From a virus (taxonomy: Duplodnaviria; Heunggongvirae; Uroviricota; Caudoviricetes): a stretch of DNA of 64,000 nucleotides. A program made the translations under genes and the position numbers. The notes under the pieces were generated by a model that worked only from the letters and a program-made list of their open reading frames with translations, ran no database searches and had not been told where the DNA came from. The stretch lies in the IMG/VR virus record IMGVR_UViG_3300029861_000002; one strand, written 5' to 3'. This document shows, one piece after another, positions 1 to 64,000 of the stretch; position 1 is the first letter of the stretch, and every line of letters begins with the position of its first letter.

Positions 1-84
1 GCCTGGCACATTGGACTGTAGTAGCCGATAAATTAGAGCGTAGTTCTCCTTGATTGACACGACCAATCATCTTAACCATAGTAT

Positions 85-160
85 GGGGCATTAGCTCAGT
101 TGGGAGAGCGCCTGCCTTGCAAGCAGGAGGTCACGAGTTCGACCCTCGTATGTTCCACCA
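85..160 (+). tRNA. tRNA-Ala(UGC)
   Basis: Cloverleaf folded by eye. Acceptor stem GGGGCAU/AUGUUCC with G3:U70, anticodon loop cuUGCaa, T-loop GTTCGAC, encoded CCA. Confidence 0.85.
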
Positions 161-370
161 TAGGTATCTACTAACAATTATACATATGATACCATCTAAT
201 GATTACAGGTTTTTATTGATTTCATTGCCATAAAACAATAGGGCATTACCTATTTTCGCCCTCAATAGAAATAGGTGGTTTTCAGTGACGCCGCTGTTCA
301 CCAACTGGAAGAAAAGTTAGTATCTTAATAAAATAGATGATAGAAGTAAGATACTAAAAGTGCGTAATAT

Positions 371-445
371 GCTCGGTTAGTCAAGCGGTAAAGACGCTGG
401 CCTTTCACGCCAGAAGCACGGGTTCGACTCCCGTACCGAGTACCA
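371..445 (+). tRNA. tRNA-Glu(UUC)
   Basis: Acceptor GCUCGGU/ACCGAGU, anticodon arm CUGGC-cuUUCac-GCCAG, T-loop TTCGACT, encoded CCA. Confidence 0.8.
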
Positions 446-477
446 TAAATCAATAGGAAAAGGAGATAAATCTTATT

Positions 478-717
478 ATGAAGAATGTTCACGGGAAGTT
501 CAATTCTTTTGTCGAGCTCGGTCAGGCCCTCGGTATTAAGTGTGCGGTTGAAGCTGAGAAGGTGCATAAGTGCCCTAATTGCGGGAATGAGCTTCGCAAG
601 GTTGGTAACACAAATGTCTATGTTTGTGATTACGGAACTCTTGAGGATACAGATTTGAAGGGAACTCCCGTGCAGGTGCTCACAAAGTGCGGCACTATTG
701 AGATTGACAATACTTAA
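478..717 (+). CDS. small zinc-ribbon protein (hypothetical)
   Basis: 79-aa ORF with RBS AAAGGAG 9 nt upstream. Contains CPNCGN..C..C Cys motifs. Lies inside the tRNA island. Confidence 0.5.
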   Translation: MKNVHGKFNSFVELGQALGIKCAVEAEKVHKCPNCGNELRKVGNTNVYVCDYGTLEDTDLKGTPVQVLTKCGTIEIDNT

Positions 718-727
718 ATAAGAGGAG

Positions 728-759
728 ACCTAAGCAAGTCGATAAACTGCTTTTATATG
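728..759 (+). repeat. 32-bp repeat upstream of a tRNA (GACCTAAGCAAGTCgaTAAACTGCTTTTATAT)
   Basis: Near-identical copy at 10964-10995. Each copy abuts the 5' end of a tRNA gene (759 and 10996). Possible tRNA promoter or processing element. Confidence 0.55.
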
Positions 760-835
760 GCGCCTTCCTCTAAATGGCATAGGAGGCCGGAACCTCACTC
801 CGGCAATATGAGTTCGAATCTCATAGGCGTCACCA
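759..835 (+). tRNA. tRNA with atypical anticodon loop (nominal CUC, Glu?)
   Basis: Acceptor GGCGCCU/AGGCGUC, T-arm ATGAG-TTCGAAT-CTCAT, encoded CCA. The anticodon arm CCGGA-acCUCac-UCCGG has C at position 33 and a 12-nt D-loop, so the isotype is uncertain. Confidence 0.55.
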
Positions 836-1123
836 GACGTATGGACTCCACGGCTCAACAGAGAAAACGGGTCTTTCTTGTGCGTAGAGTATGGTACGGC
901 AAGAATATAATGATTAATTGGCACGCCCTTGCTTTGTTAAAGTGAAACGGTTCCGGCTGATACATCCAGCGGAGGGGCGCAAGAGTACCGTGACTATTAG
1001 AGTTATTTCAAAATGTGAAGTATGTGAGGCGTGGGCCAGGAGTGGCAATGCAGACCAACTTAGAAGCGTCTAGGCATTGAGTAGCAGAAATATGTTTTGA
1101 TTATAGCTCTAATAGTTGTATAT

Positions 1124-1198
1124 CGCAGAGAGGGTGTTGGTTCCCTGTCGAGTCTCATAAACTCGATTACGTGAGTTCGATTCTCACCTCTGCATCCA
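1124..1198 (+). tRNA. tRNA-Met/Ile2(CAU) with C1-A72 mismatch
   Basis: Anticodon loop cuCAUaa, T-arm GTGAG-TTCGATT-CTCAC, 3' CTCTGCA-T-CCA. Position 1:72 is unpaired and initiator-like, but the anticodon stem lacks the GGG/CCC signature. Confidence 0.7.
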
Positions 1199-1447
1199 TA
1201 AAAGACTGACATATTGGGAACCTATTTCTGAGACGCTTACGAGTCTCTCAAGTGCGATAATAGGCTGTCAGAAGGGCACTACCATTTTAAATATTCGACA
1301 AGGAGGTAATAAAATGATGGATATTGATGATTTCATTTTCGCAGAGACAGAAGTTATCCCAAGCAATAGGTAAGATAACTTATATGTTCAATGCGGCCAC
1401 CGAGAGGTGTTGGTTCCAAGCCCATGAAACGCAGAGGAGACATATTT

Positions 1448-1536
1448 GGAGGGGTGGCAGAGTGGTTGAATGCAAGGGATTGCTAATCCCTCGGCCACAG
1501 AAATGTGACCCGGAGGTTCGAATCCTCTCCCCTTCG
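1448..1536 (+). tRNA. tRNA-Ser(GCU)
   Basis: Type II tRNA. Acceptor GGAGGGG/CCCCUUC, D-arm GCAGAGTGGTTGAATGC, anticodon arm AGGGA-uuGCUaa-UCCCU, long variable arm, discriminator G, no encoded CCA. Confidence 0.8.
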
Positions 1537-1614
1537 CGTTATCAAGTAGAAGCCTTCACGTGGCGATAATGTTTTTACTAATTCTACAAAAATAAAAAGG
1601 AGCTGTTTAGATTT

Positions 1615-2220
1615 ATGGCATACATTTATTAGATAACCAACGACATAAACTAGAAAGTTTATGTCGGAAAAACAGAGTTTTCTATTGAAAAGCGTTTTAG
1701 GGAACATTGCAAGGATGCTTTCAAGGAGCAAAATGAGAAACGCCCATTATATGCCGCTATGCGAAAATATGGGGTAGAGCATTTCCATATAGAACTTCTT
1801 GAAGAAACAGATAATCCAGAAGAGAGAGAAAGATTCTGGATTGAACAATTAGGAAGTTTTAAGTATGGATATAATGCTACCTTAGGCGGCGACGGGAGAA
1901 GATATGTTGATTATGATTTAGTAATTAAATTATATGACGAATGTCACTCTCGTAATAAAGTGCATGAGTTAGTTGGATATGATAAAGGGACTATTTCAAG
2001 AATATTGGATTCTATTTCTACTCATGAAGAAAGAGATCGTTTTGGTCATATTCAGCTTCAAAAGCCAGTAGCAAGATTAGATAAAAACACTGGAGAAATT
2101 TTGGAAGTGTTTGATTCTGTTAGTGAAGCGGAACGGAAGTATAATACTAACAGACATATAGGACAAGTATGTCTTGGGAAAAGAAAAACTGCTGGCGGAT
2201 TTAAGTGGAAATATATTTAA
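1615..2220 (+). CDS. GIY-YIG homing endonuclease (2 in-frame TAG)
   Basis: RBS AAAAAGGAG. Translation MAYIY[TAG]ITNDIN[TAG]KVYVGKTEFSIEKRFREH... matches the GIY-YIG core (IYxITN..NGKxYVGxT...R...H). The C-terminus ..KTAGGFKWKYI is shared with the GIY-YIG gene at 45540. Intact only if TAG at 1630 and 1651 is read. Ends with TAA. Confidence 0.7.
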
Positions 2221-2533
2221 GATAGTATCGCCAATCGGGATAGACACTGTTGTATATGCCGGCCGCATATAAACGAGGCGATTGTGTCAATAGCGAAAAC
2301 CGACTAAGCTATTCCGTTCGCTTGCGGTGATAATACAAGCAACTTAATAAATCCGACAAGTTTGGTGGTACTGCTGCGGATGCCGGGAGGAACAGGGGCC
2401 AAAACCACAAGACAGAGGAATGGGTTCGACTCCCATACGGCCGGCAATTAGGCTGGCGGTTGGTGTATAGTGTGGAAACAAGCATACTGTCAATCTTATT
2501 ACCCTGAGCCGAGGTTTATATCGGCCATTATAT

Positions 2534-2609
2534 GCTGGATTAGCTCAATAGGTAGAGCAATCGCCTTGTAAGCGATAGGTTAAGAGTTCGAGTCTCTTAT
2601 CCAGCTCCA
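2534..2609 (+). tRNA. tRNA-Thr(UGU)
   Basis: Acceptor GCUGGAU/AUCCAGC, anticodon loop cuUGUaa, T-loop TTCGAGT, encoded CCA. Confidence 0.85.
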
Positions 2610-2802
2610 GCCTCGGCAGAGGCGTTTAAACGCGGCAAGGGAGTGATTCCTCCTATCTGTAAGATATTGTGGCCACTTTATTGAGCAGTCCGTATGGTAA
2701 ATCGAGTCGGATAGGGTTGGATAGGGCGCAGAGAATTGTACCGCCAATTCCGAGCGCAAAGGCCTGAGGCCAATACCTGATATTAAAATCTATTGCCAAT
2801 AT

Positions 2803-2879
2803 GTTGTGCGTAGCTTAATTGGTAGAGCATCAGATTGTGACTCTGAAAGGTGCGAGTTCAAGCCTCGTCGTACACCCCA
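2803..2879 (+). tRNA. tRNA-His(GUG) with genomically encoded G-1
   Basis: Anticodon arm UCAGA-uuGUGac-UCUGA, T-loop TTCAAGC. G-1 (2803) pairs with C73 (2876), encoded CCA, one U1-C72 mismatch. Confidence 0.8.
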
Positions 2880-2941
2880 TAGACCTATTCAGCAATCTTA
2901 ATATATTTTTGATAATATATGGCCAAAGGAGGTCTAGTAAA

Positions 2942-3100
2942 ATGGATTTAAAAACTATAAAGCAGGCTCAAAAGAAATCTCCAGAAGAGCTGCAAGAATA
3001 TCTTCATTTTAGACGGAGAGGTTCTATAACAAGAGCAAGGAAAGGAAAAGGTTCCTTTAAGAGAAAACTCAAGCATAAAAATCTTTTTGAAAATTCTTAA
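2942..3100 (+). CDS. small basic protein (hypothetical)
   Basis: 52 aa with RBS AAAGGAGG. Lys/Arg-rich C-terminus, TAA stop. Confidence 0.35.
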   Translation: MDLKTIKQAQKKSPEELQEYLHFRRRGSITRARKGKGSFKRKLKHKNLFENS

Positions 3101-3141
3101 TTTTTATTATATAATATATATAGAAAGTTAAGGAAAGGAAG
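3084..3141 (+). promoter_or_regulatory. conserved phage promoter + leader (extended -10 TATAAT followed by ATATATAGAAAGTTAAGGAAAGGAAG)
   Basis: TTGAAA -35-like element, TATAAT, then the conserved leader/RBS block. The same block recurs at about 7695, 13830, 14545, 17800, 20575, 24225, 26470, 28865, 30490, 36435, 41285, 49008 and 57150. Confidence 0.6.
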
Positions 3142-3152
3142 TTTGAGTTTTA

Positions 3153-3428
3153 ATGATTATTGCTTCTGCAATTAAATTTTTTCCCCATTTCGGCGAATAC
3201 CCCGTGATTATTTGCGGGAAGCGCCATGCAGATTGCTTTGAGGAGGCATATCAAATGGGGTATGAGTGGGATAAAGAAGATTTAGTTCAGGGATTCTTGA
3301 CTGATGATTCTAGGTTCCTTGATAGATATGACGCAAAACCCGAAGCCCGCAAATGTAGACAGTTAATTGTTGATGATGATAAATGTCGAGAGCTTTTTAG
3401 CGAAGATATGTGGCCTGAAGAGGATTGA
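3153..3428 (+). CDS. hypothetical protein
   Basis: 91-aa ORF preceded by the conserved promoter/leader TATAATATATATAGAAAGTTAAGGAAAGGAAG. Confidence 0.55.
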   Translation: MIIASAIKFFPHFGEYPVIICGKRHADCFEEAYQMGYEWDKEDLVQGFLTDDSRFLDRYDAKPEARKCRQLIVDDDKCRELFSEDMWPEED

Positions 3429-3533
3429 GGTTGGCTACAGAGCCTATAAACCCTGTAGTGCGCGAGTACGAGAGAAGGACGCGCCAGAGAAATATTCTTT
3501 TCCTTTCGGGTTGGCGAAACATCCAACCAAAAT

Positions 3534-3610
3534 GCGTGTGTAGCTCAGTAGGCTAGAGCACCTGCCTTTTAAGCAGGGAGTCGCGAGTTCGAATCTCGCC
3601 ACACGCACCA
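3534..3610 (+). tRNA. tRNA-Lys(UUU)
   Basis: Acceptor GCGUGUG/CACACGC, anticodon loop cuUUUaa, T-loop TTCGAAT, encoded CCA. Confidence 0.85.
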
Positions 3611-3613
3611 TAT

Positions 3614-3689
3614 GCGGGATTAGTGTCAGCGGCTAGCACGTCTGCCTTCCAAGCAGAAAGGGCCGGTTCGAATCCGGTATCTTGCTCCA
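3614..3689 (+). tRNA. tRNA-Gly(UCC)
   Basis: Anticodon arm UCUGC-cuUCCaa-GCAGA, T-arm GCCGG-TTCGAAT-CCGGT, encoded CCA. Confidence 0.8.
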
Positions 3690-3860
3690 TTCCAACTATA
3701 AAGTTGGATAAATTCTCGAGAAGGGGTTTCACTGTTCCTAAGATGAGGCTACAATCATCAATACAGTGGTCAAGTGGTTTTCTTCTGCCGTTTACCAGTC
3801 AGTGGTGTAGCTCCAGAATAACGGCAAACCCTAGGAGGGTTGCAAACTTCCTAGTTTTAT

Positions 3861-3937
3861 ACTTCGGTAGTTCAGCTGGCTAGAATCCTCGACTGATAAT
3901 CGAGAGGTCGTGAGTTCAAGTCTCACCCGGAGTACCA
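3861..3937 (+). tRNA. tRNA-Ile(GAU)
   Basis: Acceptor ACUUCGG/CCGGAGU, anticodon arm CUCGA-cuGAUaa-UCGAG, T-loop TTCAAGT, encoded CCA. Confidence 0.85.
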
Positions 3938-4019
3938 GAATTAGGTTCTCTTTTCTATGATGAATTTGTTTGGTTCTCTTTTTCATCCAGTTTGCGGTCT
4001 GGTCAAAACCGCCTTATAT

Positions 4020-4093
4020 AAGGCGATCGGTTAATGGTAAACCAATGCTCTCCAAAAGCATGACTGTAGGTTCGAGTCCTACTCGCCTTGCCA
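4020..4093 (+). tRNA. tRNA-Trp(CCA)
   Basis: Acceptor AAGGCGA/UCGCCUU, anticodon arm AUGCU-cuCCAaa-AGCAU, T-loop TTCGAGT, discriminator G, encoded CCA. Confidence 0.8.
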
Positions 4094-4114
4094 ATATAAA
4101 GGAGGTTGATAAAA

Positions 4115-4348
4115 ATGGTAATGGATATTAACATCAAGAGTACCAATGATGTTGAGCGTCTAAATGCCGTAGCGAGTAAAACTCCAGATGTGCTTTGGGT
4201 TCATTCCAATGATGGCATGATTATGGTTGATGCTCGTAGTCTCCTTGGTTTGTTTGCCTTGATTGGTAAACCATGCAAGTTAGTTGCAGAAGATAGCACA
4301 GATTATAAAGTGCTTACCAAGGTGGCAAAAAAGGCCGGGGTAGCTTAA
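4115..4348 (+). CDS. hypothetical protein (faint HPr-like pattern)
   Basis: RBS AAGGAGG 9 nt upstream of ATG 4115. MVMDINIKSTNDVERLNAV...VDARSLLGLFALIG loosely resembles the phosphocarrier HPr fold. Confidence 0.45.
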   Translation: MVMDINIKSTNDVERLNAVASKTPDVLWVHSNDGMIMVDARSLLGLFALIGKPCKLVAEDSTDYKVLTKVAKKAGVA

Positions 4349-4359
4349 CCCCATTATTT

Positions 4360-4436
4360 GCCCCAGTAGCTCAGTTGGAAAGAGCACGCGCCTTCTAAGC
4401 GCGGTGTCAGGGGTTCGAGTCCCTTCTGGGGTACCA
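4360..4436 (+). tRNA. tRNA-Arg(UCU)
   Basis: Acceptor GCCCCAG/CUGGGGU, anticodon arm CGCGC-cuUCUaa-GCGCG, T-loop TTCGAGT, encoded CCA. Confidence 0.85.
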
Positions 4437-4516
4437 TTTCCGTTAGTTTAAAAGTGAAAACACAAGAGCGCGCGTCTTGTTTGCGAGTTGAGCATCGCCT
4501 CGCACGGAAAACCTAT

Positions 4517-4591
4517 GGGTTGTTAGCTTAACGGGCAGAGCAGTAGGTTGAAGCCCTACGGGACGAGGTTCGAGTCCTCGATAACCCACCA
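4517..4591 (+). tRNA. tRNA-Phe(GAA)
   Basis: Acceptor GGGUUGU/AUAACCC, anticodon arm GUAGG-uuGAAgc-CCUAC, T-loop TTCGAGT, encoded CCA. Confidence 0.85.
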
Positions 4592-4695
4592 GCCGAGAAA
4601 TCGGCAAACTATCTTTTCTATTTTTTTACAAGACCCTCTATGGTTATAGAGTCTAGAGTTCGATTCTTTCTGCAATAGATAGAGGGTCGCTATAT

Positions 4696-5026
4696 GGGGA
4701 TGCGTAGGTTCGACGGGGTAATGAGAAACTAGGATACACGGGTAGGCATACCGCCTTAAGGAGCAACAAAATTAAACGACAACGATTATTTTTCTAATAA
4801 CATCGCAGCTTGAGCATAGCTCGCTGTTTTAATCCCTTGGATTTCTCTATTTTCCTTTAATTAAATAGAGTGGTGGAGGCAGAGTACAACTGGTACTGCT
4901 CTATGGTTATTAGTAGTTTCAGCTAAAACTCCATTTATAAAAGTTTAAAGTGAAACTATCGTGTAATAATATTCTAGTTATGTAGTTATTTCGGACACGG
5001 AGTGCGACTCTCCGTCATCTCCACCA
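4696..5026 (+). ncRNA. ssrA: tmRNA (SsrA), about 331 nt
   Basis: The 5' end GGGGATGCGTAGGTTCGACGGGG matches the tmRNA consensus GGGGnnGnnnnGGnTTCGACnGGG. The 3' end has T-arm CGGAG-TGCGACT-CTCCG, acceptor CATCTCC pairing with the 5' GGGGATG, discriminator A, CCA. The internal tag frame is GCA ACA AAA ... ATC GCA GCT TGA, giving (A)TKLNDNDYFSNNIAA. Confidence 0.8.
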
Positions 5027-5112
5027 AGAGTTTCTTTCTTCTCTTAAAAAGAAAGTGGTGGATAATCGAAACCCAATTCGGCTCCATATATAACATATGT
5101 GGAGGAATTAAT

Positions 5113-5511
5113 ATGACAGAATTAGAAAGAGGATATTTGGCTGGCATTATTGATGGTGAGGGAAGTATTACTCTCACCAAGGATAAATAGTTTAGGTATC
5201 CAGTATTAGAAGTGTCTAGTACAACATCTCAAATTGTAGAATATCTTAAAGAGCATTTTGGAGGAGTTATTTCCAAGAAAAATGAGCGTAATCCAAAATG
5301 GAAACAGGCTTATATTTGGAAGATAGAGCGGAGAAAGGCTATTTCTTTGTTAGAAGAGATTGTCAGTTATCTTAATGAACCAAAGAAAAAAGCTAGAGCT
5401 TAGTTAATAATTAAAGACTATATACGCTTAACTCCTAGAAATGGGAGATATTCTGAAGAAATAAAATAGCAAAAACTTAAATTTGAAGAAGAATTTTTCA
5501 AGATAGAATAA
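5113..5511 (+). CDS. LAGLIDADG-family homing endonuclease (3 in-frame TAG)
   Basis: RBS GGAGGA. The N-terminus MTELERGYLAGIIDGEGSI is a LAGLIDADG motif. The frame stays open through TAG at 5188, 5401 and 5467 to TAA at 5509. It starts 87 nt after the tmRNA 3' end. The C-terminal extension beyond 5403 is less certain. Confidence 0.6.
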
Positions 5512-5538
5512 TTTACATAACAAGAGGAAAGGAAGTTT

Positions 5539-5994
5539 ATGATGGAGATTGAAAGAAAGTGGATTCTTCAAAGAGTTCCAACAGAGTTTCGATTAGTTAG
5601 AAATGCTCAGATAGAGCAATTCTACGTTTCAACAAGTCCTGAAGTGCGCTTGAGGCACAATCCCGCGAGCAACGAGCCTTTTAGAATTACAATTAAGGGC
5701 GAAGGGACTCTATCAAGAGAAGAGATTGAAACAAAAGTCTCTGAAAACTTCTATAATCAAGTCAAAGAGTTCGTGAATAAACCTCTGATTAAGAAAGATT
5801 ATTCTATCTTTAATTGCGGCGGGTATCCACTCGCGGTTTCTGTAGTAGACGATGGAGCTTTTATCTACGCAGAGGTCGAATTCGAATCGGAGGAGCAGGC
5901 CCGCGACTATCAGTTTCCTATTGATGATGCTATTGAAGTGACGGATGATTCAAATTACAAGATGAAAAATTATTGGTTACGTACTCGTAATTAA
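5539..5994 (+). CDS. CYTH-domain protein (triphosphate-tunnel metalloenzyme / CyaB-like)
   Basis: The N-terminal MMEIERKWIL pattern (EIERKF-type) is typical of the CYTH domain. 151 aa, RBS AGGAAAGGAAG. Confidence 0.65.
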   Translation: MMEIERKWILQRVPTEFRLVRNAQIEQFYVSTSPEVRLRHNPASNEPFRITIKGEGTLSREEIETKVSENFYNQVKEFVNKPLIKKDYSIFNCGGYPLAVSVVDDGAFIYAEVEFESEEQARDYQFPIDDAIEVTDDSNYKMKNYWLRTRN

Positions 5995-6068
5995 AATTTA
6001 GACCCGTACTGCAAAGAACTCTTTACCTGTTGTTTGAACTGGAGAAAAAGATGATGGGTCTAGTATAT

Positions 6069-6145
6069 GCGCCAGTAGCATAACGGAGAGTGCACAAGGC
6101 TACGAACCTTGGCTAGTGGGAGTTCGAATCTTCTCTGGCGTACCA
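6069..6145 (+). tRNA. tRNA-Arg(ACG)
   Basis: Acceptor GCGCCAG/CUGGCGU, anticodon arm CAAGG-cuACGaa-CCUUG, T-loop TTCGAAT, encoded CCA. Confidence 0.8.
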
Positions 6146-6148
6146 TAT

Positions 6149-6236
6149 GCAGAGGTGGCCGAGTCTGGTTTATGGCACCTGCCTAGAAAGCAGGCGGTCG
6201 AAAGGCCCGTGGGTTCAAATCCTACCCTCTGCGCCA
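6149..6236 (+). tRNA. tRNA-Ser (anticodon read as AGA, A34)
   Basis: Type II tRNA. Acceptor GCAGAGG/CCUCUGC, Ser-like D-arm GTGGCCGAGTCTGG, anticodon arm CCUGC-cuAGAaa-GCAGG, long variable arm, G73, CCA. A at position 34 is unusual. Confidence 0.65.
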
Positions 6237-6514
6237 CATTGGTATCTTACATACAAGTTTGAAAGGCAGTAAGAATAAATCGTCGGGCCTTAAATCCGAG
6301 CCAATAATAGGAAAGCTATATTCCGAGATACCCTTCGAGGATTGGAGCAACGAAGGTAAAAATAAAGTCCCCAAGATGTTTTCCGGTATCAGTACACAAC
6401 CGGCATAGAGCAGAAGGGTTCAGGGTCGGTGCCTCGTATAGCATTAGAGGAAACGGTAAGGACCAGGCATGGAAATCTGCGGAAGTGCGAGAAACCCTGT
6501 ATAGGAGAATATCT

Positions 6515-6673
6515 ATGAAAAATAAAATTGCGTGGTCAGATTTCTTTCAAGAATTTATTATCTGCGTTAAATACCTTGCAGATGATAATTGGTATTTTAT
6601 ATTTAGGGATGCAGTTGGAAATCAAAATCCAATTAAAGCCAAAACAAAATACTCCTATTTTGATTGGCAGTAA
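6515..6673 (+). CDS. hypothetical small protein
   Basis: 52 aa, weak RBS AGGAGAA, ends TAA immediately upstream of tRNA-Pro. Confidence 0.3.
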   Translation: MKNKIAWSDFFQEFIICVKYLADDNWYFIFRDAVGNQNPIKAKTKYSYFDWQ

Positions 6674-6680
6674 GTTATAT

Positions 6681-6751
6681 AGAGGATGTAGTGTAACGGT
6701 AACACGCCTGCTTTGGGAGCAGGAATAGCGGTTCGAATCCGACATCTTCTA
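6681..6751 (+). tRNA. tRNA-Pro(UGG) with weakened T-stem and no encoded CCA (copy adjacent to the HNH cassette)
   Basis: Acceptor AGAGGAU/AUCUUCU, D-stem GUGU/ACAC, anticodon arm CCUGC-uuUGGga-GCAGG, T-loop TTCGAAT. The 3' 23 nt CGGTTCGAATCCGACATCTTCTA is repeated at 7449-7471, where it is followed by CCA. Confidence 0.65.
6729..6751 (+). repeat. 23-bp direct repeat (copy 1) = tRNA-Pro T-arm/3' acceptor CGGTTCGAATCCGACATCTTCTA
   Basis: Identical 23-mer at 7449-7471, where it is followed by CCA. The two copies flank the 698-bp HNH cassette. Confidence 0.8.
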
Positions 6752-6874
6752 GGCTTATGAGGAGATTACCTGCACGTGGTATAAGCTGCTAAAACTAAAA
6801 ATCTCCATCGGTCAAAATTGGCCAAAGTAATTATCACTATTCTTATTTATAATAAGAATAAAGGAGGTAGTTTT

Positions 6875-7447
6875 ATGGCCAAAGCAATGACTTAGGAAGA
6901 ATTCGAGAAGAGAGTATCAGAATATACAAAAGATAGTGTAGACGTTATTTCTAAGTATATTAACAAAAGAACAAAAGTTAAAGTTAGATGTAAAACTTGC
7001 GGTTTTGAATGGGGAATGTCTCCTGCATCTTTAATGCCGAATGCGGCATCTAAACATACTTTTGTTGGTTGTTCTAACTGTAAGTATGAAGAAGTAGAAT
7101 GTCAATGGTGTCACAAGAAATTTCGTAGATTAAAAACTGAATTGGCTAAAAATAAAAGCGGATTCGTATATTGTTCTAGGGAATGTGGAAACCGACATAA
7201 GAACTCTTTGATTATTTAGGTAAATGACGGTGTGAACTATCACAGAAATGCCTTTTTGGCTTACCCACACAAATGCGATATTTGTGAATGGGGTGAAGAT
7301 GAACGAGTTTTAGAAGTTCATCATTTAGATGAAGATAGGTCAAATAATAAGATAGAAAACTTGCGAATCTTATGTCCTATATGTCATAAAAAACTTACTT
7401 TGCATCTTTACTCATATAAAGAGTTAAAAGATAAATACGGAGGATGA
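6875..7447 (+). CDS. HNH homing endonuclease (2 in-frame TAG)
   Basis: RBS AAGGAGG. The N-terminus MAKAMT[TAG]EEFEKRV matches the common HNH-endonuclease N-terminal 'TQEEF' pattern. Zinc-ribbon Cys pairs, then the HNH core EVHHLDEDRSNNKIENLRILCPICH. One frame from 6875 through TAG at 6893 and 7217 to TGA at 7445. Flanked by a 23-bp tRNA-Pro 3'-end repeat. Confidence 0.75.
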
Positions 7448-7448
7448 T

Positions 7449-7471
7449 CGGTTCGAATCCGACATCTTCTA
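7449..7471 (+). repeat. 23-bp direct repeat (copy 2) of the tRNA-Pro 3' end, followed by CCA
   Basis: Identical to 6729-6751. Overlaps the stop codon of the HNH gene. Confidence 0.8.
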
Positions 7472-15087: not shown

Positions 15088-15405
15088 ATGGGAAAGTCTC
15101 GTAAGAAAACCCCGGCTGTATCTTCTATCTCTTATAATGGAGGAAAGAGAAGAGCCAATAAAAAAGTTAGAAGGCTCCTTAAAGACCCGGAAGTAAACTT
15201 TGATAAAGGGTCTTTTAAAAAGGCTTATTGCTCTTGGGATATTCGAGATTATCGAGAAGTAGCTCCTTCCTTTGAAGTTTTTTCAGAGAGATGGTTGGAA
15301 AGATGGAAGAGAAATAGAGCTAGGCTAGGAAGGAGAAATCCTGAAACTCCTCCCACCAGAAAAGAGCTTTGGCAGACATACCAGAGATGGTACTTGAGAA
15401 AATAA
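15088..15405 (+). CDS. highly basic small protein (putative nucleic-acid-binding)
   Basis: RBS TAAGGAGG directly after the suppressor tRNA. 105 aa, K/R-rich (KSRKKTPAVSSISYNGGKRRANKKVRR...). A terminator-like hairpin follows. Confidence 0.55.
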   Translation: MGKSRKKTPAVSSISYNGGKRRANKKVRRLLKDPEVNFDKGSFKKAYCSWDIRDYREVAPSFEVFSERWLERWKRNRARLGRRNPETPPTRKELWQTYQRWYLRK

Positions 15406-15494
15406 ATCCTTCCTTTCTTTTAACCGCGAGAGAGTTATCTTAAATAAATACTAATAGCTCTCTCGCATTTCTTTTATTGAGGAGTTGGCAATTT

Positions 15495-15707
15495 ATGTGG
15501 CAAAATAATATTGAATTTTTAGATATTATTTCGATTATTTCTTTTGTGCTTTAGTTGCAAAATGCTGAAAGTCACGAAGTGGAAAGATTAAGAAATGAAG
15601 TTTCTAAACGCTTTGATGAACAAACCAAAATTCTGTTAGATGCTATGAACAGTAGATTGGACAGAATTGAAATGATGCTCAAAGATTTAAATGCTCGAGT
15701 GGGCTAA
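15495..15707 (+). CDS. small protein with hydrophobic N-terminus and coiled coil (1 in-frame TAG), overlaps tRNA start
   Basis: RBS GGAG. MWQNNIEFLDIISIISFVL[TAG]LQNAESHEVERLRNE..., TAA stop. Low confidence. Confidence 0.3.
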
Positions 15708-15769
15708 TTGGTATAGCCGTCAAGCTCAAACCTTGATGTTTGTGAGTTCGAGTCTCACCTCGAGTACCA
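15693..15769 (+). tRNA. type-I (short variable arm) tRNA with anticodon CAA (nominally Leu), isotype uncertain
   Basis: Acceptor GCUCGAG/CUCGAGU, D-arm GGCU-AAUUGGUAU-AGCC, anticodon arm UCAAG-cuCAAac-CUUGA, 5-nt variable loop, T-arm GTGAG-TTCGAGT-CTCAC, A73, CCA. Bacterial tRNA-Leu is normally type II. Confidence 0.6.
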
Positions 15770-15884
15770 TTTCTTTATAAAGAACGGGAGCTTCCTGTGC
15801 CTCGTTAGCAGAACTCAGGATGGTTGGCGCTGTGAAAGTTAAATGCGTCCATGTGCGGAGCGAAGGTTGGTCGCCGCACGATAT

Positions 15885-15961
15885 GGCAGTGTACTCAAGT
15901 GGATCAAGAGGCTTGTCTGCAAAACAAGTATACGCCAGTTCGAATCTGGCCATTGCCTCCA
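15885..15961 (+). tRNA. tRNA-Cys(GCA)
   Basis: Acceptor GGCAGUG/CAUUGCC, anticodon arm CUUGU-cuGCAaa-ACAAG, T-arm GCCAG-TTCGAAT-CTGGC, U73 discriminator (Cys identity), encoded CCA. Confidence 0.75.
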
Positions 15962-16090
15962 GTATGAGGTTAGCTACCTCCAGGTTTAACGATACCTTGG
16001 GATTTAGATGCTTGTGGGGCCTAAGTCATTGAATCGTTATCTCTCTCCCTTGTCCAAGGGAGCAACTAAACTTTAAAGGAGATTGATACT

Positions 16091-17614
16091 ATGAATACAA
16101 TTCTTAACGCTATGAAGCAGATGGACAACATCACCACTACTGAAAACGGCGGCATTACCTATAAGTCTACGATGAGTGGAATCATGGATTTGTTCGCCAT
16201 GGGAGCTGCTTACCGCAAGCGCTCCGAGGATGACGTAATCTTCCTGTTCGATAAGGCTTTTAAGGAAGATGAAACTTATGCGCTCAAGTGCTTGTTTTAT
16301 CTGCGCGATGTGCGTGGTGGACAGGGCGAGCGCAGATTTTTCCGAGTAGCAACTAAGTGGTTGGCAAATCACCACACCGATGCAATGCGCCGCAATCTGA
16401 AGTATGTTCCCGAGTTCGGCAGATGGGATGACCTCTACGGCTTCGTTGGAACTCCCCTGGAAGATGAGGCTTTCGACATTATGTACCATCAGTTGGCTCT
16501 TGATGTTGAGTGTAAGACCCCTTCTCTTCTGGCTAAGTGGTTGAAGTCTGAAAATACCAGCTCCGCAGAATCTCGTAAGTTGGCTACTATTACTCGCACC
16601 CACTTCCGTATGACTCCTCGCCAGTATCGCAAGACTTTGTCCGTTCTCCGCAAGCGCATTAAGGTTCTTGAGAGACTTATGTCCGAGAATCGTTGGGACG
16701 AAATCGAGTTCGATAAGATTCCCTCTAAGGCGGGATTGATCTATCGTAATGCTTTCGCCCGTCATGACATTATGAGGGAGAAGGCTGATAAGCAGACTTA
16801 TGCGGAGTTTGCTAAGAGCACTGACACAAAGGTAAATGCCAAGGCCTTGAACCCCTGTGAGGTTGTCCATGAGGCGGTTAAGTTGAGTAGAGCATATCAT
16901 GCTGATGATACCGATCGTCTGATGATTGGCAAGTACTGGGATAATCTGGCAGATTATTTCCATGATGCCGTTTTCAATGGGGTTGCTGTTGTAGATACTT
17001 CTGCGTCTATGACAGGTGGCTTCAATGAGATTAATCCTATTGATGTGGCTATCTCTCTGGGAATGTATTGCGCTGAAAAGTGTAATGAAAGTTCTCCTTG
17101 GTATGGTCACTACATCACCTTCTCTCGTCAGGCTAGACTGGTACCTGTTGAGGGCATCGACTTCGTTGACAAGGTACATCGCATTTATAGCAAGAATCTC
17201 TGTGAGAATACTAACATTAAGAGTGTATTCGACTTAATTCTCAAGCTCACTATTGAGAATGGAGTAAAGCAGGAGGATATGCCTAAGAATGTAATCGTAA
17301 TTTCTGATATGGAGTTCGATTCCTGCGCCTCATTCGACGATAATTACGGTTATTGGAGTCGTTACAATAGAGATACCAAGTCTGAAATGGAGAAGATTGC
17401 AGACATTTGGAAGGCCCATGGTTATGAATTACCTAAGCTCGTTTTCTGGAATGTCCAGGCTCGTCAGGATAACATTCCTATGAGAGATAATGGCAGAGTT
17501 ACCTTTGTCAGTGGTTATTCTCCTGTGCTTTTCGAGCAGATTATGACCGGCAAGACTGGTATTGATCTTATCCTTGATAAGCTCAATAGTCAGAGATATG
17601 CGGTAATCCACTAA
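16091..17614 (+). CDS. Ro60-like protein (TROVE-like N-terminal region + vWA/MIDAS domain)
   Basis: 507 aa with RBS AAGGAGA. The MIDAS motif VVDTSASMTG and vWA-like C-terminal half sit behind an alpha-helical N-terminal region, the same architecture as Ro60/Rsr RNA-quality-control proteins. The TROVE assignment is inferred. Confidence 0.55.
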   Translation: MNTILNAMKQMDNITTTENGGITYKSTMSGIMDLFAMGAAYRKRSEDDVIFLFDKAFKEDETYALKCLFYLRDVRGGQGERRFFRVATKWLANHHTDAMRRNLKYVPEFGRWDDLYGFVGTPLEDEAFDIMYHQLALDVECKTPSLLAKWLKSENTSSAESRKLATITRTHFRMTPRQYRKTLSVLRKRIKVLERLMSENRWDEIEFDKIPSKAGLIYRNAFARHDIMREKADKQTYAEFAKSTDTKVNAKALNPCEVVHEAVKLSRAYHADDTDRLMIGKYWDNLADYFHDAVFNGVAVVDTSASMTGGFNEINPIDVAISLGMYCAEKCNESSPWYGHYITFSRQARLVPVEGIDFVDKVHRIYSKNLCENTNIKSVFDLILKLTIENGVKQEDMPKNVIVISDMEFDSCASFDDNYGYWSRYNRDTKSEMEKIADIWKAHGYELPKLVFWNVQARQDNIPMRDNGRVTFVSGYSPVLFEQIMTGKTGIDLILDKLNSQRYAVIH

Positions 17615-17761
17615 CCCTATTCGGGGAAATGGCAAGAAAAATGCCATTTCCCCGTTGCTGGCGGGCAGCCGGTTAGCCGTGCGGTTTCTGAGCTATTGCG
17701 CGGAACTACTCTTGAAAGTGTAATTGATACTCTCAAAAAGGAGTAACCGAATCTTTAATAA

Positions 17762-17797
17762 AGGAGAACGAGTTAATCGTTCTCCTTTATTTTTATA
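17762..17797 (+). terminator. rho-independent terminator
   Basis: AGGAGAACG-agttaat-CGTTCTCCT + TTATTTTTAT. Confidence 0.75.
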
Positions 17798-17852
17798 TTT
17801 ATATATGATATAATATTTATATAAAGGAAATGAAGAAGGGGAGTTTTAAGAA

Positions 17853-18164
17853 ATGGTTATTACTAAACACAGTAAGCAAAGAATTGTTGAAAGAACCAAT
17901 GGGGTATCTACTTTTGCAGAAGCAAAGAGATTGGCTAAGCAAGCTAGAATTTCTGGTAAAACGCTTAATCATTTCCAAAAGTATCCTAAATTCTTTTCTT
18001 ATCTTCAAAATAAAAAGAATCAAACCAATGATTGTTCCATCAGAGTTTATAGGGGCTGCATTTATATTTGGAGAGGAAGAAATAAGACTCTCGTAACTGC
18101 TCATCCTATACCCGAAAGGTATATCAAAGAAATGGAGGAGATTGATAATGAAGCTGTGGATTGA
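17853..18164 (+). CDS. hypothetical protein (DUF4258-like N-terminus)
   Basis: MVITKHSKQRIVERTNGVS resembles the DUF4258 pattern (ITxHAxxRMxERGIS). 103 aa. Confidence 0.4.
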   Translation: MVITKHSKQRIVERTNGVSTFAEAKRLAKQARISGKTLNHFQKYPKFFSYLQNKKNQTNDCSIRVYRGCIYIWRGRNKTLVTAHPIPERYIKEMEEIDNEAVD

Positions 18165-18468
18165 TGACCTACGGCCGGCGCCCTTTGGATACCGCATTGC
18201 TAGAAGCGTAAATGAGGCTATCGAGATAATTGAGACATATGAGATTATGCACCGAATGAGCGGTGGAAAGAAAATCTATGAAATTGAATTGATAGATATT
18301 GACCATGATGCCGGAGATTTCTTTCAAGATGGCGGAGATTATATCAAAATTCTTGATTGGATGGAAGTTACTAATAGAAACTACCCTATTCATATCCATA
18401 GTATGAATCCTGTTGGAATAGAAAATATGTGTCGTATTATTCAAAGAAATGGATGGAGAGAAGTATGA
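18148..18468 (+). CDS. hypothetical protein
   Basis: 106 aa. MKLWIDDLRPAPFGY...DIDHDAGDF. Overlaps the end of the preceding gene. Confidence 0.45.
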   Translation: MKLWIDDLRPAPFGYRIARSVNEAIEIIETYEIMHRMSGGKKIYEIELIDIDHDAGDFFQDGGDYIKILDWMEVTNRNYPIHIHSMNPVGIENMCRIIQRNGWREV

Positions 18469-18623
18469 GAGCATTTCTTATCGTTTCCCTTATTGTCCTT
18501 TTTTCTGGATTCATTATTTTCCTCATTTCGTACAATATAGCTTTTAACAATAACGGAGAAACAAAACTTAATTTATCAACCTTTAGAAAAATATATAAAA
18601 TAAATCCCGGAAATGGTCGGTAA
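18465..18623 (+). CDS. small membrane protein
   Basis: 52 aa with one predicted TM helix (AFLIVSLIVLFSGFIIFLISY). Confidence 0.4.
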   Translation: MRAFLIVSLIVLFSGFIIFLISYNIAFNNNGETKLNLSTFRKIYKINPGNGR

Positions 18624-18652
18624 AAGAAAAATGGGAGGATAGCATTAAACAT

Positions 18653-18880
18653 TTGTATTACAGCGGTCATAAAGTTAAATTAAGCTTCTTGGCTTTTTGT
18701 TATTTTCGATGGGATAGAATTTTCTCCAGATTTACCGAAAACAGAAAAGACCAAAGAGATACTTTAATTTGGGTACTGCAAGATTGTCAAAGGGACATTG
18801 AGATATTAAAAGAAAAATCAGAACGCCAAATCCAAGACGCATTGGAGCAGCAAAGAAAAATTTTTGAGAGATGGGAGTGA
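18653..18880 (+). CDS. hypothetical protein
   Basis: 75-aa ORF. Start uncertain. Confidence 0.4.
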   Translation: MYYSGHKVKLSFLAFCYFRWDRIFSRFTENRKDQRDTLIWVLQDCQRDIEILKEKSERQIQDALEQQRKIFERWE

Positions 18881-18884
18881 TTAA

Positions 18885-19682
18885 ATGACAATTTTTGAAC
18901 GAGTAAGAGAGCATTATGATGAAGCTCTTACCCATTTCACAGAAGACCAAGTTGTGGGAATCTTTCTTCAAGGTTCTCAAAACTATGGACTCGATACTCC
19001 GCAATCGGATGTAGATACAAAGCTAATTGTAGTTCCTAGCTTTAAAGACATTGCTATGAACCGCAAGCCAGTTAGCACAACTCATATTCGAGCAAACGAT
19101 GAACATACTGACTGGAAAGATATTCGCCTCTACATTCAGACATTCCGCAAACAAAACTTAAACTTCCTCGAAATTCTTTACACAGACTTTGCTATTGTTA
19201 ATCCCATCTATGAAAAACAGTGGAATCGTTTAATTCAAGCAAGAGAAAGGATTACTCATTTTAATCCTTATCGTTCTGTTCAAAGTATGAAGGGTATTGC
19301 GCTAGAAAAATATCACGCTATGGAGCATGAATACCCAAGTAAAGTTGAAGTTTTAAAGAAGTATGGTTACGATCCTAAACAACTCCATCATCTTGTTAGA
19401 GTAGAAGATTATCTTGGAAGATATATCGCAGGAGAAAGTTATGAGAGTTGTTTAAACCCAGGCCCATTCAAACAAGAGCTAATAGAAATTAAGATGGGCA
19501 AATATTCTCTCGCGGAAGCTAGGATTGTGGCAGATAAATCTAAGGCTCATGTGGAAGAAATGGCAGAGTATGCGTATTCTATCTATCCAAATAAAGAAGA
19601 CGCGGAAGTCAATGCTCTTCTTGATGATGTGCAATATGAGATTATGAAATTAGCGGTTGAAAGGGAGTTGAATAAAAGATGA
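18885..19682 (+). CDS. nucleotidyltransferase (Pol-beta superfamily minimal NTase fold)
   Basis: GSQNYGLDTPQSDVDT matches the G[SG]x9-13Dx[DE] nucleotidyltransferase motif. 265 aa. Confidence 0.65.
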   Translation: MTIFERVREHYDEALTHFTEDQVVGIFLQGSQNYGLDTPQSDVDTKLIVVPSFKDIAMNRKPVSTTHIRANDEHTDWKDIRLYIQTFRKQNLNFLEILYTDFAIVNPIYEKQWNRLIQARERITHFNPYRSVQSMKGIALEKYHAMEHEYPSKVEVLKKYGYDPKQLHHLVRVEDYLGRYIAGESYESCLNPGPFKQELIEIKMGKYSLAEARIVADKSKAHVEEMAEYAYSIYPNKEDAEVNALLDDVQYEIMKLAVERELNKR

Positions 19683-20548
19683 TTAAGAATTGGCTCGTGA
19701 CTGGAGATACACATGGGCGAGTTATGGAGCGCCTTTCGCAGATAGATAGCGATAAGTATATTCCTGACGAAACGGCTATCATTATTCTCGGTGATGCCGG
19801 AATCAATTACTTCTTGAATAAGACCGATGTAAAAAACAAGAAGTCTATTCAGGCAAGTGGCTACACTATTTATTGCGTCAGAGGAAACCATGAAATGCGG
19901 CCGGAGCGTCTTCCCGCAATTAACTGTGCCTTTGACTTTGAAGTTCAAGGTATAGTGCGCTATGAAGAGGATTATCCTCATATTAAATATCTTGTCAATA
20001 ATCAAATCTACAAATTTGGTGATTACTCTGCTCTTGTTATTGAAGGAGCCTATTCAGTAGATAAATATTATCGCCTTGCTGGAACTGGATTAACTGGGGA
20101 AGAGGATTATGAATTAGTCGCCAAGAAAGCTGGATGGTTTAAGGACGAACAGTTATCCGCGGAAGAAATGAATTTTGCAACATTGGTAATCAAAAATAAG
20201 CAAGTTGATTTTGTTCTTAGCCATACTTGTCCGCTCTCTTGGCAACCAGTAGATCTTTTCTTATCTGCCGTAAACCAGTCAACAGTAGATAATACGATGG
20301 AAAAATGGTTAGACTCTTTAAAGAATGAGTTTCAGTGGAAAATTTGGTTGTTCGGCCATTTCCATAAAGATAGAATTGAACGACCCCACGTAGAGCAGTT
20401 TTTCCAAGATATTCAGCCTATTGATTCTATCTATAATAGATGGTATGGAGAAAAAACTATTCACAAAGAATGGTACTTAGAAAAGTCGCCTAATTACTAT
20501 TTAAAGGGTGATACGCCTTTCGATGAAGATTTAAAGGAGGAGCTTTAA
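19679..20548 (+). CDS. calcineurin-like metallophosphoesterase
   Basis: Motifs GDTHG, GDAG and GNHE. 289 aa. Confidence 0.7.
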   Translation: MIKNWLVTGDTHGRVMERLSQIDSDKYIPDETAIIILGDAGINYFLNKTDVKNKKSIQASGYTIYCVRGNHEMRPERLPAINCAFDFEVQGIVRYEEDYPHIKYLVNNQIYKFGDYSALVIEGAYSVDKYYRLAGTGLTGEEDYELVAKKAGWFKDEQLSAEEMNFATLVIKNKQVDFVLSHTCPLSWQPVDLFLSAVNQSTVDNTMEKWLDSLKNEFQWKIWLFGHFHKDRIERPHVEQFFQDIQPIDSIYNRWYGEKTIHKEWYLEKSPNYYLKGDTPFDEDLKEEL

Positions 20549-20559
20549 GCCCTCCTTTA

Positions 20560-20618
20560 TTTTTTTATTTTTTTATGATATAATATATATAGAAAGTTAA
20601 GGAAAGGAAGTAATTTAT
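20560..20618 (+). promoter_or_regulatory. conserved promoter/leader motif copy
   Basis: TTTATGATATAATATATATAGAAAGTTAAGGAAAGGAAG. Confidence 0.6.
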
Positions 20619-20789
20619 ATGATGCCTTATGTATGCGAAGGAACAATCGTAAAGACTCTTAATGGTCGAGAGGGCAAGGTAGTTGGTGTTGATCGAAAGA
20701 ATAGGATCGCAGTTATCTACAATGGAAAAACTTCCTATACCGAGAAACTTGAAAATATCAGAGTTGTTTCTTATAAGGAGGTAGAGTGA
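20619..20789 (+). CDS. small hypothetical protein
   Basis: 56 aa. Conserved promoter/leader upstream (TGATATAATATATATAGAAAGTTAAGGAAAGGAAG). Confidence 0.4.
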   Translation: MMPYVCEGTIVKTLNGREGKVVGVDRKNRIAVIYNGKTSYTEKLENIRVVSYKEVE

Positions 20790-21070
20790 ATATGCCTGGT
20801 CGTAGAACTTCTAAGTTTACGAAGGATCAAAACGCCCTTCTTCAGGGAGAGGTTATGATCATTCTTGCGGAAAGTGAAGAGGCATTAACTATTGAAGAAA
20901 TTCAAGCAAGATCAATTACTCTTACAGGACTTTCTACTCAAAAGATTGCAAGACTACTCGGCCATTTGATTGAAATGGGAAACGTAACAAAAGCAAAGAG
21001 TAAGAGTCTTGGTAAGATGGTATATAAATCATTGGCCGTGATGAGGAGGCAGGGATATGATGTTTATTGA
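20786..21070 (+). CDS. hypothetical protein (possible winged-helix)
   Basis: 94 aa. Start overlaps the previous stop (ATGA-type coupling). Confidence 0.45.
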   Translation: MNMPGRRTSKFTKDQNALLQGEVMIILAESEEALTIEEIQARSITLTGLSTQKIARLLGHLIEMGNVTKAKSKSLGKMVYKSLAVMRRQGYDVY

Positions 21071-21310
21071 GGACACCTTTGATGTTATCTTCACTATTTA
21101 TCTAGGTAATTAGGTTATTGAGTAGTGGAGAATGCAAGCTCCTAGACCTTTTATTGAAGCTCAATTCATTTAGATAGTTCAGCAAATTGCTTCTTAGAAG
21201 TAGCCTATGAAAGTAGTAGTATCAAGAGAAGAAGTGATTTGGGACTAGTTTGAGCAAAAACATAAAGTTCTTCCAATAACTATGGAATTTCAAAACTATA
21301 AGGAGTAAAG

Positions 21311-21649
21311 ATGGAATTATACAACTTATATGCAGGCTTGAGCGGTGGATTTGGTGGTTACCAATATCATTGTACTGAGGAGTATAATTCTAAAGATGAA
21401 GCTCTGGAAGCCGCGAGGCAACTTGCTATTGAAGAATATCAATCTTATGAAGGTTGTCATGGGCTAACTTCTGAAGAAGATATTCTTGAGCAATATTTGA
21501 AAGACAATGGGTTATCACATGATGAACTAACTGAATCTGACTATGAAGAAATCTGGGATATGTATATGGAAGAAGTTGAAGGTTGGTTGTCCTATTTAGC
21601 AACTACCATAGAAGAAGATCCTGATCATGATAGATATTATGAATGGTAA
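21311..21649 (+). CDS. acidic hypothetical protein
   Basis: 112 aa with RBS AAGGAG. Asp/Glu-rich. Confidence 0.5.
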   Translation: MELYNLYAGLSGGFGGYQYHCTEEYNSKDEALEAARQLAIEEYQSYEGCHGLTSEEDILEQYLKDNGLSHDELTESDYEEIWDMYMEEVEGWLSYLATTIEEDPDHDRYYEW

Positions 21650-21666
21650 GAAAGGAGTACGATAAC

Positions 21667-21930
21667 ATGGGTGGTTATTACGGAGATATGGATACTTTTA
21701 TGATAGATGAAGGTATCCTGAATAAACTGGTCACATTCGGTTCATATGATGGCTTGCTCTTGACAGGAACAATCAAGTATGTTATCAAAATGGATAGTGA
21801 TTTCCTTATTGGAATTATCCCTGATCGAACTCCAGAAGATGTAGATGCTAAGCAAAAGGAAGATACAGGTATAGCTTTTGTACCTCTTTCTCGACTAATT
21901 AATTTAGATATATTTAAGATTTTTATGTAA
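21667..21930 (+). CDS. hypothetical protein
   Basis: 87 aa with RBS AAGGAG. Confidence 0.45.
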   Translation: MGGYYGDMDTFMIDEGILNKLVTFGSYDGLLLTGTIKYVIKMDSDFLIGIIPDRTPEDVDAKQKEDTGIAFVPLSRLINLDIFKIFM

Positions 21931-21946
21931 TGAGGAGGCATGAAAG

Positions 21947-23221
21947 ATGGCTTATTTTGGTCTGGTGACTAAGATTCAGAACGTGCGGAAAGACCCGAAT
22001 TCCGATCGGCTATATCTAGCGGATTGCTTTAATGAAGGAGTAATCGTAGGCCCTGACATGAAGACCGGAGATCTGGTGCTCTATCTGCCCACCGATGGAG
22101 AAATTGAACGCTGGTTTGGTAATGAATTCTGCCTTTTCCGCAAGAATGAAGATGGATCTATTCAGGGCGGATACCTTGAAAATAATGGCCATGTGCGGGC
22201 CATTAAGCTCCGCGGCAATCAGTCTTCTGGTATTGTCATTGCTCTTGATCGAGTCTATGAAAAGTTTGGTGACCAGCATTGGAGTAATGGAGATAAAGTA
22301 ACTACTATCAATGACAAGGAGTTTTGCCGTAAGTATATTCCTAAGCGAAAGAGCGATTCTACTTATGGAGCAAAGACTTCTTACAAAGGGCGCAAAGCTG
22401 AGGGGATTACTTATCCTGAGTTCTCTATGCATACTGATACCGAGCAGCTTGCATATAACTTTGATAAGTTCCGTGAGGGTGATGAACTAAATATGACCCT
22501 CAAGATGCATGGCACCTCTCAGCGCTCTATGAATACTTATGCAGAGCTTCCTAATGGTTTCTTCCGTCGCCTTTTCCATATGAAGAAGCGCACTAAGCAG
22601 GCTTATGTTCTTGGAACTCGCCGTTGTGTGGTGACTGAAAACTCTCAGGGGTACTATGGGAACGATCAGTTCCGTATGCCTCATCATGAAGCTTTAAAGC
22701 CCTATCTTGAGCCTGGGATGGAAGTTTTTTACGAAGTAGTAGGCTACTATGGGCCAAATGAAGAGAATACTATTATGCCTATTGGTGATAATACTAAAAT
22801 CAATGATAAGGCTTTTGTAAAGCAGTTTGGTAAACGGTCTATCTTCTCTTATGGCTGTGAACCCGGTCAGAGTAAAATGTATATCTATCGCATCACCTCT
22901 GAAAATGGAGAGAGAGAGTGGACTCCTGACGAAATTACTGCCTGGTGCGATTGGCATGGTTTTAATCGCGTTCCTGTAATTGAGAACTTCAAGTTTACTA
23001 CCGTTGAGGATCTTCAGGAGCGTATCAATAAATACTTCGAAGATCTCGCAGATCCGATCGGCCGCACCCATGTTAAGGAAGGAGTAGTTATCCGAATTGT
23101 AAATCGGCGTACTTTTACTGCTTTCAAGTCAAAAACCTTTGAATTTAAAGTTATTTCTGGGATTGCTACAGAGAGCGTAAATTCTAGTAATATTTCTGAA
23201 GATATTCTTGCGGAAATGTAA
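21947..23221 (+). CDS. putative ATP-dependent RNA ligase (Rnl2-like nucleotidyltransferase motif I)
   Basis: 424 aa. The segment TLKMHGTSQRS resembles the Rnl2/ligase motif I (KxHGxN/S lysine-adenylate site). RBS GAGGAGG. The family assignment is tentative. Confidence 0.45.
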   Translation: MAYFGLVTKIQNVRKDPNSDRLYLADCFNEGVIVGPDMKTGDLVLYLPTDGEIERWFGNEFCLFRKNEDGSIQGGYLENNGHVRAIKLRGNQSSGIVIALDRVYEKFGDQHWSNGDKVTTINDKEFCRKYIPKRKSDSTYGAKTSYKGRKAEGITYPEFSMHTDTEQLAYNFDKFREGDELNMTLKMHGTSQRSMNTYAELPNGFFRRLFHMKKRTKQAYVLGTRRCVVTENSQGYYGNDQFRMPHHEALKPYLEPGMEVFYEVVGYYGPNEENTIMPIGDNTKINDKAFVKQFGKRSIFSYGCEPGQSKMYIYRITSENGEREWTPDEITAWCDWHGFNRVPVIENFKFTTVEDLQERINKYFEDLADPIGRTHVKEGVVIRIVNRRTFTAFKSKTFEFKVISGIATESVNSSNISEDILAEM

Positions 23222-23317
23222 TTTACCCACAAATTTAAAAAAAAAGAGGGTAAAATGATTAAATCATCTCCTTTTATTTCTTATATAATGTAGACAATAA
23301 AAAGGAGATGATTTTTA

Positions 23318-24181
23318 TGCCAAAAGCATTAGATTTAACTGGTCAAAAGTTTGGAAAATTAACCGCTTTACGTAGATTACCAAATCAAGGTCGTAGAACT
23401 ATTTGGGAATGTTAGTGTGACTGTGGTAATATAATCCCCGTCCGCGCAGAAAATTTAAGAAGTGGGCATACTACCTCATGCGGATGTAAAAAGAGAGAGC
23501 CATCTAAAAAATTTGTTGATTTAACAGGACAGAAATTTGGGGAATGGACAGTATTATCAAAAGCAGAGAAAGAGAGCTACTGGCTATGTGAATGTTCTTG
23601 TGGAGTAAAAAGAGAAGTATATGCCCCATCATTAAAGAGTGGAAAATCTCTTTCTTGTGGACATTTATTTAAAAATTAGATTCGTAATCCTATTATAGGA
23701 AGCAGATATGGAAATTTAATTGTGTTAGAACAATTTAAAGAAAATGATACTTGGTGTTGTAAATGCTAGTGCGACTGTGGAAATATCACGATTGTAAAAA
23801 GACAAAATTTAACTTCTGGGAATACCTAGTCTTGTGGTTGTATAATCTCAAAAGGAGAAGCTAGAATAAAACGGATCTTGCAAGAAGCAAATATACCCTT
23901 TATTTCTCAATGGACGCCACAGGATTATCCAAATCAAAAATGTAAATTTGATTTTTACATAGACAATAAGTATGTAGTAGAGTTCGATGGTCCATAGCAT
24001 GAAGGTCAAGTAAGTGGATATTATACTAAAGAAAAAGTAGACGCTTTAATGCAAAGAGACTAGGAAAAAAATAAATATTGCCTATCTCACAATATTCCTT
24101 TATATCGTATTCCATACGAATATAGAGATACAATAACCTTAGAGCTGCTAACGGATGAAAAATTTCTCGTTAAATCTTGAA
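23318..24181 (+). CDS. homing-endonuclease-like protein with repeated Zn-ribbon modules and DUF559/Vsr-like nuclease C-terminus (7 in-frame TAG)
   Basis: RBS AAAGGAGA. Repeated LTGQKFG(K/E)LT...W(E/L)C[x]CDCGN...SG.T.SCGC modules, where x is encoded by TAG three times. The C-terminus FDFYIDNKYVVEFDGP[TAG]HEG matches the DUF559 restriction-endonuclease-like fold (FDGxQH). A single 288-codon frame to TGA at 24179. No ORF of 60 aa or more appears in the six-frame track here because of the TAGs. Confidence 0.65.
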
Positions 24182-24263
24182 TTAAAGGAGAGTCATATCT
24201 CTCCTTTAATTTTTTAATAAAATATGATATAATATTTATATAAAGGAAAAGGAGTATAACAAA

Positions 24264-24803
24264 ATGTATAGAAAGATACTTATAATTGTTGATGCTCAAA
24301 ATGATTTCATCACTAGGGCGCTAGGTACAAAGGAGGCGGATGCCGCAGTTCCCAATATCGTTGATCTAATTAAACGATTCTGTTGGGAGGAAATTATTTG
24401 TACCATGGATACCCATGATGATGATTACTTTGATACTTTAGAAGGAAAGAGACTTCCTATTAAACATTGTATTAAGGCAAGCGTGGGCTGGTGTATGGAT
24501 TCCAGAGTTGTGATTGCGTTGAATAACAAGTTTAATTATTATGAAAAAGACACCTTTGGCAGTACCGATATGGTTAATGAGGTATATGATTCTCTAAAGA
24601 TGAAGAATCCAGAGGAAGTAGAAATTCATATCTGCGGATTTTGTACCGATATCTGCGTTATGGCTAACGCGGTTATGCTTCGTGCAGCGTTGCCAAATAC
24701 TAGAATTATCGTTCATTCTAGTGCGTGCGCAGGAGTAACTCCAGAATCGCATGAGGCAGCGCTAACTATTTTCAAAGCTCAACAGATTGATGTGGAGGAT
24801 TAA
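24264..24803 (+). CDS. isochorismatase-family cysteine hydrolase (nicotinamidase PncA-like)
   Basis: 179 aa. The N-terminal ILIIVDAQNDF is the family signature, and a Cys nucleophile lies in the ICGFCTDICV region. Confidence 0.7.
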   Translation: MYRKILIIVDAQNDFITRALGTKEADAAVPNIVDLIKRFCWEEIICTMDTHDDDYFDTLEGKRLPIKHCIKASVGWCMDSRVVIALNNKFNYYEKDTFGSTDMVNEVYDSLKMKNPEEVEIHICGFCTDICVMANAVMLRAALPNTRIIVHSSACAGVTPESHEAALTIFKAQQIDVED

Positions 24804-24806
24804 GAA

Positions 24807-25619
24807 ATGATTAGTCTGATTAACACGCGCAGTCATTGGACAGATGTAATTGAGCAAAATCATTTTCCCGATGGAACGCTGCATATTAATATGCCGCCCA
24901 ATTATTTTGATTACGATACCGTTCTTTGGGAGTATGAGAACGATGCAGAACTGTTCACTCTAATTTGCGTAAAGGGACACTTTAAAGATTGTCCCTTGAG
25001 GCTCGATATGCCATATATTCCTCATGCAAGAATGGATAGAGTGCAAGAACTTGAAGATGTGTTTACCCTTAAATATTTCTGTCAAGTAATCAATGGTCTT
25101 CACTTCGATAAAGTCATTGTAAGAGATGCTCATTCTAATGTAGCATTAGCTCTGCTCGATAGGGTAATTGATCTTACTCCTATTGGAGAAATCAAAGAGG
25201 CTATCAAACTTTTTGAGCATTATGAAAAAGAAACTCCCGTTCTATTTTTCCCGGACGAGGGAGCTATGAAGAGATATTCCACTCCAGCAATTAATCTTCC
25301 ATACGCCTTTGGAATTAAAAAGAGGGATTGGTCTACTGGAAAAATTCTTGGTCTACAACTAATGAATGGTGAGTTGGTTAAAGATAAGGGTGTTCTAATT
25401 GTAGACGATATTTGCTCTCGGGGAGGAACTTTCTATCACGCGGCAAACGCTCTAAAAGAAGCAGGAGCAAAAAATATTTATCTTTACGTCACTCATGCAG
25501 AACATACTATGGTTGAAGGTGATATGTATAATCAGGATATTGTAAAGAAAATCTTTACCACTGATAGCATCTTTAAGCCTGAGTGGGATACTAGAGGAAA
25601 GGTAGAAATTGTTCGATGA
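24807..25619 (+). CDS. ribose-phosphate pyrophosphokinase (Prs)-like phosphoribosyltransferase, a candidate NARP1 Adps
   Basis: PRPP-binding motif VLIVDDICSRGGT with a Prs-like N-terminal half. 270 aa, adjacent to the NAMPT-like gene. Confidence 0.55.
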   Translation: MISLINTRSHWTDVIEQNHFPDGTLHINMPPNYFDYDTVLWEYENDAELFTLICVKGHFKDCPLRLDMPYIPHARMDRVQELEDVFTLKYFCQVINGLHFDKVIVRDAHSNVALALLDRVIDLTPIGEIKEAIKLFEHYEKETPVLFFPDEGAMKRYSTPAINLPYAFGIKKRDWSTGKILGLQLMNGELVKDKGVLIVDDICSRGGTFYHAANALKEAGAKNIYLYVTHAEHTMVEGDMYNQDIVKKIFTTDSIFKPEWDTRGKVEIVR

Positions 25620-26065
25620 CTATTGAAAAGCTTCAAGCACTAAAAATTGCAGCTCTTAAAAATGGAGACGTAAATACAAAGAGAGTGCTTTCTGACATGA
25701 TTGATTCGTGTCAGAAAGCAACAATTACTCCGAAGGGAAGAGTGGAACTAACAGAGCAGTTAATTGATGAAACTCTTATTAAGTATCAAAAAACTGTGCA
25801 AGAAATGATTGATACCTGCCCCGCTAACTATTCTGAGAAGTTGCATCAATATCAAGAGGATATGAAAATCGTAAAAATGTGTGCTCCACAGCTGCTTACA
25901 GATAAAACAGAGATTGAAACAAGAGTAAGAGAAATCGCAGCTGCCGCAGGTATAGATCTCCTTAAAGCAAACCGAGGTGCGATTATGAAGTATGTTTCTG
26001 CGGCACTCAAAGGTAAAGCTGATATGAAAATTGTAAGCACTGTTGTTGGGGAGATTCTAAAATGA
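25616..26065 (+). CDS. GatB/YqeY-domain protein
   Basis: 149 aa. The all-helical pattern LKIAALKNGD..RVLSDMIDSCQKA resembles the YqeY/GatB C-terminal domain family. Confidence 0.5.
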   Translation: MTIEKLQALKIAALKNGDVNTKRVLSDMIDSCQKATITPKGRVELTEQLIDETLIKYQKTVQEMIDTCPANYSEKLHQYQEDMKIVKMCAPQLLTDKTEIETRVREIAAAAGIDLLKANRGAIMKYVSAALKGKADMKIVSTVVGEILK

Positions 26066-26430
26066 GTTTGACTTTAGAGCAGACGTTGGCTTCTATTTTA
26101 CAGTCTCTTGCTAACTTTTTTGGAGTAACCACTCAAACTATTATGGAAAATGCTCCAATGTGGTTGGCTAAATATGGCTGGTACGTAACCGTTAAAGATT
26201 TAGGATTTAACATTTTTGTTGGGGTTTTTATAGGTGCTATTATTTCTAGTATTATATGGTTTATACTATATCTAATAATTGAAGTCGATTTTAAAAAATG
26301 GCACCTGCACATTCTTACATTCGTGCCCATACTTTCAGTCATTATTACAGTTTGTGTTCCAATTATTACTTGCATTATTGCGCCAGAATACGTAGGAATT
26401 GAAGCATTATTCAGCTTGCTTCAAAATTGA
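26062..26430 (+). CDS. membrane protein
   Basis: 122 aa with about 3 TM helices. A terminator follows. Confidence 0.5.
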   Translation: MSLTLEQTLASILQSLANFFGVTTQTIMENAPMWLAKYGWYVTVKDLGFNIFVGVFIGAIISSIIWFILYLIIEVDFKKWHLHILTFVPILSVIITVCVPIITCIIAPEYVGIEALFSLLQN

Positions 26431-26513
26431 TAAAAAGCTCTCTTATGAGAGCTTTTTATTTTTATAAAAATATATGTTATAATATAATAAAGAAATAAGG
26501 AAAGGAAGATTTT

Positions 26514-28103
26514 ATGAGTTTCTTTGATGTAGCACCTATGTTTGCGGCAGACTATTATAAGATTGGTCATGCGGTTAAAATGCAGCCTGCCGACGCAAAG
26601 ATGGTGTATTCTACTTGGACTGCTCGCAGCAATAAATATCATAAAGACTGCGCCAAAACTATGGTGTTTGGCCATCAATATACCATCCAGCGACTGCTTA
26701 ATTACTGGCAGGCAGAATTTTTTAATCAGCCCATTGATCTGCTTGAAAGCGAGTGGAACAGGGTAATCAAGGATACTTTCCATCCTGGCTATGCAGATTT
26801 CAGCAAGTTTAGGAAACTTTATGAGCTTGGCTATCTTCCCATTTCAATTATGGGAGTTCCCGAAGGTACACTTCTTCCTATCGGTATTCCAGATCATGTT
26901 ATCTTTTCTACTGATCCTGAATTTGCATGGCTTCCGCAGTTTATTGAAGATCAGTGGAGTGCAAATAACTGGCTTCCTTCTACTTCTGCCACGACAGCCT
27001 TCTATCGACGTAAGCTAATCGAGCCTTATGTTAAGATGACCTGTGACGATATGTCTGCTCTCCCTCATATGTGCGGTGACTTCTCTCTCCGCGGTCACAC
27101 TTCACTTGAAGCGGGCTATATCTCTGGCGCCGCGCACGCTTTGTCTTTTGATAGGACTGCGACCATTGGTTCTAATCTTCTTTTGGAGAAATATTATGGA
27201 GCAGATTTAGAGAATAATCCTCCTCTAATGGGAACTCCATCTCTGGAGCACTCTGTTGTTGAACAGGGTGTAGCATGGAAAAGAGCGCAGATGTTCAATG
27301 GTGAGCTAGAAGCCGAGGAGCAAGCTCTACTCAATACTTGCCTCTCTGAAAATTGGGAAGTTAATCTTATTGCTGAGATGCTCTTCCTGCGCCATCTTCT
27401 TATCAATATTCAGCCTACTGGGACAATGACTTATGTAGCAGATACATATGATTATTGGGGTGTAGTATCTAAAATTGTTCCTGCATTGAGAGACATTATC
27501 GAGCAGCGGGATGGATGCCTTTCCATCCGCCCCGATAGCGGAGATCCAGTAAAAATCATTTGCGGGGACACAAGTTTTGCTGTTGATCCTGACTCCCCGG
27601 AGGGTAAAGGAACTCTTGTCAGTCTCTTTGATACTTTTGGCGGCAACCTTAATAGAAAGGGTTATTTTGAGCTTCCCTCTTGTATTCGTGTTATTTATGG
27701 CGATGCGATCACTCCCGAGATCACTGAAAAAATATGTAATTGGTGTGTCAATAATTCTATTTCAGTATCAAATATCTGTTTTGGAATTGGCGCATATACT
27801 TATCAATATGTAACTCGTGACACTAGAGGCTATGCAATTAAGGCTACCGATTGTATTCTTGGAGAAGATGAAATCCAAATCTACAAGATGCCAAAAACCG
27901 ATCCTGGGAAAAAATCTCCTCGTGGATGCGTAGCGGTTGTTAAAGACTCAGAGGGCCAATATAGGCTTGTTGAAAATCTTACTCTTAAAGAAGCCATCGA
28001 ATATAAGGATAATGTAATGAAATTCAAAGTAAAAGATGGTGTTTTTGTACGCGAAAACGAGGAAGATTTTTATACAATTAAGAATCGACTGATGGGAGAG
28101 TAA
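26514..28103 (+). CDS. nicotinamide phosphoribosyltransferase-family protein (NAMPT/NadV-like, or NARP1 Namat)
   Basis: 529 aa with promoter/leader upstream. The length and N-terminal FDVAPMFAADYYKIGH.. pattern are typical of the NAMPT family. Sits between Prs-like and NadE. Confidence 0.6.
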   Translation: MSFFDVAPMFAADYYKIGHAVKMQPADAKMVYSTWTARSNKYHKDCAKTMVFGHQYTIQRLLNYWQAEFFNQPIDLLESEWNRVIKDTFHPGYADFSKFRKLYELGYLPISIMGVPEGTLLPIGIPDHVIFSTDPEFAWLPQFIEDQWSANNWLPSTSATTAFYRRKLIEPYVKMTCDDMSALPHMCGDFSLRGHTSLEAGYISGAAHALSFDRTATIGSNLLLEKYYGADLENNPPLMGTPSLEHSVVEQGVAWKRAQMFNGELEAEEQALLNTCLSENWEVNLIAEMLFLRHLLINIQPTGTMTYVADTYDYWGVVSKIVPALRDIIEQRDGCLSIRPDSGDPVKIICGDTSFAVDPDSPEGKGTLVSLFDTFGGNLNRKGYFELPSCIRVIYGDAITPEITEKICNWCVNNSISVSNICFGIGAYTYQYVTRDTRGYAIKATDCILGEDEIQIYKMPKTDPGKKSPRGCVAVVKDSEGQYRLVENLTLKEAIEYKDNVMKFKVKDGVFVRENEEDFYTIKNRLMGE

Positions 28104-28108
28104 ATCTT

Positions 28109-28831
28109 ATGACAATAAGAGTTCAAAGAATCATTAACTGGATTAAAAAATATTTTATCGACAACGGCCCGGACTGCAAAGCTGTTATTGGTATTTCTGG
28201 AGGAAAAGATTCTACTGTCGCTGCCGCACTGCTTTGTAAAGCTATTGGGCCAGAAAATGTAATTGCAGTTCAAATGCCACAAGGGTATCAATCAGACATT
28301 GATATTTCAAATGAAGTTATTGAGTATCTAGGCATTAAAGAACATTATAATATCAACATTGGAGAGGCTTGCAAAGCAACTTTTTTCTCCCTACCCTCTG
28401 ATATTCGTAATCTTCCTCAAGTTGTAAGTAACGTTCCAGCAAGAGAAAGAATGAATATTCTTTATGCCATCGCGGCTGCTCGACATGGTAGAGTTGCAAA
28501 CACTTGTAATAGAAGTGAAAATTATGTTGGTTATTCAACCAAATTTGGTGATTCCGCGGGAGATTTTTCAATTCTGCACAATTACACAGTAACAGAAGTT
28601 AAAGAGATTGGTTTAGAACTTGGTCTACCGGAGAAATTTATAGAAAAAGTTCCAGAAGATGGATTAACTGGACTCTCAGATGAAGAGAATCTAGGTTTTT
28701 CTTATAAAACTCTTGATAACTTTTTGCTATATCGTATTACTCCTCCGTATGAAGTATATAAAAATATTGAGCAGAGACACAAGAGAAACCTACATAAAAC
28801 AGAGGAAATGCCAATCTGCCCCTTCTTTTAA
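28109..28831 (+). CDS. nadE: NH3-dependent NAD+ synthetase
   Basis: PP-loop GISGGKDSTVAAAL (SGGxDS) and NadE-like length (240 aa). Confidence 0.8.
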   Translation: MTIRVQRIINWIKKYFIDNGPDCKAVIGISGGKDSTVAAALLCKAIGPENVIAVQMPQGYQSDIDISNEVIEYLGIKEHYNINIGEACKATFFSLPSDIRNLPQVVSNVPARERMNILYAIAAARHGRVANTCNRSENYVGYSTKFGDSAGDFSILHNYTVTEVKEIGLELGLPEKFIEKVPEDGLTGLSDEENLGFSYKTLDNFLLYRITPPYEVYKNIEQRHKRNLHKTEEMPICPFF

Positions 28832-28894
28832 ATAAAGAGAGCTTTACGCTCTCTTTATTTTTATATTTTATTATGGTATAATATAATAAAGGAA

Positions 28895-29629
28895 GTGATT
28901 AAAGTGAGCGTATACGCTATTAGTGATCTTCATGGTATGTTATGTCTTTATCAAGAGGTAAAGAAATTTTTAAAACCAGAAGATAAAGTTTATTGCCTGG
29001 GCGATTGCGGCGATCGGGGACCTGATCCTTGGGAAACCATTAAAGCAGTTGCCGCAGATCCGCAATTTATCTACATCAAGGGTAATCACGAAGATATGCT
29101 TGTCAATGCAATGAGAGAATATGCGAAGTATGAATGTTTCGACAGAGATTATGCTTTGCTTTGTTTTAATGGAGGGAAAGACACCTTTGAAGGTTGGATA
29201 AGTGATGGTGCGAACCCTGATTGGTGTAATTATTTAAGTAAGTTACCTACTTATATGGAATACTGCAATAAAGACGATGTTAAAATAGCTCTTTGTCATG
29301 CAGGGCTTACAGCAGGTTCTAATCCAAATACAAGAGATTTAATCTGGGATAGAGAACATATTTGGGATACTTACTATGAAAATAATACTATCTGTGTTCA
29401 TGGACATACTCCTATCCCCGGTATGATTAGAGGCTATAGAGGAAGTCTAAAAAATTTCTTTGGAGCGAGAGAAGACTCTTATGTTGAGGGTGCTTTTTGG
29501 TACTGCAATGACCATAAGGTAAATATTGATTGTGGCAGTTTCTTTACTGGACAAACCGTTCTCTTAAATCTCGATACCTTTGACGAGCATATTTTTATGG
29601 TTGATATGGAGGATAAACAGTATGAATGA
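28895..29629 (+). CDS. Ser/Thr-phosphatase-like metallophosphoesterase (lambda-PPase/ApaH-like)
   Basis: YAISDLHGM, GDCGDRGPD and GNHE motifs. 244 aa. Confidence 0.7.
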   Translation: MIKVSVYAISDLHGMLCLYQEVKKFLKPEDKVYCLGDCGDRGPDPWETIKAVAADPQFIYIKGNHEDMLVNAMREYAKYECFDRDYALLCFNGGKDTFEGWISDGANPDWCNYLSKLPTYMEYCNKDDVKIALCHAGLTAGSNPNTRDLIWDREHIWDTYYENNTICVHGHTPIPGMIRGYRGSLKNFFGAREDSYVEGAFWYCNDHKVNIDCGSFFTGQTVLLNLDTFDEHIFMVDMEDKQYE

Positions 29630-30467
29630 CCAACTTGGTACTCGTATGAAGGAGTTTTATGAACAGGTACCTAAAACTCGCCTCATGCGCAGAACTCCAG
29701 TAGCAATTAGAATTGATGGAAAAGCATTTCATACCTTCACTAAAGGATTTAAAAAACCATTTGACGAAGTGTTAGTTGAAGCTATGCAAGAAACTACAGA
29801 GTATTTGTGCAGAAATATTCAAGGATGTGTTCTTGGATATACACAAAGTGATGAAATAACTCTAATTCTTGTTGATTACAAGAAATTAAATAGTGAAGCG
29901 TGGTTTGACTACGAAGTTCAAAAGATGTGCTCTGTTGCAGCATCTATGGCGACAATGGCTTTTAATAAAGCTTTTCATCGAGCGATTGAAGCATACGAAG
30001 TTGATTGGAAGTGCTCTCTAACTCCGCAAAGTGTAGAAATCCGACAGAAACATCAAGAATATATGAAAACTTTACGGATGGCAAGCGCAAAAGGTGCTAT
30101 GTTTGATGCACGTGTTTTTAATATCCCAAAAGAAGAGGTAACAAATCTCATTTACTGGCGACAGTTAGATGCCATTCGCAATTCTATTCAAATGGTTGGT
30201 CAAGCAAATTTTTCTCATAGTGAACTTCAGGGTAAGTGCAGTAGTGAAATTTTAGAGATGCTTATTTCCAAAAAGGGGATAGATTGGAATAGTCTACCGA
30301 CCTATTTGAAGAGAGGTTCTTGTTGTATAAAAGACTGCGAAGAAACGGAAAGAGAAGATGGCTCAATTCATTTTAAACACTATTGGTTTATTGACCTTAA
30401 TATTCCTCTATTCAAAGATGAAGGTAGGACTTATATTGAAGAACTAATTCAACCAGTTGAGATTTAA
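29622..30467 (+). CDS. Thg1-like 3'-5' nucleotidyltransferase (tRNA-His guanylyltransferase-like protein)
   Basis: PVAIRIDGKAFHTFTKGF matches the Thg1/TLP motif (RxDGxxFxxFT). The catalytic region YTQSDEITLIL is also present. About 281 aa. Confidence 0.6.
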   Translation: MNDQLGTRMKEFYEQVPKTRLMRRTPVAIRIDGKAFHTFTKGFKKPFDEVLVEAMQETTEYLCRNIQGCVLGYTQSDEITLILVDYKKLNSEAWFDYEVQKMCSVAASMATMAFNKAFHRAIEAYEVDWKCSLTPQSVEIRQKHQEYMKTLRMASAKGAMFDARVFNIPKEEVTNLIYWRQLDAIRNSIQMVGQANFSHSELQGKCSSEILEMLISKKGIDWNSLPTYLKRGSCCIKDCEETEREDGSIHFKHYWFIDLNIPLFKDEGRTYIEELIQPVEI

Positions 30468-30543
30468 AATAAAAATCTTTTGATATTTTATAAAAAATAT
30501 ATTATAATATTTATAGAAAGTTAAATGAATGGAGGAAAGCAGT

Positions 30544-31050
30544 ATGACTATTGAAGTAAAAGTTATGGTCGGTATCCCCGGTAGTGGAAAATCTACTTGG
30601 GCGCATAAAGAAGCTGAGTTGCTTGAAATGGATGGTTTTCATACTGCTATTATCTCCCGTGACGAGATAAGAAAATCTTTCGTTGGTGATGGAAGTTACT
30701 TCGGAAAAGAGAATGATGTATTCGAAGAATTTGTCCGTCAGATTAACGAATGTCTCGAAATCGGAATTGATTACGTCTTTGTTGACGCAACTCATATTTC
30801 CCAAGGATCAAGAGCAAAGCTATTGGGTAGACTGCGGCCGGACGGAAAAACAAGACTTGTCTTCGAAGTTTGCGATTGCGGGATTGATACCTGTATCGCT
30901 CGCAATAGCTTGAGAGAAGGATTTTCTCAAGTCCCAGAGTCCGCAATTAGGAAGATGGCTAGAAACTATAGATCTCCCACTCCCGCAGAATTTGAACTTT
31001 ATAAGTACGGATTTAAAGAAGTAAGAATTAATCATCATGGAATGGAGTGA
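30544..31050 (+). CDS. P-loop polynucleotide 5'-kinase-like protein (T4 Pnk kinase-domain-like)
   Basis: VMVGIPGSGKSTWAHKE is a Walker A motif, followed by ISRDEIRKS, as in the Pnk/AAA_33 kinase family. 168 aa, RBS GGAGGA. Confidence 0.6.
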   Translation: MTIEVKVMVGIPGSGKSTWAHKEAELLEMDGFHTAIISRDEIRKSFVGDGSYFGKENDVFEEFVRQINECLEIGIDYVFVDATHISQGSRAKLLGRLRPDGKTRLVFEVCDCGIDTCIARNSLREGFSQVPESAIRKMARNYRSPTPAEFELYKYGFKEVRINHHGME

Positions 31051-31056
31051 TAAAAC

Positions 31057-31620
31057 ATGATTTTTCTAACTTCAGATTGGCACTTTAATCATTCGAAAGA
31101 GTTTATCTATAAACCTCGCGGATTTGATTCTGCTGAGGAAATGAATAGTGCTCTTGTTGAACGGCACAACTCTCTTGTAACCTCAGAAGATGATGTATAT
31201 ATTCTTGGAGATTTATGTTTAGGTGGGGCAGAAAGCCTTGAGAAAAGCAGAGAACTTATTAGTTCTATGAATGGAAAACTTCATGTGGTTTTTGGAAATC
31301 ATGATACACCTAAACGTCGGCAAATGTATGCAGAGTTGCCGAATGTAGTTGAAACTGCATGGGCGCTTAGTCTTAACTACAAAAAATATCATTTCTATAT
31401 GTCTCATTTTCCAACTTTAACTGGAAATCTTGAAAAAGAGAGTCTCCATGAAATGATGCTTAATCTCTACGGTCATACGCATCAAAAATCTGATTTTTAT
31501 GAGGATAGACCCTATATGTATCATGTAGGAGTTGATTCACATAGCTGTTATCCAGTTTCTCTTGATGCAGTTATTGATGAAATGAAACTAAAGGTAAAGG
31601 AGTGCGTTGATATGCTATGA
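31057..31620 (+). CDS. metallophosphoesterase (candidate 2',3'-phosphatase partner of the kinase)
   Basis: Calcineurin-like motifs DWHFNH, GDLCLGG, GNHD and GHTH. 187 aa, immediately downstream of the kinase. Confidence 0.65.
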   Translation: MIFLTSDWHFNHSKEFIYKPRGFDSAEEMNSALVERHNSLVTSEDDVYILGDLCLGGAESLEKSRELISSMNGKLHVVFGNHDTPKRRQMYAELPNVVETAWALSLNYKKYHFYMSHFPTLTGNLEKESLHEMMLNLYGHTHQKSDFYEDRPYMYHVGVDSHSCYPVSLDAVIDEMKLKVKECVDML

Positions 31621-32393
31621 GCGGTGGTGTCGACGGAGAGGTTCTTACCCAAGGATGGCATCTGGTCTCTCCCACCAAGAAGGTAACTACCTATTCTATC
31701 GGTCTTGAGCAGTCTTATTTGACTTCTGAAGATAAGGGCGATTCTCCTAATGACGAGAGTTTTAACGTACCTACTAGCGATGGCAAAACCGTAAAGGTAA
31801 ACCTTGAGTTCTCTTACCGATTTGATGAAGATCGTGTTGCAGAAACCTTTACTCTATTCAAGGGTAAGGATGGCGAAACCATTAAGGATACCTTCATTAA
31901 GCCTAAGATTGTAGCATGGACTCAGGAAGTTACAGCTAACTATCCTGTAACTGATATTTTTGGCGACCAGCGTACTGCAATCAATGCTGAACTTGACGTT
32001 TATCTGCGTGAAAAGTTTGACCAGTATGGTATCATTATTGATACTGTAAACTTTACTGATATTTCTGTTGATGCTGAAACCGCAGAGGCTATCCAGAAGA
32101 AGGTAAATGCTCAGCAGGAGCTTGAGCTTGCCAATATTGAGGCACAGACTGCAAAGGTTCAGGCTGAGAAGGAAAAGGAAGTCGCTGAGATTCAGGCCGA
32201 GCAGGCGCTAATTCAGGCTCAAGCGCAGGCCGATGCTCTTGAAATTGCGGCGCAGGCCGAAGCTGAGGCAAATGCAAAGATTGCCGCTTCTCTTACTCCT
32301 GAGCTGATTGAGAAGATTAAGTATGAACAGTGGAATGGTCAGATGCCTTCTACTATGGCCGGAACTGATTCTTCTATTTTGATTACTCCCTAA
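31617..32393 (+). CDS. SPFH/band-7 domain protein
   Basis: 258 aa. An SPFH-like core is followed by a long Ala/Glu/Gln-rich coiled-coil tail (QAEKEKEVAEIQAEQALIQAQAQADALEIAAQAEAEANAKIAASL). The N-terminal start is uncertain. Confidence 0.55.
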   Translation: MSGGVDGEVLTQGWHLVSPTKKVTTYSIGLEQSYLTSEDKGDSPNDESFNVPTSDGKTVKVNLEFSYRFDEDRVAETFTLFKGKDGETIKDTFIKPKIVAWTQEVTANYPVTDIFGDQRTAINAELDVYLREKFDQYGIIIDTVNFTDISVDAETAEAIQKKVNAQQELELANIEAQTAKVQAEKEKEVAEIQAEQALIQAQAQADALEIAAQAEAEANAKIAASLTPELIEKIKYEQWNGQMPSTMAGTDSSILITP

Positions 32394-32397
32394 CTTT

Positions 32398-32434
32398 AAC
32401 CCTCCAGATTCTTAATCTGGAGGGTTTCTTTTTA
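32398..32434 (+). terminator. rho-independent terminator
   Basis: AACCCTCCAGATT-ctta-ATCTGGAGGGTT + TCTTTTT. Confidence 0.8.
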
Positions 32435-32438
32435 TGGC

Positions 32439-32497
32439 TAGCCTCGTCCTGCTCCGAGTTTCCGATCGCGCGTACCCACCAAATTTTTCTTTCAAAA
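32439..32497 (+). repeat. GC-rich 59-bp repeat, copy 2
   Basis: See copy 1. Differs only at GCGCATGCCC vs GCGCGTACCC. Confidence 0.7.
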
Positions 32498-32574
32498 TAC
32501 TACAAATATTGATTTTTCTATAAATAAATAGTATAATTTTAATATAAAAGATTTAAAAGATTAGGGGATATTTA

Positions 32575-32985
32575 ATGAGTGTAGTAAAAGCTATATATAA
32601 TGCTCCAATAGTTTATGAGCTTGTAGAACCATTTGTAGGATGTACTATAATAAATATATCATATAATGGAATTATCTTTGGCGGTCGTGCCCAACTATCA
32701 GAAAAAGATAGAGGTTTTTTTGCTAGAGGTGTAGGTAAAACTATTGCAATATCAAAAGCAAGAATTGCTATATTAAAATATGAATTAAAGTCTGCTAAAA
32801 CAGAGTTAAAACATAGAAATAACCTGTATCAAGAGGTAACAAAGTATGGGAAGTTATCTCCTGCGGAAGTTGACCCTACTGGAAATCTTTATCAAGCTAT
32901 AATGCGTATTGAAAAAAGAATTGACGCGCTTTCCGCAGCCCTAAAGAAAGAGAAAAAAGATTTAAAAGCCTATTTAAGAAATTAG
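32575..32985 (+). CDS. hypothetical protein
   Basis: 136 aa. First gene after the second copy of the GC-rich 59-bp repeat. Confidence 0.5.
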   Translation: MSVVKAIYNAPIVYELVEPFVGCTIINISYNGIIFGGRAQLSEKDRGFFARGVGKTIAISKARIAILKYELKSAKTELKHRNNLYQEVTKYGKLSPAEVDPTGNLYQAIMRIEKRIDALSAALKKEKKDLKAYLRN

Positions 32986-33081
32986 GATAAGGCTTTAAAT
33001 ATTGTTAGACGGCTCCGAAAGGACAATAATAATTAAACTTCCTTCTTCTTTTGTTATATATAGAGAAGAAGGTGGTATAAC

Positions 33082-33315
33082 TTGTTTTATTTATTAATTG
33101 GATTTCTTATTGGCATATTAGGGGTGCCGGTCTTAGACAGATTAGTTGACCTTATATCTACTATTATTGAACTTTTAAAGGCGAAAATTAGCGTGAAAAT
33201 AGTAGAATGTAACGTAAAAATCAATGAATTAAAAGATGGTACGCAGAATACTCACACTAGAGTAATAGGTTTTACCACTACACCAAACAAAGAAAAGGAA
33301 GAAGATTATGAGTAA
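33082..33315 (+). CDS. small membrane protein
   Basis: 77 aa. The N-terminus forms a TM helix (LLIGFLIGILGVPVL). Confidence 0.45.
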   Translation: MFYLLIGFLIGILGVPVLDRLVDLISTIIELLKAKISVKIVECNVKINELKDGTQNTHTRVIGFTTTPNKEKEEDYE

Positions 33316-34564
33316 TGAAATTCGATTCTATGATACTTGTTCTTTGTTAAATGCTGGAGAAAGTATATTTGACAAAGAAGAAAAGTTTGTAGTTTCATCA
33401 ATCACTTTTAAAGAGCTTGAAAGAATTAAAACTGCTAGCAATAAAGATCTGGATATAAAGTATTCTGCTCGTTTGTTATTGCATCTGCTTGAAGAACATC
33501 CCGATATGTATGATGTTGTTGTCCATAGATTAGAGTACGAAGAAGCAATTAAAGAGCAATCTCTTGATGTAACAGATGATACAAGAATATTATCAGACGC
33601 TTTTTGGTATAATAATAAAGTTAGAGTAGACGAAACAGTCTTTGTAACAAATGATTTAAGCCTAAAAACGATAGCAAATTTATTCTTTGGTTCCGGAGAA
33701 ATAGAAAGCGTTGAATCAGATAATGATGATTATAGTGGCTATGTAGAAATAAAAGCAGATGATAGTTCATTGGCATCTTTTTATCAAGATCCGAGTTTCA
33801 ACCATTACAATCTTCATATTGGAGAATATTTAATTATTCGAGACCTTGATGGGAAAATTGTTGATATAAGGGTCTGGACAGGAGAAAATCATAGATACCT
33901 TAATTATAACAACTTTGATTCTATTTGGTTTGGTAATATTACACCATATAAAGAGGATGTTTATCAAAAACTTTTATTTGATAGTTTAAGTAATAATAGA
34001 ATTACTTTGATAAAAGGCCCCGCTGGTTCTGGTAAAACAATTATTAGTCTAGCTTATTTGATGTCTAAACTAGACAGAGGAGATTTAGACAGAATTGTCG
34101 TATTCTGTAATACAGTAGCAACAGCAAATAGTGCTAAATTAGGTTATTTACCCGGAACCCGCAATGAAAAGTTACTCGATTCCCAAATTGGAAATCTATT
34201 GATTTCTAAATTTGGCGGTAGAGATGGGGTAGAACAACTTATTGAGACAGATAAGTTAGTCCTTCTACCCATGAGTGATATTAGAGGTTATGACACATCT
34301 GGAATGAAGGCTGGTATCTATATCTCTGAAGCACAAAATCTTGATAGAACACTAATTAAACTCGCTCTCCAAAGAGTTGGCGAAGATTGTGTTTGCATTA
34401 TAGACGGCGATGCTAAAACTCAAGTTGATGATATTCATTTTGCAGGAAGTAACAATGGAATGAAACGTGTTTCTAAAGTTTATAGAGGTCATGATATTTA
34501 CGGAGAAGTTGAACTTCGTAACATTTATAGATCTAGAATTGCGAAAATTGCAGAAGATATTTAA
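33308..34564 (+). CDS. PhoH-like ATPase with N-terminal PIN domain (PhoH2/YlaK-like)
   Basis: The PIN-like N-terminus FYDTCSLL..TNDLSLKT is fused to a PhoH Walker A motif, LIKGPAGSGKT. 418 aa. Confidence 0.8.
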   Translation: MSNEIRFYDTCSLLNAGESIFDKEEKFVVSSITFKELERIKTASNKDLDIKYSARLLLHLLEEHPDMYDVVVHRLEYEEAIKEQSLDVTDDTRILSDAFWYNNKVRVDETVFVTNDLSLKTIANLFFGSGEIESVESDNDDYSGYVEIKADDSSLASFYQDPSFNHYNLHIGEYLIIRDLDGKIVDIRVWTGENHRYLNYNNFDSIWFGNITPYKEDVYQKLLFDSLSNNRITLIKGPAGSGKTIISLAYLMSKLDRGDLDRIVVFCNTVATANSAKLGYLPGTRNEKLLDSQIGNLLISKFGGRDGVEQLIETDKLVLLPMSDIRGYDTSGMKAGIYISEAQNLDRTLIKLALQRVGEDCVCIIDGDAKTQVDDIHFAGSNNGMKRVSKVYRGHDIYGEVELRNIYRSRIAKIAEDI

Positions 34565-34617
34565 GGAAGAGAGCTAAAACTCTCTTCCTTTTTTCATGCG
34601 TAAAAGGAGGGAGTAGA

Positions 34618-36027
34618 GTGGCTGATAATGCACAAACAATTTGGAATTATTTTAAATCAAAAGGATTTAGTGATTGCGGAATCGCGGGTCTAATGGGCAA
34701 TCTTTACGCAGAAAGCGGTCTTAGTCCAACTAATTTATAGAACTCATATGAAAAAAAGTTAAAGATGACTGATTCTGAATATACCTCCGCTGTTGATGAT
34801 GGAAGATACAAAAACTTTGTAAAAGACGGGGCTGGTTATGGTCTAGCTCAATGGACATTCTGGAGTAGAAAACAAAATCTGCTTTAGTTCTGTCAAAATC
34901 GTGGAAGATCCATTGGAGATTTAAACACTCAATTAGATTTTTTATATTAGGAGCTAATTACAAGTTTTTCTTCTTTAGTTAATATTTTAATTTCTGCCGT
35001 TTCTGTTGAAGCAGCATCTACAGCAGTACTGCTCTAGTTTGAAAAACCTGCGGATTAGAGCGTTTATGTTCAACAAAAGAGAACAAGTTATGGTCAATAG
35101 TATTATAATAAATTTGCTAACATTTCAAATATAGTTGAAGGAGGTAATAAAATGAAATATAGTGATAGCAATAAACCACTTCAATGCATGATGACTAATA
35201 GCACTTGCTATAAATAGACACGCACTATGCAAGTTAAAGGAATTTTATGGCATAGTACAGGCGCGAATAATCCTAATTTAAAAAGATATGTTCAACCTAG
35301 CGATAATGATCCCAACTATAATACTTTAATAAGTAAAATAGGAAAGAATACAAGTAAAAATGACTGGAATCATGTATCTATTCAAGCTGGGCTAAATTGC
35401 TGGATTGGCAAGCTAGCAGATGGAACAGTAACAACAATATAGACAATGCCATGGAATTATCGTCCTTGGGGATGTGGTTCTGGAACTAAAGGCTCTTGCA
35501 ATAATGGATGGATTCAATTTGAAATTTGCGAAGATGGATTAAATGATGCAGACTATTTTAATAAGATTTATGAAGAGGCTTGTTAGATTACTGCTTACTT
35601 ATGCAAGATGTATAATATAAATCCATTAGGAACAACTACCTTGAACGGTATTACCGTCCCAACTATTTTATGTCATGCTGATAGCCATAAGTTAGGATTA
35701 GGCTCTAATCATGCAGATGTAAACCACTGGTTTCCAAAATTTGGAAAAAGCATGGAAACAGCAAGAACAGATGTTTACAATTTAATGTCAAATGTTTAGG
35801 AGGATGATGAAGATATGACTGATGAAAAATTCGCTGAATTTATGAATACTTGGCTAACCAATAAAGCTAATGAAAAAGAGACATGGGGTTCCGATAATCT
35901 CGAATGGGCTAAGACAAATGGAATTATGGCCGGCGACAGCGCTGGAAGAATGATGCCAAACAAATTCTGTACTAGATTAGAAACAGTAACTATGATTAGA
36001 AGATTGGCGGAAAAGCTAGGACTTTAA
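34618..36027 (+). CDS. multidomain endolysin: tail-lysozyme-like domain + amidase-like domain + SLH cell-wall-binding domain (10 in-frame TAG)
   Basis: GTG start with RBS AAAGGAGGGAG. GLMGNLYAESGLSPTNL[TAG]NSYEKK...GYGLAQWTFW is a lysozyme-like domain. ILWHSTGANNP...CHADSHKLGLGSNHADVNHWF is an amidase-like domain. The C-terminal WAKTNGIMAGDSAGRMMPNKFCTRLETVTMIRRL matches the SLH motif. A single 470-codon frame has 10 TAG and no TAA/TGA until 36025. Confidence 0.65.
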
Positions 36028-36028
36028 G

Positions 36029-36373
36029 ATGAAAAAGATAGAATTTTCTAAGAAGCTCATAAATGATATTCGCTTGCTATTGTGGATTATAACCATATCA
36101 GGAATACTTTTAGCATTTATGTGCGTCTATATGGGTTATTTGGGGACTTTGCCATGGATTAGTGCTCTTATAGGTTTACCATGGAGTGCTCATGGTATAG
36201 TTTGCTCCTTCTATCTAACGATGGCTAAATCAGATCATAAAAAGGGTGGAATAACCTACGATTTAGCTTTAAAAGAAATTGAATCTAATTCCGCATCTAT
36301 ATATACTGTTTAGACAGAAGATTTTTCGGCATCTAATGATATTCCTATTGATCTCGATGGCCCTATTTAATAT
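36029..36373 (+). CDS. holin-like membrane protein (1 in-frame TAG)
   Basis: Two or three TM helices (LLLWIITISGILLAFMCVYMGY.. and ISALIGLPWSAHGIVCSFYL). Starts 2 nt after the endolysin stop. TAG at 36311 then 20 more codons to TAA. A terminator follows. Confidence 0.5.
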
Positions 36374-36412
36374 AAAGGCTTAATGGGTATTTATCCCATT
36401 AAGCCTTTATTT
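36374..36412 (+). terminator. rho-independent terminator after the lysis cassette
   Basis: AAAGGCTTAATGGG-tattta-TCCCATTAAGCCTTT + ATTTGTTT. Confidence 0.8.
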
Positions 36413-36496
36413 GTTTGTAGCTTGATTTTTCTTAAAATATATGATATTATATATTCAGAAAATGAAAAGAATTAAAATAAAGGAGATTTATGTCTT

Positions 36497-36958
36497 ATGA
36501 CTATATATACCGATGGTTCTTGCCTAGGTAATCCTGGGCCAGGAGGTTTTGGAGTTATTGTAGTTGATAATGATGTCGTTATAGACGCTTACTCAGAGCG
36601 TGAACCACAAACTACAAACAATAGAGAGGAAATGAAAGCTATTATATATGCGCTAGAACACTATGGCGCAAAAGAGGGAGATTTCTTTGTCCCAATAGTC
36701 TATAGCGATTCTTCTTATTGTGTAAATAGTTTCAATTCATGGATAAATAGCTGGAAAGCAAATGGATGGGTACGCGCAGGCGGAAAGAAACTTGAAAATC
36801 TTGATTTAATTAAAATTTATGATATGCTAAGACAAGATTACAAGATTGATCTAAGAAAAATTAAAGGTCATGATGGTGAGCTTTATAATGAACTAGCCGA
36901 CGCGTTAGCCACTGAAAGAATGACTAAAGAAGAAATTTTAAGAGAGTATGGTGAATAA
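36497..36958 (+). CDS. rnhA: ribonuclease HI
   Basis: MTIYTDGSCLGNPGPGGFGVIV...REEMKAIIYAL...SDSSYCVNS...KGHDG..YNELADALA is a canonical RNase H signature. 153 aa. Confidence 0.85.
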   Translation: MTIYTDGSCLGNPGPGGFGVIVVDNDVVIDAYSEREPQTTNNREEMKAIIYALEHYGAKEGDFFVPIVYSDSSYCVNSFNSWINSWKANGWVRAGGKKLENLDLIKIYDMLRQDYKIDLRKIKGHDGELYNELADALATERMTKEEILREYGE

Positions 36959-38848
36959 ATGGCTGGAAAATTATATGATGAAAAAAGTATTGAATCTCTT
37001 TCTCCTCTTGAATTTACTCGTTTAAGACCCGGAGTTTATTGCGGAGACACATCTACTTCCACGCAGTTAGTTGTAGAGATTGTCTCTAATGCTGTTGATG
37101 AATTTAGATTAGGTCATGGAAATTTAATCACAGTAGAAATCCATGGAGCAAGAGTCACAGTTGGTGATCAGGGACAAGGATTCATTCCAAATTCTTTTAG
37201 AGAAGATGGAAAGACAATTCTTGAAGCTGCTTTTAGTGTTTTAAACACAAGCGGAAAATATAGAGAAGATGGAACTTATGAAGGTACTTCTTTAGGTAGC
37301 TTTGGTATCGGTAGTAAACTCGCTACTTATCTCAGTCACGAATTAATTGTTACAACATATAGAGATGGACAGGGAGAGCGAATCACTTTTAATGAGGGAG
37401 TTTTCGCAGATAGAGATTCTACTGAGGTTGATAAAAATATTCATGGAACTTCTGTATTCTGGAGAGCAAGCGAGGAGTTTTTCACTGATCCTCGTCCAGA
37501 TGTAAAGGCTCTAACTGAACTGTTTAAAACTATTGTATGTCTCTGTCCGGGTTTAACTATTAAGCTCGATAACAACGGAGAAAAAACAGAATTCTTCTCA
37601 AAGAATGGTCTAATGGATTTACTAGACGAGGCCGTTAAAGGGAAAGAGATCTTAAAAAATCGTCTATCAATTAATTTTTCCGAAGCTAAAAATAAGTTGG
37701 ATTTAGCTCTAACTTATACAAATAATTATTCTTCTACCATTGTTCCTTATGTTAATACTGGTTTAACAGAAACAGGTCCACATATTACGCAAATTAAAAC
37801 CCTTTTAACAAGAGAAATGAATAAGTTTTTCCGTGAAAAAGGGTGGTTAAAAGAAAAAGACGATAATCTTACTGGCGAAGACTGTCAAGAAGGAATGTAT
37901 CTCGTCTTTAATATTACCGCCCCCAATGTAGCCTACGACGCACAGGTTAAGTCAAGAATCACAAAACTTGATATGAAACCATTTACGCAAGCAATAGCAG
38001 AGGAATTGCAATATTGGTTTGCAGCAAACGAAAAAGATATAAAAGGAATCGCGGACAAGGCGCTTAATGCGCGTAAAGCTAGAGAAGCAGCCAGAAAAGC
38101 TAGAGAAGCAGCCAGAGGATTAAAGCCTAAAAAAGAAAATGGACTAAAGGCAAAAATGCAAATTAGTAATAAATTTATTGATTGCATAAACAAAAATCCC
38201 AAAGAGCGAAATTTACTTCTCGTAGAGGGTTTGTCTGCTGGCGCTTCTGCCGTAGAAGCCCGCAATCCAAAAACAGACTGTATTTATATGCTAAGAGGTA
38301 AAATTATTTCTCCCTTGAAAACTGCCATAGAGAAGATTTTATCTAACCAAGAAATGTCTGATGTAGTTAGAGTTATAGGTGGTGGATTTGGTACTTCTTT
38401 TGATGTATCAAAGATAAACTTTGATAAAGTAGTTATTACCGCTGATGCTGATAGCGATGGAGCAGATATTGAGCTAATGCTTATTACATTCTTTTTTACT
38501 TATATGCGTCCATTGGTAGAGGCAGGTAAGCTATATCGAGCTGTAACCCCCTTATATATTGTTCGCCAAAGAGGAAACGAATACTACTGTTACTCTGACG
38601 ATGAGCTAGAAGAGTGGAAAAAAAGTCATAATGGCTCTTATGATATTTTAAGAGCAAAAGGACTCGGAGAATTAAATCCAGAAGATTTGCAGAAAGTTTG
38701 CTTCATGAACGAAAGATATAAGAGAATCACTATCTCTGATGCAGAAGAGGCTACAAAGCTATTAAATGTCCTTATGGGTAGTGCAGTTGAACCTAGAAAG
38801 CAATATATTTATGACAATGCCAATGAGCTTGGATTTAATTTTGATTAA
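36959..38848 (+). CDS. type II DNA topoisomerase, ATPase (GyrB/ParE-like) subunit
   Basis: 629 aa with a GHKL ATPase N-terminus (EIVSNAVDE, GxGxG region) and a TOPRIM C-terminal region (LLVEGLSAGAS). Adjacent to the A subunit. Confidence 0.85.
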   Translation: MAGKLYDEKSIESLSPLEFTRLRPGVYCGDTSTSTQLVVEIVSNAVDEFRLGHGNLITVEIHGARVTVGDQGQGFIPNSFREDGKTILEAAFSVLNTSGKYREDGTYEGTSLGSFGIGSKLATYLSHELIVTTYRDGQGERITFNEGVFADRDSTEVDKNIHGTSVFWRASEEFFTDPRPDVKALTELFKTIVCLCPGLTIKLDNNGEKTEFFSKNGLMDLLDEAVKGKEILKNRLSINFSEAKNKLDLALTYTNNYSSTIVPYVNTGLTETGPHITQIKTLLTREMNKFFREKGWLKEKDDNLTGEDCQEGMYLVFNITAPNVAYDAQVKSRITKLDMKPFTQAIAEELQYWFAANEKDIKGIADKALNARKAREAARKAREAARGLKPKKENGLKAKMQISNKFIDCINKNPKERNLLLVEGLSAGASAVEARNPKTDCIYMLRGKIISPLKTAIEKILSNQEMSDVVRVIGGGFGTSFDVSKINFDKVVITADADSDGADIELMLITFFFTYMRPLVEAGKLYRAVTPLYIVRQRGNEYYCYSDDELEEWKKSHNGSYDILRAKGLGELNPEDLQKVCFMNERYKRITISDAEEATKLLNVLMGSAVEPRKQYIYDNANELGFNFD

Positions 38849-38865
38849 ATGATGGTGGTGGAATA

Positions 38866-41229
38866 ATGAGTTTAATTACTGAAGTTGATATTCTTGATGA
38901 AGCTAAAGAAAACTTCTTAACTTATGCAGAAGAGGTTCTTACTGATAGAGCTATCCCAGCCGCAGAAGATGGACTTCTAAGCGCCCAAAGAAAAATTCTT
39001 TGGACTATGGAAGATTATTTAAAGATGGATAATAAGAGTAAAACAAAAAAGTGTAATGCTATTGTTGGCTCTACTCTTGCAACATCTTACTTCCATGGTG
39101 ATATAGCTTGCTATGGCGTTTTGAGAAAAATGGCTCAATCATTTTTAATGAGATACCCACTGATTACAGGTCAGGGGCAACTGGGAACTCAAGAAAATAA
39201 TGATATGTTTTCATCCTCTCGTTATACAGAGGCTAAACCTTCATTATTTGCTGATTTAATGATGAATGACTACAAGAAGGAAGTCGTTCCAGTTAAAGAA
39301 ACTTATAATGGAGAATTTATGGAACCTGTAGTTCTTCCTTCTTTATTTCCTAATGCTATCTGTAACGGACGACAAGCTATCGGAATTTCTATGGCGCATA
39401 ATTCAGCCCCGCATAATTTAACAGAGGTATGTAACGCAGCCATTGCTCTAATCGAAAAGGGCGATCTTACTATTGATGAATTGCTTTCTTATATGCCCGG
39501 GCCAGATTTCCCTCTTGGCGGAACTGTCCTAAATATCAAAGATATAAAGTCCGCATTTGAAACTGGAAAATCAAAAATCTCTCTTAAAATTCAAGGCGAC
39601 TATGAGATAGATGGGCAAACAATTACCTTTACAAGTATCCCTTATCGAACTTACAGAAACAAGATAAAGGAGCAAATTGAAAAGAATATAGACACATTTA
39701 GTGAGCTATTGGATGATTTCGATGATGAATCCAATATTGGGCAAAATAAGTTAGTATTCCATATAAAATCTGGTGTATCTGTTTCTAAAGCTCTTAATAC
39801 CTTATTCCTGCTAACTGATTTACAATCTACTCTATCATACAATATGAATTATATTGTAAATGGAACTCCTAAATTATGCTCAATGCTGGATTTGCTTAAA
39901 GAATACATTAAACATCAAGAGACTGTATTAATTAGCGCTACTAAATTTGATAAAGAGAAAGCCGAAGCAAGAGCACACGTTCTTGAAGGGCTAATCGCCG
40001 CAGTTGATAAAATTGATGAAGTAATCAGTTTAATTAAGCAGTCTGCGGGAAGGGCAGATGCGAAAGCAAAGTTGATTGAGTTCTTATCTGTTGATGATAT
40101 TCAAGCTGGTGCCATCTTGGATATGAAATTAGGAAAACTTACAAGAATTGATAAGGATGAATTAATAAATGAGCTTCAAGAAAAGAGAAGTTTTATTGCT
40201 CAATGTGTAGAAATTCTAACAAAGCAAGAAGTTAGAAATCTTAAACTTACTGCTAAAATTAAAGAACTTCGAGATAAATATGGTGATGCCAGAAGAACAA
40301 AACTTCTAAATACCGATATTCCTAAGGCTGAGAAAGAGCAAGTAGTAGTAGAAGCCAAAGACTGTATGGTAATAGTAACAAAAAAGAATACCATAAAAAG
40401 AATAGATATAAAGAATTTTAAGTCTCAGAAGAGAAATACTACTGGGGTAAAGACCAATGGAGATATTACAGTATTTTCACAAAAAACCAATACACAAGAT
40501 ATGTTGATGGTCTTTTCTTCAAAAGGAAAAATGTATCGTGTCCTTGTTGATAATATTCCCGAGGGAACTAATACTTCTGTTGGCACTCCGTTATCAGCAA
40601 TTATTGAATTTGAAGATAATGAAGTTCCTATTGCTTATACTACTTTAGCAAGAGATACAGATAAAAAGTTTATATTCTTTGCTACAAAACGAGGAATTAT
40701 TAAAAAGGTTCCCTTAGAAGAGTATGATGCAATGAAGAGAACTGGTATCGTTGCTATTAAGCTAAAAGAAAACGACGAGCTTTCTTCAATCACATTTATC
40801 AATCAAGAGGAAATGATGTTAGTTACAAAGAATGGTATGGTTATTAGATTCCCAACTGCGGAAATGCCAATTTCTTCCAGAACCGCGCAAGGAGTTAAGG
40901 GCATGAATGTTGCAGAAGATGATTATGTAATTGCAGCATTGCCTATCGACCAATCTAAATATTTGGCTATTGTTTCTTCTAACGGATTAGGAAAAAAGGT
41001 TGAGTTAAAAGAATTTACATTGCAAAACCGTGGAGGAAAGGGCATCTCCTGTTATAAAGGTGCTATCTCGGGTGCAGAGTTAGTGAATGATGATGATCTG
41101 ATTTTAATTTCTGGAAATAAAACTTCTATAGTTATTAAAGTGTCAGATTTTCCTTTGTTAAATAGAACTTCTATGGGAAATATTATGCTGAAAGATAATG
41201 AGCAAATAATTTCAACATCTAAGATTTAA
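38866..41229 (+). CDS. type II DNA topoisomerase, subunit A (GyrA/ParC-like)
   Basis: 787 aa. LSAQRKILWTM, DGLKPVQRR-type N-terminus and the catalytic Tyr region. Follows the B subunit. Confidence 0.85.
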   Translation: MSLITEVDILDEAKENFLTYAEEVLTDRAIPAAEDGLLSAQRKILWTMEDYLKMDNKSKTKKCNAIVGSTLATSYFHGDIACYGVLRKMAQSFLMRYPLITGQGQLGTQENNDMFSSSRYTEAKPSLFADLMMNDYKKEVVPVKETYNGEFMEPVVLPSLFPNAICNGRQAIGISMAHNSAPHNLTEVCNAAIALIEKGDLTIDELLSYMPGPDFPLGGTVLNIKDIKSAFETGKSKISLKIQGDYEIDGQTITFTSIPYRTYRNKIKEQIEKNIDTFSELLDDFDDESNIGQNKLVFHIKSGVSVSKALNTLFLLTDLQSTLSYNMNYIVNGTPKLCSMLDLLKEYIKHQETVLISATKFDKEKAEARAHVLEGLIAAVDKIDEVISLIKQSAGRADAKAKLIEFLSVDDIQAGAILDMKLGKLTRIDKDELINELQEKRSFIAQCVEILTKQEVRNLKLTAKIKELRDKYGDARRTKLLNTDIPKAEKEQVVVEAKDCMVIVTKKNTIKRIDIKNFKSQKRNTTGVKTNGDITVFSQKTNTQDMLMVFSSKGKMYRVLVDNIPEGTNTSVGTPLSAIIEFEDNEVPIAYTTLARDTDKKFIFFATKRGIIKKVPLEEYDAMKRTGIVAIKLKENDELSSITFINQEEMMLVTKNGMVIRFPTAEMPISSRTAQGVKGMNVAEDDYVIAALPIDQSKYLAIVSSNGLGKKVELKEFTLQNRGGKGISCYKGAISGAELVNDDDLILISGNKTSIVIKVSDFPLLNRTSMGNIMLKDNEQIISTSKI

Positions 41230-41262
41230 AGATAAGAGTAGCTTTGCTACTCTTATCTTTAG
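41230..41262 (+). terminator. rho-independent terminator
   Basis: AGATAAGAGTAGC-ttt-GCTACTCTTATCT + TTAG. Confidence 0.7.
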
Positions 41263-41335
41263 TTGACTTTTATTTTTAATAAGAATATAATATTATATAT
41301 AATAAAAGTAATATTATAATAAGAAAGGTTATAGT

Positions 41336-41530
41336 ATGGACGATAGAGATAAATTAAAAAAGATTGCTCTCTTTGCTCTAGCGGGTATTGTTATATTATT
41401 TGTAATAATGATTTCTATTGCATTACCACTTATTCTAATGATTAAAGTTAGTGTTTGGTTTATACTCCTCTACGCAATTCCTATCGGGGCGTTTTTGGGA
41501 GTGTATGTTTATTATGAGGAGTTTGATTAA
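41336..41530 (+). CDS. small membrane protein
   Basis: 64 aa with two TM helices. Promoter motif upstream. Confidence 0.45.
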   Translation: MDDRDKLKKIALFALAGIVILFVIMISIALPLILMIKVSVWFILLYAIPIGAFLGVYVYYEEFD

Positions 41531-42618
41531 TGTATCCTGAAGCTAAAATGATAGATGCAATGAAGGTATGGAAACTTCCTTCTGGAAAAGAATCTATGCT
41601 TTCAGAAATTTGCCAGTCTGGAGACTACTTCCTAGAAGAAAAGATTGACGGCTATTGGTATGAGTATGAAAAAACAGAGAATTATAGCTATCTTTTTTCG
41701 CGAAATACCAGTACCACAACAGGGCTGCTCTCCGAAAAAGGAGCTAATGTTCCCCATATTATGGAAGCTCTTGATTGTATGCCTCCTAATACAATTTTAA
41801 TAGGAGAAATATATTACCCTGGGTGTACTTCTAAAACAGTAACAACTGTTATGGGATGTTTACCAGAACTAGCTGTTAAAAGACAAGCAAATAATCCAAT
41901 TCATTATTATATACATGATATAATTGAGTATGATGGAATTAACTTAATTAATCTGGGCGCAGAAGATAGATATAAGATTCTTACTGGTGTATGGAATAGA
42001 CATAATTTATCTCAATATGATTTCTTGAAATTGGCTCTAAAGATTACTGAAAATCTTGAAGAAGAGATTTCTAAAATCTTAAACTCTGGAGGAGAAGGAG
42101 CTGTTTTAAAGAAAAAGGATTATCCATATACTCCGGGTAAACGTCCAGCTTGGTCTACAGTAAAAGTCAAACAAATGGATTCTATTGATTTAGTTTGCAC
42201 AGGTCTCTGTCCTCCAACAAAGGAATACACTGGGAAAGAGCTAGATACATGGCCATATTGGGAAAGTCCTGATGGTGAGCTATGTGATTTTATTGATGCT
42301 GTACCTAAAGGAGACTTAATCACGGAAGGGTATGTTCCAATAACTAAATACTATTATAATGGCTGGAAATCAGCTATTAAAATTGGAGCATACGATAATG
42401 ATAATAATTTAGTTGATCTTGGCACAGTTAGCTCAGGTATTACGGATGATATGAAAAGGCTAATGACAGAGTTTCCAGGAAACTTTGTTGGACACGTAGT
42501 AGCTCTTGATTGTATGTCCATCAATAGAAAAGATCATACCCTACGACACCCTGTTTTCAAATGTATGAGGGATGATAAGGATGCTAAAGACTGTCTCATA
42601 GATGAAATTTTTAAATAA
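41530..42618 (+). CDS. ATP-dependent DNA ligase
   Basis: Motif I EEKIDGYW (KxDG) and a later GGEGAVLKKKD..PGKRP region, which are ligase motifs IV-V. 362 aa. Confidence 0.65.
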   Translation: MYPEAKMIDAMKVWKLPSGKESMLSEICQSGDYFLEEKIDGYWYEYEKTENYSYLFSRNTSTTTGLLSEKGANVPHIMEALDCMPPNTILIGEIYYPGCTSKTVTTVMGCLPELAVKRQANNPIHYYIHDIIEYDGINLINLGAEDRYKILTGVWNRHNLSQYDFLKLALKITENLEEEISKILNSGGEGAVLKKKDYPYTPGKRPAWSTVKVKQMDSIDLVCTGLCPPTKEYTGKELDTWPYWESPDGELCDFIDAVPKGDLITEGYVPITKYYYNGWKSAIKIGAYDNDNNLVDLGTVSSGITDDMKRLMTEFPGNFVGHVVALDCMSINRKDHTLRHPVFKCMRDDKDAKDCLIDEIFK

Positions 42619-42688
42619 ATCTGTTTGACACTAAAATAAAATTATTGTATTATATATTTGTAATTCAGGGATAAAGGATAGAAATTAT

Positions 42689-42895
42689 ATGACCCGAAAA
42701 TAGATGAAAAAGCTCGCTAAAGAACTATATTAGTGTGAGCAAATTCACCAAAATGAATCTTCCTCAAAAGAGGAAAAATCCCGGGCTGAAAATCGAATTA
42801 TGCAAATCACTAATTAGATTATGGCATTGAATGACGGGATAAATATTTTGCTAGAAATTGATGTTATGGTTCAAGATTTAGCAACACAACAATAA
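42689..42895 (+). CDS. small coiled-coil protein (3 in-frame TAG)
   Basis: 68-codon frame MTRK[TAG]MKKLAKELY[TAG]CE..., open only if TAG is read. Weak RBS. Low confidence. Confidence 0.3.
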
Positions 42896-42925
42896 ATAAT
42901 ATATTTTAAAGGAGAATGTCTAATT

Positions 42926-43192
42926 ATGGCAGCTATGAAAGAAAATACTCGTAAGGTTTTAGATTATTTAAAGGAAAACAATGATACTAATTTGACAGCC
43001 GCAGATGTTGCTGAAGCTCTCGGTCTTGAGAAGCGTCAAGTTGATGGTATCTTTACTTCTGCGTTCCAGCGCAAGGGATTGGGCGAGCGCGTTCCCGATG
43101 AAGTAACTCTTGAGGATGGTTCCCATCAGAAGGTAAAGTATCTTCGTCTTACCCAGAGTGGTCTTGATCTAGATCCCGACGCACAAGAGTAA
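42926..43192 (+). CDS. hypothetical protein (possible winged-helix DNA-binding)
   Basis: 88 aa with RBS AAAGGAGAA. A terminator follows at about 43198-43232. Confidence 0.5.
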   Translation: MAAMKENTRKVLDYLKENNDTNLTAADVAEALGLEKRQVDGIFTSAFQRKGLGERVPDEVTLEDGSHQKVKYLRLTQSGLDLDPDAQE

Positions 43193-43197
43193 TGTCT

Positions 43198-43232
43198 ATC
43201 GGGAAGAGTTTTAACTCTTCCCGATTTTTTAA
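43198..43232 (+). terminator. rho-independent terminator
   Basis: ATCGGGAAGAGTT-ttaa-CTCTTCCCGAT + TTTTTAATT. Confidence 0.8.
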
Positions 43233-43234
43233 TT

Positions 43235-44146
43235 ATGATTATAGGATTATTATTAATAGCTATAATCGGGTTAATAATTTATATCTATTATCTCAAAAAG
43301 CAAACCCTTGAAGTAGTTTAGATTAACACAGATAATCAAAGAAAAAACGCTGAAATAGAAAAAGAAATAGCACATAATAGAGAAGTGTTATCTAACATAA
43401 AAAATAATATAACATTTGAGAACGATATTCTTTCTTCTTTATTAAAATCTTAGGAAGAAATGCGGGAAAGTGCTTAGAAACAAGCTGATGAAGCCTATTA
43501 GGCACGCGTCTCCGCACTTGTAAAATCCTACAAAGAAAAAGAATAGGAACTTTCTTTGACTTTTGATGCTAAAAATCAAGATTTGCTAAAGAAAATTTCT
43601 ATTGAAGCCGGGAAATTAGCTGATTTATAGGCTAAGTAGCTTTCCTATATTTAGGCCAAATAGAGATAGGAAGAAATTGACTCTAATCAAGATTATTATC
43701 GTCTTGCTCTTGATGAAATAGATATTAATGATATTACGTTATTGCGCGAATTACAACCAAGATTTGTAAAGAAAGAAAGTATAGATAAACTAATATGGGA
43801 AGTATATTATAAGCCAGCTTATGATATTTTAATGGCCCATTTGTTTCCCAAGGCAGTTAAATATTGCGGTATCTATAGAATAACTGATTTAACTACAGGC
43901 AAGTCCTATATTGGACAATCGGTTGATATAAAAGAACGATTTAGATAGCATATTAAATCTGCTTTAACCTATGGAAAGGTAACTAATAAGTTATACTCTG
44001 CTATGCAGAAATCTGGAGTTCATAATTTCGTGTTTGAAGTCTTAGAAGAAGTAACCAGAGACAAACTAAACGAGAGAGAAACCTATTGGATTGAGTTCTA
44101 TAAGACTAAAGAATTAGGTCTTAATGGAACTAAAGGAGGAGCTTAA
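43235..44146 (+). CDS. GIY-YIG homing endonuclease with N-terminal TM/coiled-coil region (about 11 in-frame TAG)
   Basis: The C-terminal half CGIYRITDLTTGKSYIGQSVDIKERFR[TAG]HIKSAL...YWIEFYKTKELGLNGTKGG is a GIY-YIG core. The single 304-codon frame is interrupted only by TAG. Confidence 0.6.
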
Positions 44147-44424
44147 TGTTTAGAATTATTGGTGATAGATGCACTGGAAAAACTTATCAGTTAATGCAAT
44201 ACGCTAAGGATAATAATGCTATATTCGTATGTAGTAACCCTCACTCAATGAGAAGTAAAGCGGAAAGTTATGGAATTATTGGACTTAGATTTATGAATTA
44301 TTCAGAATATTTAAATCATAGCAGAGGAATGAAGGATAAGATTGTAATAGATGAAGCAGAAACATTATTGCGATTGATAAACCCTTCTATGAAACTTATT
44401 GGATATAATTTAAGTGAGGAATAA
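44146..44424 (+). CDS. hypothetical protein
   Basis: 92 aa. Start overlaps the preceding stop. Confidence 0.45.
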   Translation: MFRIIGDRCTGKTYQLMQYAKDNNAIFVCSNPHSMRSKAESYGIIGLRFMNYSEYLNHSRGMKDKIVIDEAETLLRLINPSMKLIGYNLSEE

Positions 44425-44426
44425 TT

Positions 44427-45053
44427 ATGAAGATTATTAAGCCAGATGTTGAACTTATTACACCTATTGATGGTGAAACAATCCTTAAACGAATTGAATA
44501 GTGTGGTAGAGTATGTTATAAATCCGAGGATAAAATTACAGAAGATAGCGCTGTAAAATTCGTATAGAATATTATCAAGAGAGGCCATGAGGCGGTTCTT
44601 GAGCATTGTTCTTTTACCCTTAAATTTATTTGCGATAGAGGCGTAAGTCATGAAATTGTACGCCATAGATTGGCAGCTTATTGTTAGGAATCTACGAGAT
44701 ATTGTAATTACTCAAAAGATGGATTTGGAAATGAAATTACGGTAATTGAACCTTGTTATCTTGAACCAAATAGTTCAAAATATATACTATGGGAAATGTC
44801 TTGTGCGGAATCTGAAAAAAAATATTTTGAGCTTTTGTTCGAAGGCTGCACTCCACAAGAAGCAAGAGCAGTTCTGCCTAATAGTTTAAAAACTGAGGTA
44901 GTTATGACTGCGGACTTGCGTGAGTGGCGACATTTCTTCAAGCTTCGTTGCTCTCCAGCCGCGCATCCACAAATGAGAGAAGTTGCAATCCTCGGTTTGA
45001 ATAAAGTCAAGGAAAAGATTCCTGTAATTTTTGATGATATTACTCCTGATTGA
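44427..45053 (+). CDS. thyX: flavin-dependent thymidylate synthase ThyX (3 in-frame TAG)
   Basis: ThyX signature RHRLAAYC[TAG]ESTRY (RHRx7SxR). The 209-codon frame runs through TAG at 44499, 44550 and 44667. The C-terminal region RCSPAAHPQMREVA is also ThyX-like. Confidence 0.7.
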
Positions 45054-45100
45054 CAATCTTTATTTTATATGTTATTATATGTATATAAAATAAAGAGGAA

Positions 45101-45493
45101 ATGATTATGAGTAAATGTAAAAACTTTTTAGATTATTTTGATTGGCTTGTAGCTAATTACCAAGAGCCAATCACTATTCCAGATGAAGTGCAAGAATTTT
45201 ATAATATTCTTCGCTCACAGCAAGATATGCAGGTTGAGAAACCTCTCTTTACAGAAACTGGATTACAAATTCTTGAACATCTTCAAAAACATGAGGCGAA
45301 ATCCTTAAAAGCAAAGGATATTGCAGATGGAATGGAGATTTCCTCAAGAAAAGTATCTGGCTCAATCAGAAAATTAGTGTCAGATGGTTTCGTAGAAAAA
45401 TTTGGTTCTAACCCTGTTGTCTATACCCTGACAGAAAAAGGTAAAAACTTTGATATTGAAAGTTATAAAAATTCCGTGGGCACTATTAATTAA
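45101..45493 (+). CDS. hypothetical protein
   Basis: 130 aa. Promoter-like AT-rich region upstream. Confidence 0.5.
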   Translation: MIMSKCKNFLDYFDWLVANYQEPITIPDEVQEFYNILRSQQDMQVEKPLFTETGLQILEHLQKHEAKSLKAKDIADGMEISSRKVSGSIRKLVSDGFVEKFGSNPVVYTLTEKGKNFDIESYKNSVGTIN

Positions 45494-45539
45494 ATTATAA
45501 TTAACACCACTCATATTATAATGAGGATGGTGATTGTTA

Positions 45540-46202
45540 ATGTCTTGTGGAATATATAAAATTACTAATTTAGTAAATGGTAAAATCTATGTTGGATAGA
45601 GTGTTGACATAGAGCGAAGATTCTAGAAACATTTATATGCAAATGATGATTTTATTATTCATAAAGCAATAAAAAAGTATGGTAGATAGAATTTTAGTCT
45701 TTAGATTTTAGAAGAGTGTTCATAGGAACTTCTAAATGATAGAGAAATCTATTGGATAAAAACTCTAAATTCTATTACTCCAAATGGATATAACATGATT
45801 AATGGTGGAAGTAATGGAGCTGGATTTGCAAAAGGATATAAAGTTATACAATATAATTTAAATGGTGAGTATATAGCTGAATATCCCAGCGCGAAATAGG
45901 CAAGTAGAGAAACTGGTATAGATCATCATACTATTTGTGATTGCTGTAATGGAATAAATCATCATGCTGGAGGATTTTAGTGGAAGTATGAAAACTCTGA
46001 CAAAGAAATAACTCCAATAAATATTCGTTTAGATTTTACTGTGCTTTAGATTAATAAAGACACTGATGAAGTAATTTAGGAATTTAATTCAATAGCAGAA
46101 GCTTCTAATAAACTTAATATTGCGAAAAGCACAATTTGTAATGTTTGTAATGGAAAAGGCAAAACTGCTGGCGGATTTAAATGGAAATATAAGAATAAAT
46201 AA
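45540..46202 (+). CDS. GIY-YIG homing endonuclease (about 9 in-frame TAG)
   Basis: MSCGIYKITNLVNGKIYVG[TAG]SVDIERRF[TAG]KH is a GIY-YIG core. The C-terminus ..KTAGGFKWKYKNK is shared with the 1615 gene. The 221-codon frame is broken only by TAG. Confidence 0.65.
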
Positions 46203-46226
46203 ATATGAATTAAGGAGAAAAGAAAT

Positions 46227-47183
46227 ATGGCTAAGAAGCTTATCAATCAAACTCATGTGGAAGGGTATGTCTATGAACATAAACTTGAAAAGAAGGTTTC
46301 TGGAGAGAACTCTAAAAATCCTGGAACCGAATTTATTAATGGTATCTTGAGAATTGCCACAGACGATGATATGTTGAATGTTGTCGATGTTCATTTTAGC
46401 TATGTAACTGAGACAGCTAAGAATGGTAAAGCAAATTCAACTTATGGAGTTCTTTTGAATATCATTGATGGAAAGATTGGTTCCGTAATGGAGCATGGTA
46501 AGGAAAACGCAGGAAAGATCCGCGTTGATTCCGCTATTGGGCTAAATGAGTGGTACGATAATAACACTAATGGCCATCCTCTTGTAAGTGTCAAGAGAAA
46601 TGAGGGCGGATTCGTCCATATAACTCAAGAGTTGGCAGAAGAAAAGAATCGTGCTACTTTTGATGTCGATATGGTAATTACCGGAGTATTGCGCGCGGAA
46701 GCAGATGAAGAGCGCGATCTTCCTGAGAAGGTTACTGTAAAGGGATGCGTATTTGATTTCCGCGGAGCACTTCTTCCCGTCGAGTTTAGCGTATATGCTC
46801 CATATGCACCGGAAAAGGCTTTGGATTACTTCGAGAATTTGGGAGCCACTTCTAGCTCTCCTGTCTTTACTAGAGTGCAGGGAATTCAGGTATCTAAGAC
46901 TGTAGTTCGTAAAGTTGAGGAAGAGAGCGCTTTTGGTGACTCTAGAGTAAAAGAAGTCCGTAATTCTCAGCGTGATTTTGTAATTAACTGGGCACAGCCT
47001 GACATTTATGAGTGGGACAATGAGGAAACTCTTCTCGTATCCGAGCTTAATGAAAAGATGGCTGCGCGTGAGGTTACTCTTGCTGAGATTAAAAAGCGTT
47101 AGGATGAGTATCAAGCAACAAAGGGTAATGCTCTAAGTGGAGCATCTACTGCCGCTCCTGCAAAGGGAGAATATAAATTCTAA
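46227..47183 (+). CDS. hypothetical protein, possibly ssDNA-binding (1 in-frame TAG)
   Basis: 291-aa ORF with RBS AGGAGAAAAG, continuing through TAG at 47100 for 26 more codons to TAA. No firm family call. Confidence 0.45.
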
Positions 47184-47449
47184 GAAAAGGGAGTTTATCT
47201 CCCTTTTCTTCCCAAATATTTTGATAAGGAGCGAATATAAATGAGTTTGTTAGATATTAAGCCTCATGAAGTATCAAGAGATCTGAGAGGTTATTCAGTA
47301 TTCTTTTATGGTGATTAATCGTTAGCTAATATGGGTCACCTAACTCAGTGAACTATTGCTTAATAGGTGTAAAATTAATTGGTTAAACTTTTTCAATTTT
47401 CCCTTTCCTATTTTCAATAATAGTAGAAAAGAAAAAGGAGGGCTATAAA

Positions 47450-47845
47450 ATGCCAAAAGGGAAAATTTCAAATCCGGGATGGATAACTTGCACTTGTCAG
47501 TATTGTGGAAAACAATTTCAATATTACAGAGATACTTCTGTAATTAGAAAAAGTTGTTATGAATGTATACCAGATGGTAGAAGTAATGATGCAGCTTTAA
47601 TACGAAGGTTAATAAAGAAGAAAGCTGTTGAATATAAAGGAGATAAATGTGAATGTTGTGGAAAATCATATCCTTTATCAGTATATGATTTTCACCATAA
47701 AGATCCTAATTTAAAAGATTTCTCTTTAGGGGATAAGACATCTACCGTCAAATGGGATAAAGTAAAAATAGAAATAGATAAGTGTATATTAGTATGTGCA
47801 AATTGCCATCGTCAAATCCATAGTGGAGATATTAAGTTAAATTAA
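47450..47845 (+). CDS. HNH homing endonuclease
   Basis: Zn-ribbon N-terminus (CTCQYCGK) and HNH core FHHKDPNLKD...CANCHRQIH. 131 aa, RBS AAAGGAGG. Confidence 0.8.
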   Translation: MPKGKISNPGWITCTCQYCGKQFQYYRDTSVIRKSCYECIPDGRSNDAALIRRLIKKKAVEYKGDKCECCGKSYPLSVYDFHHKDPNLKDFSLGDKTSTVKWDKVKIEIDKCILVCANCHRQIHSGDIKLN

Positions 47846-48020
47846 GACCAGGAGGAAATGCCTGCTAATAATTTTGCTAACAGGGAAACAGCTAACGGCA
47901 ATCCTGTGCCAAGCCTCAAACAAGAGGAAGGTTAAGAGACTATCGAAAACCTATAATAGAGTGAGTAGAGTAGAATGGAGATAAGCACCATTCGAAGCGC
48001 TGAGATCGTACTTTATAAGT

Positions 48021-48962
48021 ATGATAAGATATAGTCCGGGGTTATCCGCTCACCCGCCAAAGAGTGGTAAAACCACTATCGCAAGTAAGTTTCCAAAAGC
48101 ACTTTTGCTTGCTTTTGAGAAAGGCTATAATGCATTACCTGGAGTATACGCCTAGCCAATTAATAGCTGGGGTGAATTTAAGAAACTGTTTAGTGAATTA
48201 AAAACTCCAGAAGTACAAGAAAAATTCCAAACTATTGTAATTGATACCGCAGACATTGCGTACGGATACTGCGAAAAGTTTATTTGTAGCAGAGAAGGCG
48301 TTGATACTATTGGTGATATTCCTTATGGAAAAGGGTATGCGCTTGTAAGTTCAGAGTTTGACGAAGCGATTCGTAAAATTCTACAACTTAACTATGGTCT
48401 TATTCTTATTTCTCACGCAAAAACAAAGACAGAAAAGAACGCAAAAGGAGAAGACATTGCCTCATAGATTGTTCCTACTCTGGATAATAGAGGAAGATTA
48501 ATTTGTGAGAGAACTTGTGATATTATCGGATATTCTCGTTCTGTTACTAATGAATCTGGAGGAACAGAAACAAGACTCTTTATGCGTGGAACTCCGCAGT
48601 ATGTTGCCGGTTCTCGGTTCAAGTATGTACCAGAGTCTATCGAATTTACATATGATAATCTTGTAAATGCAATTTCTAACGCCATTGATAGACAAGCAGA
48701 AGAAACTGGTGGACAGTATATTACAAACGAGGCAACTCAAGTTGTAACAGAGGATGTAACTTATGACTTTGATACATTAATGAGTAAGTTTAACGACCTG
48801 GTTGGAGATCTTATGTCTAAGAATCAATCTAACGCTGGGAAAATTACATCTATTGTAGATAAATTTTTGGGCAAGGGTAAAAAAGTTGGAGATTGCACTC
48901 CAGACCAAGCCGAACAGTTAGATTTGATTGTTCATGAATTAGAGGAATTATCCAAGAATTAA
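48021..48962 (+). CDS. RecA-like recombination ATPase (Sak4/AAA_24-like) (2 in-frame TAG)
   Basis: Walker A AHPPKSGKTT and Walker B IVIDTADIAY. The frame runs through TAG at about 48153 and 48468. Start assignment is tentative. Confidence 0.55.
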
Positions 48963-48967
48963 AATAT

Positions 48968-49002
48968 AAGGAAGGAGAGAAAATTCTCCTTCCTTGATTT
49001 TT
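48968..49002 (+). terminator. rho-independent terminator
   Basis: AAGGAAGGAGAG-aaaatt-CTCCTTCCTT + GATTTTTT. Confidence 0.8.
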
Positions 49003-49004
49003 TA

Positions 49005-49059
49005 TCTATTTTATGATATAATATTTATATAAGATTGTTATGAAAGGAGAGCGTAATGT
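49005..49059 (+). promoter_or_regulatory. conserved promoter/leader motif copy (replication module)
   Basis: TTTATGATATAATATTTATATAAGATTGTTATGAAAGGAGAG. Confidence 0.55.
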
Positions 49060-49593
49060 ATGGCTAAACACATGGTAAAATGTTTTTACTGTGGAGAAGT
49101 ATTTGATGCATCAACTACACCATACGTTAAACCAAATTCAAGACGTTACGCTCATAAGACCTGTGCGCAAACGGCCGAAGAAAATAAAACTCAAGAAGAA
49201 AAAGATAGACAACTATTAGAAAATTATATAAAGAAGTTATTTGGAATTAATTGTATTTCTCCAAAAATTAAAAAACAAATTGAAACCTTTAGAAAAGATA
49301 ATAATTATTCATATACTGGAATGTATAAAACGTTAAAATACTTTTTTGAGATAAAAGGTAATTCTATTGAAAAGGCCAATGGAGGAATAGGAATAGTTCC
49401 TTTTGTCTATGATGAAGCATATCTTTATTGGAGAGCATTATGGGAAGCAAGAGAAAGAAATGAGCAAATAGATATAGGAAAGTTTATTTTGCCTGTAAGA
49501 GAAGTCCATATAGAACCTCCTCAACGGCAACCAATGAAACATATACGAAAGCTATTTACTTTCTTAAATGAGGAGGAAGCGCATGAAGAGTAA
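49060..49593 (+). CDS. hypothetical Zn-binding protein (replication module)
   Basis: 177 aa with an N-terminal CFYCG...HKTC motif. Promoter/leader upstream. Precedes DnaB. Confidence 0.5.
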   Translation: MAKHMVKCFYCGEVFDASTTPYVKPNSRRYAHKTCAQTAEENKTQEEKDRQLLENYIKKLFGINCISPKIKKQIETFRKDNNYSYTGMYKTLKYFFEIKGNSIEKANGGIGIVPFVYDEAYLYWRALWEARERNEQIDIGKFILPVREVHIEPPQRQPMKHIRKLFTFLNEEEAHEE

Positions 49594-51121
49594 TTATATA
49601 GATACAGCGGCGATTACTTAGGTAATTGGATGTGTATTCAATAATGCTTCTATTCTTGATGATACAGATAAGTATATAATTCATGAAGATGACTTCCAAG
49701 AAGATTTTCATAAGATAATTTTCGGTAGTATCTATAATATCCATCTAACAGGTAGTCAAGTTAATATAGACGCGATTATAGATTATCTAGCAAACAGACC
49801 AAAGTTTGACGCCATATTTAAGCAAAACAAGGGTGTAGAATATCTCCTTGAAGCATCGCAAAGTGCAAGGCAAGATACTTTTAATTATTATTATAATAGA
49901 TTAAAGAAGTTTACTTTGTTAAGAGCATATAGCAATTTTGGTCTTGATGTTAGCTATCTTTATGATCCAAATAATATTCTCGATACCAAAAAACGCCAAA
50001 TGCAAGAAGATTGGCTGGATAATACTAGCTTAGTTGAAATAGCTCATGCTATTGATACAAAAATAGATGAAATCAAAAGTAAGTACATAGAAGATGATCT
50101 TGGATTAGGCTATCAAGCCGGAGACGGAATCAATGAACTTATTAGTGATTTAGAACAGCATCCCGAAGTTGGTATTCCACTATATGGCCCGTTAATTAAT
50201 ACAGTAACAAGAGGAGCAAGATTGCGAAAATTTTATTTGCGGTCGGCGGCTACGGGAACCGGTAAAACTAGATCTATGATAGCGGATGCGTGTAATTTTG
50301 CGTGCAATGAAATCTATCATGACCAATTTGGATGGATTAAAAATGGAACCTCTCAACCAACTTTGTTTATTGCCACAGAGCAAGATAAAAGCGAAGTTCA
50401 AACAATGATGTTAGCTTTCCTATCTGACGTAGATGAAGAACATATCCTTAACGGTCAATACTTTGAGGGTGAAAAAGAGAGGGTGCTAAAGGCCGCAGAA
50501 ATAATTAAACGCAGTCCAATTTGGATAGAAGAATTACCAGATTTTTCTTTACAAGATGTAGAGAATAAAATAAAAAAGAATATTAGAGAAAATGAAGTTA
50601 AATATGTTCTTTTCGACTATCTTCAAACGTCGCTTAAAATTCTTGAAGAAATTAGTAAGAAGTCTGGGGGAGTTAGATTAAGAGAGGATAATATCTTATT
50701 TATGCTCTCCGCTAGATTGAAAGATTTAGCTAATAAATATGGTGTATTTATCATGTCTGCAACTCAATTAAACGCCGATTATTAGAGTAGTGAAACGCCA
50801 GATCAAAATCTATTAAGAGGCGCAAAAAGTATAGCCGATAGAATAGACGTTGGCATGATTCTACTAAGTGTTACAGATGAGGACTTAGTTAAGTTAGATC
50901 CAATACTAGAGGGTAACAAGAACTTATTGCGTCCGAATCTAAAATTATCTATCTATAAAAATAGACGAGGTTCGTACAAAGGAGTATATCTATGGTGTTC
51001 TGCTAACTTAGGAACTTGTAGAATTTTACCACAATTTTGTACTAATTGGAGACATGAGATGGTGGGCATTGAAGATATTCGAGTAATTGTCGATGAAGGG
51101 CCAGCAGCTTGGGAAAAATAA
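49583..51121 (+). CDS. DnaB-family replicative helicase (2 in-frame TAG)
   Basis: Walker A RSAATGTGKTR and DnaB motifs DYLQTSLK, SATQLNAD. The 512-codon frame runs through TAG at 49619 and about 50783. Confidence 0.75.
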
Positions 51122-51135
51122 TGGAGGAATATATA

Positions 51136-51312
51136 ATGAAGAATAGTCAAGGTTTAGAGTACAGAATGAGCAAGAAAATGTTTAATGAGCTTCTTTCAAG
51201 CAGAACAGAGGAAGAAAAGAAACAGAATCCTTATGTTTATGTGATACAAATTATCAATGAGCAATTTGGCTTGAAAGAAACAGTAAATAAAGTATCTTTC
51301 TATGATGCTTAA
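51136..51312 (+). CDS. hypothetical small protein
   Basis: 58 aa with RBS GGAGGA 8 nt upstream. Confidence 0.4.
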   Translation: MKNSQGLEYRMSKKMFNELLSSRTEEEKKQNPYVYVIQIINEQFGLKETVNKVSFYDA

Positions 51313-51314
51313 TT

Positions 51315-52418
51315 ATGTCAAGATACTATGATAAAGATGAGTTAAAGAGTAAACTTGAATTAGAACAAATTTATGATTTACTCGAAGCGTGGGGTGGTGA
51401 GCCTGAATATGTAGATGGCGGGCTCATCTCCCAAACTATATGTCATAATCTTCCCGGTGAAGGATCAAGAAAGTTATATTATTACGAAAATACAAAACTT
51501 TTTAGGTGCTATACTGGATGCATAGATCCTACTTTTGATATATTTGACCTATGTATAAAGGTTAAAAAAAAGCAAGAAGATAAGAAATGGGAATTGTATA
51601 ATGCTATGGATTATATAGCAGGATACTTTGGCTTCAACGGAGTAGAATTAGAAGATGAAAAAGAAGAATTAGAAGATTGGGATATATTTAGAAGGCATAA
51701 TATTCAACTTCCAAAGTCCAAACAACCTATTTCTTTGAAAGAATATAATCCAATTATTCTTACTCGTTTTGCCTATCCTAGAATTTCAGGATGGGAAGCT
51801 GAGGGAATTTTACCAGAAGTTAATAGAAGAAATTTTATTGGTTACTATCCTGGCGGAGGGCAAATAACAATTCCTCATTTCGATATTGATAATAGATTAG
51901 TTGGAATAAGAGGGAGAACATTATCTTCTGAGGATGCAGAAAGATATGGTAAATATAGACCTCTTATGGTAAATAGACAGTTATACAATCATCCTTTGAG
52001 CATGAATTTGTATAATTTAAACCATAGTAAAGAAAATATAAAAAAGGTGAAAGCCGCAATTATATTTGAATCAGAAAAAAGCTGTCTTATGTATCAGTCT
52101 TATTATGGGTATGATAATGATATATCTGTGGCTTGTTGCGGAAGTAGTGTATCTAGCTATCATATAGATTTACTTAGGTCTTTAGGAGTTAATGAAATTA
52201 TAATTGCTTTTGATAGACAATTTGTTGAGATTAGCGATGATGAATTTAAGAGATTAAAAGCAAAACTAATTCATATTTATAATAAATATAGTAAAAATGT
52301 TCGTATATCAGCTATATTTGATAAAGGAATGATTTTGCCATATAAAGCAAGTCCTATAGATAGAGGGCCGCAAATCTTTGAGAAGCTATTAAACGAAAGG
52401 ATAATCCCTTATGAGTAA
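51315..52418 (+). CDS. DNA primase (zinc-binding + TOPRIM-like)
   Basis: Zn-binding motif CHNLPGEGSRKLYYYENTKLFRCYTGC. 367 aa, directly downstream of the helicase. Confidence 0.7.
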   Translation: MSRYYDKDELKSKLELEQIYDLLEAWGGEPEYVDGGLISQTICHNLPGEGSRKLYYYENTKLFRCYTGCIDPTFDIFDLCIKVKKKQEDKKWELYNAMDYIAGYFGFNGVELEDEKEELEDWDIFRRHNIQLPKSKQPISLKEYNPIILTRFAYPRISGWEAEGILPEVNRRNFIGYYPGGGQITIPHFDIDNRLVGIRGRTLSSEDAERYGKYRPLMVNRQLYNHPLSMNLYNLNHSKENIKKVKAAIIFESEKSCLMYQSYYGYDNDISVACCGSSVSSYHIDLLRSLGVNEIIIAFDRQFVEISDDEFKRLKAKLIHIYNKYSKNVRISAIFDKGMILPYKASPIDRGPQIFEKLLNERIIPYE

Positions 52419-52695
52419 AGAAGTTCTAAACTTAGTACCTGCTATTAAATCAATAGAAAAAGAGCTAAATGAATTGGCGCAGAGGTATAATAAGAAAATT
52501 CAACCATATTTAGATAGTTTAGAAAAACTTAGAGAAATAAATCAAGCGTGTGAATATTGTAACGGTACAGGTCGTGTTCTAAGAAACAGATCTTGCGCAG
52601 AGGATGATAGGCCAGACCCTAATGATCTAAGTGATTATATTAAATGTAGGGGCTGTAATGGAACAGGACTGGCGCATCAAAATAAAAGGGAGTGA
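52411..52695 (+). CDS. hypothetical protein with C4 zinc finger
   Basis: 94 aa with motifs CEYCNGTG...CRGCNGTG. Confidence 0.5.
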   Translation: MSKEVLNLVPAIKSIEKELNELAQRYNKKIQPYLDSLEKLREINQACEYCNGTGRVLRNRSCAEDDRPDPNDLSDYIKCRGCNGTGLAHQNKRE

Positions 52696-52701
52696 TAAGG
52701 A

Positions 52702-54453
52702 TTGGAATATTCATTAATAAATCCAAGAAATTAGAATTATAGTGCTTTAGAGCAAGTATTAGTTAATAGGGGTATTTAGTATAATGATATATAGCATTAT
52801 TTAACAGTATCAGAAAAAGATAATTTATCCCCCTTACTTCTCAATAACATTGAGGACGCTGCTAAATTAATTATTAAACATATTTTAAAGGACGATTCTT
52901 ACATCTATATCTAGGTAGATAGCGACTGTGATGGATATACTTCTTCTGCGTTGTTATTAAACTACCTTCATGCACAATTTCCTTCGGCCATTAACAAGTT
53001 TATTTATAACTTTCATTCTGGCAAGATTCATGGAATAAAACCAGAGTTAATCCCCGAAAATGTTTCACTTGTTATTGCGCCAGATTCTAGCTCCAATGAT
53101 TATCAAGAGCATGAAGAACTAGCTAATCGCGGAATTGACGTACTGGTCATAGACCATCACTTAGCAGATAAAGTATCCGAATATGCCTGCGTTGTTAATA
53201 ATCAGCTTTGCGATTATCCAACAAAATCATTATCTGGTGTAGGAGTAGTTTATAAGCTATGCCAATATATGGATAGTATTTGCGGAACCGCATATGCGGA
53301 CGATTATCTTGATATTGTAGCAACTGGTCTTGTTGGAGACATGATGGATATTCGAGATTTTGAAACTCATTATCTTATCCAGTAGGGGCTATAGAGATCG
53401 AGTCTCCGCAATCCATTTATTAAAGGTATGGCTGATAAAAATGTTTATTAGTTAGGGAAAGGAGATTTAACTCCTATAGGAGTAGCGTTCTATATTGTTC
53501 CTCTTGTTAATGCTATTACTCGTGTGGGTACTCAAGACGAAAAGTAGATTCTATTTGAAAGTATGCTTGAATGGAAAGCATATGATCTTATTCCTTCTAC
53601 TAAACGAGGATGTAAGGGACAAGAAGAAACAAGATTAGAACAAGCACTAAGAGTTTGTACTAATGTTAAAAATCGTTAGACTAGAACTAGAGATGCAGAA
53701 GTTGAATGTATAGAGAATATAATCTAGGAAAATAATCTTCTGGAGCATAAAGTTCTGGCAATTAAATTAGATAATATGTCTATTGATAGAGGTATTACTG
53801 GGTTAATTGCTAACGAGTTAATGAGTAAATATAAACGACCTGTAGTTCTTCTTTCTAAAACAGAGCATGAAGGATTGGAGGCTTGGGAAGGGTCTGCTAG
53901 AGGATATGAAAAATCTAAAATGAAAGACTTTAGATAGTTTGTTAAAGAATCAAACTTAGTATTCCTCGCCGAAGGACACGCCAATGCTTTCGGTTTTGGT
54001 ATTTATGATAAAGATTTTGAAAGTTTTATTTCATGGTCAGATAAATAGCTAAAAGATATAGAATTTTCTCCAAGTTACAAGGTAGATTTTATTTACTCTA
54101 TGTCAGATATTAATTCTAAGGATATTCTCGATTTAGGCGATGCAAAATATCTTTGGGGTCAAAATATCGACGAGCCGCTTATCGCGGTGGAAAATGTTGC
54201 AGTAACAAATGATATGATTGGTCTCATGTCACGAGACAAGAATCCTACTTTGAAGATTCAATTACCAAATGGAGTTACTTGCATCAAGTTTAAATCAAGC
54301 GAAGAGGAGCTAGATAATTTATCTAGCGAATTAGGTTGCGTGAGTATAAATTTGATTGGTAAACCAGAAGTAAATAGATACTTCGGTAGTGTGACACCAC
54401 AAATTATTATTACAGATTATGAAATTATAAGTAGATAGAAGTATTACTTTTAA
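52702..54453 (+). CDS. RecJ-like DHH/DHHA1 phosphoesterase (exonuclease) (about 11 in-frame TAG)
   Basis: TTG start coupled to RBS AAGGGAG. DHH motifs VDSDCDG and VLVIDHH, and DHHA1 motif AEGHANAFGFG. A single frame of about 583 codons is interrupted only by TAG. The last TAG is at 54436. Confidence 0.65.
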
Positions 54454-54492
54454 TGATTGCGCAACCTCTTACTAAAGGAGGAAACAATCACA

Positions 54493-55260
54493 ATGAGACG
54501 TTTTATGAGTATTATACTAAGTTTAATAATTTTATTATCTATAATGTGTAGTTGCAATAGTCCTTTCATTTCTATTGCATCAGCATATTCAGTACCGTAT
54601 AACAGCAGTATTAGTTATACCTATAATGATTTAGATACATTGGTTGAGCTTATTGCGGAACAAATCTCTAATATGAACGCCGCACATCAAATGGCCGATG
54701 CTGCTAGACAGTTAGGCTATTCTGAAAATCATGATGTTATCGAACTAGCCGTGAATGAATATGATAAGGCGAATGAGCTAAGACAATCTTATCAAGATGT
54801 ATATGATAACCTCATGGAACATTGGCATCAAAAGGAAGAAGAGTACCCAGTGGCAACATATATTTGGAGCTATTTCAAAGACTTAGGTTATAACGATCAA
54901 GTTTGTGCGGGCATACTTGGTAATATAATGACTGAAGTTGGTGGTAATACATTGAACATTCAATATGAATTAAGCAATTCTTCATATTATGGAATGTGTC
55001 AGTGGAATAAAGCGTATTCTGAGGTTTGGGGAGCCTCATTAGAAGAGCAATGCAATTATTTGGAAAATACTATTGAATATGAATTTAATACATTCGGTCA
55101 CGCCTATAAGAAAGGGTTTGACTATAATGATTTTCTAAATATGACAAGTATAACTGATGCTGCTTTAGCATTTGCGAAATGCTATGAGAGGTGTGGATCT
55201 GGAAGTTATACGACAAGACAAAATAATGCAATTATCGCGTATAATTATTTTGTAAGCTAA
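54493..55260 (+). CDS. secreted/lipoprotein-like protein with tail-lysozyme-like domain
   Basis: Signal peptide with a lipobox-like LSIMCSC. The C-terminal CAGILGNIMTEVGGNTLNIQYELSNSSYYGMCQWN matches the same lysozyme-like family as the endolysin N-terminal domain. 256 aa. Confidence 0.55.
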   Translation: MRRFMSIILSLIILLSIMCSCNSPFISIASAYSVPYNSSISYTYNDLDTLVELIAEQISNMNAAHQMADAARQLGYSENHDVIELAVNEYDKANELRQSYQDVYDNLMEHWHQKEEEYPVATYIWSYFKDLGYNDQVCAGILGNIMTEVGGNTLNIQYELSNSSYYGMCQWNKAYSEVWGASLEEQCNYLENTIEYEFNTFGHAYKKGFDYNDFLNMTSITDAALAFAKCYERCGSGSYTTRQNNAIIAYNYFVS

Positions 55261-55442
55261 AATGAAATATCTGCGGACTGGCCGGAACCTAGACGGCCGT
55301 CCGCAGGAACTAAAATGGCTTTAACTATTTTTCGAGGTAAAATCGTCGGTTACGCGGTTTTATAAAATTTTTGGACAAATCCTACGAATTATACTATAAT
55401 AATATTCAGATAAGATATAAGAAAATAGGAGGAATTATTATT

Positions 55443-55970
55443 ATGGTAAATAAATGTGTTGTATGTGGGAAGGATTTTGAGGCCATAAAATCCACAAAGA
55501 AATATTGCAGTAATGATTGCATGAATGCTGCCAGAAGAGCTAGATATGGAGAACGACAAATTTAGATGGTTACTAATTCAATGGATTTACATAATAAAAG
55601 CTGTCTTATTTGTGGGAAAGATTTTACGCCTAAAACCCCCGCCGCGAATAATCGTCAATGCTGTTATAATTGTATGCCAGATGGAGTTCAACTAACTAGA
55701 GGAATGTTTCTAGCTAAAATAAAAGAGCACCTAGGTGGAAGATGTATAAAATGTGGATACGATAAATGTTTAAAAGCTCTAGAATTTCATCATTTAGATC
55801 CCTCTAAAAAAGATTTTACTATTAGTAACGATCATTTTAAGTTAAAAGAAGCGGTTGAAGAAGTAAAAAAATGTATTTTAATATGTTCTAATTGTCATAA
55901 AGAATTACATGATAATTTATGGACTATAGATGAACTAAATCTTGAAGAAAAGGAGGAAGTAGAACCATGA
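55443..55970 (+). CDS. HNH homing endonuclease (1 in-frame TAG)
   Basis: RBS AGGAGGAA. Zn-ribbons (CVVCGK..C, CLICGK..CCYNC) and HNH core EFHHLDPSKKDF...CSNCHKELH. TAG at 55563 joins the two track ORFs. Confidence 0.7.
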
Positions 55971-57147
55971 CTCTAACTAACATGCAAGAGCAAGGTTTGA
56001 AAATCGCTGTAGCCCGATACAAAGCTCATGAGCCCTATACTTGTATCGCTGGCTACGCCTGACCGGAACAGGGAAAAGCACCTTAATTAAATTTATTGTG
56101 GCTGCTCTTAATATGTATGAGGAAGAGGTTGCTTATATCGCTTTTACTGGAAAGGCTTCAGAAGTACTGCGAGAAAAAGGGTGTCCTAATGCTCAAACCG
56201 CGCATAGATTACTTTATTATAGTAAACAAATGCCTAATGGTAAGTTTGTTTATAAACCTCGGCCACATATTGAATATAGTCTTATTGTTGTAGACGAGGT
56301 ATCTATGTTACCTATTGATATGTGGGAATTGTTACTTTCTCATGGAGTATATGTTATTGCTTGCGGCGACCCGTTCCAGTTGCCACCTGTAGACAAGACT
56401 AAAGAAAACCATATACTTGACAACCCGCATATTTTCTTAGATGAGGTAATGAGACAAGCTAAAGAAAGCGATATTATTGTTACAAGTATGAATATCAGAG
56501 AAGGCAAATCAATCGTTCCAATGCGAGGAAATGATACTCAAATATTTAGAAAACAAGAACTTGTAGCTGGGATGTACGGTTGGGCCGATGAAATTCTTGT
56601 TGCGACAAATAAGAATAGATTTGATATAAATTAGTTTATGAGACTTGATGCCGGAAGAAGCTCAGAACCAGAAAGAGACGATAAAGTTATTTGTCTAAGA
56701 AATACGTGGGATATTTGTTCTGTTAAAGATGAAAACCCTCTTATCAACGGCACAATAGGTTACTTAAAAGATTTCTCTCTAGTTACTATGCAGTACAAAA
56801 CTCTTACTGAATCTTTTACGGCTCAAATACTTCTTTCTAGTATTGAGACAACCTCTGGAGACACCTATCTTGATGTTCCTATTGATTATAATTCGCTTTT
56901 AACAGGTAAGAAAACTTTTACTCCACAGCAAGAATATTATCTTAATAAAAGAAAGGATAATCCACCTCTCCCAATAGAGTTTAACTATGGGTACGCAATC
57001 ACTACTCATAGAGCCTAGGGTTCACAATGGGACAATGTATTGGTTATAGAGGAAAATTTTCCTTTCGATAAAGAAGAGCATGCTAGATGGCTTTATACCG
57101 CCTGCACTAGAGCAGCAAAGAAACTAACATTGATTTTAAAGAAATAA
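55967..57147 (+). CDS. Dda/RecD-like SF1 helicase, interrupted by a frameshift near 56035-56061 (plus 2 in-frame TAG)
   Basis: The N-terminus MTLTNMQEQGLKIAV..CIAGYA is in frame 0 with RBS AAGGAGGAAG and hits TGA at 56059. The Walker A continuation LTGTGKSTLIKF is in frame +2. Later motifs are VVDEVSML, ACGDPFQLPPV and YAITTHRA[TAG]GSQWDNV. The frame-+2 ORF has no plausible start of its own. Confidence 0.55.
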
Positions 57148-57189
57148 TATAGTATAATATATTATATAGTAATATAAGAGAGGTATAAT

Positions 57190-60100
57190 ATGAGTTACTT
57201 TAACAATCATTCGCATACGGAGTTTAGTAACTTGCGTTTGCTTGACTGTATAAATAAACCAGAAGAGCTGATTGATAAAGCTATTGAAGTTGGATTAACG
57301 GGAATAGCTATCACGGACCACGAATCTCTCTCCGCGCATATGAGAGTAAATAAATATGCGAAAAAAATCAAAGAAACTAATCCCAGTTTTGTTATAGCTC
57401 TTGGTAATGAAATCTATCTTACAGATACTAGAGATTTAGGACAAAGATACTATCACTTTATCTTAATTGCTAAAGACGAAATTGGTTATAGGGGACTAAA
57501 GGAGTTATCTTCTATCGCCTGGATGAATGGTTATTATGATAGAAGAATGGAAAGAGTTCCTTTGCTTAAATCAGAATTAAAAGATGTAATGCAGAGATTT
57601 AAAGGGCATATTATTGGCACTACTGCTTGTATTGGCGGTGAATTAGGTCAATCCATTTTAAATCTAAATAATTGTGAAGAAATAAAAGATGAAGTAAACG
57701 CAAAGCGTTATCATCAACAGATTGTAGATTTTATTACTTTCTGTATAGATGTATTTGGTCAAGATGATTTTTATATTGAGTGCGCACCAGCGTCATATCC
57801 TGACCAGATTATTGCAAATAAAAGAATGTTAAAAATTGCAGAAGCGTTCTCTGTTAATATGTGTATCGGCACAGATGCCCACTATCTAACAAAAGAAGAT
57901 AGATATGTCCATAAAGCATATTTAAATTCTAAGGGCGGAGAAAGAGAAGTCGATAGCTTCTATGAATTTACTCGTCTTATGGACGAAACTGAAACTAGAG
58001 AATTACTTCGTTTGAGCTATGAAGATAATATTATTGATTGGATTTTTAATTGCTCAAACGAGATTAAAGATAAAATAGAATTTTACTCTCTGGAAAAGCA
58101 TCAGTCTATTCCAGAAGTAGAAGTAACTGATTACCCTCCTACTGCATGGTGGGGAACTAACAATGATTATGCAGATGAAATGTCTAAGTATCCAATCCTA
58201 AAATCACTTTTCACTTCCGATAATATTCAAGAGCGTTATTGGATAAATGAATGCTGGAAAGCGCTAGAAGCAAAAGGTATTGATTGGATTGATAGACCAG
58301 AATATCCAGAAAGACTTGAAGAAGAAGCAAGAGTAAAGAGAGTGATTGGAGAGAAATTACAAACTTGTATGTTCGCTTATCCAAATACATTAAAACACTA
58401 TGTTGATTTGTTTTGGGATTGCGGAAGTACGGTAGGTGCGGGTCGAGGTTCGGCTTGTGCAGCTCTTAATCATTATCTTCTTGGAATTACTCAGCTGGAT
58501 CCAATCGAATGGGATCTTCCTTTCTGGAGATATATCAATGACAAAAGAACAGAACTTGGAGATATTGATTTGGACTTGGCTCCATCTAAGATTCAAAAAA
58601 TCTTTGCTGAAATCAGAAAAGAACGAGGAGAATTAGGGCTAGTCCAAGTATGTACCTTCGGAACTGAGGGAACTAAATCTGCCATATTGACAGCCTGTAG
58701 AGGTTATAGATCTGACGATTATCCAGAAGGTATTGATGTTGATATGGCTCAATATATGAGTTCCCTAATTCCGCAGGAAAGAGGCTTCTTGTGGCCCATT
58801 GAGGACGTCGTTAATGGAAACCCAGAAAAGGGACGTAAAGCAGTTACTACATTTGTAAATACTGTAAATCAATATCCCGGTCTTCTAGATATTATTACTA
58901 GAATTCAAGGGCTTGTAAATAAACGTTCTAGTCATGCATCCGGCGTTATTTTGTTTGATGAAAATATTTTCGACAGTGCCGCAGTTATGAGAACACCAAA
59001 GGGTGCATTAATTACTCAATGGGATTTGCATGACCAAGAGGCTGCTGGTTCTGTTAAGTATGACTTTCTCTTAACAGCAGTTCAAGATATTATTATCCAA
59101 GCTGTTGAATTACTACAAGAAGATGGAGTTATCGAAAAAGATTTAACTTTAAGAGAAGTATATAATAAATATCTTCATCCATCTGTCTTGCCTCAAGATG
59201 ATAAAAAAATGTGGGATGCTTTAGCTAATGGTGATGTTCTTGGATGTTTCCAATTTGACTCAAGCGTTGGTGCACAAGCCGCGAAGAAGATTAAACCTCA
59301 AAATCCGCATGAGATGGCTGACGCGAATGGATTGATGCGCCTAATGACTTCCGAAAAAGGTGCTGAAACTCCAATGGAGAAGTATGTTCGATTTAAGAAT
59401 AATATTTCTCTTTGGTATCAAGAAATGGACAGAGAAGGATTAACAAAAGAAGAACAAAGGATTCTCGAACCGCATTTCTTACGTTCTTATGGTGTTCCTC
59501 CTAGCCAAGAACAAATGATGACCATGTTACAAGACGAGAATATCTGCGGATTTACTCTTGAAGAAGCGAATGCTGCAAGAAAAATTGTTGGTAAAAAGCA
59601 AATGAATAAAATCCCAGAACTTAAAGAAAAGGTCTTAAACTCTGCGAAATCTCCCGCGTTAGGACATTATGTCTGGACTTATGGCATCGGCCCGCAAATG
59701 GGTTATTCGTTCAGTATTATCCATGCTCTTGCTTATAGTTTTGTTGGTATGCAAACTCTGTATCTTGCTACTCATTTTAATCCGGTATATTGGAATACGG
59801 CGTATCTGATTGTAAATAGTGGTGCTATTGATGAAGAAGAAGGAGAACAATCAGATTATACAAAGATTGCAAAAGCAATAGGAGAAATTCGTAATGCAGG
59901 AATTAAGGTTTCCCTTGTGGATATTAATAATTCTGACTTTGGATTTAAGCCAGATGTAAAAAATAACTAGATTCTTTTCGGATTAAAGGGTTTGTCAAAT
60001 GTTAATAATGAACTGATAAAAACTATTGTAGATAATCGACCCTATGTATCTCTTGTTGATTTCTATAACAGAGTTCATCCTAATAAACAAGCAATGATTT

Positions 60101-61092
60101 CTTTAATTAAAGGTGGAGGATTCGACCAGTTTAGTTCACGTATGGAGGCTATGATTCAATATATATGGATTACCTGCGATAAGAAAAAGAGAATTACTTT
60201 ACAAAACCTTCCTGGGTTAATGAGATATGATCTTATCCCCTATGAAGAAAAGTTTGTGATGCCGAAAAGAGTGTATGAATTTAATAGGTATCTAAAAGCA
60301 GAGTGTAAAGATCCTTACAATGTAGCAAAATATAAACTCGACGAAAGAGCAATCACCTTTCTCGTTGAAATTGATTGCGAGGATCTATTGGAAACAGATA
60401 ATCTAGCATGGTATATTGACATAAAAGCCTGGGATAAAATTTATCAAAGTTACATGGACGTATTTAGAAATTGGATCTCTGAAAATAAAGAAACGATTTT
60501 AGATAATTTAAACACCACCATCTTTATGGAAGATTGGAAAAAGTATGCTTCAGGGAACATATCTTCTTGGGAAATGGAATCTCTATGTTTTTATTATCAC
60601 GACCATGAGCTAGCGAATATTAACAATAGCAAATATGGATTTGTAGACTTCTTTAGCCTTCCAGAAGAACCTCAAGTAGATAAAGTATTTAAAAAAGGTG
60701 CTTCTTTAATTCCTATTTATAAACTGCATAAAATCTGCGGGACGTGCATTGCAAAAAATAAGGTGAAGAGTACTGTATATCTTCTTACAACAACTGGAGT
60801 AGTAGCAGTTAAATTCAGACAAGAATACTTTGCTTTGTTTGATAAACAAACCTTCCAAAGAAACGCAGATGGAACAAAGAGAGTTGTAGAGAAGTCTTGG
60901 TTTAATAGAGGTAATATGATTGTTGTGCAAGGGATTAGACGAGGCGATGAATTTGTAACAAAGAAATATGCAAGTTCTGGAGGCCATCAACTTTATCACA
61001 TTGATGAAATTATCAATGGAACAGATCTAATCTTGAGAAGCGAAAGAAAACAAGGAGAAGATGAAGATGAAGATAGTAGCATTAATGGGTGA
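57190..61092 (+). CDS. dnaE: DNA polymerase III alpha subunit (DnaE-type, PHP domain) (1 in-frame TAG)
   Basis: PHP N-terminus HSHTEFSNLRLLD..IAITDH and Pol III alpha core. TAG at 59968 joins the 926-aa and 366-aa track ORFs in frame. The C-terminal LKGLSNV..IVDNRPYVSLVDFYNRV is a DnaE-like tail. About 1300 codons. Confidence 0.85.
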
Positions 61093-61612
61093 AGCAGGAA
61101 GCGGTAAGGATACTATTCTCCATAGAATTATGGAGAAGTATCCTTCCTATTTCAATGAAATTATTAGTTGTACGACTCGACCTCCTAGGCAGGGAGAGAA
61201 AGAAGGAGTTAATTATCACTTCTTATCCGTTGAAGATTTTATTAGAAAAATCTTAAATGGAGATATGCTAGAGGCTACTGAATTTAATGGTTGGCACTAT
61301 GGAACAGATAGTCAAAGTCTAACAATAGATAAGATAAATATAGGAGTATTTAATCCAGAAGGAGTTAGATGCTTACAGGAAGATGAAAACATTGAACTGT
61401 ATGTATTTTATGTGCGGGCCGCGGGTAAGTAGCGTCTTTTAAGATAGCTGAATAGAGAAGAAAATCCTGATGTAGACGAAATAATTAGAAGATACAAAGC
61501 GGATACAGAAGATTTTAGTTTTCTTAATGATATAAAATATATAACTCTTTAGAACAATACCTTAGATGATATTGATATAGCTGTTGATACTATATTTGGA
61601 CAATTCTATTAA
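61067..61612 (+). CDS. guanylate kinase-like nucleoside monophosphate kinase (3 in-frame TAG)
   Basis: P-loop MGEAGSGKDTIL and guanylate-kinase motif TTRPPRQGEKEGVNYHFLS...GWHYGT. The frame runs through TAG at 61430, 61445 and 61577 to TAA at 61610. Confidence 0.6.
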
Positions 61613-61669
61613 ATAATTATATTAGAAATCACAATATATAGTGTTCAACAAAAAATATATTACAAGGAG

Positions 61670-63859
61670 TTGTATTATATGTTACAAATAAAGAAAAGAA
61701 ATGGTATAGTAGTTCCATTTGATAGAGAACGAATTATCAACGCTATCAATAAAGCCTTCATCGAAGTAGATGGAGAATTATATGAAGATGATACTGCAAA
61801 TGATATTGCAGATGAAATTAAGTATGCAGTAAAAACTTCTGACGATGTGGTTTCTGTAGAAAAAATTCAAGACATGGTGGAAGATTTTCTTATGAAGTCT
61901 GAGCGGAGAGACGTTGCTAAAGCATACATTAGATATAGATATAAAAGAGAAATTGCCAGAAAAGGGCAAGACGATTTTATGAAAGCCTTTTCTGCCAAAG
62001 TGCAGGGTTCAGATATAGAGAATCAAAATGCTAATGTTGATGAAATGTCATTCGGCGGAAGAGTTGGTGCAGCTTCTGATTTGCAAATGAAGAAGTACGC
62101 TCTTGATTATCTTGTATCTAATAAATCACGCGCAAACCATGAGAATAATGAGATTTATATTCATGACTTAAATGCTTATGCAGTAGGTATGCATAACTGT
62201 CTTTCTATTCCTTTTGATGATTTGCTTGCAAAAGGATTTAATACAAGACAAACTGATGTACGACCAGCGGGTTCAGTAAATACAGCTTTTCAACTTGTTG
62301 CTGTAATCTTTCAGCTTCAAAGTTTACAGCAGTTTGGTGGCGTTTCTGCTACACATCTTGATTGGACTATGATTCCTTATGTAAGAAAAAGTTTCTATAA
62401 ACATTATATGGATGGATTGACATATATCGAACAAGTCATTAGCATGGATGATAGATTAAATAATCAACTGTCTATTGAAGATCCTATCTATAAGGAATTT
62501 AAAGGCGCATATTCATATGCTATCGCTATGACAGAAAAGGAAGTTCATCAAGCGGTTGAGGGAATGTATCATAATCTAAATACTCTTCAATCTCGTTCCG
62601 GCAATCAACTTCCATTTACTTCTATTAACTATGGAACTTGTACTCTTCCAGAAGGAAGAATGGTTACTAAAGCTCTTCTGGAAGTCTCTATTGAAGGACT
62701 TGGTAGACTTCACAAGACTTCAATTTTCCCCTGTGGAATTTTCCAATGTATGAAAGGTATAAATAGGAAGCCTGGAGATCCAAATTACGATTTATTTAGA
62801 TTAGCATTAAAGTCTACTGCCACTAGATTATATCCTAATTATGCTAATGTAGATTGGTCTGGCAATGCCGGATATGATGTAAACGATCCAAGTACATATT
62901 TCTCTACAATGGGATGTAGAACTGCTAATGGATTCGATATTAACGGCTTAAAGCAACAGAAAGACGGTAGAGGAAATATCTGTCCTGTTACTATTATAAT
63001 GCCAACAATAGCAATGGAAGCTAATGGTGACGTAGAAACTTTTATGAAACTTTTAGATATTAAGATCGAAGAAGCGAAAGATATGCTTCTTGAAAGATTT
63101 GAATATATCTGTGCGCAACCTGCGGATTCGGCAAAATTCATGTATGAAAATGGCTTAATGGCTGGATATGATGGAATTTCTACTCGAAGTGCTTTACAAC
63201 ATGGCACATTGAGTCTTGGGCAGATTGGATTGGCAGAAACTTTACAAATTCTTATTGGATGTGATCATACTGAGCCAGAGGGCATGAAATTAGCAAAAAG
63301 AATAGAGCAGTTATTTAAAGATAGATGCGCAGAGTATAAAGAAAAATATAGACTTAATTTCGGAGTATATTATACTCCAGCCGAGAATCTTTGCTATACC
63401 TCTCTTAAAAAATTCCGTGATAAGTATGGTATCATTCCTAATGTAAGCGATAGAGAGTTCTTTACTAATTCTATGCACGTACCAGTATGGCACCAACTCT
63501 CTCCATTTGATAAAATTGATATTGAAAGTCAATTAACTGGATATTCTTCTGCTGGTTGTATTACTTATGTTGAGTTAGATACTGGCATGGAAAAGAATAT
63601 TGATGCTATGGAGACATTAGTAAATTATGCTATGGATAAAGATATTCCATACTTTGCAATAAATGTTCCATGTGACACCTGCCTAAATTGCGGATATACT
63701 GGCGAGTTTAATGATAAGTGCCCTCAGTGCGATAGTAAAGAAATTCAACAGTTAAGAAGGGTAACAGGCTATCTAACTGGTAACTACAAGACCGCCTTTA
63801 ATAAAGGAAAGCAGGATGAAGTAAACAATAGAGTTAAACATGTGGGGTATATGGAATGA
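61670..63859 (+). CDS. nrdD: anaerobic ribonucleoside-triphosphate reductase (class III)
   Basis: 729 aa. ATP-cone N-terminus, the C-terminal Zn ribbon CDTCLNCGYTGEF..CPQCD, and the glycyl-radical region RRVTGYLTGNY. Start may be 61670 or 61679. Confidence 0.9.
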   Translation: MYYMLQIKKRNGIVVPFDRERIINAINKAFIEVDGELYEDDTANDIADEIKYAVKTSDDVVSVEKIQDMVEDFLMKSERRDVAKAYIRYRYKREIARKGQDDFMKAFSAKVQGSDIENQNANVDEMSFGGRVGAASDLQMKKYALDYLVSNKSRANHENNEIYIHDLNAYAVGMHNCLSIPFDDLLAKGFNTRQTDVRPAGSVNTAFQLVAVIFQLQSLQQFGGVSATHLDWTMIPYVRKSFYKHYMDGLTYIEQVISMDDRLNNQLSIEDPIYKEFKGAYSYAIAMTEKEVHQAVEGMYHNLNTLQSRSGNQLPFTSINYGTCTLPEGRMVTKALLEVSIEGLGRLHKTSIFPCGIFQCMKGINRKPGDPNYDLFRLALKSTATRLYPNYANVDWSGNAGYDVNDPSTYFSTMGCRTANGFDINGLKQQKDGRGNICPVTIIMPTIAMEANGDVETFMKLLDIKIEEAKDMLLERFEYICAQPADSAKFMYENGLMAGYDGISTRSALQHGTLSLGQIGLAETLQILIGCDHTEPEGMKLAKRIEQLFKDRCAEYKEKYRLNFGVYYTPAENLCYTSLKKFRDKYGIIPNVSDREFFTNSMHVPVWHQLSPFDKIDIESQLTGYSSAGCITYVELDTGMEKNIDAMETLVNYAMDKDIPYFAINVPCDTCLNCGYTGEFNDKCPQCDSKEIQQLRRVTGYLTGNYKTAFNKGKQDEVNNRVKHVGYME

Positions 63860-64000
63860 AGTATGCAGGTATTATAAAAAATGACTTTGCTGCTGCTCCC
63901 GGAGTATCCTTGAGTTTCTTTACTCAAGGATGCCCCCATAGATGTAAAGGGTGTCATAATCAAGAGACTTGGGATTTTGATAGTGGCAGAGAATTTACTC
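63856..64000 (+). CDS. nrdG: anaerobic RNR activating protein (radical SAM), truncated by the window end
   Basis: MKYAGIIKNDFAAAPGVSLSFFTQGCPHRCKGCHNQETW carries the NrdG CxxxCxxC radical-SAM cluster motif. The start overlaps the nrdD stop. Confidence 0.8.
   Translation, partial: MKYAGIIKNDFAAAPGVSLSFFTQGCPHRCKGCHNQETWDFDSGREFT

Follow-up and report, generated by a model that had tools for sequence, protein, structure and literature searches.

Reassignment of TAG from stop to Gln, together with suppressor tRNAs, has been described in gut phages that infect Firmicutes, clades of about 150 kb included, and in these phages the recoding is biased to lysis and homing-endonuclease genes (Borges et al., bioRxiv 10.1101/2021.08.26.457843). 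Among the alternatively coded clades, whose predicted hosts are Firmicutes and Bacteroidetes, the 'Agate' clade has a size of 154 +/- 27 kb and uses codes 11, 15 and 4 (bioRxiv 10.1101/2021.08.26.457843). In crAss-like phages TAG = Gln has been proven by mass spectrometry (Peters et al., PMC9523058), and block-wise dual coding has been reported as well (Mgcod paper, bioRxiv 10.1101/2022.06.29.495998). The recoding found in the window, that is, the whole 64-kb stretch of phage DNA analysed here, is of a type which is not new but well described in gut phages; an earlier note had taken it as undescribed for a Firmicutes-type phage with its own suppressor tRNA, yet this is already contained in Borges et al. 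(bioRxiv 10.1101/2021.08.26.457843), and public protein sets for relatives already render TAG as Q. The window stems from a large gut phage, about 130-150 kb in size, which is a new member of this known type. As a whole we are highly confident, judging from sequence, that it represents a gut phage, probably of Oscillospiraceae or related Clostridia, which would read TAG as Gln by its own tRNA(CUA) and make graded use of this codon.

At the level of reading frames, the analysis shows that TAG should be translated in this phage. About 77 in-frame TAG codons lie across about 20 confident plus-strand genes, about 16 of which have a family match; the earlier note was thus right about the many TAG-bearing frames, while its number of at least 26 with clear homology was somewhat high. 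Single Pfam domains extend across the TAGs, namely Phage_lysozyme2 (1-140/140), Amidase_2, Thy1, Guanylate_kin, DnaB_C, DHH and GIY-YIG. As had been noted of the gene ends, all 85 ORFs terminate at TAA (62) or TGA (23), an outcome built into the way the ORFs were delimited, by TAA/TGA ends; what is informative is that in the 53 TAG-free ORFs a TAA or TGA is met before any TAG, and that in the remaining ones homology persists beyond the TAG. The crude plus-strand coding density rises by about 15 points, from 69.8% under code 11 to 85.1% with TAG as sense, whereas counting TGA as sense yields 68.1% and nothing is gained. At the off-frame rates of TAA plus TGA, a run of 470 codons without either has a probability of ~2e-10 or less. 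Moreover, the reading frame downstream of TAG is conserved in relatives at 62-94% amino-acid identity, and the in-frame stops in their conserved genes are nearly all TAG. Several small ORFs with TAG, located in 2.4-6.5 kb and at 9719, lie over tRNA genes; these were rejected as spurious.

That TAG is still a stop, the genes bearing it being pseudogenes, split genes or sources of rare read-through products, is scarcely credible. Release factor 1 of a standard-code host would indeed still compete at UAG, and suppressor tRNAs are found in only ~40% of TAG-recoded phages (Borges et al., bioRxiv 10.1101/2021.08.26.457843); however, such a reading has to face 10-13 TAGs against no TAA or TGA over 470-584 codons, domains unbroken across TAGs, TAGs in essential genes (DnaB, DnaE, ThyX) and post-TAG frames conserved in dozens of independent assemblies, and with 50% read-through at each of 10 sites only ~0.1% of the endolysin would be full-length.

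Genes that carry a translated TAG are collected in Table 1 together with the tRNA genes concerned. The counts given earlier for the endolysin, both GIY-YIG genes at 43235 and 45540, ThyX, guanylate kinase, DnaB and DnaE hold, as do those for the RecA-like (AAA_24) ATPase with 2 TAG and the two tail-fibre-like ORFs with 2 each; the RecJ-like gene and the homing endonuclease whose start had been put at 23318 are TAG-rich as claimed, with 13 instead of about 11 and 6 instead of 7. In the endolysin, which has a GTG start preceded by a AAAGGAGG ribosome-binding site, TAG makes up 43% of the Gln-type codons. A family search gave no match for the ORF directly downstream, and its position and hydrophobic segments suggest a holin role.

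Table 1. Features of the window bearing on the use of TAG
Feature	Position	Strand	Details
GIY-YIG homing endonuclease inside tRNA array	1615-2220	+	2 TAG
LAGLIDADG gene (similar to 1615-2220 case)	5113-5511		3 TAG
HNH gene (similar to 1615-2220 case)	6875-7447		2 TAG
Ordinary phage tRNA-Gln, UUG	8368-8443	+	A1-U72, G73
Ordinary phage tRNA-Gln, CUG	9079-9153	+	A1-U72, G73
Standard-code-compatible block	13600-34564	+	~20 kb; RNA-repair/tRNA-related/NAD-salvage genes
Putative amber suppressor tRNA, anticodon CUA	14995-15069	+	ARAGORN; Rfam tRNA model, 61.6 bits; hand reading of sequence
Conserved ORF, 83 codons	21057-21308	+	6 TAG
Homing endonuclease (PHROG 374/559/9084)	23308-24180	+	6 TAG; island in otherwise TAG-free block
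Endolysin (Phage_lysozyme2 + Amidase_2)	34618-36027	+	10 TAG, 0 TAA/TGA in 469 codons
Holin-like protein, directly 3' of endolysin	36029-36370	+	1 TAG; two predicted transmembrane helices, read by eye
GIY-YIG endonuclease	43235-44146	+	11 TAG
ThyX	44427-45053	+	3 TAG
GIY-YIG/NUMOD homing endonuclease	45540-46202	+	9 TAG; TAG = 9/10 Gln-type codons
DnaB-like helicase	49568-51121	+	2 TAG
RecJ-like exonuclease (DHH/DHHA1/RecJ_OB)	52702-54453	+	13 in-frame TAG, 52% of Gln-type codons
DnaE-type polymerase	57190-61092	+	Single TAG, at 59968
Guanylate kinase	61061-61612	+	3 TAG, all within kinase domain

As for the amino acid, the alignments show that TAG would correspond to Gln, i.e. genetic code 15. 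The reading of TAG as a sense codon, most likely for Gln and served by a phage suppressor tRNA, had been put forward in the earlier note, and it is now supported by three independent lines: the Gln columns of bacterial endolysins, the exchange of TAG with CAA and CAG in phage relatives, and the Gln/Trp-type acceptor end of tRNA(CUA). For the endolysin, the comparison set consists of 75-76 bacterial homologs without in-frame stop, verified at the DNA level. TAG sites 41, 147 and 275 are Gln (CAG/CAA) in 41/41, 38/41 and 48/50 of them; at conserved columns Gln accounts for 127 of 132 bacterial residues, and with the ten TAG sites pooled Q is found in 156/420 and Trp in 2/420. Site 323 is Glu in 45/50 and site 111 is Lys in 32/40, which are ordinary Q/E/K exchanges, although conservation alone would leave room for some Glu. 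Among the endolysin TAGs of viral relatives, 28 coincide with columns whose conservation in bacteria is 80% or more, and for 25 of the 28 the column is Q. The close phage relatives have, at 60 aligned window-TAG sites, 17 TAG, 20 CAA, 3 CAG, 5 Glu (GAA/GAG), 3 Lys and no TGG, so that CAA/CAG occupies 23 of the 43 non-TAG sites against a Gln background of 2.8%. All six TAGs of ORF 21057 have a Gln codon as their counterpart in orthologs of 72-74% identity. The motifs quoted earlier (MT-TAG-EEF, YVG-TAG-SVDIERRF-TAG-KH and RHRLAAYC-TAG-ESTRY) are all found, and the ThyX TAG at 44685 does fall on a conserved Gln, the one which solved ThyX structures have in the motif RHR..S.SQ.SQRY.

The putative decoder of TAG is the tRNA(CUA) at 14995-15069, which agrees with the suppressor tRNA claimed earlier. 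It is of class I, has a variable loop of 4 nt and combines G73 with a U1·U72 mismatch, and its CCA end is encoded; the label 'tRNA-Pyl' given by ARAGORN is due to the anticodon only. Relatives L086-L091 have a tRNA(CUA) gene in the syntenic place as well, and the 1:72 mismatch is restricted to CTA tRNAs within the clade. Since the variable loop is short, the tRNA is not of the Ser, Leu or bacterial Tyr type, and its G73 with a weak 1:72 pair is common only to phage tRNA-Gln and tRNA-Trp, Lys and Glu tRNAs having A73. The Gln identity elements in bacteria are G73, U1-A72, G2-C71, G10, U35 and A37 (PMC9976931). The tRNA also has the Trp elements A9, G4-C69 and G5-C68, and its anticodon loop CUCUAAA is one change apart from the CUCCAAA of phage tRNA-Trp; by the tRNA body alone, Gln and Trp ancestry appear not separable. 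These Trp-type features, together with the E or K opposite some TAG sites in homologs, would fit a translation of TAG as Trp (by a tRNA-Trp with C35U), as Glu (by a non-discriminating GluRS with failing amidation) or as Lys. Such a non-Gln reading is nevertheless very unlikely in view of the endolysin columns (Gln 127/132, Trp 2/420), the exchanges in close relatives (CAA/CAG 23, GAA/GAG 5, TGG 0) and the six Gln sites of ORF 21057; charging with Gln is, moreover, on record for a tRNA-Trp-derived amber suppressor (PMC9976931).

The host is probably a member of Oscillospiraceae (Firmicutes) or related Clostridia, in whose genomes, cultured isolates among them, the nearest bacterial endolysin homologs are found. 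These homologs have no in-frame TAG and their ORF ends at TAG in 6/69, because of which the host lineage is taken to use the standard code. We know of no bacterium with TAG = Gln. That TAG means Gln in the host as well, with matched codes and the phage tRNA only topping up the supply, is extremely unlikely: the host is not isolated, and Absconditabacteria phages have the same altered code as their host (Borges et al., bioRxiv 10.1101/2021.08.26.457843), but the homologs just described speak against it, and to begin infecting a standard-code cell a phage would need just such a TAG-free block. As to the lineage of the phage, megablast found no match, GyrA is at most 37% identical to anything among GenBank phages, and the contigs of relatives are 105-150 kb. 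There is no virion structural module within the 64-kb window, and a scan of its proteins, which took in part of the small ORFs, turned up neither an aminoacyl-tRNA synthetase nor a release factor.

The distribution of TAG across genes is non-random by gene-by-gene Fisher tests, and 'genome-wide' recoding, as it was called earlier, is too strong a term, the use being strongly gene-specific and about 20 kb (13.6-34.5 kb) nearly TAG-free. In homing endonucleases TAG makes up 48.6% of Gln-type codons (p = 2e-9), and its share is 1.2% in 13.6-34.5 kb versus 13.7% in 34.6-64 kb (p = 1e-6). The block 13600-34564 holds the genes for DUF2828/DUF7788, nucleotidyltransferase, RNA ligase, PRPP synthase, YqeY, NAPRTase, NAD synthase, Thg1-like, Band_7 and PhoH, with TAG in 2/168 Gln-type codons, not counting ORF 21057 and the homing endonuclease, and the suppressor tRNA gene sits within it. 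We suppose that a host enzyme, either GlnRS directly or a non-discriminating GluRS with GatCAB, charges tRNA(CUA) with Gln, that the charged tRNA would outcompete the host release factor 1 at UAG, and that termination would be solely by TAA and TGA. No suppression would be required for the RNA-repair/NAD block, the tRNA array or the suppressor tRNA itself, while proteins whose genes have 6-13 TAGs each, namely the endolysin, homing endonucleases and the RecJ-like nuclease, would be made only after suppression is efficient; their TAG load may delay or gate their production, a timing role like that proposed for other recoded phages. Since DnaB, ThyX, the RecJ-like nuclease and guanylate kinase also carry TAG, 'early genes = standard code' is no clean rule.

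It is also possible, though we hold it rather doubtful, that the uneven spread of a translated TAG has no regulatory role and reflects gene history and codon-usage drift, in which CAA/CAG-to-TAG changes pile up in AT-rich long-resident genes and mobile homing endonucleases, and recently acquired or highly expressed genes are spared. TAG density tracks low GC3 (gene 45540: GC3 0.17, 90% TAG); codon usage looks foreign in several TAG-free genes, such as 16091-17614 (CAA 0/CAG 11, AAA 0/AAG 37, GC3 0.50) and 31617-32393 (CAG 16/CAA 2); TAG and CAA swap freely at identical sites between close relatives; and TAG is absent from a second gene with a lysozyme domain (54493-55260). Drift is less easily reconciled with an endolysin that remains TAG-rich across its whole sub-family (4-10 TAGs in 17 relatives), with two endolysin sites that are TAG throughout L001-L005 despite 62% identity, and with the lysis and homing-endonuclease bias that other recoded clades show, an independent finding (Borges et al., bioRxiv 10.1101/2021.08.26.457843).

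Taken as a phage with TAG = Gln and graded use of it, the window has its closest system in the code 15 gut phages, especially 'Agate' (bioRxiv 10.1101/2021.08.26.457843), a likeness by description, the terminase lying outside the window. Common to the window and the phages of Borges et al. are TAG at Gln positions, a phage tRNA(CUA), a standard-code host lineage, TAG unused as terminator, and preferential recoding of lysis and homing-endonuclease genes with replication genes variable, and the relatives' contigs resemble them in size. The window differs in that no 'code-change module' of RF2 or aminoacyl-tRNA synthetase is seen in its 64 kb, and in that recoding, apart from the endolysin and the homing endonucleases, is strongest in the RecJ-like nuclease. 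The crAss-like phages resemble the window in the reassignment, in a suppressor tRNA of the phage and in having standard-code-compatible as well as recoded blocks; however, their hosts are Bacteroidota, their lineage is unrelated, and their recoding forms one late module instead of being scattered gene by gene. Lak megaphages of Prevotella (PMC8346664) likewise have TAG recoded, replication genes included, with suppressor tRNAs and large tRNA arrays, but they are ~540 kb, have a Bacteroidota host and encode RF2, whereas the lineage of the window is ~130-150 kb and Firmicutes-associated. Finally, the E. coli suppressors supE (tRNA-Gln CUA) and su+7 (tRNA-Trp CUA, Gln-charged) are, like the tRNA of the window, class I tRNAs with CUA and G73 whose first acceptor pair is weak, and they insert Gln at UAG (PMC9976931); they are weak chromosomal suppressors in cells where TAG is still a stop, whereas the tRNA of the window would serve 10-13 sites per gene in a phage that has dropped TAG as terminator.

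The in-frame TAG codons of the window are confirmed. With TAA and TGA taken as the sole stops, 85 ORFs are called on the + strand, taking up 85% of the window, and 103 in-frame TAGs are found in 32 of them; after small ORFs overlapping tRNA genes were dropped and three starts corrected, there remain 77 TAGs in about 20 confident genes, and the per-gene counts of the earlier note prove to be right or nearly right. In fact, the TAGs of the endolysin lie inside continuous Pfam domains, namely Phage_lysozyme2 (covered over profile positions 1-140 of 140) and Amidase_2, and the Thy1, Guanylate_kin, DnaB_C, DHH and GIY-YIG domains are likewise continuous through theirs. The alternative that the TAGs sit in linkers between independently complete ORFs fails, because single Pfam domains cross them. 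Moreover, a run of 470 codons without TAA or TGA, as in the endolysin, has a probability of about 2e-10 or less at the off-frame frequencies of TAA plus TGA. By a crude ORF caller, the coding density rises from 69.8% under the standard code to 85.1% when TAG is read as sense, and it drops to 68.1% when TGA is; the gain under code 15 (TAG as Gln), as computed with this caller, exceeds the threshold of Borges et al. (bioRxiv 10.1101/2021.08.26.457843), which is more than 10% for contigs of 5-100 kb and more than 5% for those of at least 100 kb. The ORFs, being defined by these ends, close with 62 TAA and 23 TGA, and all of the 53 TAG-free ORFs meet TAA or TGA before any TAG. In the RecJ-like nuclease the last TAG is located 5 codons upstream of its TAA, and such a late TAG in a few genes may be a leaky stop.

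As for the amino acid at TAG, glutamine is well supported by the codons of homologous genes. In 120 homologs of the endolysin stored in the database, Q occurs at nearly all of the window TAG positions, yet this was discarded as evidence. The loci of these homologs do not give the stored proteins under the standard bacterial code (table 11), and in five phage relatives (L001-L005) the DNA has TAG where the stored proteins have Q, so the public gene caller had already assumed TAG = Gln; since TAG is thus pre-translated as Q in the public protein collection, counting those residues would be circular. In their place, 80 endolysin homologs from bacterial genomes were taken and their codons read directly, and the 75 loci without an in-frame stop were used, which include isolates of Oscillospiraceae, Flintibacter, Butyrivibrio, Acutalibacter, Colidextribacter and Butyricicoccus. 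In these bacterial loci, three conserved columns facing window TAGs have Gln in 41 of 41, 38 of 41 and 48 of 50, all encoded by CAG or CAA, and a fourth has it in 17 of 41, while the remaining sites vary, with K, E, G or A; pooled over the ten sites, Gln accounts for 156 of 420 residues and Trp for 2. The in-frame stops in the endolysins of the viral relatives are all TAG, and of the 28 such TAGs located at columns with a bacterial conservation of 80% or more, 25 are at Gln columns. When every gene in common with four close, non-redundant relatives is considered, the 60 aligned window TAG sites face TAG in 17 cases, CAA in 20, CAG in 3, Glu in 5, Lys in 3 and TGG in none, the background of Gln in this comparison being 2.8%. 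For example, a short ORF of 83 codons with six TAGs (21057-21308) has Gln at 6/6 in orthologs 72-74% identical, and a TAG of ThyX aligns with the motif Gln (RHR..S.SQ.SQRY) of solved structures; the TAG sites of guanylate kinase lie where the PDB alignments are poor and give no information on the residue. Judged by these codons, Trp, Glu and Lys are poor fits.

The suppressor tRNA of the window has the anticodon CUA in the loop CUCUAAA and folds as a canonical cloverleaf, with an 8-nt D-loop containing GG, a 5-bp anticodon stem, a 4-nt variable loop and a TTCGAAT T-loop; it scores 61.6 bits against the general tRNA model of Rfam and is conserved at the same place in the relatives L086-L091. 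It bears the discriminator G73, G2-C71, G10, U35 and A37, its CCA end is encoded, and U1·U72 is unpaired. Because the variable loop is short, the Ser, Leu and bacterial Tyr types are excluded. Overall tRNA similarity was tried as a guide to identity and found uninformative (best Gln match 73% vs 72% for both Ile and Thr), and the acceptor-end features alone discriminate the type: in these phages, G73 together with a weak first pair is found solely in tRNA-Gln and tRNA-Trp, while the Lys and Glu tRNAs have A73 and G1-C72. The bacterial Gln identity set consists of G73, U1-A72, G2-C71, G3-C70, G10, U34/U35/G36, A37 and U38, and a tRNA-Trp-derived amber suppressor accepts Gln (PMC9976931), so Gln charging is to be expected here whichever of the two ancestries applies. 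Pyrrolysine decoding, to which the ARAGORN label tRNA-Pyl would point, was rejected: any CTA anticodon is so labelled by ARAGORN, the fold is a canonical cloverleaf and lacks the atypical shape of pylT, and the residue facing TAG is Gln and not Lys; moreover, no Pyl-related family is present among the general Pfam and PHROG matches of the window proteins scanned. Neither a release factor nor an aminoacyl-tRNA synthetase was found among these proteins, so the charging enzyme is presumed to be of host origin. Just upstream of the tRNA there is a weak promoter-like site, which is a consensus match and not evidence of function. Altogether, the homolog codons and this tRNA support with high confidence the earlier proposal that TAG is read as Gln by way of a phage suppressor tRNA.

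The nearest non-phage homologs of the endolysin belong overwhelmingly to Oscillospiraceae and other Clostridia; the bacterial homolog ORFs are free of in-frame TAG, and TAG is the stop codon of 6 out of 69. These homologs are consistent with a Firmicutes host using the standard code, and one of the relatives is a 148,971-bp contig binned in an Oscillospiraceae MAG. The window has a G+C of 36.7% and all credible genes lie on the + strand (see the table). The gyrase region has no megablast match among GenBank phages and GyrA is at most 37% identical to them by tblastn, so there is no close cultured or annotated relative to rely on. Metagenomic relatives are many, on contigs of about 105-150 kb; the nearest, IMGVR_UViG_3300045988_075249, shares one protein at 100% identity, but as its endolysin is only 93% identical, it is a relative with a different genome. 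No group I or II introns were found near the homing endonucleases at the gathering threshold of Rfam.

Features of the window, with TAG share given as percentage of Gln-type codons (TAG+CAA+CAG)
Feature	Position	Strand	TAG share	Content or remarks
tRNA array	1-16 kb			26 tRNA genes (ARAGORN); ROOL RNA, tmRNA and several small homing endonuclease genes interspersed
tRNA-His	2804-2879			U1·C72, C73, no encoded G-1/G1
tmRNA	4696-5026			Rfam RF00023, 69.9 bits vs gathering score 47; missed by ARAGORN
ROOL RNA, full-length	8464-9059			RF03087, 350 bits, model 1-574/574; between two tRNA-Gln genes
tRNA match	9326-9446			Rfam, 46.6 bits; 61-nt insertion in anticodon arm; not called by ARAGORN
Promoter-like site	14950-14978			9/12 consensus matches
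Suppressor tRNA(CUA)	14995-15069	+
RNA-repair, tRNA-related and NAD-salvage genes	16-34.5 kb	+		DUF2828/DUF7788, nucleotidyltransferase, metallophosphoesterase, RNA ligase, PRPP synthase, YqeY, NAPRTase, NAD synthase, Thg1-like, AAA_33 kinase, Band_7, PhoH
DUF2828/DUF7788 gene	16091-17614			CAA 0 / CAG 11, AAA 0 / AAG 37, GC3 0.50
RNA ligase	21947-23221
YqeY-like protein	25616-26065			PF09424; PHROG annotation 'tRNA amidotransferase'
Thg1-like protein	29622-30467			PF04446 in L001 and L003 orthologs
Band_7 gene	31617-32393
Endolysin, then holin-like gene	34.6-36.4 kb	+
Endolysin	34618-36027	+	43%	ten TAGs
Replication and nucleotide genes	36.5-64 kb	+		RNase H, GyrB, GyrA, ligase, ThyX, AAA_24 ATPase, DnaB, primase, RecJ-like nuclease, SF1 helicase, DnaE, guanylate kinase, NrdD
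GIY-YIG gene	43235		58%
ThyX TAG aligned with motif Gln	44685
GIY-YIG/NUMOD gene	45540		90%
RecJ-like nuclease	52702-54453	+	52%
Second Phage_lysozyme2-domain protein	54493-55260			255 aa; 0 TAG vs ten in the endolysin
DnaE			2%
GyrA, NrdD			0%

Overall, TAG makes up 16% of the Gln-type codons (107 TAG, 377 CAA and 173 CAG), with a highly uneven use across genes. Eight homing-endonuclease-like genes pooled have 48.6% TAG vs 13.7% in the other genes of 34.6-64 kb (p = 2e-9), and the block of 13.6-34.5 kb, within which the suppressor tRNA sits, has 1.2% when an inserted homing endonuclease and ORF 21057 are taken out (p = 1e-6). Some TAG-free genes use nearly only CAG and AAG and have a GC3 of 0.40-0.50, while CAA and AAA predominate elsewhere in the window, at a GC3 of about 0.25; for three of them, the DUF2828/DUF7788, RNA ligase and Band_7 genes, this bias could come from host-matched early expression or from recent acquisition. 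The window is a clear case in that the densest recoding is on the endolysin and the DNA-cutting enzymes, adjoining a tRNA, RNA-repair and NAD block that is compatible with the standard code, and such a pattern fits the published idea of recoding as a gate on harmful late functions, without extending it. Under a regulatory reading, the genes needed first would be readable by an unmodified host, and the endolysin and the DNA-cutting enzymes would have to wait for the suppressor. We consider this reading to be about evenly balanced, as a neutral, history-driven origin of the uneven TAG use fits equally well; the reassignment of TAG itself holds independently of the regulatory reading.

The sole possibly new lead of our analysis, and a speculative one, is a mismatch in the first acceptor pair of the suppressor tRNAs. 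Among the 24 unique CCA-ending CTA tRNAs of the window and of the relatives' loci L086-L165, the pair 1:72 is mismatched in 19 (13 U·U, 2 C·U, 2 A·C, 1 U·C and 1 C·C), while the other elongator tRNAs of the clade are nearly always paired there, except tRNA-His and four isolated cases among the Gln, Ile, Leu and Tyr types; in the tRNA-Gln genes of these phages the pair is A1-U72 or U1-A72. The ends of the tRNA-His of the window, together with the Thg1-like gene, suggest that tRNA 5' ends undergo templated 3'-5' repair or editing, perhaps also in the U1·U72 suppressor. A YqeY-like protein is also encoded in the TAG-free block; YqeY is related to the tail domain of GatB, and a link to Gln-tRNA formation in a phage with TAG = Gln is conceivable. 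A joint reading would take the unpaired first acceptor position as a dedicated code-change feature that, with YqeY and the tmRNA, forms a toolkit unlike the described RF2 and synthetase modules, which we regard as improbable. In this joint reading the mismatch could boost Gln charging and so offset the lost G36; alternatively, U1·U72 could be a substrate that Thg1-like 5'-end editing turns into A1-U72, as in the phage tRNA-Gln. If the toolkit were true, activation of the suppressor, not transcription alone, would time the production of the endolysin and nucleases.

Besides these, several other RNA elements were observed. CTA tRNAs of 89-95 nt, whose variable region carries an extra arm of about 15-20 nt, occur in ten relatives (L092, L098, L101, L124, L132, L133, L139, L155, L162 and L164), often directly after tRNA-Ser(UGA), and almost no in-frame TAG is present in the examined loci of these relatives. 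Another relative, L103, has a tRNA with the anticodon TTA, of ochre-suppressor type (1106-1178), and in L146, L147, L148, L150, L151, L155 and L156 ARAGORN reports a tRNA whose 8-nt loop has 'taaa' as a four-base anticodon. The contigs of L147, L148, L152 and L157 have 4-5 TAGs in the endolysin and no CTA tRNA within the stretch examined. The apparent tag frame of the window tmRNA reads ...NDNDYFSNNIAA followed by a TGA stop, and tmRNAs are also found in L102, L124 and L139; as a speculation, a phage tmRNA might cope with read-through of host genes ending in TAG. In the tRNA array, the match with an insertion in its anticodon arm may be a tRNA interrupted by an intron or in another way.

For annotation, our results mean that the window contig and its relatives require gene calling with TAG as Gln, since the standard code loses about 15% of the coding sequence and fragments the endolysin, the RecJ-like nuclease, ThyX, DnaB, guanylate kinase and all the homing endonucleases. 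The window presents the features of code 15, that is, TAG in intact domains, a density gain, alignment with Gln, no TAG terminator and a tRNA(CUA). The earlier note regarded such recoding as undescribed for a Firmicutes-type phage with its own suppressor tRNA, which does not hold in view of Borges et al. (bioRxiv 10.1101/2021.08.26.457843). They reported TAG-to-Gln recoding in several gut-phage clades predicted to infect Firmicutes or Bacteroidetes, a strong association of recoding with suppressor tRNAs (found in about 40% of TAG-recoded genomes), loss of TAG as terminator, variable recoding of replication genes and preferential recoding of lysis genes, in the Agate clade also of an intron homing endonuclease. 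Moreover, block-wise dual coding has been described (Mgcod paper, bioRxiv 10.1101/2022.06.29.495998), and TAG = Gln has been proven by mass spectrometry in crAss-like phages only (Peters et al., PMC9523058). Every main feature of the recoding in the window thus already has precedent, the novelty of a phage with TAG = Gln is low, and what is added is one more Firmicutes-associated lineage among the recoded gut phages. Placement in the Agate clade, whose genomes have 154 +/- 27 kb and use codes 11, 15 and 4 (Borges et al., bioRxiv 10.1101/2021.08.26.457843), is made by large-terminase phylogeny at a bootstrap support of 95% or more, and the 64 kb window holds no terminase for such a phylogeny; the window phage resembles this clade in its genome size, its host phylum and the pattern of recoding, which is only suggestive.

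Follow-up and report, generated by a model that had tools for sequence, protein, structure and literature searches.

A one-piece tmRNA gene, probably functional, in the tRNA island of a TAG-recoded phage

Does a phage that reads TAG as a sense codon carry a working tmRNA of its own, and what would the RNA do there? The question is raised by a 331-nt segment in the tRNA island of a Caudoviricetes genome, that of a large gut-type phage (IMG/VR record IMGVR_UViG_3300029861_000002), of which a stretch of 64,000 nt, hereafter the window, was analysed. An earlier note on this DNA had proposed a phage-encoded tmRNA (ssrA) at 4696-5026 and had called phage tmRNAs rare. The second statement needs qualifying. 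In one survey the count was 402 of 18,146 phage genomes, or 2.3% (PMC9004378), and phage tmRNAs are on record from mycobacteriophages (PMC1475703), Streptomyces BE2 phages (PMC13191466) and huge phages (PMC7162821), with a two-piece form in the marine phage Melnitz (PMC9004378). A phage tmRNA is an already documented, uncommon kind of phage gene. Judged from its sequence and those of its relatives, the segment is very likely a functional phage-borne one-piece tmRNA, of an allele linked to a LAGLIDADG cassette.

When the whole window was scanned with the tmRNA covariance model RF00023, the model matched at full length (positions 1-374) exactly at 4696-5026, scoring 69.9 bits (gathering score 47; E = 3.6e-25 when the entire window is searched). 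The alignment began at GGGGATGCGTAGGTTCGACGGGG (4696-4718), which had been recognized from the letters alone as the tmRNA 5' consensus, and the T-arm, the acceptor stem pairing with the 5' end and the CCA that had been described for the 3' end were all in place (Table 1). Homologues in related phages were found by nhmmer and ARAGORN. The family comprises eighteen tmRNAs (17 distinct, the window's included) on phage contigs of 81-201 kb, always in tRNA islands; nucleotide identity between subgroups is 70-78%, and the relatives' RF00023 scores are 70.9-76 bits. Among GenBank phages (50,697 records), 4400-5300 had no blastn match, and a query from the gyrase region gave trivial matches only. Within 4300-5600, promoter-like sites occurred at chance level (4 against 3.3 expected) and terminator-like sites numbered 4 against 0.7 expected, one of them being helix 5 of the tmRNA itself. 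No dedicated tmRNA promoter or terminator could be assigned in this interval, and no terminator-like site was placed so as to delimit the transcript.

Table 1. Features of the tmRNA locus and its surroundings (positions in the window).
Feature	Position	Strand	Description and basis
Upstream hairpin	4632-4688	+	Perfect 10-bp inverted repeat round a T-arm-like box; plausible tRNA remnant
tmRNA (ssrA) gene	4696-5026	+	331 nt, one-piece, CCA end encoded; Rfam RF00023, homologues, covariation
Acceptor stem	4696-4702 with 5016-5022	+	GGGGAUG with CAUCUCC; includes G3:U
D-loop-like segment	4703-4713	+	CGUAGGUUCGA; fits model consensus GGaUUCGAC
Helix 2, 5' strands	4714-4720, 4727-4736, 4737-4740 (within 4714-4740)	+	Partners 4987-4993, 4970-4979, 4960-4963
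PK1, H-type	4741-4764	+	Stem 1 GGU 4741-4743 with GCC 4753-4755
PK1 stem 2	4746-4752 with 4760-4764	+	GCAUACC with GGAGC; covariation
Tag frame	4778-4813	+	Resume GAC 4778-4780, DNDYFSNNIAA, stop TGA 4811-4813
Helix 5 hairpin	4806-4826	+	CAGC/GCUG and GAGC/GCUC; encloses stop codon; sequence
PK2 module	4839-4878	+	Stem 1 GGA 4839-4841 with UCC 4853-4855; loop 1 UUU
PK2 stem 2	4845-4852 with 4863-4870	+	CUCUAUUU with AAAUAGAG; covaries
Invariant UGGUGGA(G) after PK2	4871-4878	+	Family alignment
PK3	4879-4918	+	Hairpin GCAG-AG-UAC 4879-4887 with GUA-CUGC 4893-4899
PK3 loop helix	4888-4892 with 4914-4918	+	AACUG with UAGUU; helix table across subgroups
PK4	4903-4956	+	AUGG 4903-4906 with CCAU 4931-4934
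PK4 inner hairpin	4926-4930 with 4942-4946	+	AAACU with AGUUU; covaries
PK4 closing helix	4916-4921 with 4951-4956	+	GUUUCA with UGAAAC; covaries
T-arm	4997-5015	+	ACGGAG/TGCGACT/CTCCGT; 6-bp stem, loop UGCGACU; non-canonical
A73 and CCA end (ACCA)	5023-5026	+	Directly after acceptor 3' strand
Second PK2-module copy	5027-5062	+	AGAG-UUU-CUUUCUU-loop-AAGAAAG-UGGUGGA; cassette start, directly after CCA
LAGLIDADG homing endonuclease gene	5113-5511	+	Three in-frame TAG codons; Pfam, orthologue alignment
Suppressor tRNA(CUA), Gln-like	14995-15069	+	ARAGORN; makes TAG a sense codon

The predicted fold was tested on the 17 distinct sequences, with slid alignments and shuffles as controls. Pairing was possible in 93.8% of cells, against 43-47% in the slid controls, 27 of the 50 pairs showed compensatory change on both sides, and none of 500 shuffles matched the observed support. 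In the tRNA-like domain, G3:U was invariant (17/17) while all four inner pairs of the acceptor stem had compensatory changes; the alanine-identity determinants (G3:U70, the discriminator A and the CCA end) are present at the sequence level, and UUCGA of the D-loop-like segment is invariant across the family. Helix 2, which RNAalifold predicted independently, changed on both sides in 15 of its 21 pairs, with 93-100% of cells pairing. For helix 5 the figure was 84%.

The pseudoknot and tag region, whose folding had been singled out for checking, can indeed be folded: PK1 is supported, the helices of PK2 to PK4 covary and the tag frame is kept. PK1 pairs in 90.9% of cells (slid controls, 36-48%), and four of the five stem-2 pairs are compensatory; two earlier models of this pseudoknot (GGGU/GCCU with GC/GC, and AGGC/GCCU with CC/GG) gave way to the H-type model suggested by RNAalifold. 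Covariation of PK2 to PK4 between subgroups was scored with our own script, stem 1 of PK2 being read from the alignment (GGA/UCC, GAG/CUC, GCUU/AAGC, AAG/CUU). The loop helix of PK3 appeared as AACUG/UAGUU, AACCG/UGGUU, UAAC/GUUA and AAUC/GAUU; the script missed L019, where AACCA/UGGUU was read by eye, and gave AACC/GGUU for L016 and L067. All three helices of PK4 covaried (e.g., AUGG/CCAU, AUAG/CUAU, AACUG/CAGUU, GAGUG/CACUU and GAGCG/CGCUU). The first stems of the pseudoknots are short (3-5 bp), and in the window the 3' strand of PK3 stem 2 shares 3 nt with the closing helix of PK4. Our own model of the PK2 module (R1) had one match in every family tmRNA; the idea that the module is a general phage RNA element was dropped, since a search of about 1 Mb with R1 gave matches only inside tmRNAs and where the endonuclease cassette joins. 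Partners for the invariant UGGUGGAG were sought by eye in the PK2 loop, the 5' flank and the PK1 region, and none was consistent family-wide. The sole family-wide complement found was the 3' end UCCACCA, a pairing that lies beyond covariation testing because both partners are invariant.

The internal reading frame and its IAA end (...ATC GCA GCT TGA) were present as the earlier note had read them. Its tentative resume codon, GCA at 4763-4765, proved wrong: it lies inside the 3' strand of PK1 stem 2, and GAC, further on in the same frame, takes its place. The predicted tag (A)TKLNDNDYFSNNIAA is therefore replaced by (A)DNDYFSNNIAA. The Rfam alignment puts this GAC opposite the consensus resume codon, ARAGORN selects the equivalent codon in ten tmRNAs from related phages and GAC itself when the window sequence is given a repaired T-arm (see below), and UAA stands at positions -5 to -3 of the frame. 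Across the family, tags have 9-12 codons (11 in all except three distant members), Asp comes first in all but one, and a Y-F core is found in nearly all. Despite nucleotide divergence every tag finishes in frame with I, L, M or Q followed by A-A and then TGA. Homologous tags take the form DNDYF..[ILM]AA, as in DNDYFDSYMAA and DNDYFENYLAA of relatives.

The ARAGORN run, which had also been suggested, turned out otherwise: at default, -ps90 and -ps80 settings no valid tmRNA was called on the window, and a permuted call under -ps80 was spurious and on the opposite strand. The T-arm pairs, but has a 6-bp stem and a G at the U55 position against the consensus GUUCRANNC and 5-bp stem; in endonuclease-free relatives the stem has 5 bp and the loop is UUCGACU. 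When the relatives' canonical arm was swapped in in silico, ARAGORN called the tmRNA with the tag DNDYFSNNIAA, indicating that the odd T-arm was responsible for the miss. Phage tmRNA surveys may thus undercount, since they are mostly ARAGORN-based and ARAGORN misses this allele. The same variant arm occurs in natural alphaproteobacterial-type permuted tmRNAs. A T-arm pattern scan of viral contigs gave mostly unrelated tmRNAs of that type, which shows only that the variant exists elsewhere; the scan also gave a high-GC phage with only a 3' ssrA fragment. The extra pair, and the G in place of the U55 that is conserved in tRNAs and most tmRNAs, might alter how EF-Tu or SmpB binds or how the T-loop is modified.

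The odd T-arm was found in 6 of 6 endonuclease-linked alleles and in none of at least 12 endonuclease-free alleles. The endonuclease, 132 aa with TAG read as Gln, matches PF14528 (LAGLIDADG_3; 26.1 against a cut-off of 22.5) and PF00961 (LAGLIDADG_1; 25.9 against 23.1). Its cassette (5028-5518) is an insertion exactly 3' of the tmRNA CCA end, as bounded by blastn against the endonuclease-free L067, in which a CYTH-like gene directly follows the CCA end and the junction is canonical (...GGTTCGACTCCCGCCGGCTCCACCA joined to AACAAGAGG). The PK2-module copy at the cassette start (R1, 46.8 bits at 5026-5065; fold -14.6 kcal/mol, z = -2.3) was found in endonuclease-linked alleles only and is 100% identical in L001-L004 and L068. 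Its UGGUGGA is complementary to the tmRNA 3' end UCCACCA. Identity shifts sharply at the cassette edges. In two lineages with tmRNA bodies only 74% identical, the odd T-arm and 35 nt downstream are 100% identical, and the endonuclease genes of these lineages are clearly diverged. The endonuclease-linked allele appears to spread with its cassette. More doubtfully, it may with its altered T-arm be an immunity allele; the enzyme would then cut the canonical tmRNA 3' ends of competing phages or even of host ssrA.

Free-standing homing endonucleases are known in phage tRNA regions, such as SegB of T4, a GIY-YIG enzyme. As in the SegB type, the endonuclease gene here adjoins genes for stable RNAs within the tRNA cluster of a phage, and neighbouring alleles are apparently co-inherited with it. 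However, the window's enzyme is of the LAGLIDADG type and its neighbour is a tmRNA. The PK2 module and its downstream copy also resemble the wcaG RNA motif (RF01761), whose halves (GUUUC-hairpin-GUGGYG) have the same architecture; the match stays below threshold (23.1 bits, with 42 required) and owes its score to a single hairpin. It is a resemblance only, and unlike wcaG the module sits in a tmRNA or directly after one.

An alternative is that the RNA is tmRNA-shaped but selected for another or an additional role, as an endonuclease landing pad or immunity allele, an SmpB-titrating decoy, or an RNA regulated through masking by UGGUGGA. The placement of the cassette exactly at the CCA end, the T-arm and downstream stretch shared by otherwise diverged lineages, the complete association of the odd arm with the endonuclease, and the family-wide invariance of UGGUGGA with its complementarity to the 3' end would all fit. 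However, the tmRNAs of endonuclease-free relatives are equally conserved, with canonical T-arms and tags kept, which argues that the tmRNA is selected independently of the endonuclease. It is also difficult to see why the tag frame should be conserved if the tag were not translated, and as both UGGUGGA and its complement at the 3' end are invariant, covariation is silent on whether they pair. We regard such a role as unlikely.

Still less probable, and in our judgement very improbable, is that the gene is an ssrA copy in decay or without function, whether picked up from a host as a hitch-hiker or kept as an attP-like fragment through which the phage integrates into the host's ssrA. It is true that ssrA fragments are carried by phages with ssrA as their integration site, that one such 3' fragment was found in the unrelated high-GC viral contigs L006, L007 and L012-L014, and that the window's gene is ARAGORN-negative with a deviant T-arm. 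However, the gene is full length. Every helix has compensatory changes and the tag frame is kept down to about 70% nucleotide identity, so that the fold of the RNA and the peptide both show purifying selection, and the covariation is a strong argument against this reading. Furthermore, none of 185,579 bacterial species representatives had this tmRNA type, the two matches both being phage-sized contigs of about 148 kb. The least credible reading, a host chromosomal ssrA beside a prophage, could appeal to the assignment of these two contigs to MAGs labelled Oscillospiraceae and Eubacterium, but they have the size of viral contigs and the same tRNA island, while the window's gene lies amid 26 tRNAs on its own strand, three genes for homing endonucleases and a ROOL RNA, has TAG-recoded phage-type genes downstream, shares its window with a DNA polymerase III alpha nearest to Enterococcus and Bacillus phage genes (42% amino-acid identity), and has its arrangement with the tRNA island repeated in about 20 IMG/VR contigs. 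The two MAG labels and these polymerase homologues were the only hints of a host. A phage-encoded tmRNA within a tRNA island, as the earlier note had claimed, is what the above-threshold RF00023 match, the covarying fold and the homologues in related phages support.

The 10-bp inverted repeat upstream of the gene is perfect (GACCCTCTAT at 4632-4641, ATAGAGGGTC at 4679-4688), as had been reported, with the T-loop-like GAGTTCGATTC between its arms; the hairpin folds at -21.9 kcal/mol (z = -2.9). It is kept 5' of two different tmRNA alleles, that of the window, L001 and L068 and that of L067. Neither ARAGORN nor the Rfam scan called it as a tRNA. The suggestion that it is a tRNA remnant is plausible on comparative grounds: in L002, L022 and L029 this place is taken by a tRNA-Arg(UCU), which is likewise separated from the tmRNA by an ATAT spacer and whose T-arm aligns with GAGTTCGATTC.

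If 4696-5026 is the functional tmRNA that we propose, it would be co-transcribed with the tRNA island on the plus strand and then trimmed back to the CCA end that the gene encodes, and host alanyl-tRNA synthetase would add alanine through G3:U70 and A73. Together with EF-Tu and SmpB, presumably supplied by the host, it would enter ribosomes stalled on stop-less messages. Translation would resume at GAC 4778, add (A)DNDYFSNNIAA and end at UGA, a stop that the phage does not reassign. By analogy with LAA tags, the hydrophobic-Ala-Ala end would target the product to ClpXP-type proteolysis in the host. The benefit may be a greater capacity for ribosome rescue in infection. Demand for rescue could be raised by the amber suppressor tRNA, through readthrough of host TAG stops toward mRNA 3' ends, and by damage to host mRNA and tRNA, which would give non-stop complexes. 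Ueda and colleagues reportedly found in 2002 that SsrA tagging goes up in cells with nonsense suppressor tRNAs. In a recoded E. coli, tmRNA acts at UAG-related stalls (PMC6207430).

The gene shares with the bacterial one-piece tmRNA (SsrA, RF00023) the G3:U, A73 and CCA of the tRNA-like domain, a long helix 2, PK1 before a tag frame without a start codon, a stop codon in helix 5, three more pseudoknots and a tag ending in hydrophobic-Ala-Ala. It differs in being phage-encoded, in its T-arm (6-bp stem, UGCGACU loop), in resuming at GAC (Asp) and not at the usual GCN, and in a compact 3' domain (331 nt in all) whose PK2 has the invariant UGGUGGA tail. Nor was an SmpB gene seen nearby: in a weak test, with an approximate E. 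coli query, tblastn gave no match at E < 0.3 in the window, about half of the genome, or across related loci totalling 1.1 Mb. Like reported phage tmRNAs, this one belongs to a large phage with many tRNAs, and upkeep of a hijacked translation apparatus is the presumed purpose. Unlike them, it comes from a TAG-recoded, Firmicutes-type clade, its allele is tied to a homing endonuclease, and it has no sequence match in the GenBank phage records; it also differs from the two-piece tmRNA of Melnitz in being one-piece.

That TAG is read as sense, as had been stated, in the manner of genetic code 15, was borne out by TAG-rich genes, the suppressor tRNA(CUA) and the exchange of TAG and CAG between orthologues. 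ORF coverage increased with TAG as sense, some genes having 9-13 in-frame TAGs, and the frame of DNA polymerase III alpha grew from 926 aa under the standard code to 1300 aa. The tRNA(CUA) is nearest to the window's tRNA-Gln(UUG) and bears U1.U72 and G73. It occurs in almost the whole clade, including seven relatives without a tmRNA within 10 kb of the marker gene. Co-occurrence of tmRNA and tRNA(CUA) is uninformative, since the suppressor is nearly clade-wide.

Does the tmRNA then belong to a code-change toolkit of this TAG-recoded Firmicutes phage clade? We consider it doubtful. The machinery listed for code change in recoded phages consists of suppressor tRNAs, aminoacyl-tRNA synthetases and release factors. 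The word 'tmRNA' is absent from the recoding preprint of Borges et al. 2021 (bioRxiv 10.1101/2021.08.26.457843) and from the validation paper (PMC9523058). If the toolkit reading were true, the phage tmRNA would free ribosomes that had run past host or early phage TAG stops and would destroy the extended products.

The linkage of endonuclease and tmRNA would offer a tidy case of a selfish element moving a stable-RNA allele. The predicted tag (A)DNDYFSNNIAA, with its C-terminal ...ADNDYFSNNIAA, can serve as a direct search key for gut or rumen metaproteomes. A tmRNA conserved in a recoded clade would tie readthrough caused by suppression to ribosome rescue, in a form that can be tested.

The covariance-model search of the 64-kb window with the Rfam tmRNA model RF00023 gave a full-length match to exactly the interval in which an earlier note, made from the sequence alone, had placed a phage tmRNA gene (69.9 bits, gathering score 47; E = 3.6e-25). 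The ends described there were recovered: the gene begins with GGGGAUGCGUAGGUUCGACGGGG, a T-arm is present near the 3' end, the acceptor stem has 7 bp (GGGGAUG/CAUCUCC, with a G3:U pair), and the CCA end is encoded and preceded by A73. The pseudoknots and the tag region could also be folded. ARAGORN, which the note had proposed as a further check, reported no tmRNA in the window. When the 19-nt T-arm was swapped in silico for the canonical arm of the relatives, ARAGORN called the gene with the tag DNDYFSNNIAA, indicating that the unusual T-arm caused the miss. The window arm has a 6-bp stem (ACGGAG/CUCCGU) and a UGCGACU loop, whereas relatives carry a 5-bp stem and UUCGACU. The 6-bp-stem/UGCGACU-loop arm (core GGAGUGCGACUCUCC) was also found in alphaproteobacterial-type permuted tmRNAs (marine viral contigs), and thus the odd arm is a natural variant. 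Judged from the sequence, the gene very probably encodes a functional tmRNA of the phage.

Scans for DNA patterns, together with one that used the AAA-ATPase protein encoded nearby, recovered about 50 related viral loci, and tmRNAs were found by nhmmer and ARAGORN in about 20 of them. Pairs were counted in the acceptor stem, T-arm, helix 2, helix 5 and the hairpin of pseudoknot 2 (PK2), using an alignment of 17 distinct sequences with identity down to roughly 70%. In this alignment 93.8% of the cells were paired compared with 43-47% with slid partners, both-side changes appeared in 27 of the 50 pairs, and the observed pairing was reached by none of 500 shuffles. RNAalifold independently gave the same helices, plus a hairpin resolving pseudoknot 1 (PK1). 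For PK1, 90.9% of the cells were paired compared with 36-48% in slid controls, and in stem 2 compensatory change was seen at four of five pairs. According to our own helix table, the 3' domain also holds three further pseudoknots, whose helices covary between subgroups (for example, the series AUGG/CCAU, AUGGU/ACCAU, AUAG/CUAU, AACUG/CAGUU, GAGUG/CACUU and GAGCG/CGCUU). The predicted fold of the whole tmRNA had an energy of -87.5 kcal/mol (z = -2.3).

For the tag peptide, the frame and the IAA end proposed in the earlier note held, whereas its tentative resume codon, GCA at 4763-4765, had to be given up since it falls in stem 2 of PK1, on the 3' strand. This GCA is in the tag frame; a 2-nt indel that separates subgroups is located downstream of it. 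In the Rfam alignment, the consensus resume codon aligns with GAC at 4778-4780, which has UAA at -5 to -3; in E. coli, UAG stands at -5 to -3 of the resume codon. The homologous GAC was picked by ARAGORN in ten relatives as well as in the T-arm-repaired window sequence. With GAC as the resume codon, the tag is therefore (A)DNDYFSNNIAA. The tags of relatives were DNDYFSSNIAA, DNDYFDSYMAA, DNDYFDSHMAA, DNNYFDSHMAA, DNSYFENHLAA, DNDYFENYLAA, DNAYFENHLAA and DEDYFENYLAA, plus more distant forms; all family tags are in frame and terminate with I, L, M or Q followed by A-A and then UGA. Such conservation of frame and C-terminus argues for selection on the peptide itself, which, by its likeness to LAA tags, should be a protease signal.

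The elements of PK2 stood in an invariant order: first a short stem on the 5' side, next a loop of UUU, then a pyrimidine/purine stem (7-9 bp) and finally UGGUGGA(G), itself invariant. A covariance model built from this module and run over about 1 Mb found one copy per family tmRNA and an extra copy directly after the CCA end, the latter only in endonuclease-linked alleles, and none elsewhere in that sequence. One half of wcaG (Rfam RF01761) resembles the downstream copy at a sub-threshold 23.1 bits, and the module has a likeness to both halves of that motif. The 3' end of the tmRNA, (C)UCCACCA, is complementary to UGGUGGA(G) in the tmRNA (4871-4878) and in the downstream copy (5056-5062), and the downstream UGGUGGA could pair with UCCACCA there. 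No covarying partner for UGGUGGA(G) was found; because the motif and the 3' end are both invariant, covariation is uninformative on this candidate pairing.

The cassette carrying the LAGLIDADG gene starts immediately after the CCA end and is an insertion relative to the endonuclease-free locus L067 at its position 1027; the tmRNA of L067 has 315 nt and a canonical T-arm, and a CYTH-like gene comes directly after it. The loci compared for the cassette were the window, L001-L004, L067 and L068, and identity along this region was sharply mosaic. Between the related locus L001 and L067, it was 98.3% in the 180 nt upstream of the tmRNA and 71.6% in the tmRNA. Between the window and L004, a second endonuclease-bearing lineage, it was 74% in the 5' part of the tmRNA and 100% both in its last 46 nt and in the next 35 nt downstream, while the two endonuclease genes were clearly diverged. 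The odd T-arm occurred in all six endonuclease-linked alleles, which represent two lineages only, and in none of the endonuclease-free alleles. We infer from these patterns that tmRNA allele and endonuclease move together by co-conversion, and the altered tmRNA 3' end may protect against cleavage by the endonuclease. The next ORF (151 aa, starting MMEIERKW) looked CYTH-like by eye and had no Pfam match at E <= 0.001; it lies immediately 3' of the tmRNA in endonuclease-free relatives.

Upstream of the tmRNA, the 10-bp inverted repeat claimed in the earlier note proved to be real and to fold stably. It is conserved ahead of two markedly different tmRNA alleles, that of the window, L001 and L068 versus that of L067. 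In three other related loci (L002, L022 and L029), a tRNA-Arg(UCU) occupies its position with the same ATAT spacer, and the T-arm of this tRNA aligns with GAGTTCGATTC of the repeat. Neither ARAGORN nor Rfam recognised the element (4632-4688) as a tRNA; it is most plausibly what is left of a degenerate tRNA. Directly 3' of tRNA-Phe lies a hairpin, GCCGAGAAAUCGGC, with a U-rich tract. It is conserved in L001, L067 and L068 and may terminate transcription weakly or serve as a processing signal that separates tRNA-Phe from the tmRNA unit.

Features of the tmRNA region, the tRNA island and neighbouring genes in the window
Feature	Position	Strand	Remarks
tRNA island	85-15961	+	26 tRNAs, ROOL RNA, three homing endonuclease genes, tmRNA
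Homing endonuclease types in island: GIY-YIG, LAGLIDADG, HNH	1759-2220, 5113-5511 (LAGLIDADG), about 6875-7447		
Hairpin with U-rich tract	4592-4626		
Inverted repeat	4632-4641 with 4679-4688		
tmRNA	4696-5026	+	RF00023
PK1, H-type	stem 1: 4741-4743 with 4753-4755; stem 2: 4746-4752 with 4760-4764	+	
Tag stop UGA	4811-4813	+	inside helix 5
Endonuclease cassette	5028-5518		
LAGLIDADG protein	5113-5511	+	132 aa, three in-frame TAGs; Pfam
CYTH-like ORF (by eye)	5539-5994		
ROOL RNA	8464-9059	+	RF03087, 350 bits, full length; between tRNA-Gln(UUG) and tRNA-Gln(CUG)
tRNA gene with 48-nt anticodon-loop insertion	9326-9448	+	Rfam tRNA, 46.6 bits over 121 nt
tRNA(CUA)	14995-15069	+	ARAGORN
DUF2828/DUF7788 protein	16091-17614		
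RNA ligase	21947-23221		
TAG-rich ORF	43235-44146		GIY-YIG-like C-terminus

ROOL RNA was also present in the related locus L038, and islands of relatives contained RAGATH-33 (L036), cow-rumen-4 (L045) and an OLE-like fragment (L038). ARAGORN called the tRNA with the anticodon-loop insertion only when its intron option was on; the call was then an intron-containing Ile(AAU), whose anticodon is tentative. Among the island homing endonucleases, the Pfam check covered the LAGLIDADG gene only. Downstream of the island are genes for DNA polymerase III alpha, gyrase subunit B, anaerobic ribonucleotide reductase, RNA ligase, PhoH/PIN and a lysin, and a GyrA-like protein assigned by eye only. The DUF2828/DUF7788 protein, which may be Ro60/TROVE-like, is encoded at the island end adjoining the tRNA, ROOL and tmRNA genes, with the RNA ligase about 4 kb beyond; taken together, these genes suggest an RNA-maintenance gene set.

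That the phage reads TAG as sense, as the earlier note had assumed, was confirmed by ORF coverage, TAG-rich genes, the polymerase frame, tRNA(CUA) and TAG/CAG exchange. Plus-strand ORF coverage rose from 35.6 to 47.3 kb with TAG as sense, the polymerase frame crosses a TAG and grows from 926 aa in the standard code to 1300 aa if this codon is sense, and TAG aligned opposite CAG in endonuclease orthologues. In-frame TAGs numbered 9-13 in some genes and none in many, a pattern resembling that of recoded gut phages (bioRxiv 10.1101/2021.08.26.457843); the word 'tmRNA' is absent from that preprint and from the validation paper (PMC9523058). The window tRNA(CUA), 75 nt long and Gln-like, is closest to the tRNA-Gln(UUG) of the window and carries U1.U72 and G73. 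In many relatives (L002 at 4235-4325, L021-L031, L033, L058 and others) tRNA(CUA) has 88-91 nt and so falls into the length class of tRNAs with a long variable arm (Ser, Leu, Tyr). Since the length classes differ across the clade, TAG may stand for different amino acids in it. The suppressor tRNA was almost universal in the clade, and the tmRNA was confined to the window's subclade and scattered others. tmRNA acts at UAG-related stalls in recoded E. coli (PMC6207430). The recoding context of the window tmRNA is suggestive, and it seems unlikely that rescue of suppressor-induced read-through is its rationale.

By polymerase, the closest cultured relatives were SPbeta-like phages of Enterococcus and Bacillus (127-142 kb; 42% amino-acid identity). 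Two contigs of 148 kb that had been binned into MAGs (Oscillospiraceae and Eubacterium) are near relatives; the host is likely a member of the Firmicutes. The window tmRNA lineage had no match among GenBank phages. Phage tmRNAs have been documented in several settings: three among the first 30 mycobacteriophage genomes (PMC1475703), in Streptomyces BE2 phages (PMC13191466), in huge phages together with SmpB (PMC7162821), and in 402 of 18,146 phage genomes, or 2.3% (PMC9004378). The window tmRNA therefore belongs to a known kind of gene, to which it adds this separate lineage.

Follow-up and report, generated by a model that had tools for sequence, protein, structure and literature searches.

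Gene content and organization of the module

The 64,000-nt stretch of viral DNA analysed here is referred to as the window. Six genes, all on the plus strand, make up its span 24264-28831, a single transcription unit of a gut phage that recodes TAG; two hairpins bound the unit at the 5' and 3' ends (Table 1). The promoter-like box at 24217-24263 was not among the two-hexamer matches of the promoter scan, and the internal sigma-70-like match is weak, because such matches were no more numerous in the region than expected from shuffling.

Table 1. Genes and sequence features of the module in window positions
Feature	Position	Strand	Basis
Hairpin and T-run (AAAGGAGAG...CTCTCCTTT TTTTTT)	24183..24216	+	Read from sequence; ends upstream TAG-recoded gene
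Promoter-like and RBS region, 'gatataat' (-10-like) and 'aaggaaaaggag'	24217..24263	+	Consensus resemblance only
Nicotinamidase (PncA-like), 179 aa	24264-24803	+	Pfam Isochorismatase PF00857, E 2e-19
Adps-like ADP-ribose pyrophosphokinase, 270 aa	24807-25619	+	Pribosyltran/Pribosyl_synth; PHROG 619 'ribose-phosphate pyrophosphokinase', E 4e-66
YqeY/GatB-like protein, 149 aa	25616-26065	+	PF09424, E 3e-10; PHROG 1460, E 9e-13
Small membrane protein, 122 aa	26062-26430	+	Hydropathy scan, two strongly hydrophobic segments
Sigma-70-like promoter match, TTTATA-16-TATAAT	26461..26488	+	Internal; in 83-nt gap 5' of Namat*
Namat*, 529 aa	26514-28103	+	NAPRTase family; PHROG 448 'nicotinamide phosphoribosyl transferase', E 9e-136; PDB 9w5x, E 4e-97
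NH3-dependent NAD+ synthetase NadE, 240 aa	28109-28831	+	PF02540 (NAD_synthase), E 5e-46; TIGR00552 nadE, E 1e-44
Intrinsic-terminator-like hairpin, 13-bp stem, and T-run	28830..28860	+	Directly after NadE stop

The four enzymes named in the first-pass annotation (a hydrolase, a Prs-like protein, a 529-aa NAMPT-family protein and a NadE with the SGGKDS motif) were found where it had placed them, with Pfam, PHROG and NCBIfam matches. However, contrary to the annotation, their genes are not contiguous: the Prs-like and NAMPT-like genes are separated by the YqeY-like and two-transmembrane-segment genes, whose ends overlap or abut. The 122-aa membrane protein, with hydrophobic segments at approximately residues 49-75 and 81-110, had no match in Pfam, NCBIfam or PHROG and is conserved in loci L003-L007, with 66-68% identity. 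The YqeY-like gene is confined to the lineage of the window, being kept in L003-L007, L113 and L193-195 and absent from the modules of Phass-1, L019, L044 and L100. The entire six-gene block is a real, conserved feature, because it recurs at 76-94% protein identity in 5 IMG/VR contigs, 3 Logan assemblies and 1 Oscillospiraceae MAG contig.

No recoded TAG occurs inside the module genes, and they lie among genes for tRNAs and RNA repair, both of which are expected of early functions in host takeover. The neighbours in the window include genes for an RNA ligase, a Thg1-like protein, a kinase and phosphoesterases.

The Prs-like and NAMPT-like proteins group with Adps and Namat

The 270-aa protein, which contains GVLIVDDICSRGGT, scores as Adps rather than Prs: on an HMM built solely from the Adps proteins of canonical NARP1 loci it reached 243 bits, compared with 134 for E. 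coli Prs, and on the NCBIfam Prs model TIGR01251 it remained at 90 bits, under the cut-off of 113. It shares 37.5% identity with SPbetaL1 Adps, the catalytic K162 aligning with K171. Likewise, in the PDB ranking the 529-aa protein was closest to the SPbetaL1 Namat structures 9w5x/9w5w (E 4e-97, 329 bits, versus ~137 bits for mammalian NAMPT and ~130 bits for Xanthomonas Nampt). The adenine "selectivity clamp", defined for Namat in PMC12774641, is retained as GAYTYQYVTRD at aa 426-436. Thus, the pair falls with Adps and Namat rather than with housekeeping Prs and NadV, and its proposed identity as a NARP1-type pair was borne out.

The nicotinamide pocket of Namat* is remodelled

In SPbetaL1 Namat, the NAM pocket is formed by F189, R192, D215, A242, R306, D13' and Y15' (PMC12774641). 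Five of these seven residues are identical in the 529-aa protein, hereafter Namat*, and exactly two are changed, D215 to Ala216 and A242 to Ser243. Namat* conserves Asp13, Tyr15, Phe190, Arg193, His246, Arg339 and Asp341, and the catalytic-core residues are kept except for two. The nicotinamide-binding Asp (SPbetaL1 D215, human D219) is therefore Ala in Namat* and is Ser in the variant lineages L019 and L184. At the discriminating positions, the remodelled pocket carries Gly188, Arg214, Ala216 and Ser243; the other switching sites correspond to the human tunnel residues H191, G217 and A244.

The two pocket changes are fixed among relatives. Every one of the 119 full-length relatives in the databases, the most distant at 43% identity, kept Ala and Ser at these sites, and sites 187/215/242 followed either the H-D/E-A or the G/S-A/S-S pattern in 145 of the 148 scorable representatives. 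The clamp is conserved throughout the variant family as GI/VG[AS][YF]T[YF]Q[YF]xTRD.

Mutations at the equivalent Asp have been characterized. D215A in SPbetaL1 Namat lowers NAD+ synthesis from Nam ~8-fold; in human NAMPT, activity is lost with D219A, and substrate affinity is switched with D219S (PMC4919578). At the corresponding position human NAPRT carries Ser, 'directing specificity toward nicotinate' (PMC4442680), and reviews of its structure hold that strict nicotinate specificity needs determinants beyond Ser214. Unlike Ser, Ala offers no hydrogen bond to a carboxylate, so that repulsion is removed rather than recognition added.

Pocket type covaries with PncA and NadE

We scored the neighbourhood within +/-7 kb of 181 loci, 101 from phages and 80 from bacteria. 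PncA or NadE was present in 0/86 phage loci with an acidic residue at the nicotinamide-binding position, whereas PncA, NadE and Adps accompanied Ala or Ser in 15/15 phage loci, which belong to five lineages with a mutual identity of only 33-44% and differing gene orders and are not independent events, because the lineages may share one origin. Their grouping received a neighbour-joining bootstrap of 54/100 with all columns and lost its resolution once the switching columns were removed. Among the 55 bacterial Ala/Ser loci, PncA was found within 7 kb in 51, Adps in 50 and NadE in 30, the remaining 25 having no NadE within this distance; the 25 bacterial Asp loci had neither PncA nor NadE. Overall, 111/111 acidic-type Namats had no PncA and no NadE within 7 kb. 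A protein look-up retrieved the same four genes at three further metagenomic loci.

The annotation had counted PncA and NadE as extra salvage enzymes added to a NARP1 architecture. The core Adps/Namat pair of that architecture stands. As the Asp is lost and its loss covaries with PncA and NadE, recognition of nicotinamide by Asp215, a defining feature of Namat, does not extend to Namat*, and the two enzymes do not behave as mere extras. Judged by its residues and gene neighbourhoods, a distinct variant of NARP1 that works with nicotinic acid and NaAD is the better reading of the module.

Alternatively, Namat* might still make NAD+ from nicotinamide and ADPR-PP, with PncA and NadE boosting the Preiss-Handler pathway of the host (PncB, NadD) in parallel. 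The canonical Adps partner, clamp and catalytic core are in line with this, as are the residual activity of SPbetaL1 D215A and the accessory genes known from phage NARP1 operons (the Macro phosphatase Adpp, RyDEP). We nevertheless consider it unlikely: a PncA encoded in the same operon would destroy the substrate of Namat, human NAMPT does not survive the loss of the Asp, and neither the restriction of PncA and NadE to non-acidic Namats (0/111 versus 15/15 phage and 51/55 bacterial loci) nor the fixation of Ala/Ser216 and Ser243 across relatives would be explained.

A putative route to NAD+ through nicotinic acid

Our preferred reading, for which we see the balance as tipping slightly in favour, is that the module encodes NAD+ reconstitution pathway 1 in a deamidated form based on nicotinic acid. 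NAD+ would probably be rebuilt via nicotinic acid, because Namat* has lost the nicotinamide-gripping residue and accompanies a nicotinamidase and an NAD synthetase. In the first step, the PncA-like enzyme would convert nicotinamide, released by host NADase effectors cleaving NAD+, into nicotinic acid and NH3. Adps would use ATP to turn ADPR, the other cleavage product, into ADPR-PP, releasing AMP. Namat* would then join nicotinic acid and ADPR-PP to yield NaAD and PPi, bypassing both PncB and NadD, and NadE would consume NaAD, ATP and NH3, re-using the ammonia of the first step, to form NAD+.

The best PDB relatives of the PncA-like protein include the P. horikoshii pyrazinamidase/nicotinamidase 1im5 (E 5e-10), and its Asp10, Lys95 and Cys131, as well as Asp49, His51 and His68, are conserved in the alignment; we take these to be the catalytic triad (Asp, Lys, Cys) and the metal site (Asp, His, His), respectively. 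The orthologue in Phass-1 is annotated 'nicotinamidase'. NadE contains GISGGKDS (PP-loop SGGKDS) and no glutaminase domain, and its best PDB matches are the NH3-dependent NadE structures 3fiu and 2e18 (E ~4e-30). The top match was a tie between the P. horikoshii and Francisella enzymes and, because Francisella NadE prefers NaMN, NaAD is no more than a presumed substrate of the phage enzyme. What Namat* and NadE act on is thus predicted, the specificity assigned to Namat* drawing on between two and five residues of the pocket and on the genes nearby.

Related operons in Clostridia

Clostridium chromosomes, e.g. that of C. tunisiense, carry an nrtR-adps-pncA-namat*-nadE operon, and PMC2330246 gives nrtR-pncA-pncB-nadD-nadE for C. 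acetobutylicum. In phages G and Phosso, PncA and NadE occur together with a PncB-type NAPRT and an NMNAT/NadD, and neither a NadD/NMNAT nor a PncB-type gene was found within the 64-kb window. Because PncB and NadD fill the same place in C. acetobutylicum and in these phages, Adps and Namat* appear to occupy the slot from nicotinic acid to NaAD, a non-orthologous displacement. An NrtR-linked chromosomal operon for these four enzymes exists in many Clostridium species; the phage module is therefore probably a pathway of ADPR and niacin recycling of the Clostridia type, captured or shared, that keeps NAD+ up during infection. The existence of NrtR-linked chromosomal homologues shows that such a pathway can be plain housekeeping.

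These comparisons bear on a PRPP-based Preiss-Handler pathway, in which the 270-aa protein would be a true PRPP synthetase, Namat* would make NaMN, host NadD would convert it into NaAD and phage NadE would finish, a NARP2-like logic with deamidated intermediates. The Pfam and NCBIfam names (Prs-like, NAPRTase) suggest as much; PRPP is usable by SPbetaL1 Namat in vitro without ADPR-PP, the NadD of the host is always available, and the short NadE is as close to that of Francisella as to any. We regard this pathway as very doubtful. The adenine-stacking clamp residues, needed only for ADPR-PP, are conserved across the variant family, whereas a true PRPP-using Nampt (phage X1) has GMGGGLLQKVNRD; the partner protein clusters with Adps, SPbetaL1 Adps makes no PRPP, and phages truly running Preiss-Handler carry the PncB-type NAPRT and NMNAT. 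Furthermore, NrtR, whose effector is ADP-ribose, accompanies the bacterial operons, and an ADP-ribose-processing NADAR gene is inserted into the module of related phages.

By analogy with NARP1, the nicotinic-acid route may serve to counter NAD+-depleting defences. Whatever its chemistry, the operon could instead be a general auxiliary metabolic one, raising NAD+ for replication or recycling ADPR from phage ADP-ribosyltransferases or RNA repair. The chromosomal, NrtR-regulated Clostridium homologues have ordinary transport and acetyltransferase genes as neighbours, and RNA-repair genes adjoin the module. We rate this possibility as somewhat unlikely given that, as argued by Osterman et al., an ADPR-dependent pathway obtains its substrate only under NAD+ cleavage, in infected cells chiefly by defence NADases, that all NARP1 operons put to the test counter such systems, and that a TAG-free early block with host-takeover functions fits counter-defence.

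Comparison with known systems

We found no paper describing a nicotinic-acid variant of NARP1, and the route through NaAD would be a distinct, so far undescribed variant. The module resembles NARP1 (Osterman et al. 2024; PMC12774641) in its phage-borne, adjacent Adps-clade and Namat-clade genes, with 37-40% identity to the SPbetaL1 proteins, in the catalytic Lys of Adps, the catalytic His/Arg/Asp core of Namat and the clamp motif of the SCH, aromatic at its positions 3 and 7, and in the Lys-Tyr at the stacking position of the SCL of Namat*. It differs in the pocket, where H187G and G213R join the D215-to-Ala and A242-to-Ser changes, in a 39-aa insertion, specific to the lineage, that follows the catalytic His of Namat*, in the linkage to nicotinamidase and NH3-dependent NadE, with two extra small genes inside the operon, and in the predicted transferase product, NaAD instead of NAD+. 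In NARP1-AP, which has the Macro-domain phosphatase Adpp, and in the form of NARP1 associated with RyDEP, the core is likewise combined with accessory enzymes in one operon. However, their accessories feed ADPR (from ADPR-1''-P or cADPR) into an unchanged NARP1, whereas those of the window would work on the pyridine side, and here it is the core transferase that has changed; the 24264-28831 span has no gene with a Macro or RyR domain.

With the Preiss-Handler type of phages G/Phosso and Clostridia, the module shares PncA as the first and NadE as the last enzyme, and the deamidate-then-reamidate logic; in Clostridia, the regulator NrtR is shared as well. Because Adps and Namat* replace PncB-type NAPRT and NadD/NMNAT, the source of the ribose-phosphate-adenylate part would be recycled ADP-ribose, not PRPP and ATP. 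NARP2 (Nampt and Nmnat of Vibrio phage KVP40; Nampt, NMNAT and NadE of Xanthomonas phage X1) is also a phage NAD+ module with an enzyme of the Nampt superfamily, but no Nmnat was found in the window, and NARP2-type Nampt has GMGGGLLQKVNRD, lacks the aromatic clamp and keeps GTDT. Finally, bacterial NARP1 (Paenibacillus foliorum pfAdps/pfNamat, PMC12774641; the NrtR-regulated 'prs-nadV' operons of Rodionov et al. 2008) comprises chromosomal Adps-Namat pairs adjoining NrtR, in the order NrtR-Adps-Namat at Paenibacillus loci L151-L168. Those pairs are of the Asp type and have neither PncA nor NadE, whereas the window-related Clostridium and Oscillospiraceae operons are of the Ala type and carry PncA, with or without NadE.

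Layout and genomic setting of the NAD+ module

Genes of the module were called on the plus strand of the window from an ORF listing combined with family scans (Table). The first-pass annotation proved correct in its coordinates, gene assignments and two quoted motifs, except that the four NAD-related genes, described there as contiguous, are interrupted by two others, encoding a YqeY/GatB-like protein and a 122-aa protein, between the Prs-like and Nampt-like genes. The spacings between the six genes are, in order, 3, -4, -4, 83 and 5 nt (negative values denote overlaps).

Table. Features of the NAD+ module and its surroundings in the window
Feature	Position	Strand	Remarks
tRNA array	85-15961		26 tRNA genes
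Suppressor tRNA	14995-15069		anticodon CTA
RNA-repair-like set beside the module	19679-20548, 21947-23221, 28895-29629, 29580-30467, 30529-31050, 31057-31620		
Frame open with TAG readthrough	23263-24177		6 in-frame TAGs
Hairpin and T-run	24183-24216		5' of the first module gene; followed by a -10-like box and an RBS
Isochorismatase/nicotinamidase-like (PncA)	24264-24803	+	179 aa
Prs/Adps-like	24807-25619	+	270 aa
YqeY-like (YqeY/GatB-like)	25616-26065	+	149 aa
2-TM protein	26062-26430	+	122 aa; two hydrophobic helices; no family match
Nampt/Namat-like	26514-28103	+	529 aa
Insertion in the Namat-like protein	27261-27377		residues 250-288
NadE	28109-28831	+	240 aa
Terminator	28830-28860		13-bp stem; 3' of the last module gene
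Frame open with TAG readthrough	34522-36024		12 in-frame TAGs
Frame open with TAG readthrough	43193-44143		11 in-frame TAGs
Frame open with TAG readthrough	45534-46199		9 in-frame TAGs
Frame open with TAG readthrough	52699-54450		13 in-frame TAGs

Megablast of the module span against 50,697 GenBank phage records yielded no match, and only protein-level searches were informative. Within GenBank, the nearest relative is Phass-1, an uncultured phage of the human gut (NCBI lineage 'Caudoviricetes code 15 clade'), whose Namat-like protein is 65% identical. The YqeY-like and 2-TM genes were found in the window lineage only; in Phass-1, an unrelated 139-aa ORF between the Namat-like gene and nadE takes the place of this pair. 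Three Logan-assembled contigs bear exact copies of the Namat-like protein, and a module 76% identical lies on a contig of 149 kb that had been assigned to an Oscillospiraceae MAG by binning. Clostridia were proposed as hosts of Phass-1 by its authors (PMC10607447); their paper does not discuss these module genes, and the Phass-1 record calls NadE 'hypothetical'.

The CTA-anticodon suppressor tRNA, named tRNA-Pyl by ARAGORN, matches tRNA-Sup-CTA of Phass-1, which implies that late in infection TAG specifies an amino acid. Among the long frames that are open only with TAG readthrough, the one immediately 5' of the NAD module fills an apparent 1-kb gene-free gap and contains repeated W-x-C-(TAG)-C-D-C-G motifs. 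None of the six module genes has an in-frame TAG, and the module with its neighbours (about 15000-32400) is almost TAG-free. The flanking genes encode an RNA ligase (PF09414), three calcineurin-type metallophosphoesterases, a Thg1-like 3'-5' nucleotidyltransferase and an AAA_33/KTI12-like kinase. This RNA-repair-like set, conserved together with the module in eight loci of the window lineage (L003-L007 and L193-L195), is plausibly a tRNA-repair counter-measure.

The core pair is of the Adps/Namat type

NARP1 is recognized by an Adps-clade Prs homologue located at most 10 genes from a Namat homologue; in the window, both are encoded in one operon, 895 nt apart. With an HMM built solely from the Adps proteins of NARP1 loci of the Asp type (aspartate at position 215 of Namat), the 270-aa protein scored 243 bits versus 134 for E. 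coli Prs, and its score with the NCBIfam Prs model was 90 bits, under the cut-off of 113. It is 37.5% identical to Adps of SPbetaL1 (locus L002), and the active-site lysine K162 of that enzyme, replacement of which by alanine abolishes activity, aligns with K171 within the motif GIKKRDW.

The 529-aa protein, in a PDB sequence search, ranked 9w5x/9w5w first (E 4e-97, 329 bits), then 9ke8 (262 bits), mammalian NAMPT (~137 bits) and Xanthomonas Nampt (~130 bits). We take 9w5x/9w5w to be SPbetaL1 Namat because their numbering and motifs correspond to those of the SPbetaL1 gene, and a match of this strength to solved Namat structures means that the fold is already fixed. Namat has been defined as a Nampt-like catalytic core with an adenine 'selectivity clamp' (NAR 2026, PMC12774641). 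The core is kept: F190, R193, R339, D341, H246, D13 and Y15 are invariant in both alignments (A1 and A2), the SPbetaL1 core residues being F189, R192, R306, D308, the catalytic His, D13' and Y15'. The clamp, GAYTYQYVTRD (aa 426-436), has Tyr at positions 3, 5 and 7, with Ala replacing Ser at position 2, whereas the true, PRPP-using Nampt of Xanthomonas phage X1 has GMGGGLLQKVNRD at this place. At the stacking site of SCL, another part of the clamp, SPbetaL1 R40 was aligned with Lys41, followed by Tyr42 (ARSNKYHKD), within a variable loop where the alignment is less certain; such a Lys-type arrangement has been described (PMC12774641).

Thus, the PDB ranking, the clamp, the Adps HMM, K171 and the sub-threshold Prs score favour Adps/Namat over Prs/NadV, the housekeeping alternative named in the first-pass annotation, and assignment of the core pair to NARP1-type Adps/Namat is secure. 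An insertion of ~39 aa directly follows the catalytic-His motif EHSVV. It is common to the window and the Phass group but missing from SPbetaL1 Namat and the 489-aa Clostridium proteins, and is therefore lineage-specific and not tied to the change in the pocket described below.

The nicotinamide pocket is altered

The nicotinamide pocket of SPbetaL1 Namat consists of F189, R192, D215, A242, R306, D13' and Y15' (PMC12774641). Five of these seven residues are identical in the window protein, and the suggested fit to NARP1 holds for the Adps/Namat pair, the clamp and the core; it breaks down at nicotinamide recognition, where Asp215 (human D219) and Ala242 are replaced by Ala216 and Ser243, respectively. 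The alignment around D215 is ungapped and well anchored (SFDRTATIG versus SFTGTDTIP in SPbetaL1). In SPbetaL1 Namat, D215A lowers NAD+ synthesis ~8-fold (PMC12774641), and in human NAMPT, D219A causes loss of activity and D219S was reported to 'switch the substrate affinity' (PMC4919578).

When variant and canonical Namat sequences were compared column by column, the sharpest discriminators (SPbetaL1 numbering) were H187->G/S, G213->R/K/V/N, D215->A/S, S239, A242->S and V304; the human counterparts of H187, G213 and A242, namely H191, G217 and A244, are residues of the nicotinamide tunnel (PMC4919578). The Ala and Ser are retained by every one of the 119 full-length relatives in the databases, at identities down to 43%. 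Among the best 150 representatives of 50%-identity clusters, sites 187/215/242 read H-D/E-A in 132 and G/S-A/S-S in 13, with 3 mixed and 2 gapped.

Eight phage Namats (L066, L073, L078, L085, L087, L091, L095 and L096) carry Glu for Asp at the nicotinamide-binding position (GSETIP). Their clamps end in YKSRD or YASRD, Adps lies downstream rather than upstream in at least 6 of the 8 loci, and neither PncA nor NadE was found in any of the 8. The family numbers roughly 2,900 members. Many of them are about twice the normal length (790-1114 aa; representative-library matches P0134, P0136, P0139, P0151, P0154 and others), which suggests fusion of Namat/Nampt to another domain; P0139 (792 aa) is of the Ala/Ser type and matches from residue 308.

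Pocket residues covary with PncA and NadE in phages

We collected 101 phage loci with ±7-kb flanks from two IMG/VR scans and GenBank records, and scored the flanks with HMMs for PncA, Adps and NadE. Where the residue at the D215 position is acidic (78 Asp, 8 Glu), PncA or NadE was found within ±7 kb in 0 of 86 loci. Conversely, all 15 loci with a non-acidic residue (14 Ala, 1 Ser) have PncA, NadE and Adps within the same distance, although the locus counts would overstate independence if the variant lineages descend from a single switch, as they may. Neighbour-joining on all columns rendered the variant Namats monophyletic at 54/100, and without the ten switching columns they formed an unresolved basal grade (6/60); accordingly, we claim neither single nor multiple origins.

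The 15 loci fall into five lineages with mutual identity of only 33-44% and different gene orders: the window group, the Phass group, L019 (a 386-kb contig with the Ser), L044 (Adps-variant Namat-NadE-PncA, with a fully canonical clamp) and L100 (MT835544). Look-ups of remoter relatives at the protein level added three loci with all four genes. In L196, an RNA ligase is interposed in the module, and in L197/L198 (8621-9499; a relative 47% identical) the order is PncA-Adps-variant Namat-NADAR-NadE. The NADAR domain is ADP-ribose-related; the L197/L198 module adjoins a phage integrase and a CCA-adding-enzyme-like gene.

It is unlikely that the window encodes canonical NARP1, whose pair, clamp and core it shares, accompanied by independent helpers: the perfect covariation with PncA and NadE would be left unexplained, and a nicotinamide-destroying enzyme would adjoin a nicotinamide-using one.

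Bacterial homologues and their NrtR-linked operons

Of 80 bacterial and archaeal loci (±7 kb), 55 are of the Ala/Ser type, of which 51 have PncA, 50 have Adps and 30 have NadE. Their sources are numerous Clostridium species, MAGs of Oscillospiraceae and Ruminococcus, and a few MAGs from candidate phyla or archaea; these few may be viral contigs. The other 25, mostly from Paenibacillus, are of the Asp type, and PncA or NadE was found within ±7 kb in none of them. In C. tunisiense (L121, 4698-9220), the order NrtR(Nudix+wHTH)-Adps-PncA-Namat(Ala)-NadE occurs in an ordinary chromosomal setting. This operon is widespread in Clostridium (also L115, L132, L163 and L171), and the Paenibacillus arrangement is NrtR-Adps-Namat(Asp). 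Apparent NMNAT matches beside bacterial Namat genes were rejected, being the Nudix domain of the regulator NrtR and not an adenylyltransferase. The NrtR linkage suggests a housekeeping pathway of ADP-ribose and niacin recycling under NrtR control.

PncA, NadE and a candidate route through NaAD

Alignment to the P. horikoshii enzyme 1im5 located D10, K95 and C131 as well as D49, H51 and H68 in PncA, which we take to be the Asp-Lys-Cys triad and the metal site, respectively. NadE (TIGR00552, 152 bits versus a cut-off of 64; PP-loop SGGKDS) has the length of the NH3-type enzymes, without a glutaminase domain, and its best PDB matches are tied between the P. horikoshii and Francisella enzymes. Francisella NadE prefers NaMN. 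A role as a Francisella-type NMN synthetase was set aside as less probable: no NMNAT was found in the window, and PncA would be pointless.

The 64-kb window yielded no phmmer match to three phage NMNAT/NadD seeds, no (H/T)xGH motif in six frames, and no match to the PncB-type NAPRTs of phages G and Phosso. A second, independent approach began from NadE, which is rare in phages (46 records). Twelve NadE regions were fetched. One new module, Adps-Namat(Ala)-NadE-PncA, was reached in this way (MT835544). Bacillus phage G, Sinorhizobium phage Phosso and L111 have classical Preiss-Handler clusters, those of G and Phosso pairing PncA and NadE with PncB-type NAPRT and NMNAT/NadD; phage X1 has Nampt+NMNAT+NadE; and in cyanophages, NadE lies within sugar-modification clusters. 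Four short gut-phage contigs (L101-L104: MT835946, MT836475, MT836279 and MT835800) encode NadE proteins 35-46% identical to that of the window; their available flanks, which in L101 scarcely extend upstream, yielded no Namat, Adps or PncA. Phage NadE thus occurs in further contexts as well, and by itself it is not diagnostic.

Preiss-Handler operons share their first and last enzymes with the window-type operon and, in Clostridia, also the regulator; C. acetobutylicum is listed as nrtR-pncA-pncB-nadD-nadE by Rodionov et al. (2008). The middle pair PncB and NadD (NA -> NaMN -> NaAD) is replaced by Adps and the variant Namat. With no NadD or PncB found in the window, the simplest reading is that Adps and the variant Namat would together perform NA -> NaAD, with recycled ADP-ribose as the donor, and that the NH3-type NadE would re-use the ammonia released by PncA. 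Conservation of the clamp argues for ADPR-PP, the Adps product, rather than PRPP as the donor. A PRPP-based Preiss-Handler route, in which the host supplies NadD, is quite improbable, as it explains neither the conserved clamp, nor the Adps-clade membership, nor the NADAR insertion.

Judging from sequence, the chances for and against the mechanism through NaAD are about level. We consider it an evenly balanced proposition that a previously undescribed 'deamidated NARP1' of four enzymes, operating via nicotinate + ADPR-PP -> NaAD, is encoded by the window, by a large family of gut-phage relatives and by the Clostridium operons linked to NrtR. The same weight, no more and no less, attaches to the candidate NaAD-forming enzyme being a Namat subfamily with Gly/Ala(Ser)/Ser in place of His/Asp/Ala in the pocket. 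By analogy with tested NARP1 operons, and given the genomic context, the phage module would serve counter-defence, and in the chromosomal homologues the same chemistry can serve housekeeping recycling of ADPR and niacin. Speculatively, reasons for using NA could include rapid deamidation of nicotinamide by the host, trapping of the charged base in the cell, and a NaAD pool immune to NADases.

Implications and comparison with known NAD+ pathways

To our knowledge, NARP1 is the most widespread phage route for undoing NAD+-depleting immunity (Thoeris, DSR, SIR2-HerA, SEFIR and pAgo). If the NaAD route is real, both an enzymatic reaction and an enzyme subfamily would be new; the subfamily has a simple signature, SF-x-x-[TS]-[AS]-T plus P-S-x-E-H, which could re-annotate hundreds of 'nicotinamide/nicotinate phosphoribosyltransferases' of gut phages and Clostridia. 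It would also account for the clustering of nadE and pncA, rare as they are in phages, with prs- and nadV-like genes, and give a physiological role to the NrtR-controlled adps-pncA-namat-nadE operons of Clostridium that carry the variant namat. ADP-ribose recycling would join the niacin branch of NAD+ metabolism, bypassing PncB and NadD, and NARP-type counter-defence would reach hosts in which nicotinic acid serves as the pyridine currency. The ADPR side of the NAD+ arms race is already evident from aRES and NARP1-AP; the route suggests that the pyridine side, that is, availability of nicotinamide versus NA, counts too. Searches of full-text literature, in which subscription journals are thinly covered so that an earlier mention is possible, found no NARP1 or Namat linked to nicotinamidase, NadE, NaAD or nicotinic acid.

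NARP2 combines a PRPP-preferring Nampt with Nmnat; the window has no detected Nmnat, and its clamp is of the Namat rather than the Nampt type. The known extensions of NARP1 are the Macro phosphatase Adpp, acting against aRES, and the RyDEP glycosidase, acting against cADPR signals. In these NARP1-AP and RyDEP systems, ADPR-side enzymes are added and Namat itself is unchanged.

Follow-up and report, generated by a model that had tools for sequence, protein, structure and literature searches.

A recoded phage endolysin gene with two conserved candidate internal start sites

Lysis cassette and TAG codons

Within the window, by which we mean the whole 64,000-nucleotide stretch of phage DNA analyzed here, a lysin gene is followed by a holin-like gene (Table 1). 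Positions 34618 to 36027 form one three-domain endolysin gene that joins Phage_lysozyme2, Amidase_2, and one SLH domain. The primary Shine-Dalgarno (SD) sequence of the lysin forms a duplex of -12.3 kcal/mol, at the 97th percentile of gene starts. An earlier, first-pass annotation made from the letters alone had counted 10 TAGs in the lysin frame, and exactly that number lies within the gene, at codons 41, 90, 111, 140, 147, 161, 200, 275, 323, and 394 (first bases 34738, 34885, 34948, 35035, 35056, 35098, 35215, 35440, 35584, and 35797). The TAG at codon 200 lies three codons upstream of Amidase_2 and downstream of the first internal start described below.

Table 1. Coordinates of the lysis cassette features and the suppressor tRNA within the window
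Feature	Position	Strand	Details	Evidence
Suppressor tRNA	14995..15069	+	Anticodon CUA, decodes TAG	ARAGORN; Rfam tRNA model, 61.6 bits
Terminator-like hairpin and T-run	34563..34596	+	Between PhoH/PIN gene and lysin SD	Scan
Primary SD and start of full-length lysin	34604..34620	+	AAGGAGGG, 7-nt spacer, GTG start	Sequence
Endolysin gene	34618..36027	+	469 codons, GTG start, TAA stop, 10 TAG (Gln) codons	
Phage_lysozyme2 domain	34624..35115	+	Residues 3-166, 6 TAGs	Pfam PF18013, E = 2.6e-34
Candidate internal start site 1	35138..35154	+	AAGGAGGT, 7-nt spacer TAATAAA (35145-35151, after GGAGG core), ATG 35152 then AAA	
Amidase_2 domain	35224..35679	+	Residues 203-354, 2 TAGs (codons 275, 323)	Pfam PF01510, E = 6.6e-12
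Candidate internal start site 2	35797..35817	+	TAG codon 394 overlapping AGGAGG (35798-35803), 11-nt spacer, ATG 35815	
Single SLH cell-wall-binding module	35815..36027	+	SLH core residues 423-455	Pfam SLH; structure profile
Holin-like membrane protein gene	36029..36370	+	113 aa, one TAG at codon 95 (36311-36313)	
Terminator-like hairpin closing cassette	36372..36410	+	16-bp stem, T-rich tail	Scan

The same uninterrupted lysin ORF occurs in 54 unique relatives (50-95% identity), many of which contain no TAG. Across the family, this syntenic gene carries 0 to 12 TAGs, with 12 in a relative 85% identical to the window lysin (L084). A comparison suggested by the first-pass annotation, on whether the three domains are separate genes in related phages, returned a single ORF in every family relative. 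Three separate genes with TAG stops and a fusion created by recoding were both excluded as readings of the region, given that TAG-free relatives share the single ORF.

The C-terminal module holds neither TAG nor any Gln codon. In isolation, it scores 23.7 bits with Pfam SLH (cut-off 20.8) and 19.5 bits within the whole-protein scan; 6 of 13 homologous modules match the same family (best E = 4.3e-8). A profile of the module also hits (E = 1.4e-6) the SLH structures 6bt4 and 3pyw from B. anthracis Sap. Residues T53 and R54 do not vary across the SLH-module alignment (A1). The TRAE-like motif, which serves binding of the secondary cell wall polymer, reads TRLE in the window and TRGE, TREE, or TREQ in relatives. 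Pyruvylated secondary cell wall polymer is bound by a (pseudo)trimer of three SLH domains; each lysin polypeptide has one SLH copy, through which, by analogy, the window lysin may oligomerize. The module is TAG-free in all recoded relatives, where ~3.1 TAGs would be expected over four clades (P ~0.03), and in the clade of the window phage it lacks Gln entirely.

The holin-like gene, kept immediately downstream of the lysin in relatives, has its ATG 1 nt past the lysin TAA and a weak SD. Hydrophobicity is strong over about residues 15-39 of its product and weaker over a second span at 41-63. We consider it a putative holin from its position; Pfam and PHROG searches with the protein and four relatives gave no match except to families of unknown function at E >= 0.0014. 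The one TAG ascribed to this gene by the first-pass annotation is present at codon 95 of 113, falls behind the hydrophobic segments, is absent in a 90%-identical relative (L001), and is placed elsewhere in other clades. Upstream of the lysin, the hairpin is kept in position but differs in sequence in eight of nine lineages, including the TAG-free L035, and it is so placed that a sigma-70-type promoter would not fit ahead of the lysin SD. A sigma-70 promoter scan around the cassette performed at chance level (22 sites versus 18.6 expected).

We conclude from the aligned sequences that TAG is Gln in this phage, given the encoded tRNA(CUA) and the interchange of TAG with CAA and CAG in relatives. 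Among the tRNAs of the phage itself, tRNA(CUA) is closest to tRNA-Gln(UUG), with 71% identity to Gln_ttg. Swaps between TAG and CAA or CAG are evident in the alignment of lysin relatives at 78-95% identity, and Gln is the commonest non-TAG residue in 6 of the 10 lysin TAG columns. In-frame TAG reading is seen in 23 of the 68 window genes. Gln-aligned TAGs, a tRNA(CUA), and enrichment in a lysis gene are all present, consistent with membership among code 15 phages (TAG = Gln). A search of the whole window with Rfam at the gathering threshold, including the sequence beside the suppressor tRNA, found no ribozyme families; the matches were tRNAs, one tmRNA, and one ROOL RNA only. If TAG were a true stop, the region would comprise several small separate genes or a pseudogene, and the standard code does split it into ORFs of 30-71 aa. 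Yet the TAGs fall inside Pfam domains that read through intact, match Gln positions of TAG-free homologues, and interchange with Gln codons; the phage also encodes tRNA(CUA), and 23 of 68 window genes behave likewise. The alignment evidence already refutes a stop reading, to which we assign a negligible probability.

The first-pass annotation had also described the lysis cassette as the most TAG-dense locus, which it is not. The lysin has 21 TAGs per 1000 codons, and TAG makes up 43% of its Gln codons versus a window average of 14.5% (Fisher p = 5.6e-4). Two GIY-YIG genes are about twice as dense (45534-46202 at 40 per 1000 and 43460-44146 at 39 per 1000), and a RecJ-like gene (52702-54453) contains more TAGs, 13, at a density about equal to that of the lysin (22 per 1000). 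Ranked by Fisher p for TAG enrichment, the lysin is fourth in the window, after one GIY-YIG gene, the RecJ-like gene, and the second GIY-YIG gene. Several recoded lineages have TAGs in the lysin and holin and none in the flanking PhoH, RNase H, and topoisomerase genes.

Candidate internal start sites

Two SD-ATG motifs proposed by the first-pass annotation were located in the lysin frame: GAAGGAGGTAATAAAATG at 35137-35154, with its ATG at in-frame codon 179, and TAGGAGGATGATGAAGATATG at exactly 35797-35817, with its ATG at in-frame codon 400. Site 1 falls in the linker between Phage_lysozyme2 (3-166) and Amidase_2 (203-354) and is predicted to yield a 291-aa amidase-SLH product. Site 2 falls in the linker between Amidase_2 and SLH (423-455), where its predicted product is an SLH-only module of 70 aa. 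The suggestion that both motifs follow TAGs was half right: the second comes directly after an in-frame TAG, but the TAG at 35132-35134 before the first is out of frame, and the in-frame TAG nearest to site 1 is codon 161, 51 nt upstream. Both internal SDs match or exceed the strength of real gene-start SDs. The site 1 duplex (-13.4 kcal/mol) is the strongest in the window, above the SD of every annotated gene start, and that of site 2 reaches -10.2 kcal/mol. Among 337 internal in-frame ATGs in the 68 window gene models, an SD/anti-SD duplex at least as strong as -10 kcal/mol occurs at three, sites 1 and 2 among them, which puts the two motifs well outside chance expectation. An SD core is carried by ~8 of ~220 other internal in-frame ATGs. 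The 11-nt spacer of site 2 is at the long end for SD-led initiation.

Conservation was counted over 18 lineages below 80% identity, nine of which carry an SLH-type tail, and a codon-level test gave the number of SD cores expected from the same amino acids and the codon usage of each gene. Met179 is invariant in 54 of 54 relatives. The site 1 SD core and start codon are kept in 17 of 18 lineages versus 6.7 expected, a count reached in 0 of 200,000 codon-usage simulations (P < 5e-6), and the SD and start of site 2 are kept in nine of nine SLH-tailed lineages versus 4.3 expected (P ~2e-4); the lineages are related, so these statistics overstate their independence. Absence of the motifs from relatives had been named by the first-pass annotation as grounds for rejecting its proposal, and both are retained. 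The amino acids encoding the SDs vary (GG, EE, GD, GE) while GGAG stays, and the codon after the start remains AAA or AAG across relatives. Site 2 keeps GAG GAG even though Glu is mostly encoded by GAA (334 vs 120). In one lineage its start codon is GTG, which points to the codon being kept as a start and not to a requirement for Met, and the site is missing exactly where an SH3 or PG_binding tail replaces the SLH tail. The codon-level test indicates that selection acts on the nucleotides of the internal start sites. The Dulem virus 33 endolysin also carries site 2; NatCom_20922, a single-SLH endolysin, has no internal start. A preference for certain linker amino acids (acidic EEDDED, Gly-Gly) could explain part of the SD conservation.

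At no fewer than 21 (>=21) Clostridia loci, a stand-alone amidase endolysin opens with MKY(S/T/N) at the counterpart of the site 1 Met, preceded by an SD of its own and, further upstream, by a stop codon in frame. Judged by these homologues, an amidase-type endolysin natively began at site 1 and kept that start when the lysozyme domain was fused to it. Part of the retention of site 1 could be a legacy of that fusion. Both sites are also present in TAG-free, syntenic, apparently standard-code relatives, so the internal starts are older than recoding. Linker position, SD spacing, and recurrence across relatives together place the gene among endolysins with predicted in-frame internal starts.

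Proposed isoforms and competing explanations

The reading we favor, with moderate confidence, is that of an endolysin with two ancient internal starts giving nested isoforms, on which TAG recoding is a separate and later overlay. The source would be a gut Clostridia phage of ~130-150 kb that has its own tRNA(CUA) and decodes TAG with it as Gln, and the gene would give three nested products, of 469 aa (full-length lysin), 291 aa (amidase-SLH), and 70 aa (SLH alone). What we infer is that the internal sites would be used in vivo, and any temporal gating of the isoforms would be putative as well. SLH domains work as trimers, and the extra SLH copies would probably, on the analogy of known two-polypeptide endolysins, co-assemble with the catalytic isoforms as a wall-binding unit. 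The TAG codons would reflect the code-15 habit of recoding lysis and homing-endonuclease genes, so that every catalytically competent isoform would need the suppressor tRNA.

A relic of fusion between previously separate genes had been offered by the first-pass annotation as an alternative, and it accounts well for the origin of site 1, as stand-alone Clostridia amidase endolysins begin at the equivalent of Met179. Stand-alone amidase-SLH endolysins likewise exist in GenBank phages. Carried further, this account makes the internal SD-ATG motifs silent, unused remnants of lysozyme, amidase, and SLH fusions in a gene that yields full-length product only. A silent relic should decay, yet the SD core of site 1 persists in nearly all lineages, to ~50% protein identity, despite amino-acid changes and codon usage, and the second codon stays AAA or AAG. 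The shift of ATG to GTG at site 2, its GAG GAG pair, and its loss upon tail-domain exchange likewise argue against silence, and we regard unused relics as unlikely. The internal SD-like sequences might instead act, with no initiation, as translational pause sites at domain boundaries that aid co-translational folding. Pausing at SD-like sequences has been put forward, though later work disputes it. Both sequences do lie in linkers just past a folded domain, but pausing needs no start codon, whereas a spaced in-frame ATG or GTG followed by AAA or AAG is co-conserved here, and stand-alone homologues use the equivalent Met as their true gene start. We give pausing very little credence.

The main proposal of the first-pass annotation was a suppressor-gated switch, in which the sites exist because of the TAGs: separate domains would be made when the suppressor is scarce, and a fused lysin and full holin when it is abundant, thereby timing lysis. 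The general timing idea is published (bioRxiv 10.1101/2021.08.26.457843), and the high TAG share among lysin Gln codons, the tRNA(CUA) of the phage, the abutment of TAG 394 on the site 2 SD, the TAG-free SLH module of all recoded relatives, and the clean genes flanking the lysin and holin in several recoded lineages all accord with it. Both internal starts, however, predate recoding by virtue of their presence in TAG-free syntenic relatives, and site 1 has no adjacent in-frame TAG. Nor would separate enzymatic domains arise without suppression: the lysozyme domain, with its six TAGs, would end at codon 41, and the product from ATG 35152 would end after 21 residues at the TAG of codon 200, with three further TAGs beyond; of the isoforms, the 70-aa SLH module alone lacks TAG. 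The holin TAG sits behind the membrane segments and is variable among relatives, and homing endonucleases are more strongly enriched than the lysin, with the RecJ-like gene, which has more TAGs, enriched to a comparable degree. As an account of motif origin, the switch is already contradicted by the relatives' sequences; the enrichment fits lysis timing, and the proposal as a whole is in our estimate distinctly unlikely. A coupled two-stage device confined to the recoded lineage seems to us more doubtful still. There, the TAG-free SLH isoform would be made first, from ATG 35815, once the cassette is transcribed, and ribosomes from that start would run into the abutting holin start and sustain holin translation. 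Both catalytic isoforms would follow only once tRNA(CUA) is active, docking onto pre-made SLH subunits, and only from then on would readthrough of the late holin TAG extend that protein by an acidic tail of 18 residues; both the isoform ratio and the timing of wall attack would in this way be set by the code switch.

The main value of this analysis is in correcting the record: the internal starts are ancestral and not made by recoding. The syntenic lysin series, from TAG-free to 12 TAGs, is convenient for testing whether recoding delays lysis. Annotation pipelines are also concerned, because code-15 genes with strong internal SDs get mis-split into "three genes."

Comparison with known systems

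Internal starts in endolysins and recoding concentrated in lysis genes have both been described before. Borges et al. reported that lysis genes and intron endonucleases are preferentially recoded and that recoding may time lysis (bioRxiv 10.1101/2021.08.26.457843). Like their code-15 and code-4 gut phages (crAss-like, Agate, Jade), the window phage has its own suppressor tRNA, recoded stops concentrated in lysis and homing/intron endonuclease genes, many clean replication genes, and close relatives with the standard code. It differs in belonging to a separate, undescribed family with no close GenBank relative: nucleotide searches with the cassette and with 36900-44000 against 50,697 GenBank phages returned nothing useful, and a protein search with the topoisomerase reached at most 36% identity. 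In addition, the window cassette lies between PhoH/PIN and RNase H/topoisomerase genes, not with structural genes, and the RecJ-like gene is as recoded as the lysin. The similar-sized code-15 Clostridia phages of the Phassvirus paper (PMC10607447) resemble it in size, code, and host group.

The closest domain parallel is LysBT1 from a Brevibacillus thermoruber prophage, an amidase with a single C-terminal SLH that trimerizes through that domain (PMC12285257). Both lysins place one SLH with a TR.E motif after an amidase. LysBT1 forms homotrimers with no internal start reported, whereas the window lysin adds an N-terminal lysozyme domain and a predicted SLH-only isoform. With no internal start in NatCom_20922 and none reported for LysBT1, single-SLH endolysins can apparently function in the absence of one, and a heteromer model is therefore not required. 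For site 1, the nearest precedent is the staphylococcal phage phi2638A endolysin, in which an internal start lies between lytic domains and the full-length and short isoforms heterodimerize (PMC12203907). Site 1 similarly separates two catalytic domains, the N-terminal of which would be missing from the short isoform. The domains differ (M23/amidase/SH3b versus lysozyme2/amidase_2), and site 1 has a traceable origin as the native start codon of stand-alone amidase endolysins.

About 50% of the endolysins from Gram-positive phages have predicted internal starts (PMC9430671), and several such enzymes are proven to give heteromers of full-length protein and cell-wall-binding domain (PMC4777826, PMC7098653, PMC12203907). 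Lys170, LysIME-EF1, CTP1L/CD27L, and LysP7951 carry, as does the window lysin, an in-frame SD and start before a C-terminal binding domain (PMC9430671, PMC7098653, PMC4777826). The short product is in these cases the binding domain alone, as predicted here, and conservation of the site within a homologue cluster, a criterion of Pinto et al., is common to the window lysin. Beyond these known cases, the binding isoform would be a single SLH, a type absent from those described, and SLH trimers would offer a simple structural reason for extra copies. The upstream catalytic part is written with TAG as Gln codons. The window lysin also has a second, upstream start, so that sequence predicts two nested internal starts in one gene and three nested products rather than two.

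Lysin architecture and internal starts

The lysin is encoded by a single 469-codon frame running from GTG 34618 to TAA 36025-36027. Its only interruptions are ten TAGs (codons 41, 90, 111, 140, 147, 161, 200, 275, 323, and 394), as the first-pass annotation had counted. A Pfam scan with TAG read through returned three domains (see table). The SLH match was weak in the whole-protein scan; the isolated module scored 23.7 bits, above the curated Pfam SLH cut-off of 20.8, and 6 of 13 homologous modules matched the family. Its profile also matches the Bacillus anthracis Sap SLH structures 6bt4 and 3pyw (E = 1.4e-6), and its TRAE-type motif has the same Thr-Arg pair in every sequence. The 113-codon holin-like ORF starts 1 nt past the lysin stop and carries the single TAG ascribed to it, at codon 95.

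Both internal Shine-Dalgarno (SD) plus ATG motifs were located as annotated, in the lysin frame. Site 1, AAGGAGGT, comprises a GGAGG core, a 7-nt spacer, and ATG 35152 (codon 179), while site 2 comprises T-AGGAGG, an 11-nt spacer, and ATG 35815 (codon 400). The two sites coincide exactly with the two inter-domain linkers. Both had been described as following TAGs; site 2 does so directly, but site 1 has no adjoining in-frame TAG, as the TAG just 5' of it (35132-35134) is out of frame and the nearest in-frame TAG lies 51 nt off. The window's 68 gene models contain 337 internal in-frame ATGs, of which just three, sites 1 and 2 among them, had SD/anti-SD duplexes of -10 kcal/mol or stronger. The site 1 duplex (-13.4 kcal/mol) surpasses the SD of all 68 gene starts. 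Sites 1 and 2 are more than chance occurrences.

Coordinates and TAG use of features in the window
Feature	Position	Strand	TAGs	TAG per 1000 codons	TAG share of Gln codons	Detail
Homing-endonuclease-type genes	1615-2220, 5113-5511, 6875-7447, 55443-55970
tmRNA	4696-5026					RF00023, 69.9 bits
ROOL RNA, full length	8464-9059					RF03087, 350 bits
Extra tRNA-model match	9326-9446					121 nt
tRNA, anticodon CUA	14995-15069
CAG-preferring gene	16091-17614					CAA/CAG 0/11
CAG-preferring gene	21947-23221					CAA/CAG 0/12
CAG-preferring gene	31617-32393					CAA/CAG 2/16
RNA/tRNA-repair-type cluster	18885-23221, 29622-30467
Homing-endonuclease-type gene, HNH	23317-24180
Terminator-like hairpin + T-run	34563-34596	+				Between PhoH/PIN gene and lysin SD
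Lysin	34618-36027	+	10	21	43%
Phage_lysozyme2	Lysin residues 3-166					Pfam E = 2.6e-34
Amidase_2	Lysin residues 203-354					Pfam E = 6.6e-12
SLH	Lysin residues 423-455					Pfam, 19.5 bits
Holin-like ORF	36029-36370	+	1
Terminator-like hairpin	36372-36410	+				Closes lysis cassette
Homing-endonuclease-type gene, GIY-YIG	43460-44146		9	39	60%
Homing-endonuclease-type gene, GIY-YIG	45534-46202		9	40	90%
RecJ-like gene	52702-54453		13	22	52%
Window average				4.9	14.5%

Conservation and origin of the internal starts

An IMG/VR scan identified 235 relatives, 80 of which were kept (50-93% identity). The original annotation asked whether the three domains are separate genes in related phages; the lysozyme and amidase parts share one ORF in every relative kept, and the same short SLH tail follows in about half of the lineages. 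The gene order PhoH/PIN, lysin, holin-like, RNase H, topoisomerase is conserved. Many relatives have a lysin wholly without TAG, and two loci with the same gene order (L020 and L035) are TAG-free over their entire 9 kb. Because the single ORF and conserved neighborhood also occur in TAG-free relatives, the fused lysin is ancestral to the family, not a product of read-through of former stops.

Conservation of the motifs in relatives, a check proposed with the original annotation, was found at both sites. Met179 is invariant (54/54 unique relatives), and the site 1 SD core and start codon are kept in 17 of 18 lineages, grouped at <80% identity. Its GGAG persists while the encoded residues vary (E-G-G-N-K, K-E-E-I-A-K, T-G-G-S-N, E-K-G-D-G, and others), and the codon after the start is AAA or AAG in all cases. 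Site 2 is present in all nine lineages with an SLH-type tail (once with GTG as the start) and missing where the tail is SH3, PG_binding, or ELLD. It is always GAG-GAG, against a general preference for GAA as the Glu codon (334 vs 120). When synonymous codons were resampled from each gene's own usage (200,000 simulations), the SD core was expected in 6.7 of 18 lineages at site 1 versus 17 observed (P < 5e-6; 0/200,000 simulations reached 17) and in 4.3 of nine at site 2 versus nine observed (P about 2e-4), both P values being optimistic since lineages are not fully independent. The signal is nonetheless at the nucleotide level, and selection on both sites is well supported.

A bacterial genome collection contains at least 21 loci in Clostridia (Oscillospiraceae, Lachnospiraceae, Acutalibacteraceae, and others) that carry a stand-alone endolysin gene whose product begins MKY(S/T/N)..NKP..C, with an amidase module 48-74% identical to that of the window. 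Because these begin at the position of site 1, each with an SD of its own and, a few codons 5' of the start, an in-frame stop, site 1 is the native start of an amidase endolysin, retained after gain of the N-terminal lysozyme domain. Stand-alone amidase-SLH endolysins also occur in GenBank phages; Dulem virus 33 keeps AGGAGG-N8-ATG ahead of its SLH module, and NatCom_20922 has the module without it.

No close relative of the phage was found among deposited GenBank phages. Two near-complete relatives, CALCFD010000051.1 (L084; 147,780 bp, lysin 85% identical) and CALWOP010000177.1 (L085; 148,971 bp, 78%), come from MAG bins with the labels Eubacterium sp. and Oscillospiraceae. These labels, with the stand-alone amidase-module homologues that Oscillospiraceae and Acutalibacter isolates carry in their genomes, point to gut Clostridia as hosts. 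The PhoH-like/lysin junction is an insertion hot spot, because the closest relatives, L059 and L001, carry there a 284-aa gene with two TAGs (3138-3992) that is absent from the window.

TAG recoding and the lysis cassette

TAG encodes Gln (code 15), because a tRNA(CUA) is present, TAG-free sequences mostly have Gln at the TAG columns when 54 unique relatives are aligned, and TAG exchanges with CAA/CAG at the same positions among relatives of 78-95% identity. TAGs occur in 23 of the 68 genes, many being GIY-YIG, HNH, or LAGLIDADG-like homing endonucleases and two being tail-fibre-like. Lysin TAG use exceeds the window average (Fisher p = 5.6e-4), but the earlier claim that no locus is more TAG-dense than the lysis cassette is wrong, since two GIY-YIG genes are denser.

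Homing-endonuclease-type genes number at least seven and are spread over the tRNA and replication regions. Three of them, two GIY-YIG and one HNH-type, rank with the window's most TAG-rich genes, matching the preferential recoding of intron endonucleases (Borges et al., bioRxiv 10.1101/2021.08.26.457843). The RecJ-like DHH/DHHA1/RecJ_OB exonuclease gene is as recoded as the lysin though it is a DNA-metabolism gene, at odds with any simple rule that only late genes are recoded. Three TAG-free genes (DUF2828/DUF7788 protein, RNA ligase, and SPFH/Band 7 protein) encode Gln nearly always as CAG, against a preference for CAA in the remainder of the window, suggesting another origin or expression class. 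The 26-gene tRNA array contains a ROOL RNA and a tmRNA; an extra tRNA-model match without an ARAGORN call may contain an intron. Adjoining this large array is a repair-type cluster (RlaP-like nucleotidyltransferase, metallophosphoesterase, RNA ligase, and Thg1-like tRNA-His guanylyltransferase), which suggests upkeep of the tRNA pool by the phage itself.

The first-pass annotation proposed that scarce suppressor yields truncated or separate domain products. Without suppression, the full-length frame terminates at codon 41 and the site 1 product at codon 200, after 21 residues, leaving the 70-aa SLH module as the sole product completable. The holin TAG falls past the hydrophobic segments, termination there costs only an acidic 18-residue tail, and the TAG is absent from the 90%-identical L001 and positioned elsewhere in other clades. 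Because both internal starts exist without TAG in relatives, they are not a recoding device. Of the broader idea that recoding times lysis, there is left a published hypothesis in which lysis genes and homing endonucleases are delayed by recoding (Borges et al.); the TAG pattern fits it, including the TAGs that lysin and holin carry between TAG-free neighbors in several lineages. A weak hint of coupling between recoding and internal starts comes from the SLH module, which is TAG-free in all recoded relatives, where four clades together would be expected to hold about 3.1 TAGs (P about 0.03), and has zero Gln codons in the window's clade.

Terminator-like hairpins flank the cassette on both sides (34563-34590, ahead of the T-run, and 36372-36410). 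The hairpin upstream of the lysin, only 15-30 nt from its SD, is kept in position, not sequence, in 8/9 lineages, TAG-free ones included (loci listed with it: L085, L006, L004, L018, L035, L078, and L052; L020 is without it), and predates recoding. No promoter was recognizable between this hairpin and the lysin; cassette transcription may be controlled by terminator read-through or antitermination.

Predicted isoforms and known endolysins

The best explanation for the internal starts is that they are translation start sites which a modular endolysin inherited and selection has kept, with TAG recoding overlaid later. Judged by sequence, the lysin shares the anatomy of endolysins with internal translation start sites, which Pinto et al. 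predicted in about half of Gram-positive-phage endolysins and validated for several, finding FL:CBD heteromers (PMC9430671). Worked examples include CTP1L and LysIME-EF1 (PMC4777826, PMC7098653) as well as phi2638A (PMC12203907). The earliest report of a single-SLH endolysin concerns LysBT1, which trimerises via its SLH domain, and single-SLH proteins make trimers mimicking the three-SLH spindle (PMC12285257). From this anatomy and single-SLH trimerisation, we infer that sites 1 and 2 are used in vivo, giving three isoforms of 469, 291, and 70 aa, and that the SLH-only product would help complete a heteromeric SLH trimer with the catalytic isoforms. Internal endolysin starts and lysis-gene recoding are both known phenomena; with its two nested starts, its SLH-only isoform, and a graded TAG series within one family, the present case represents a modest variant.
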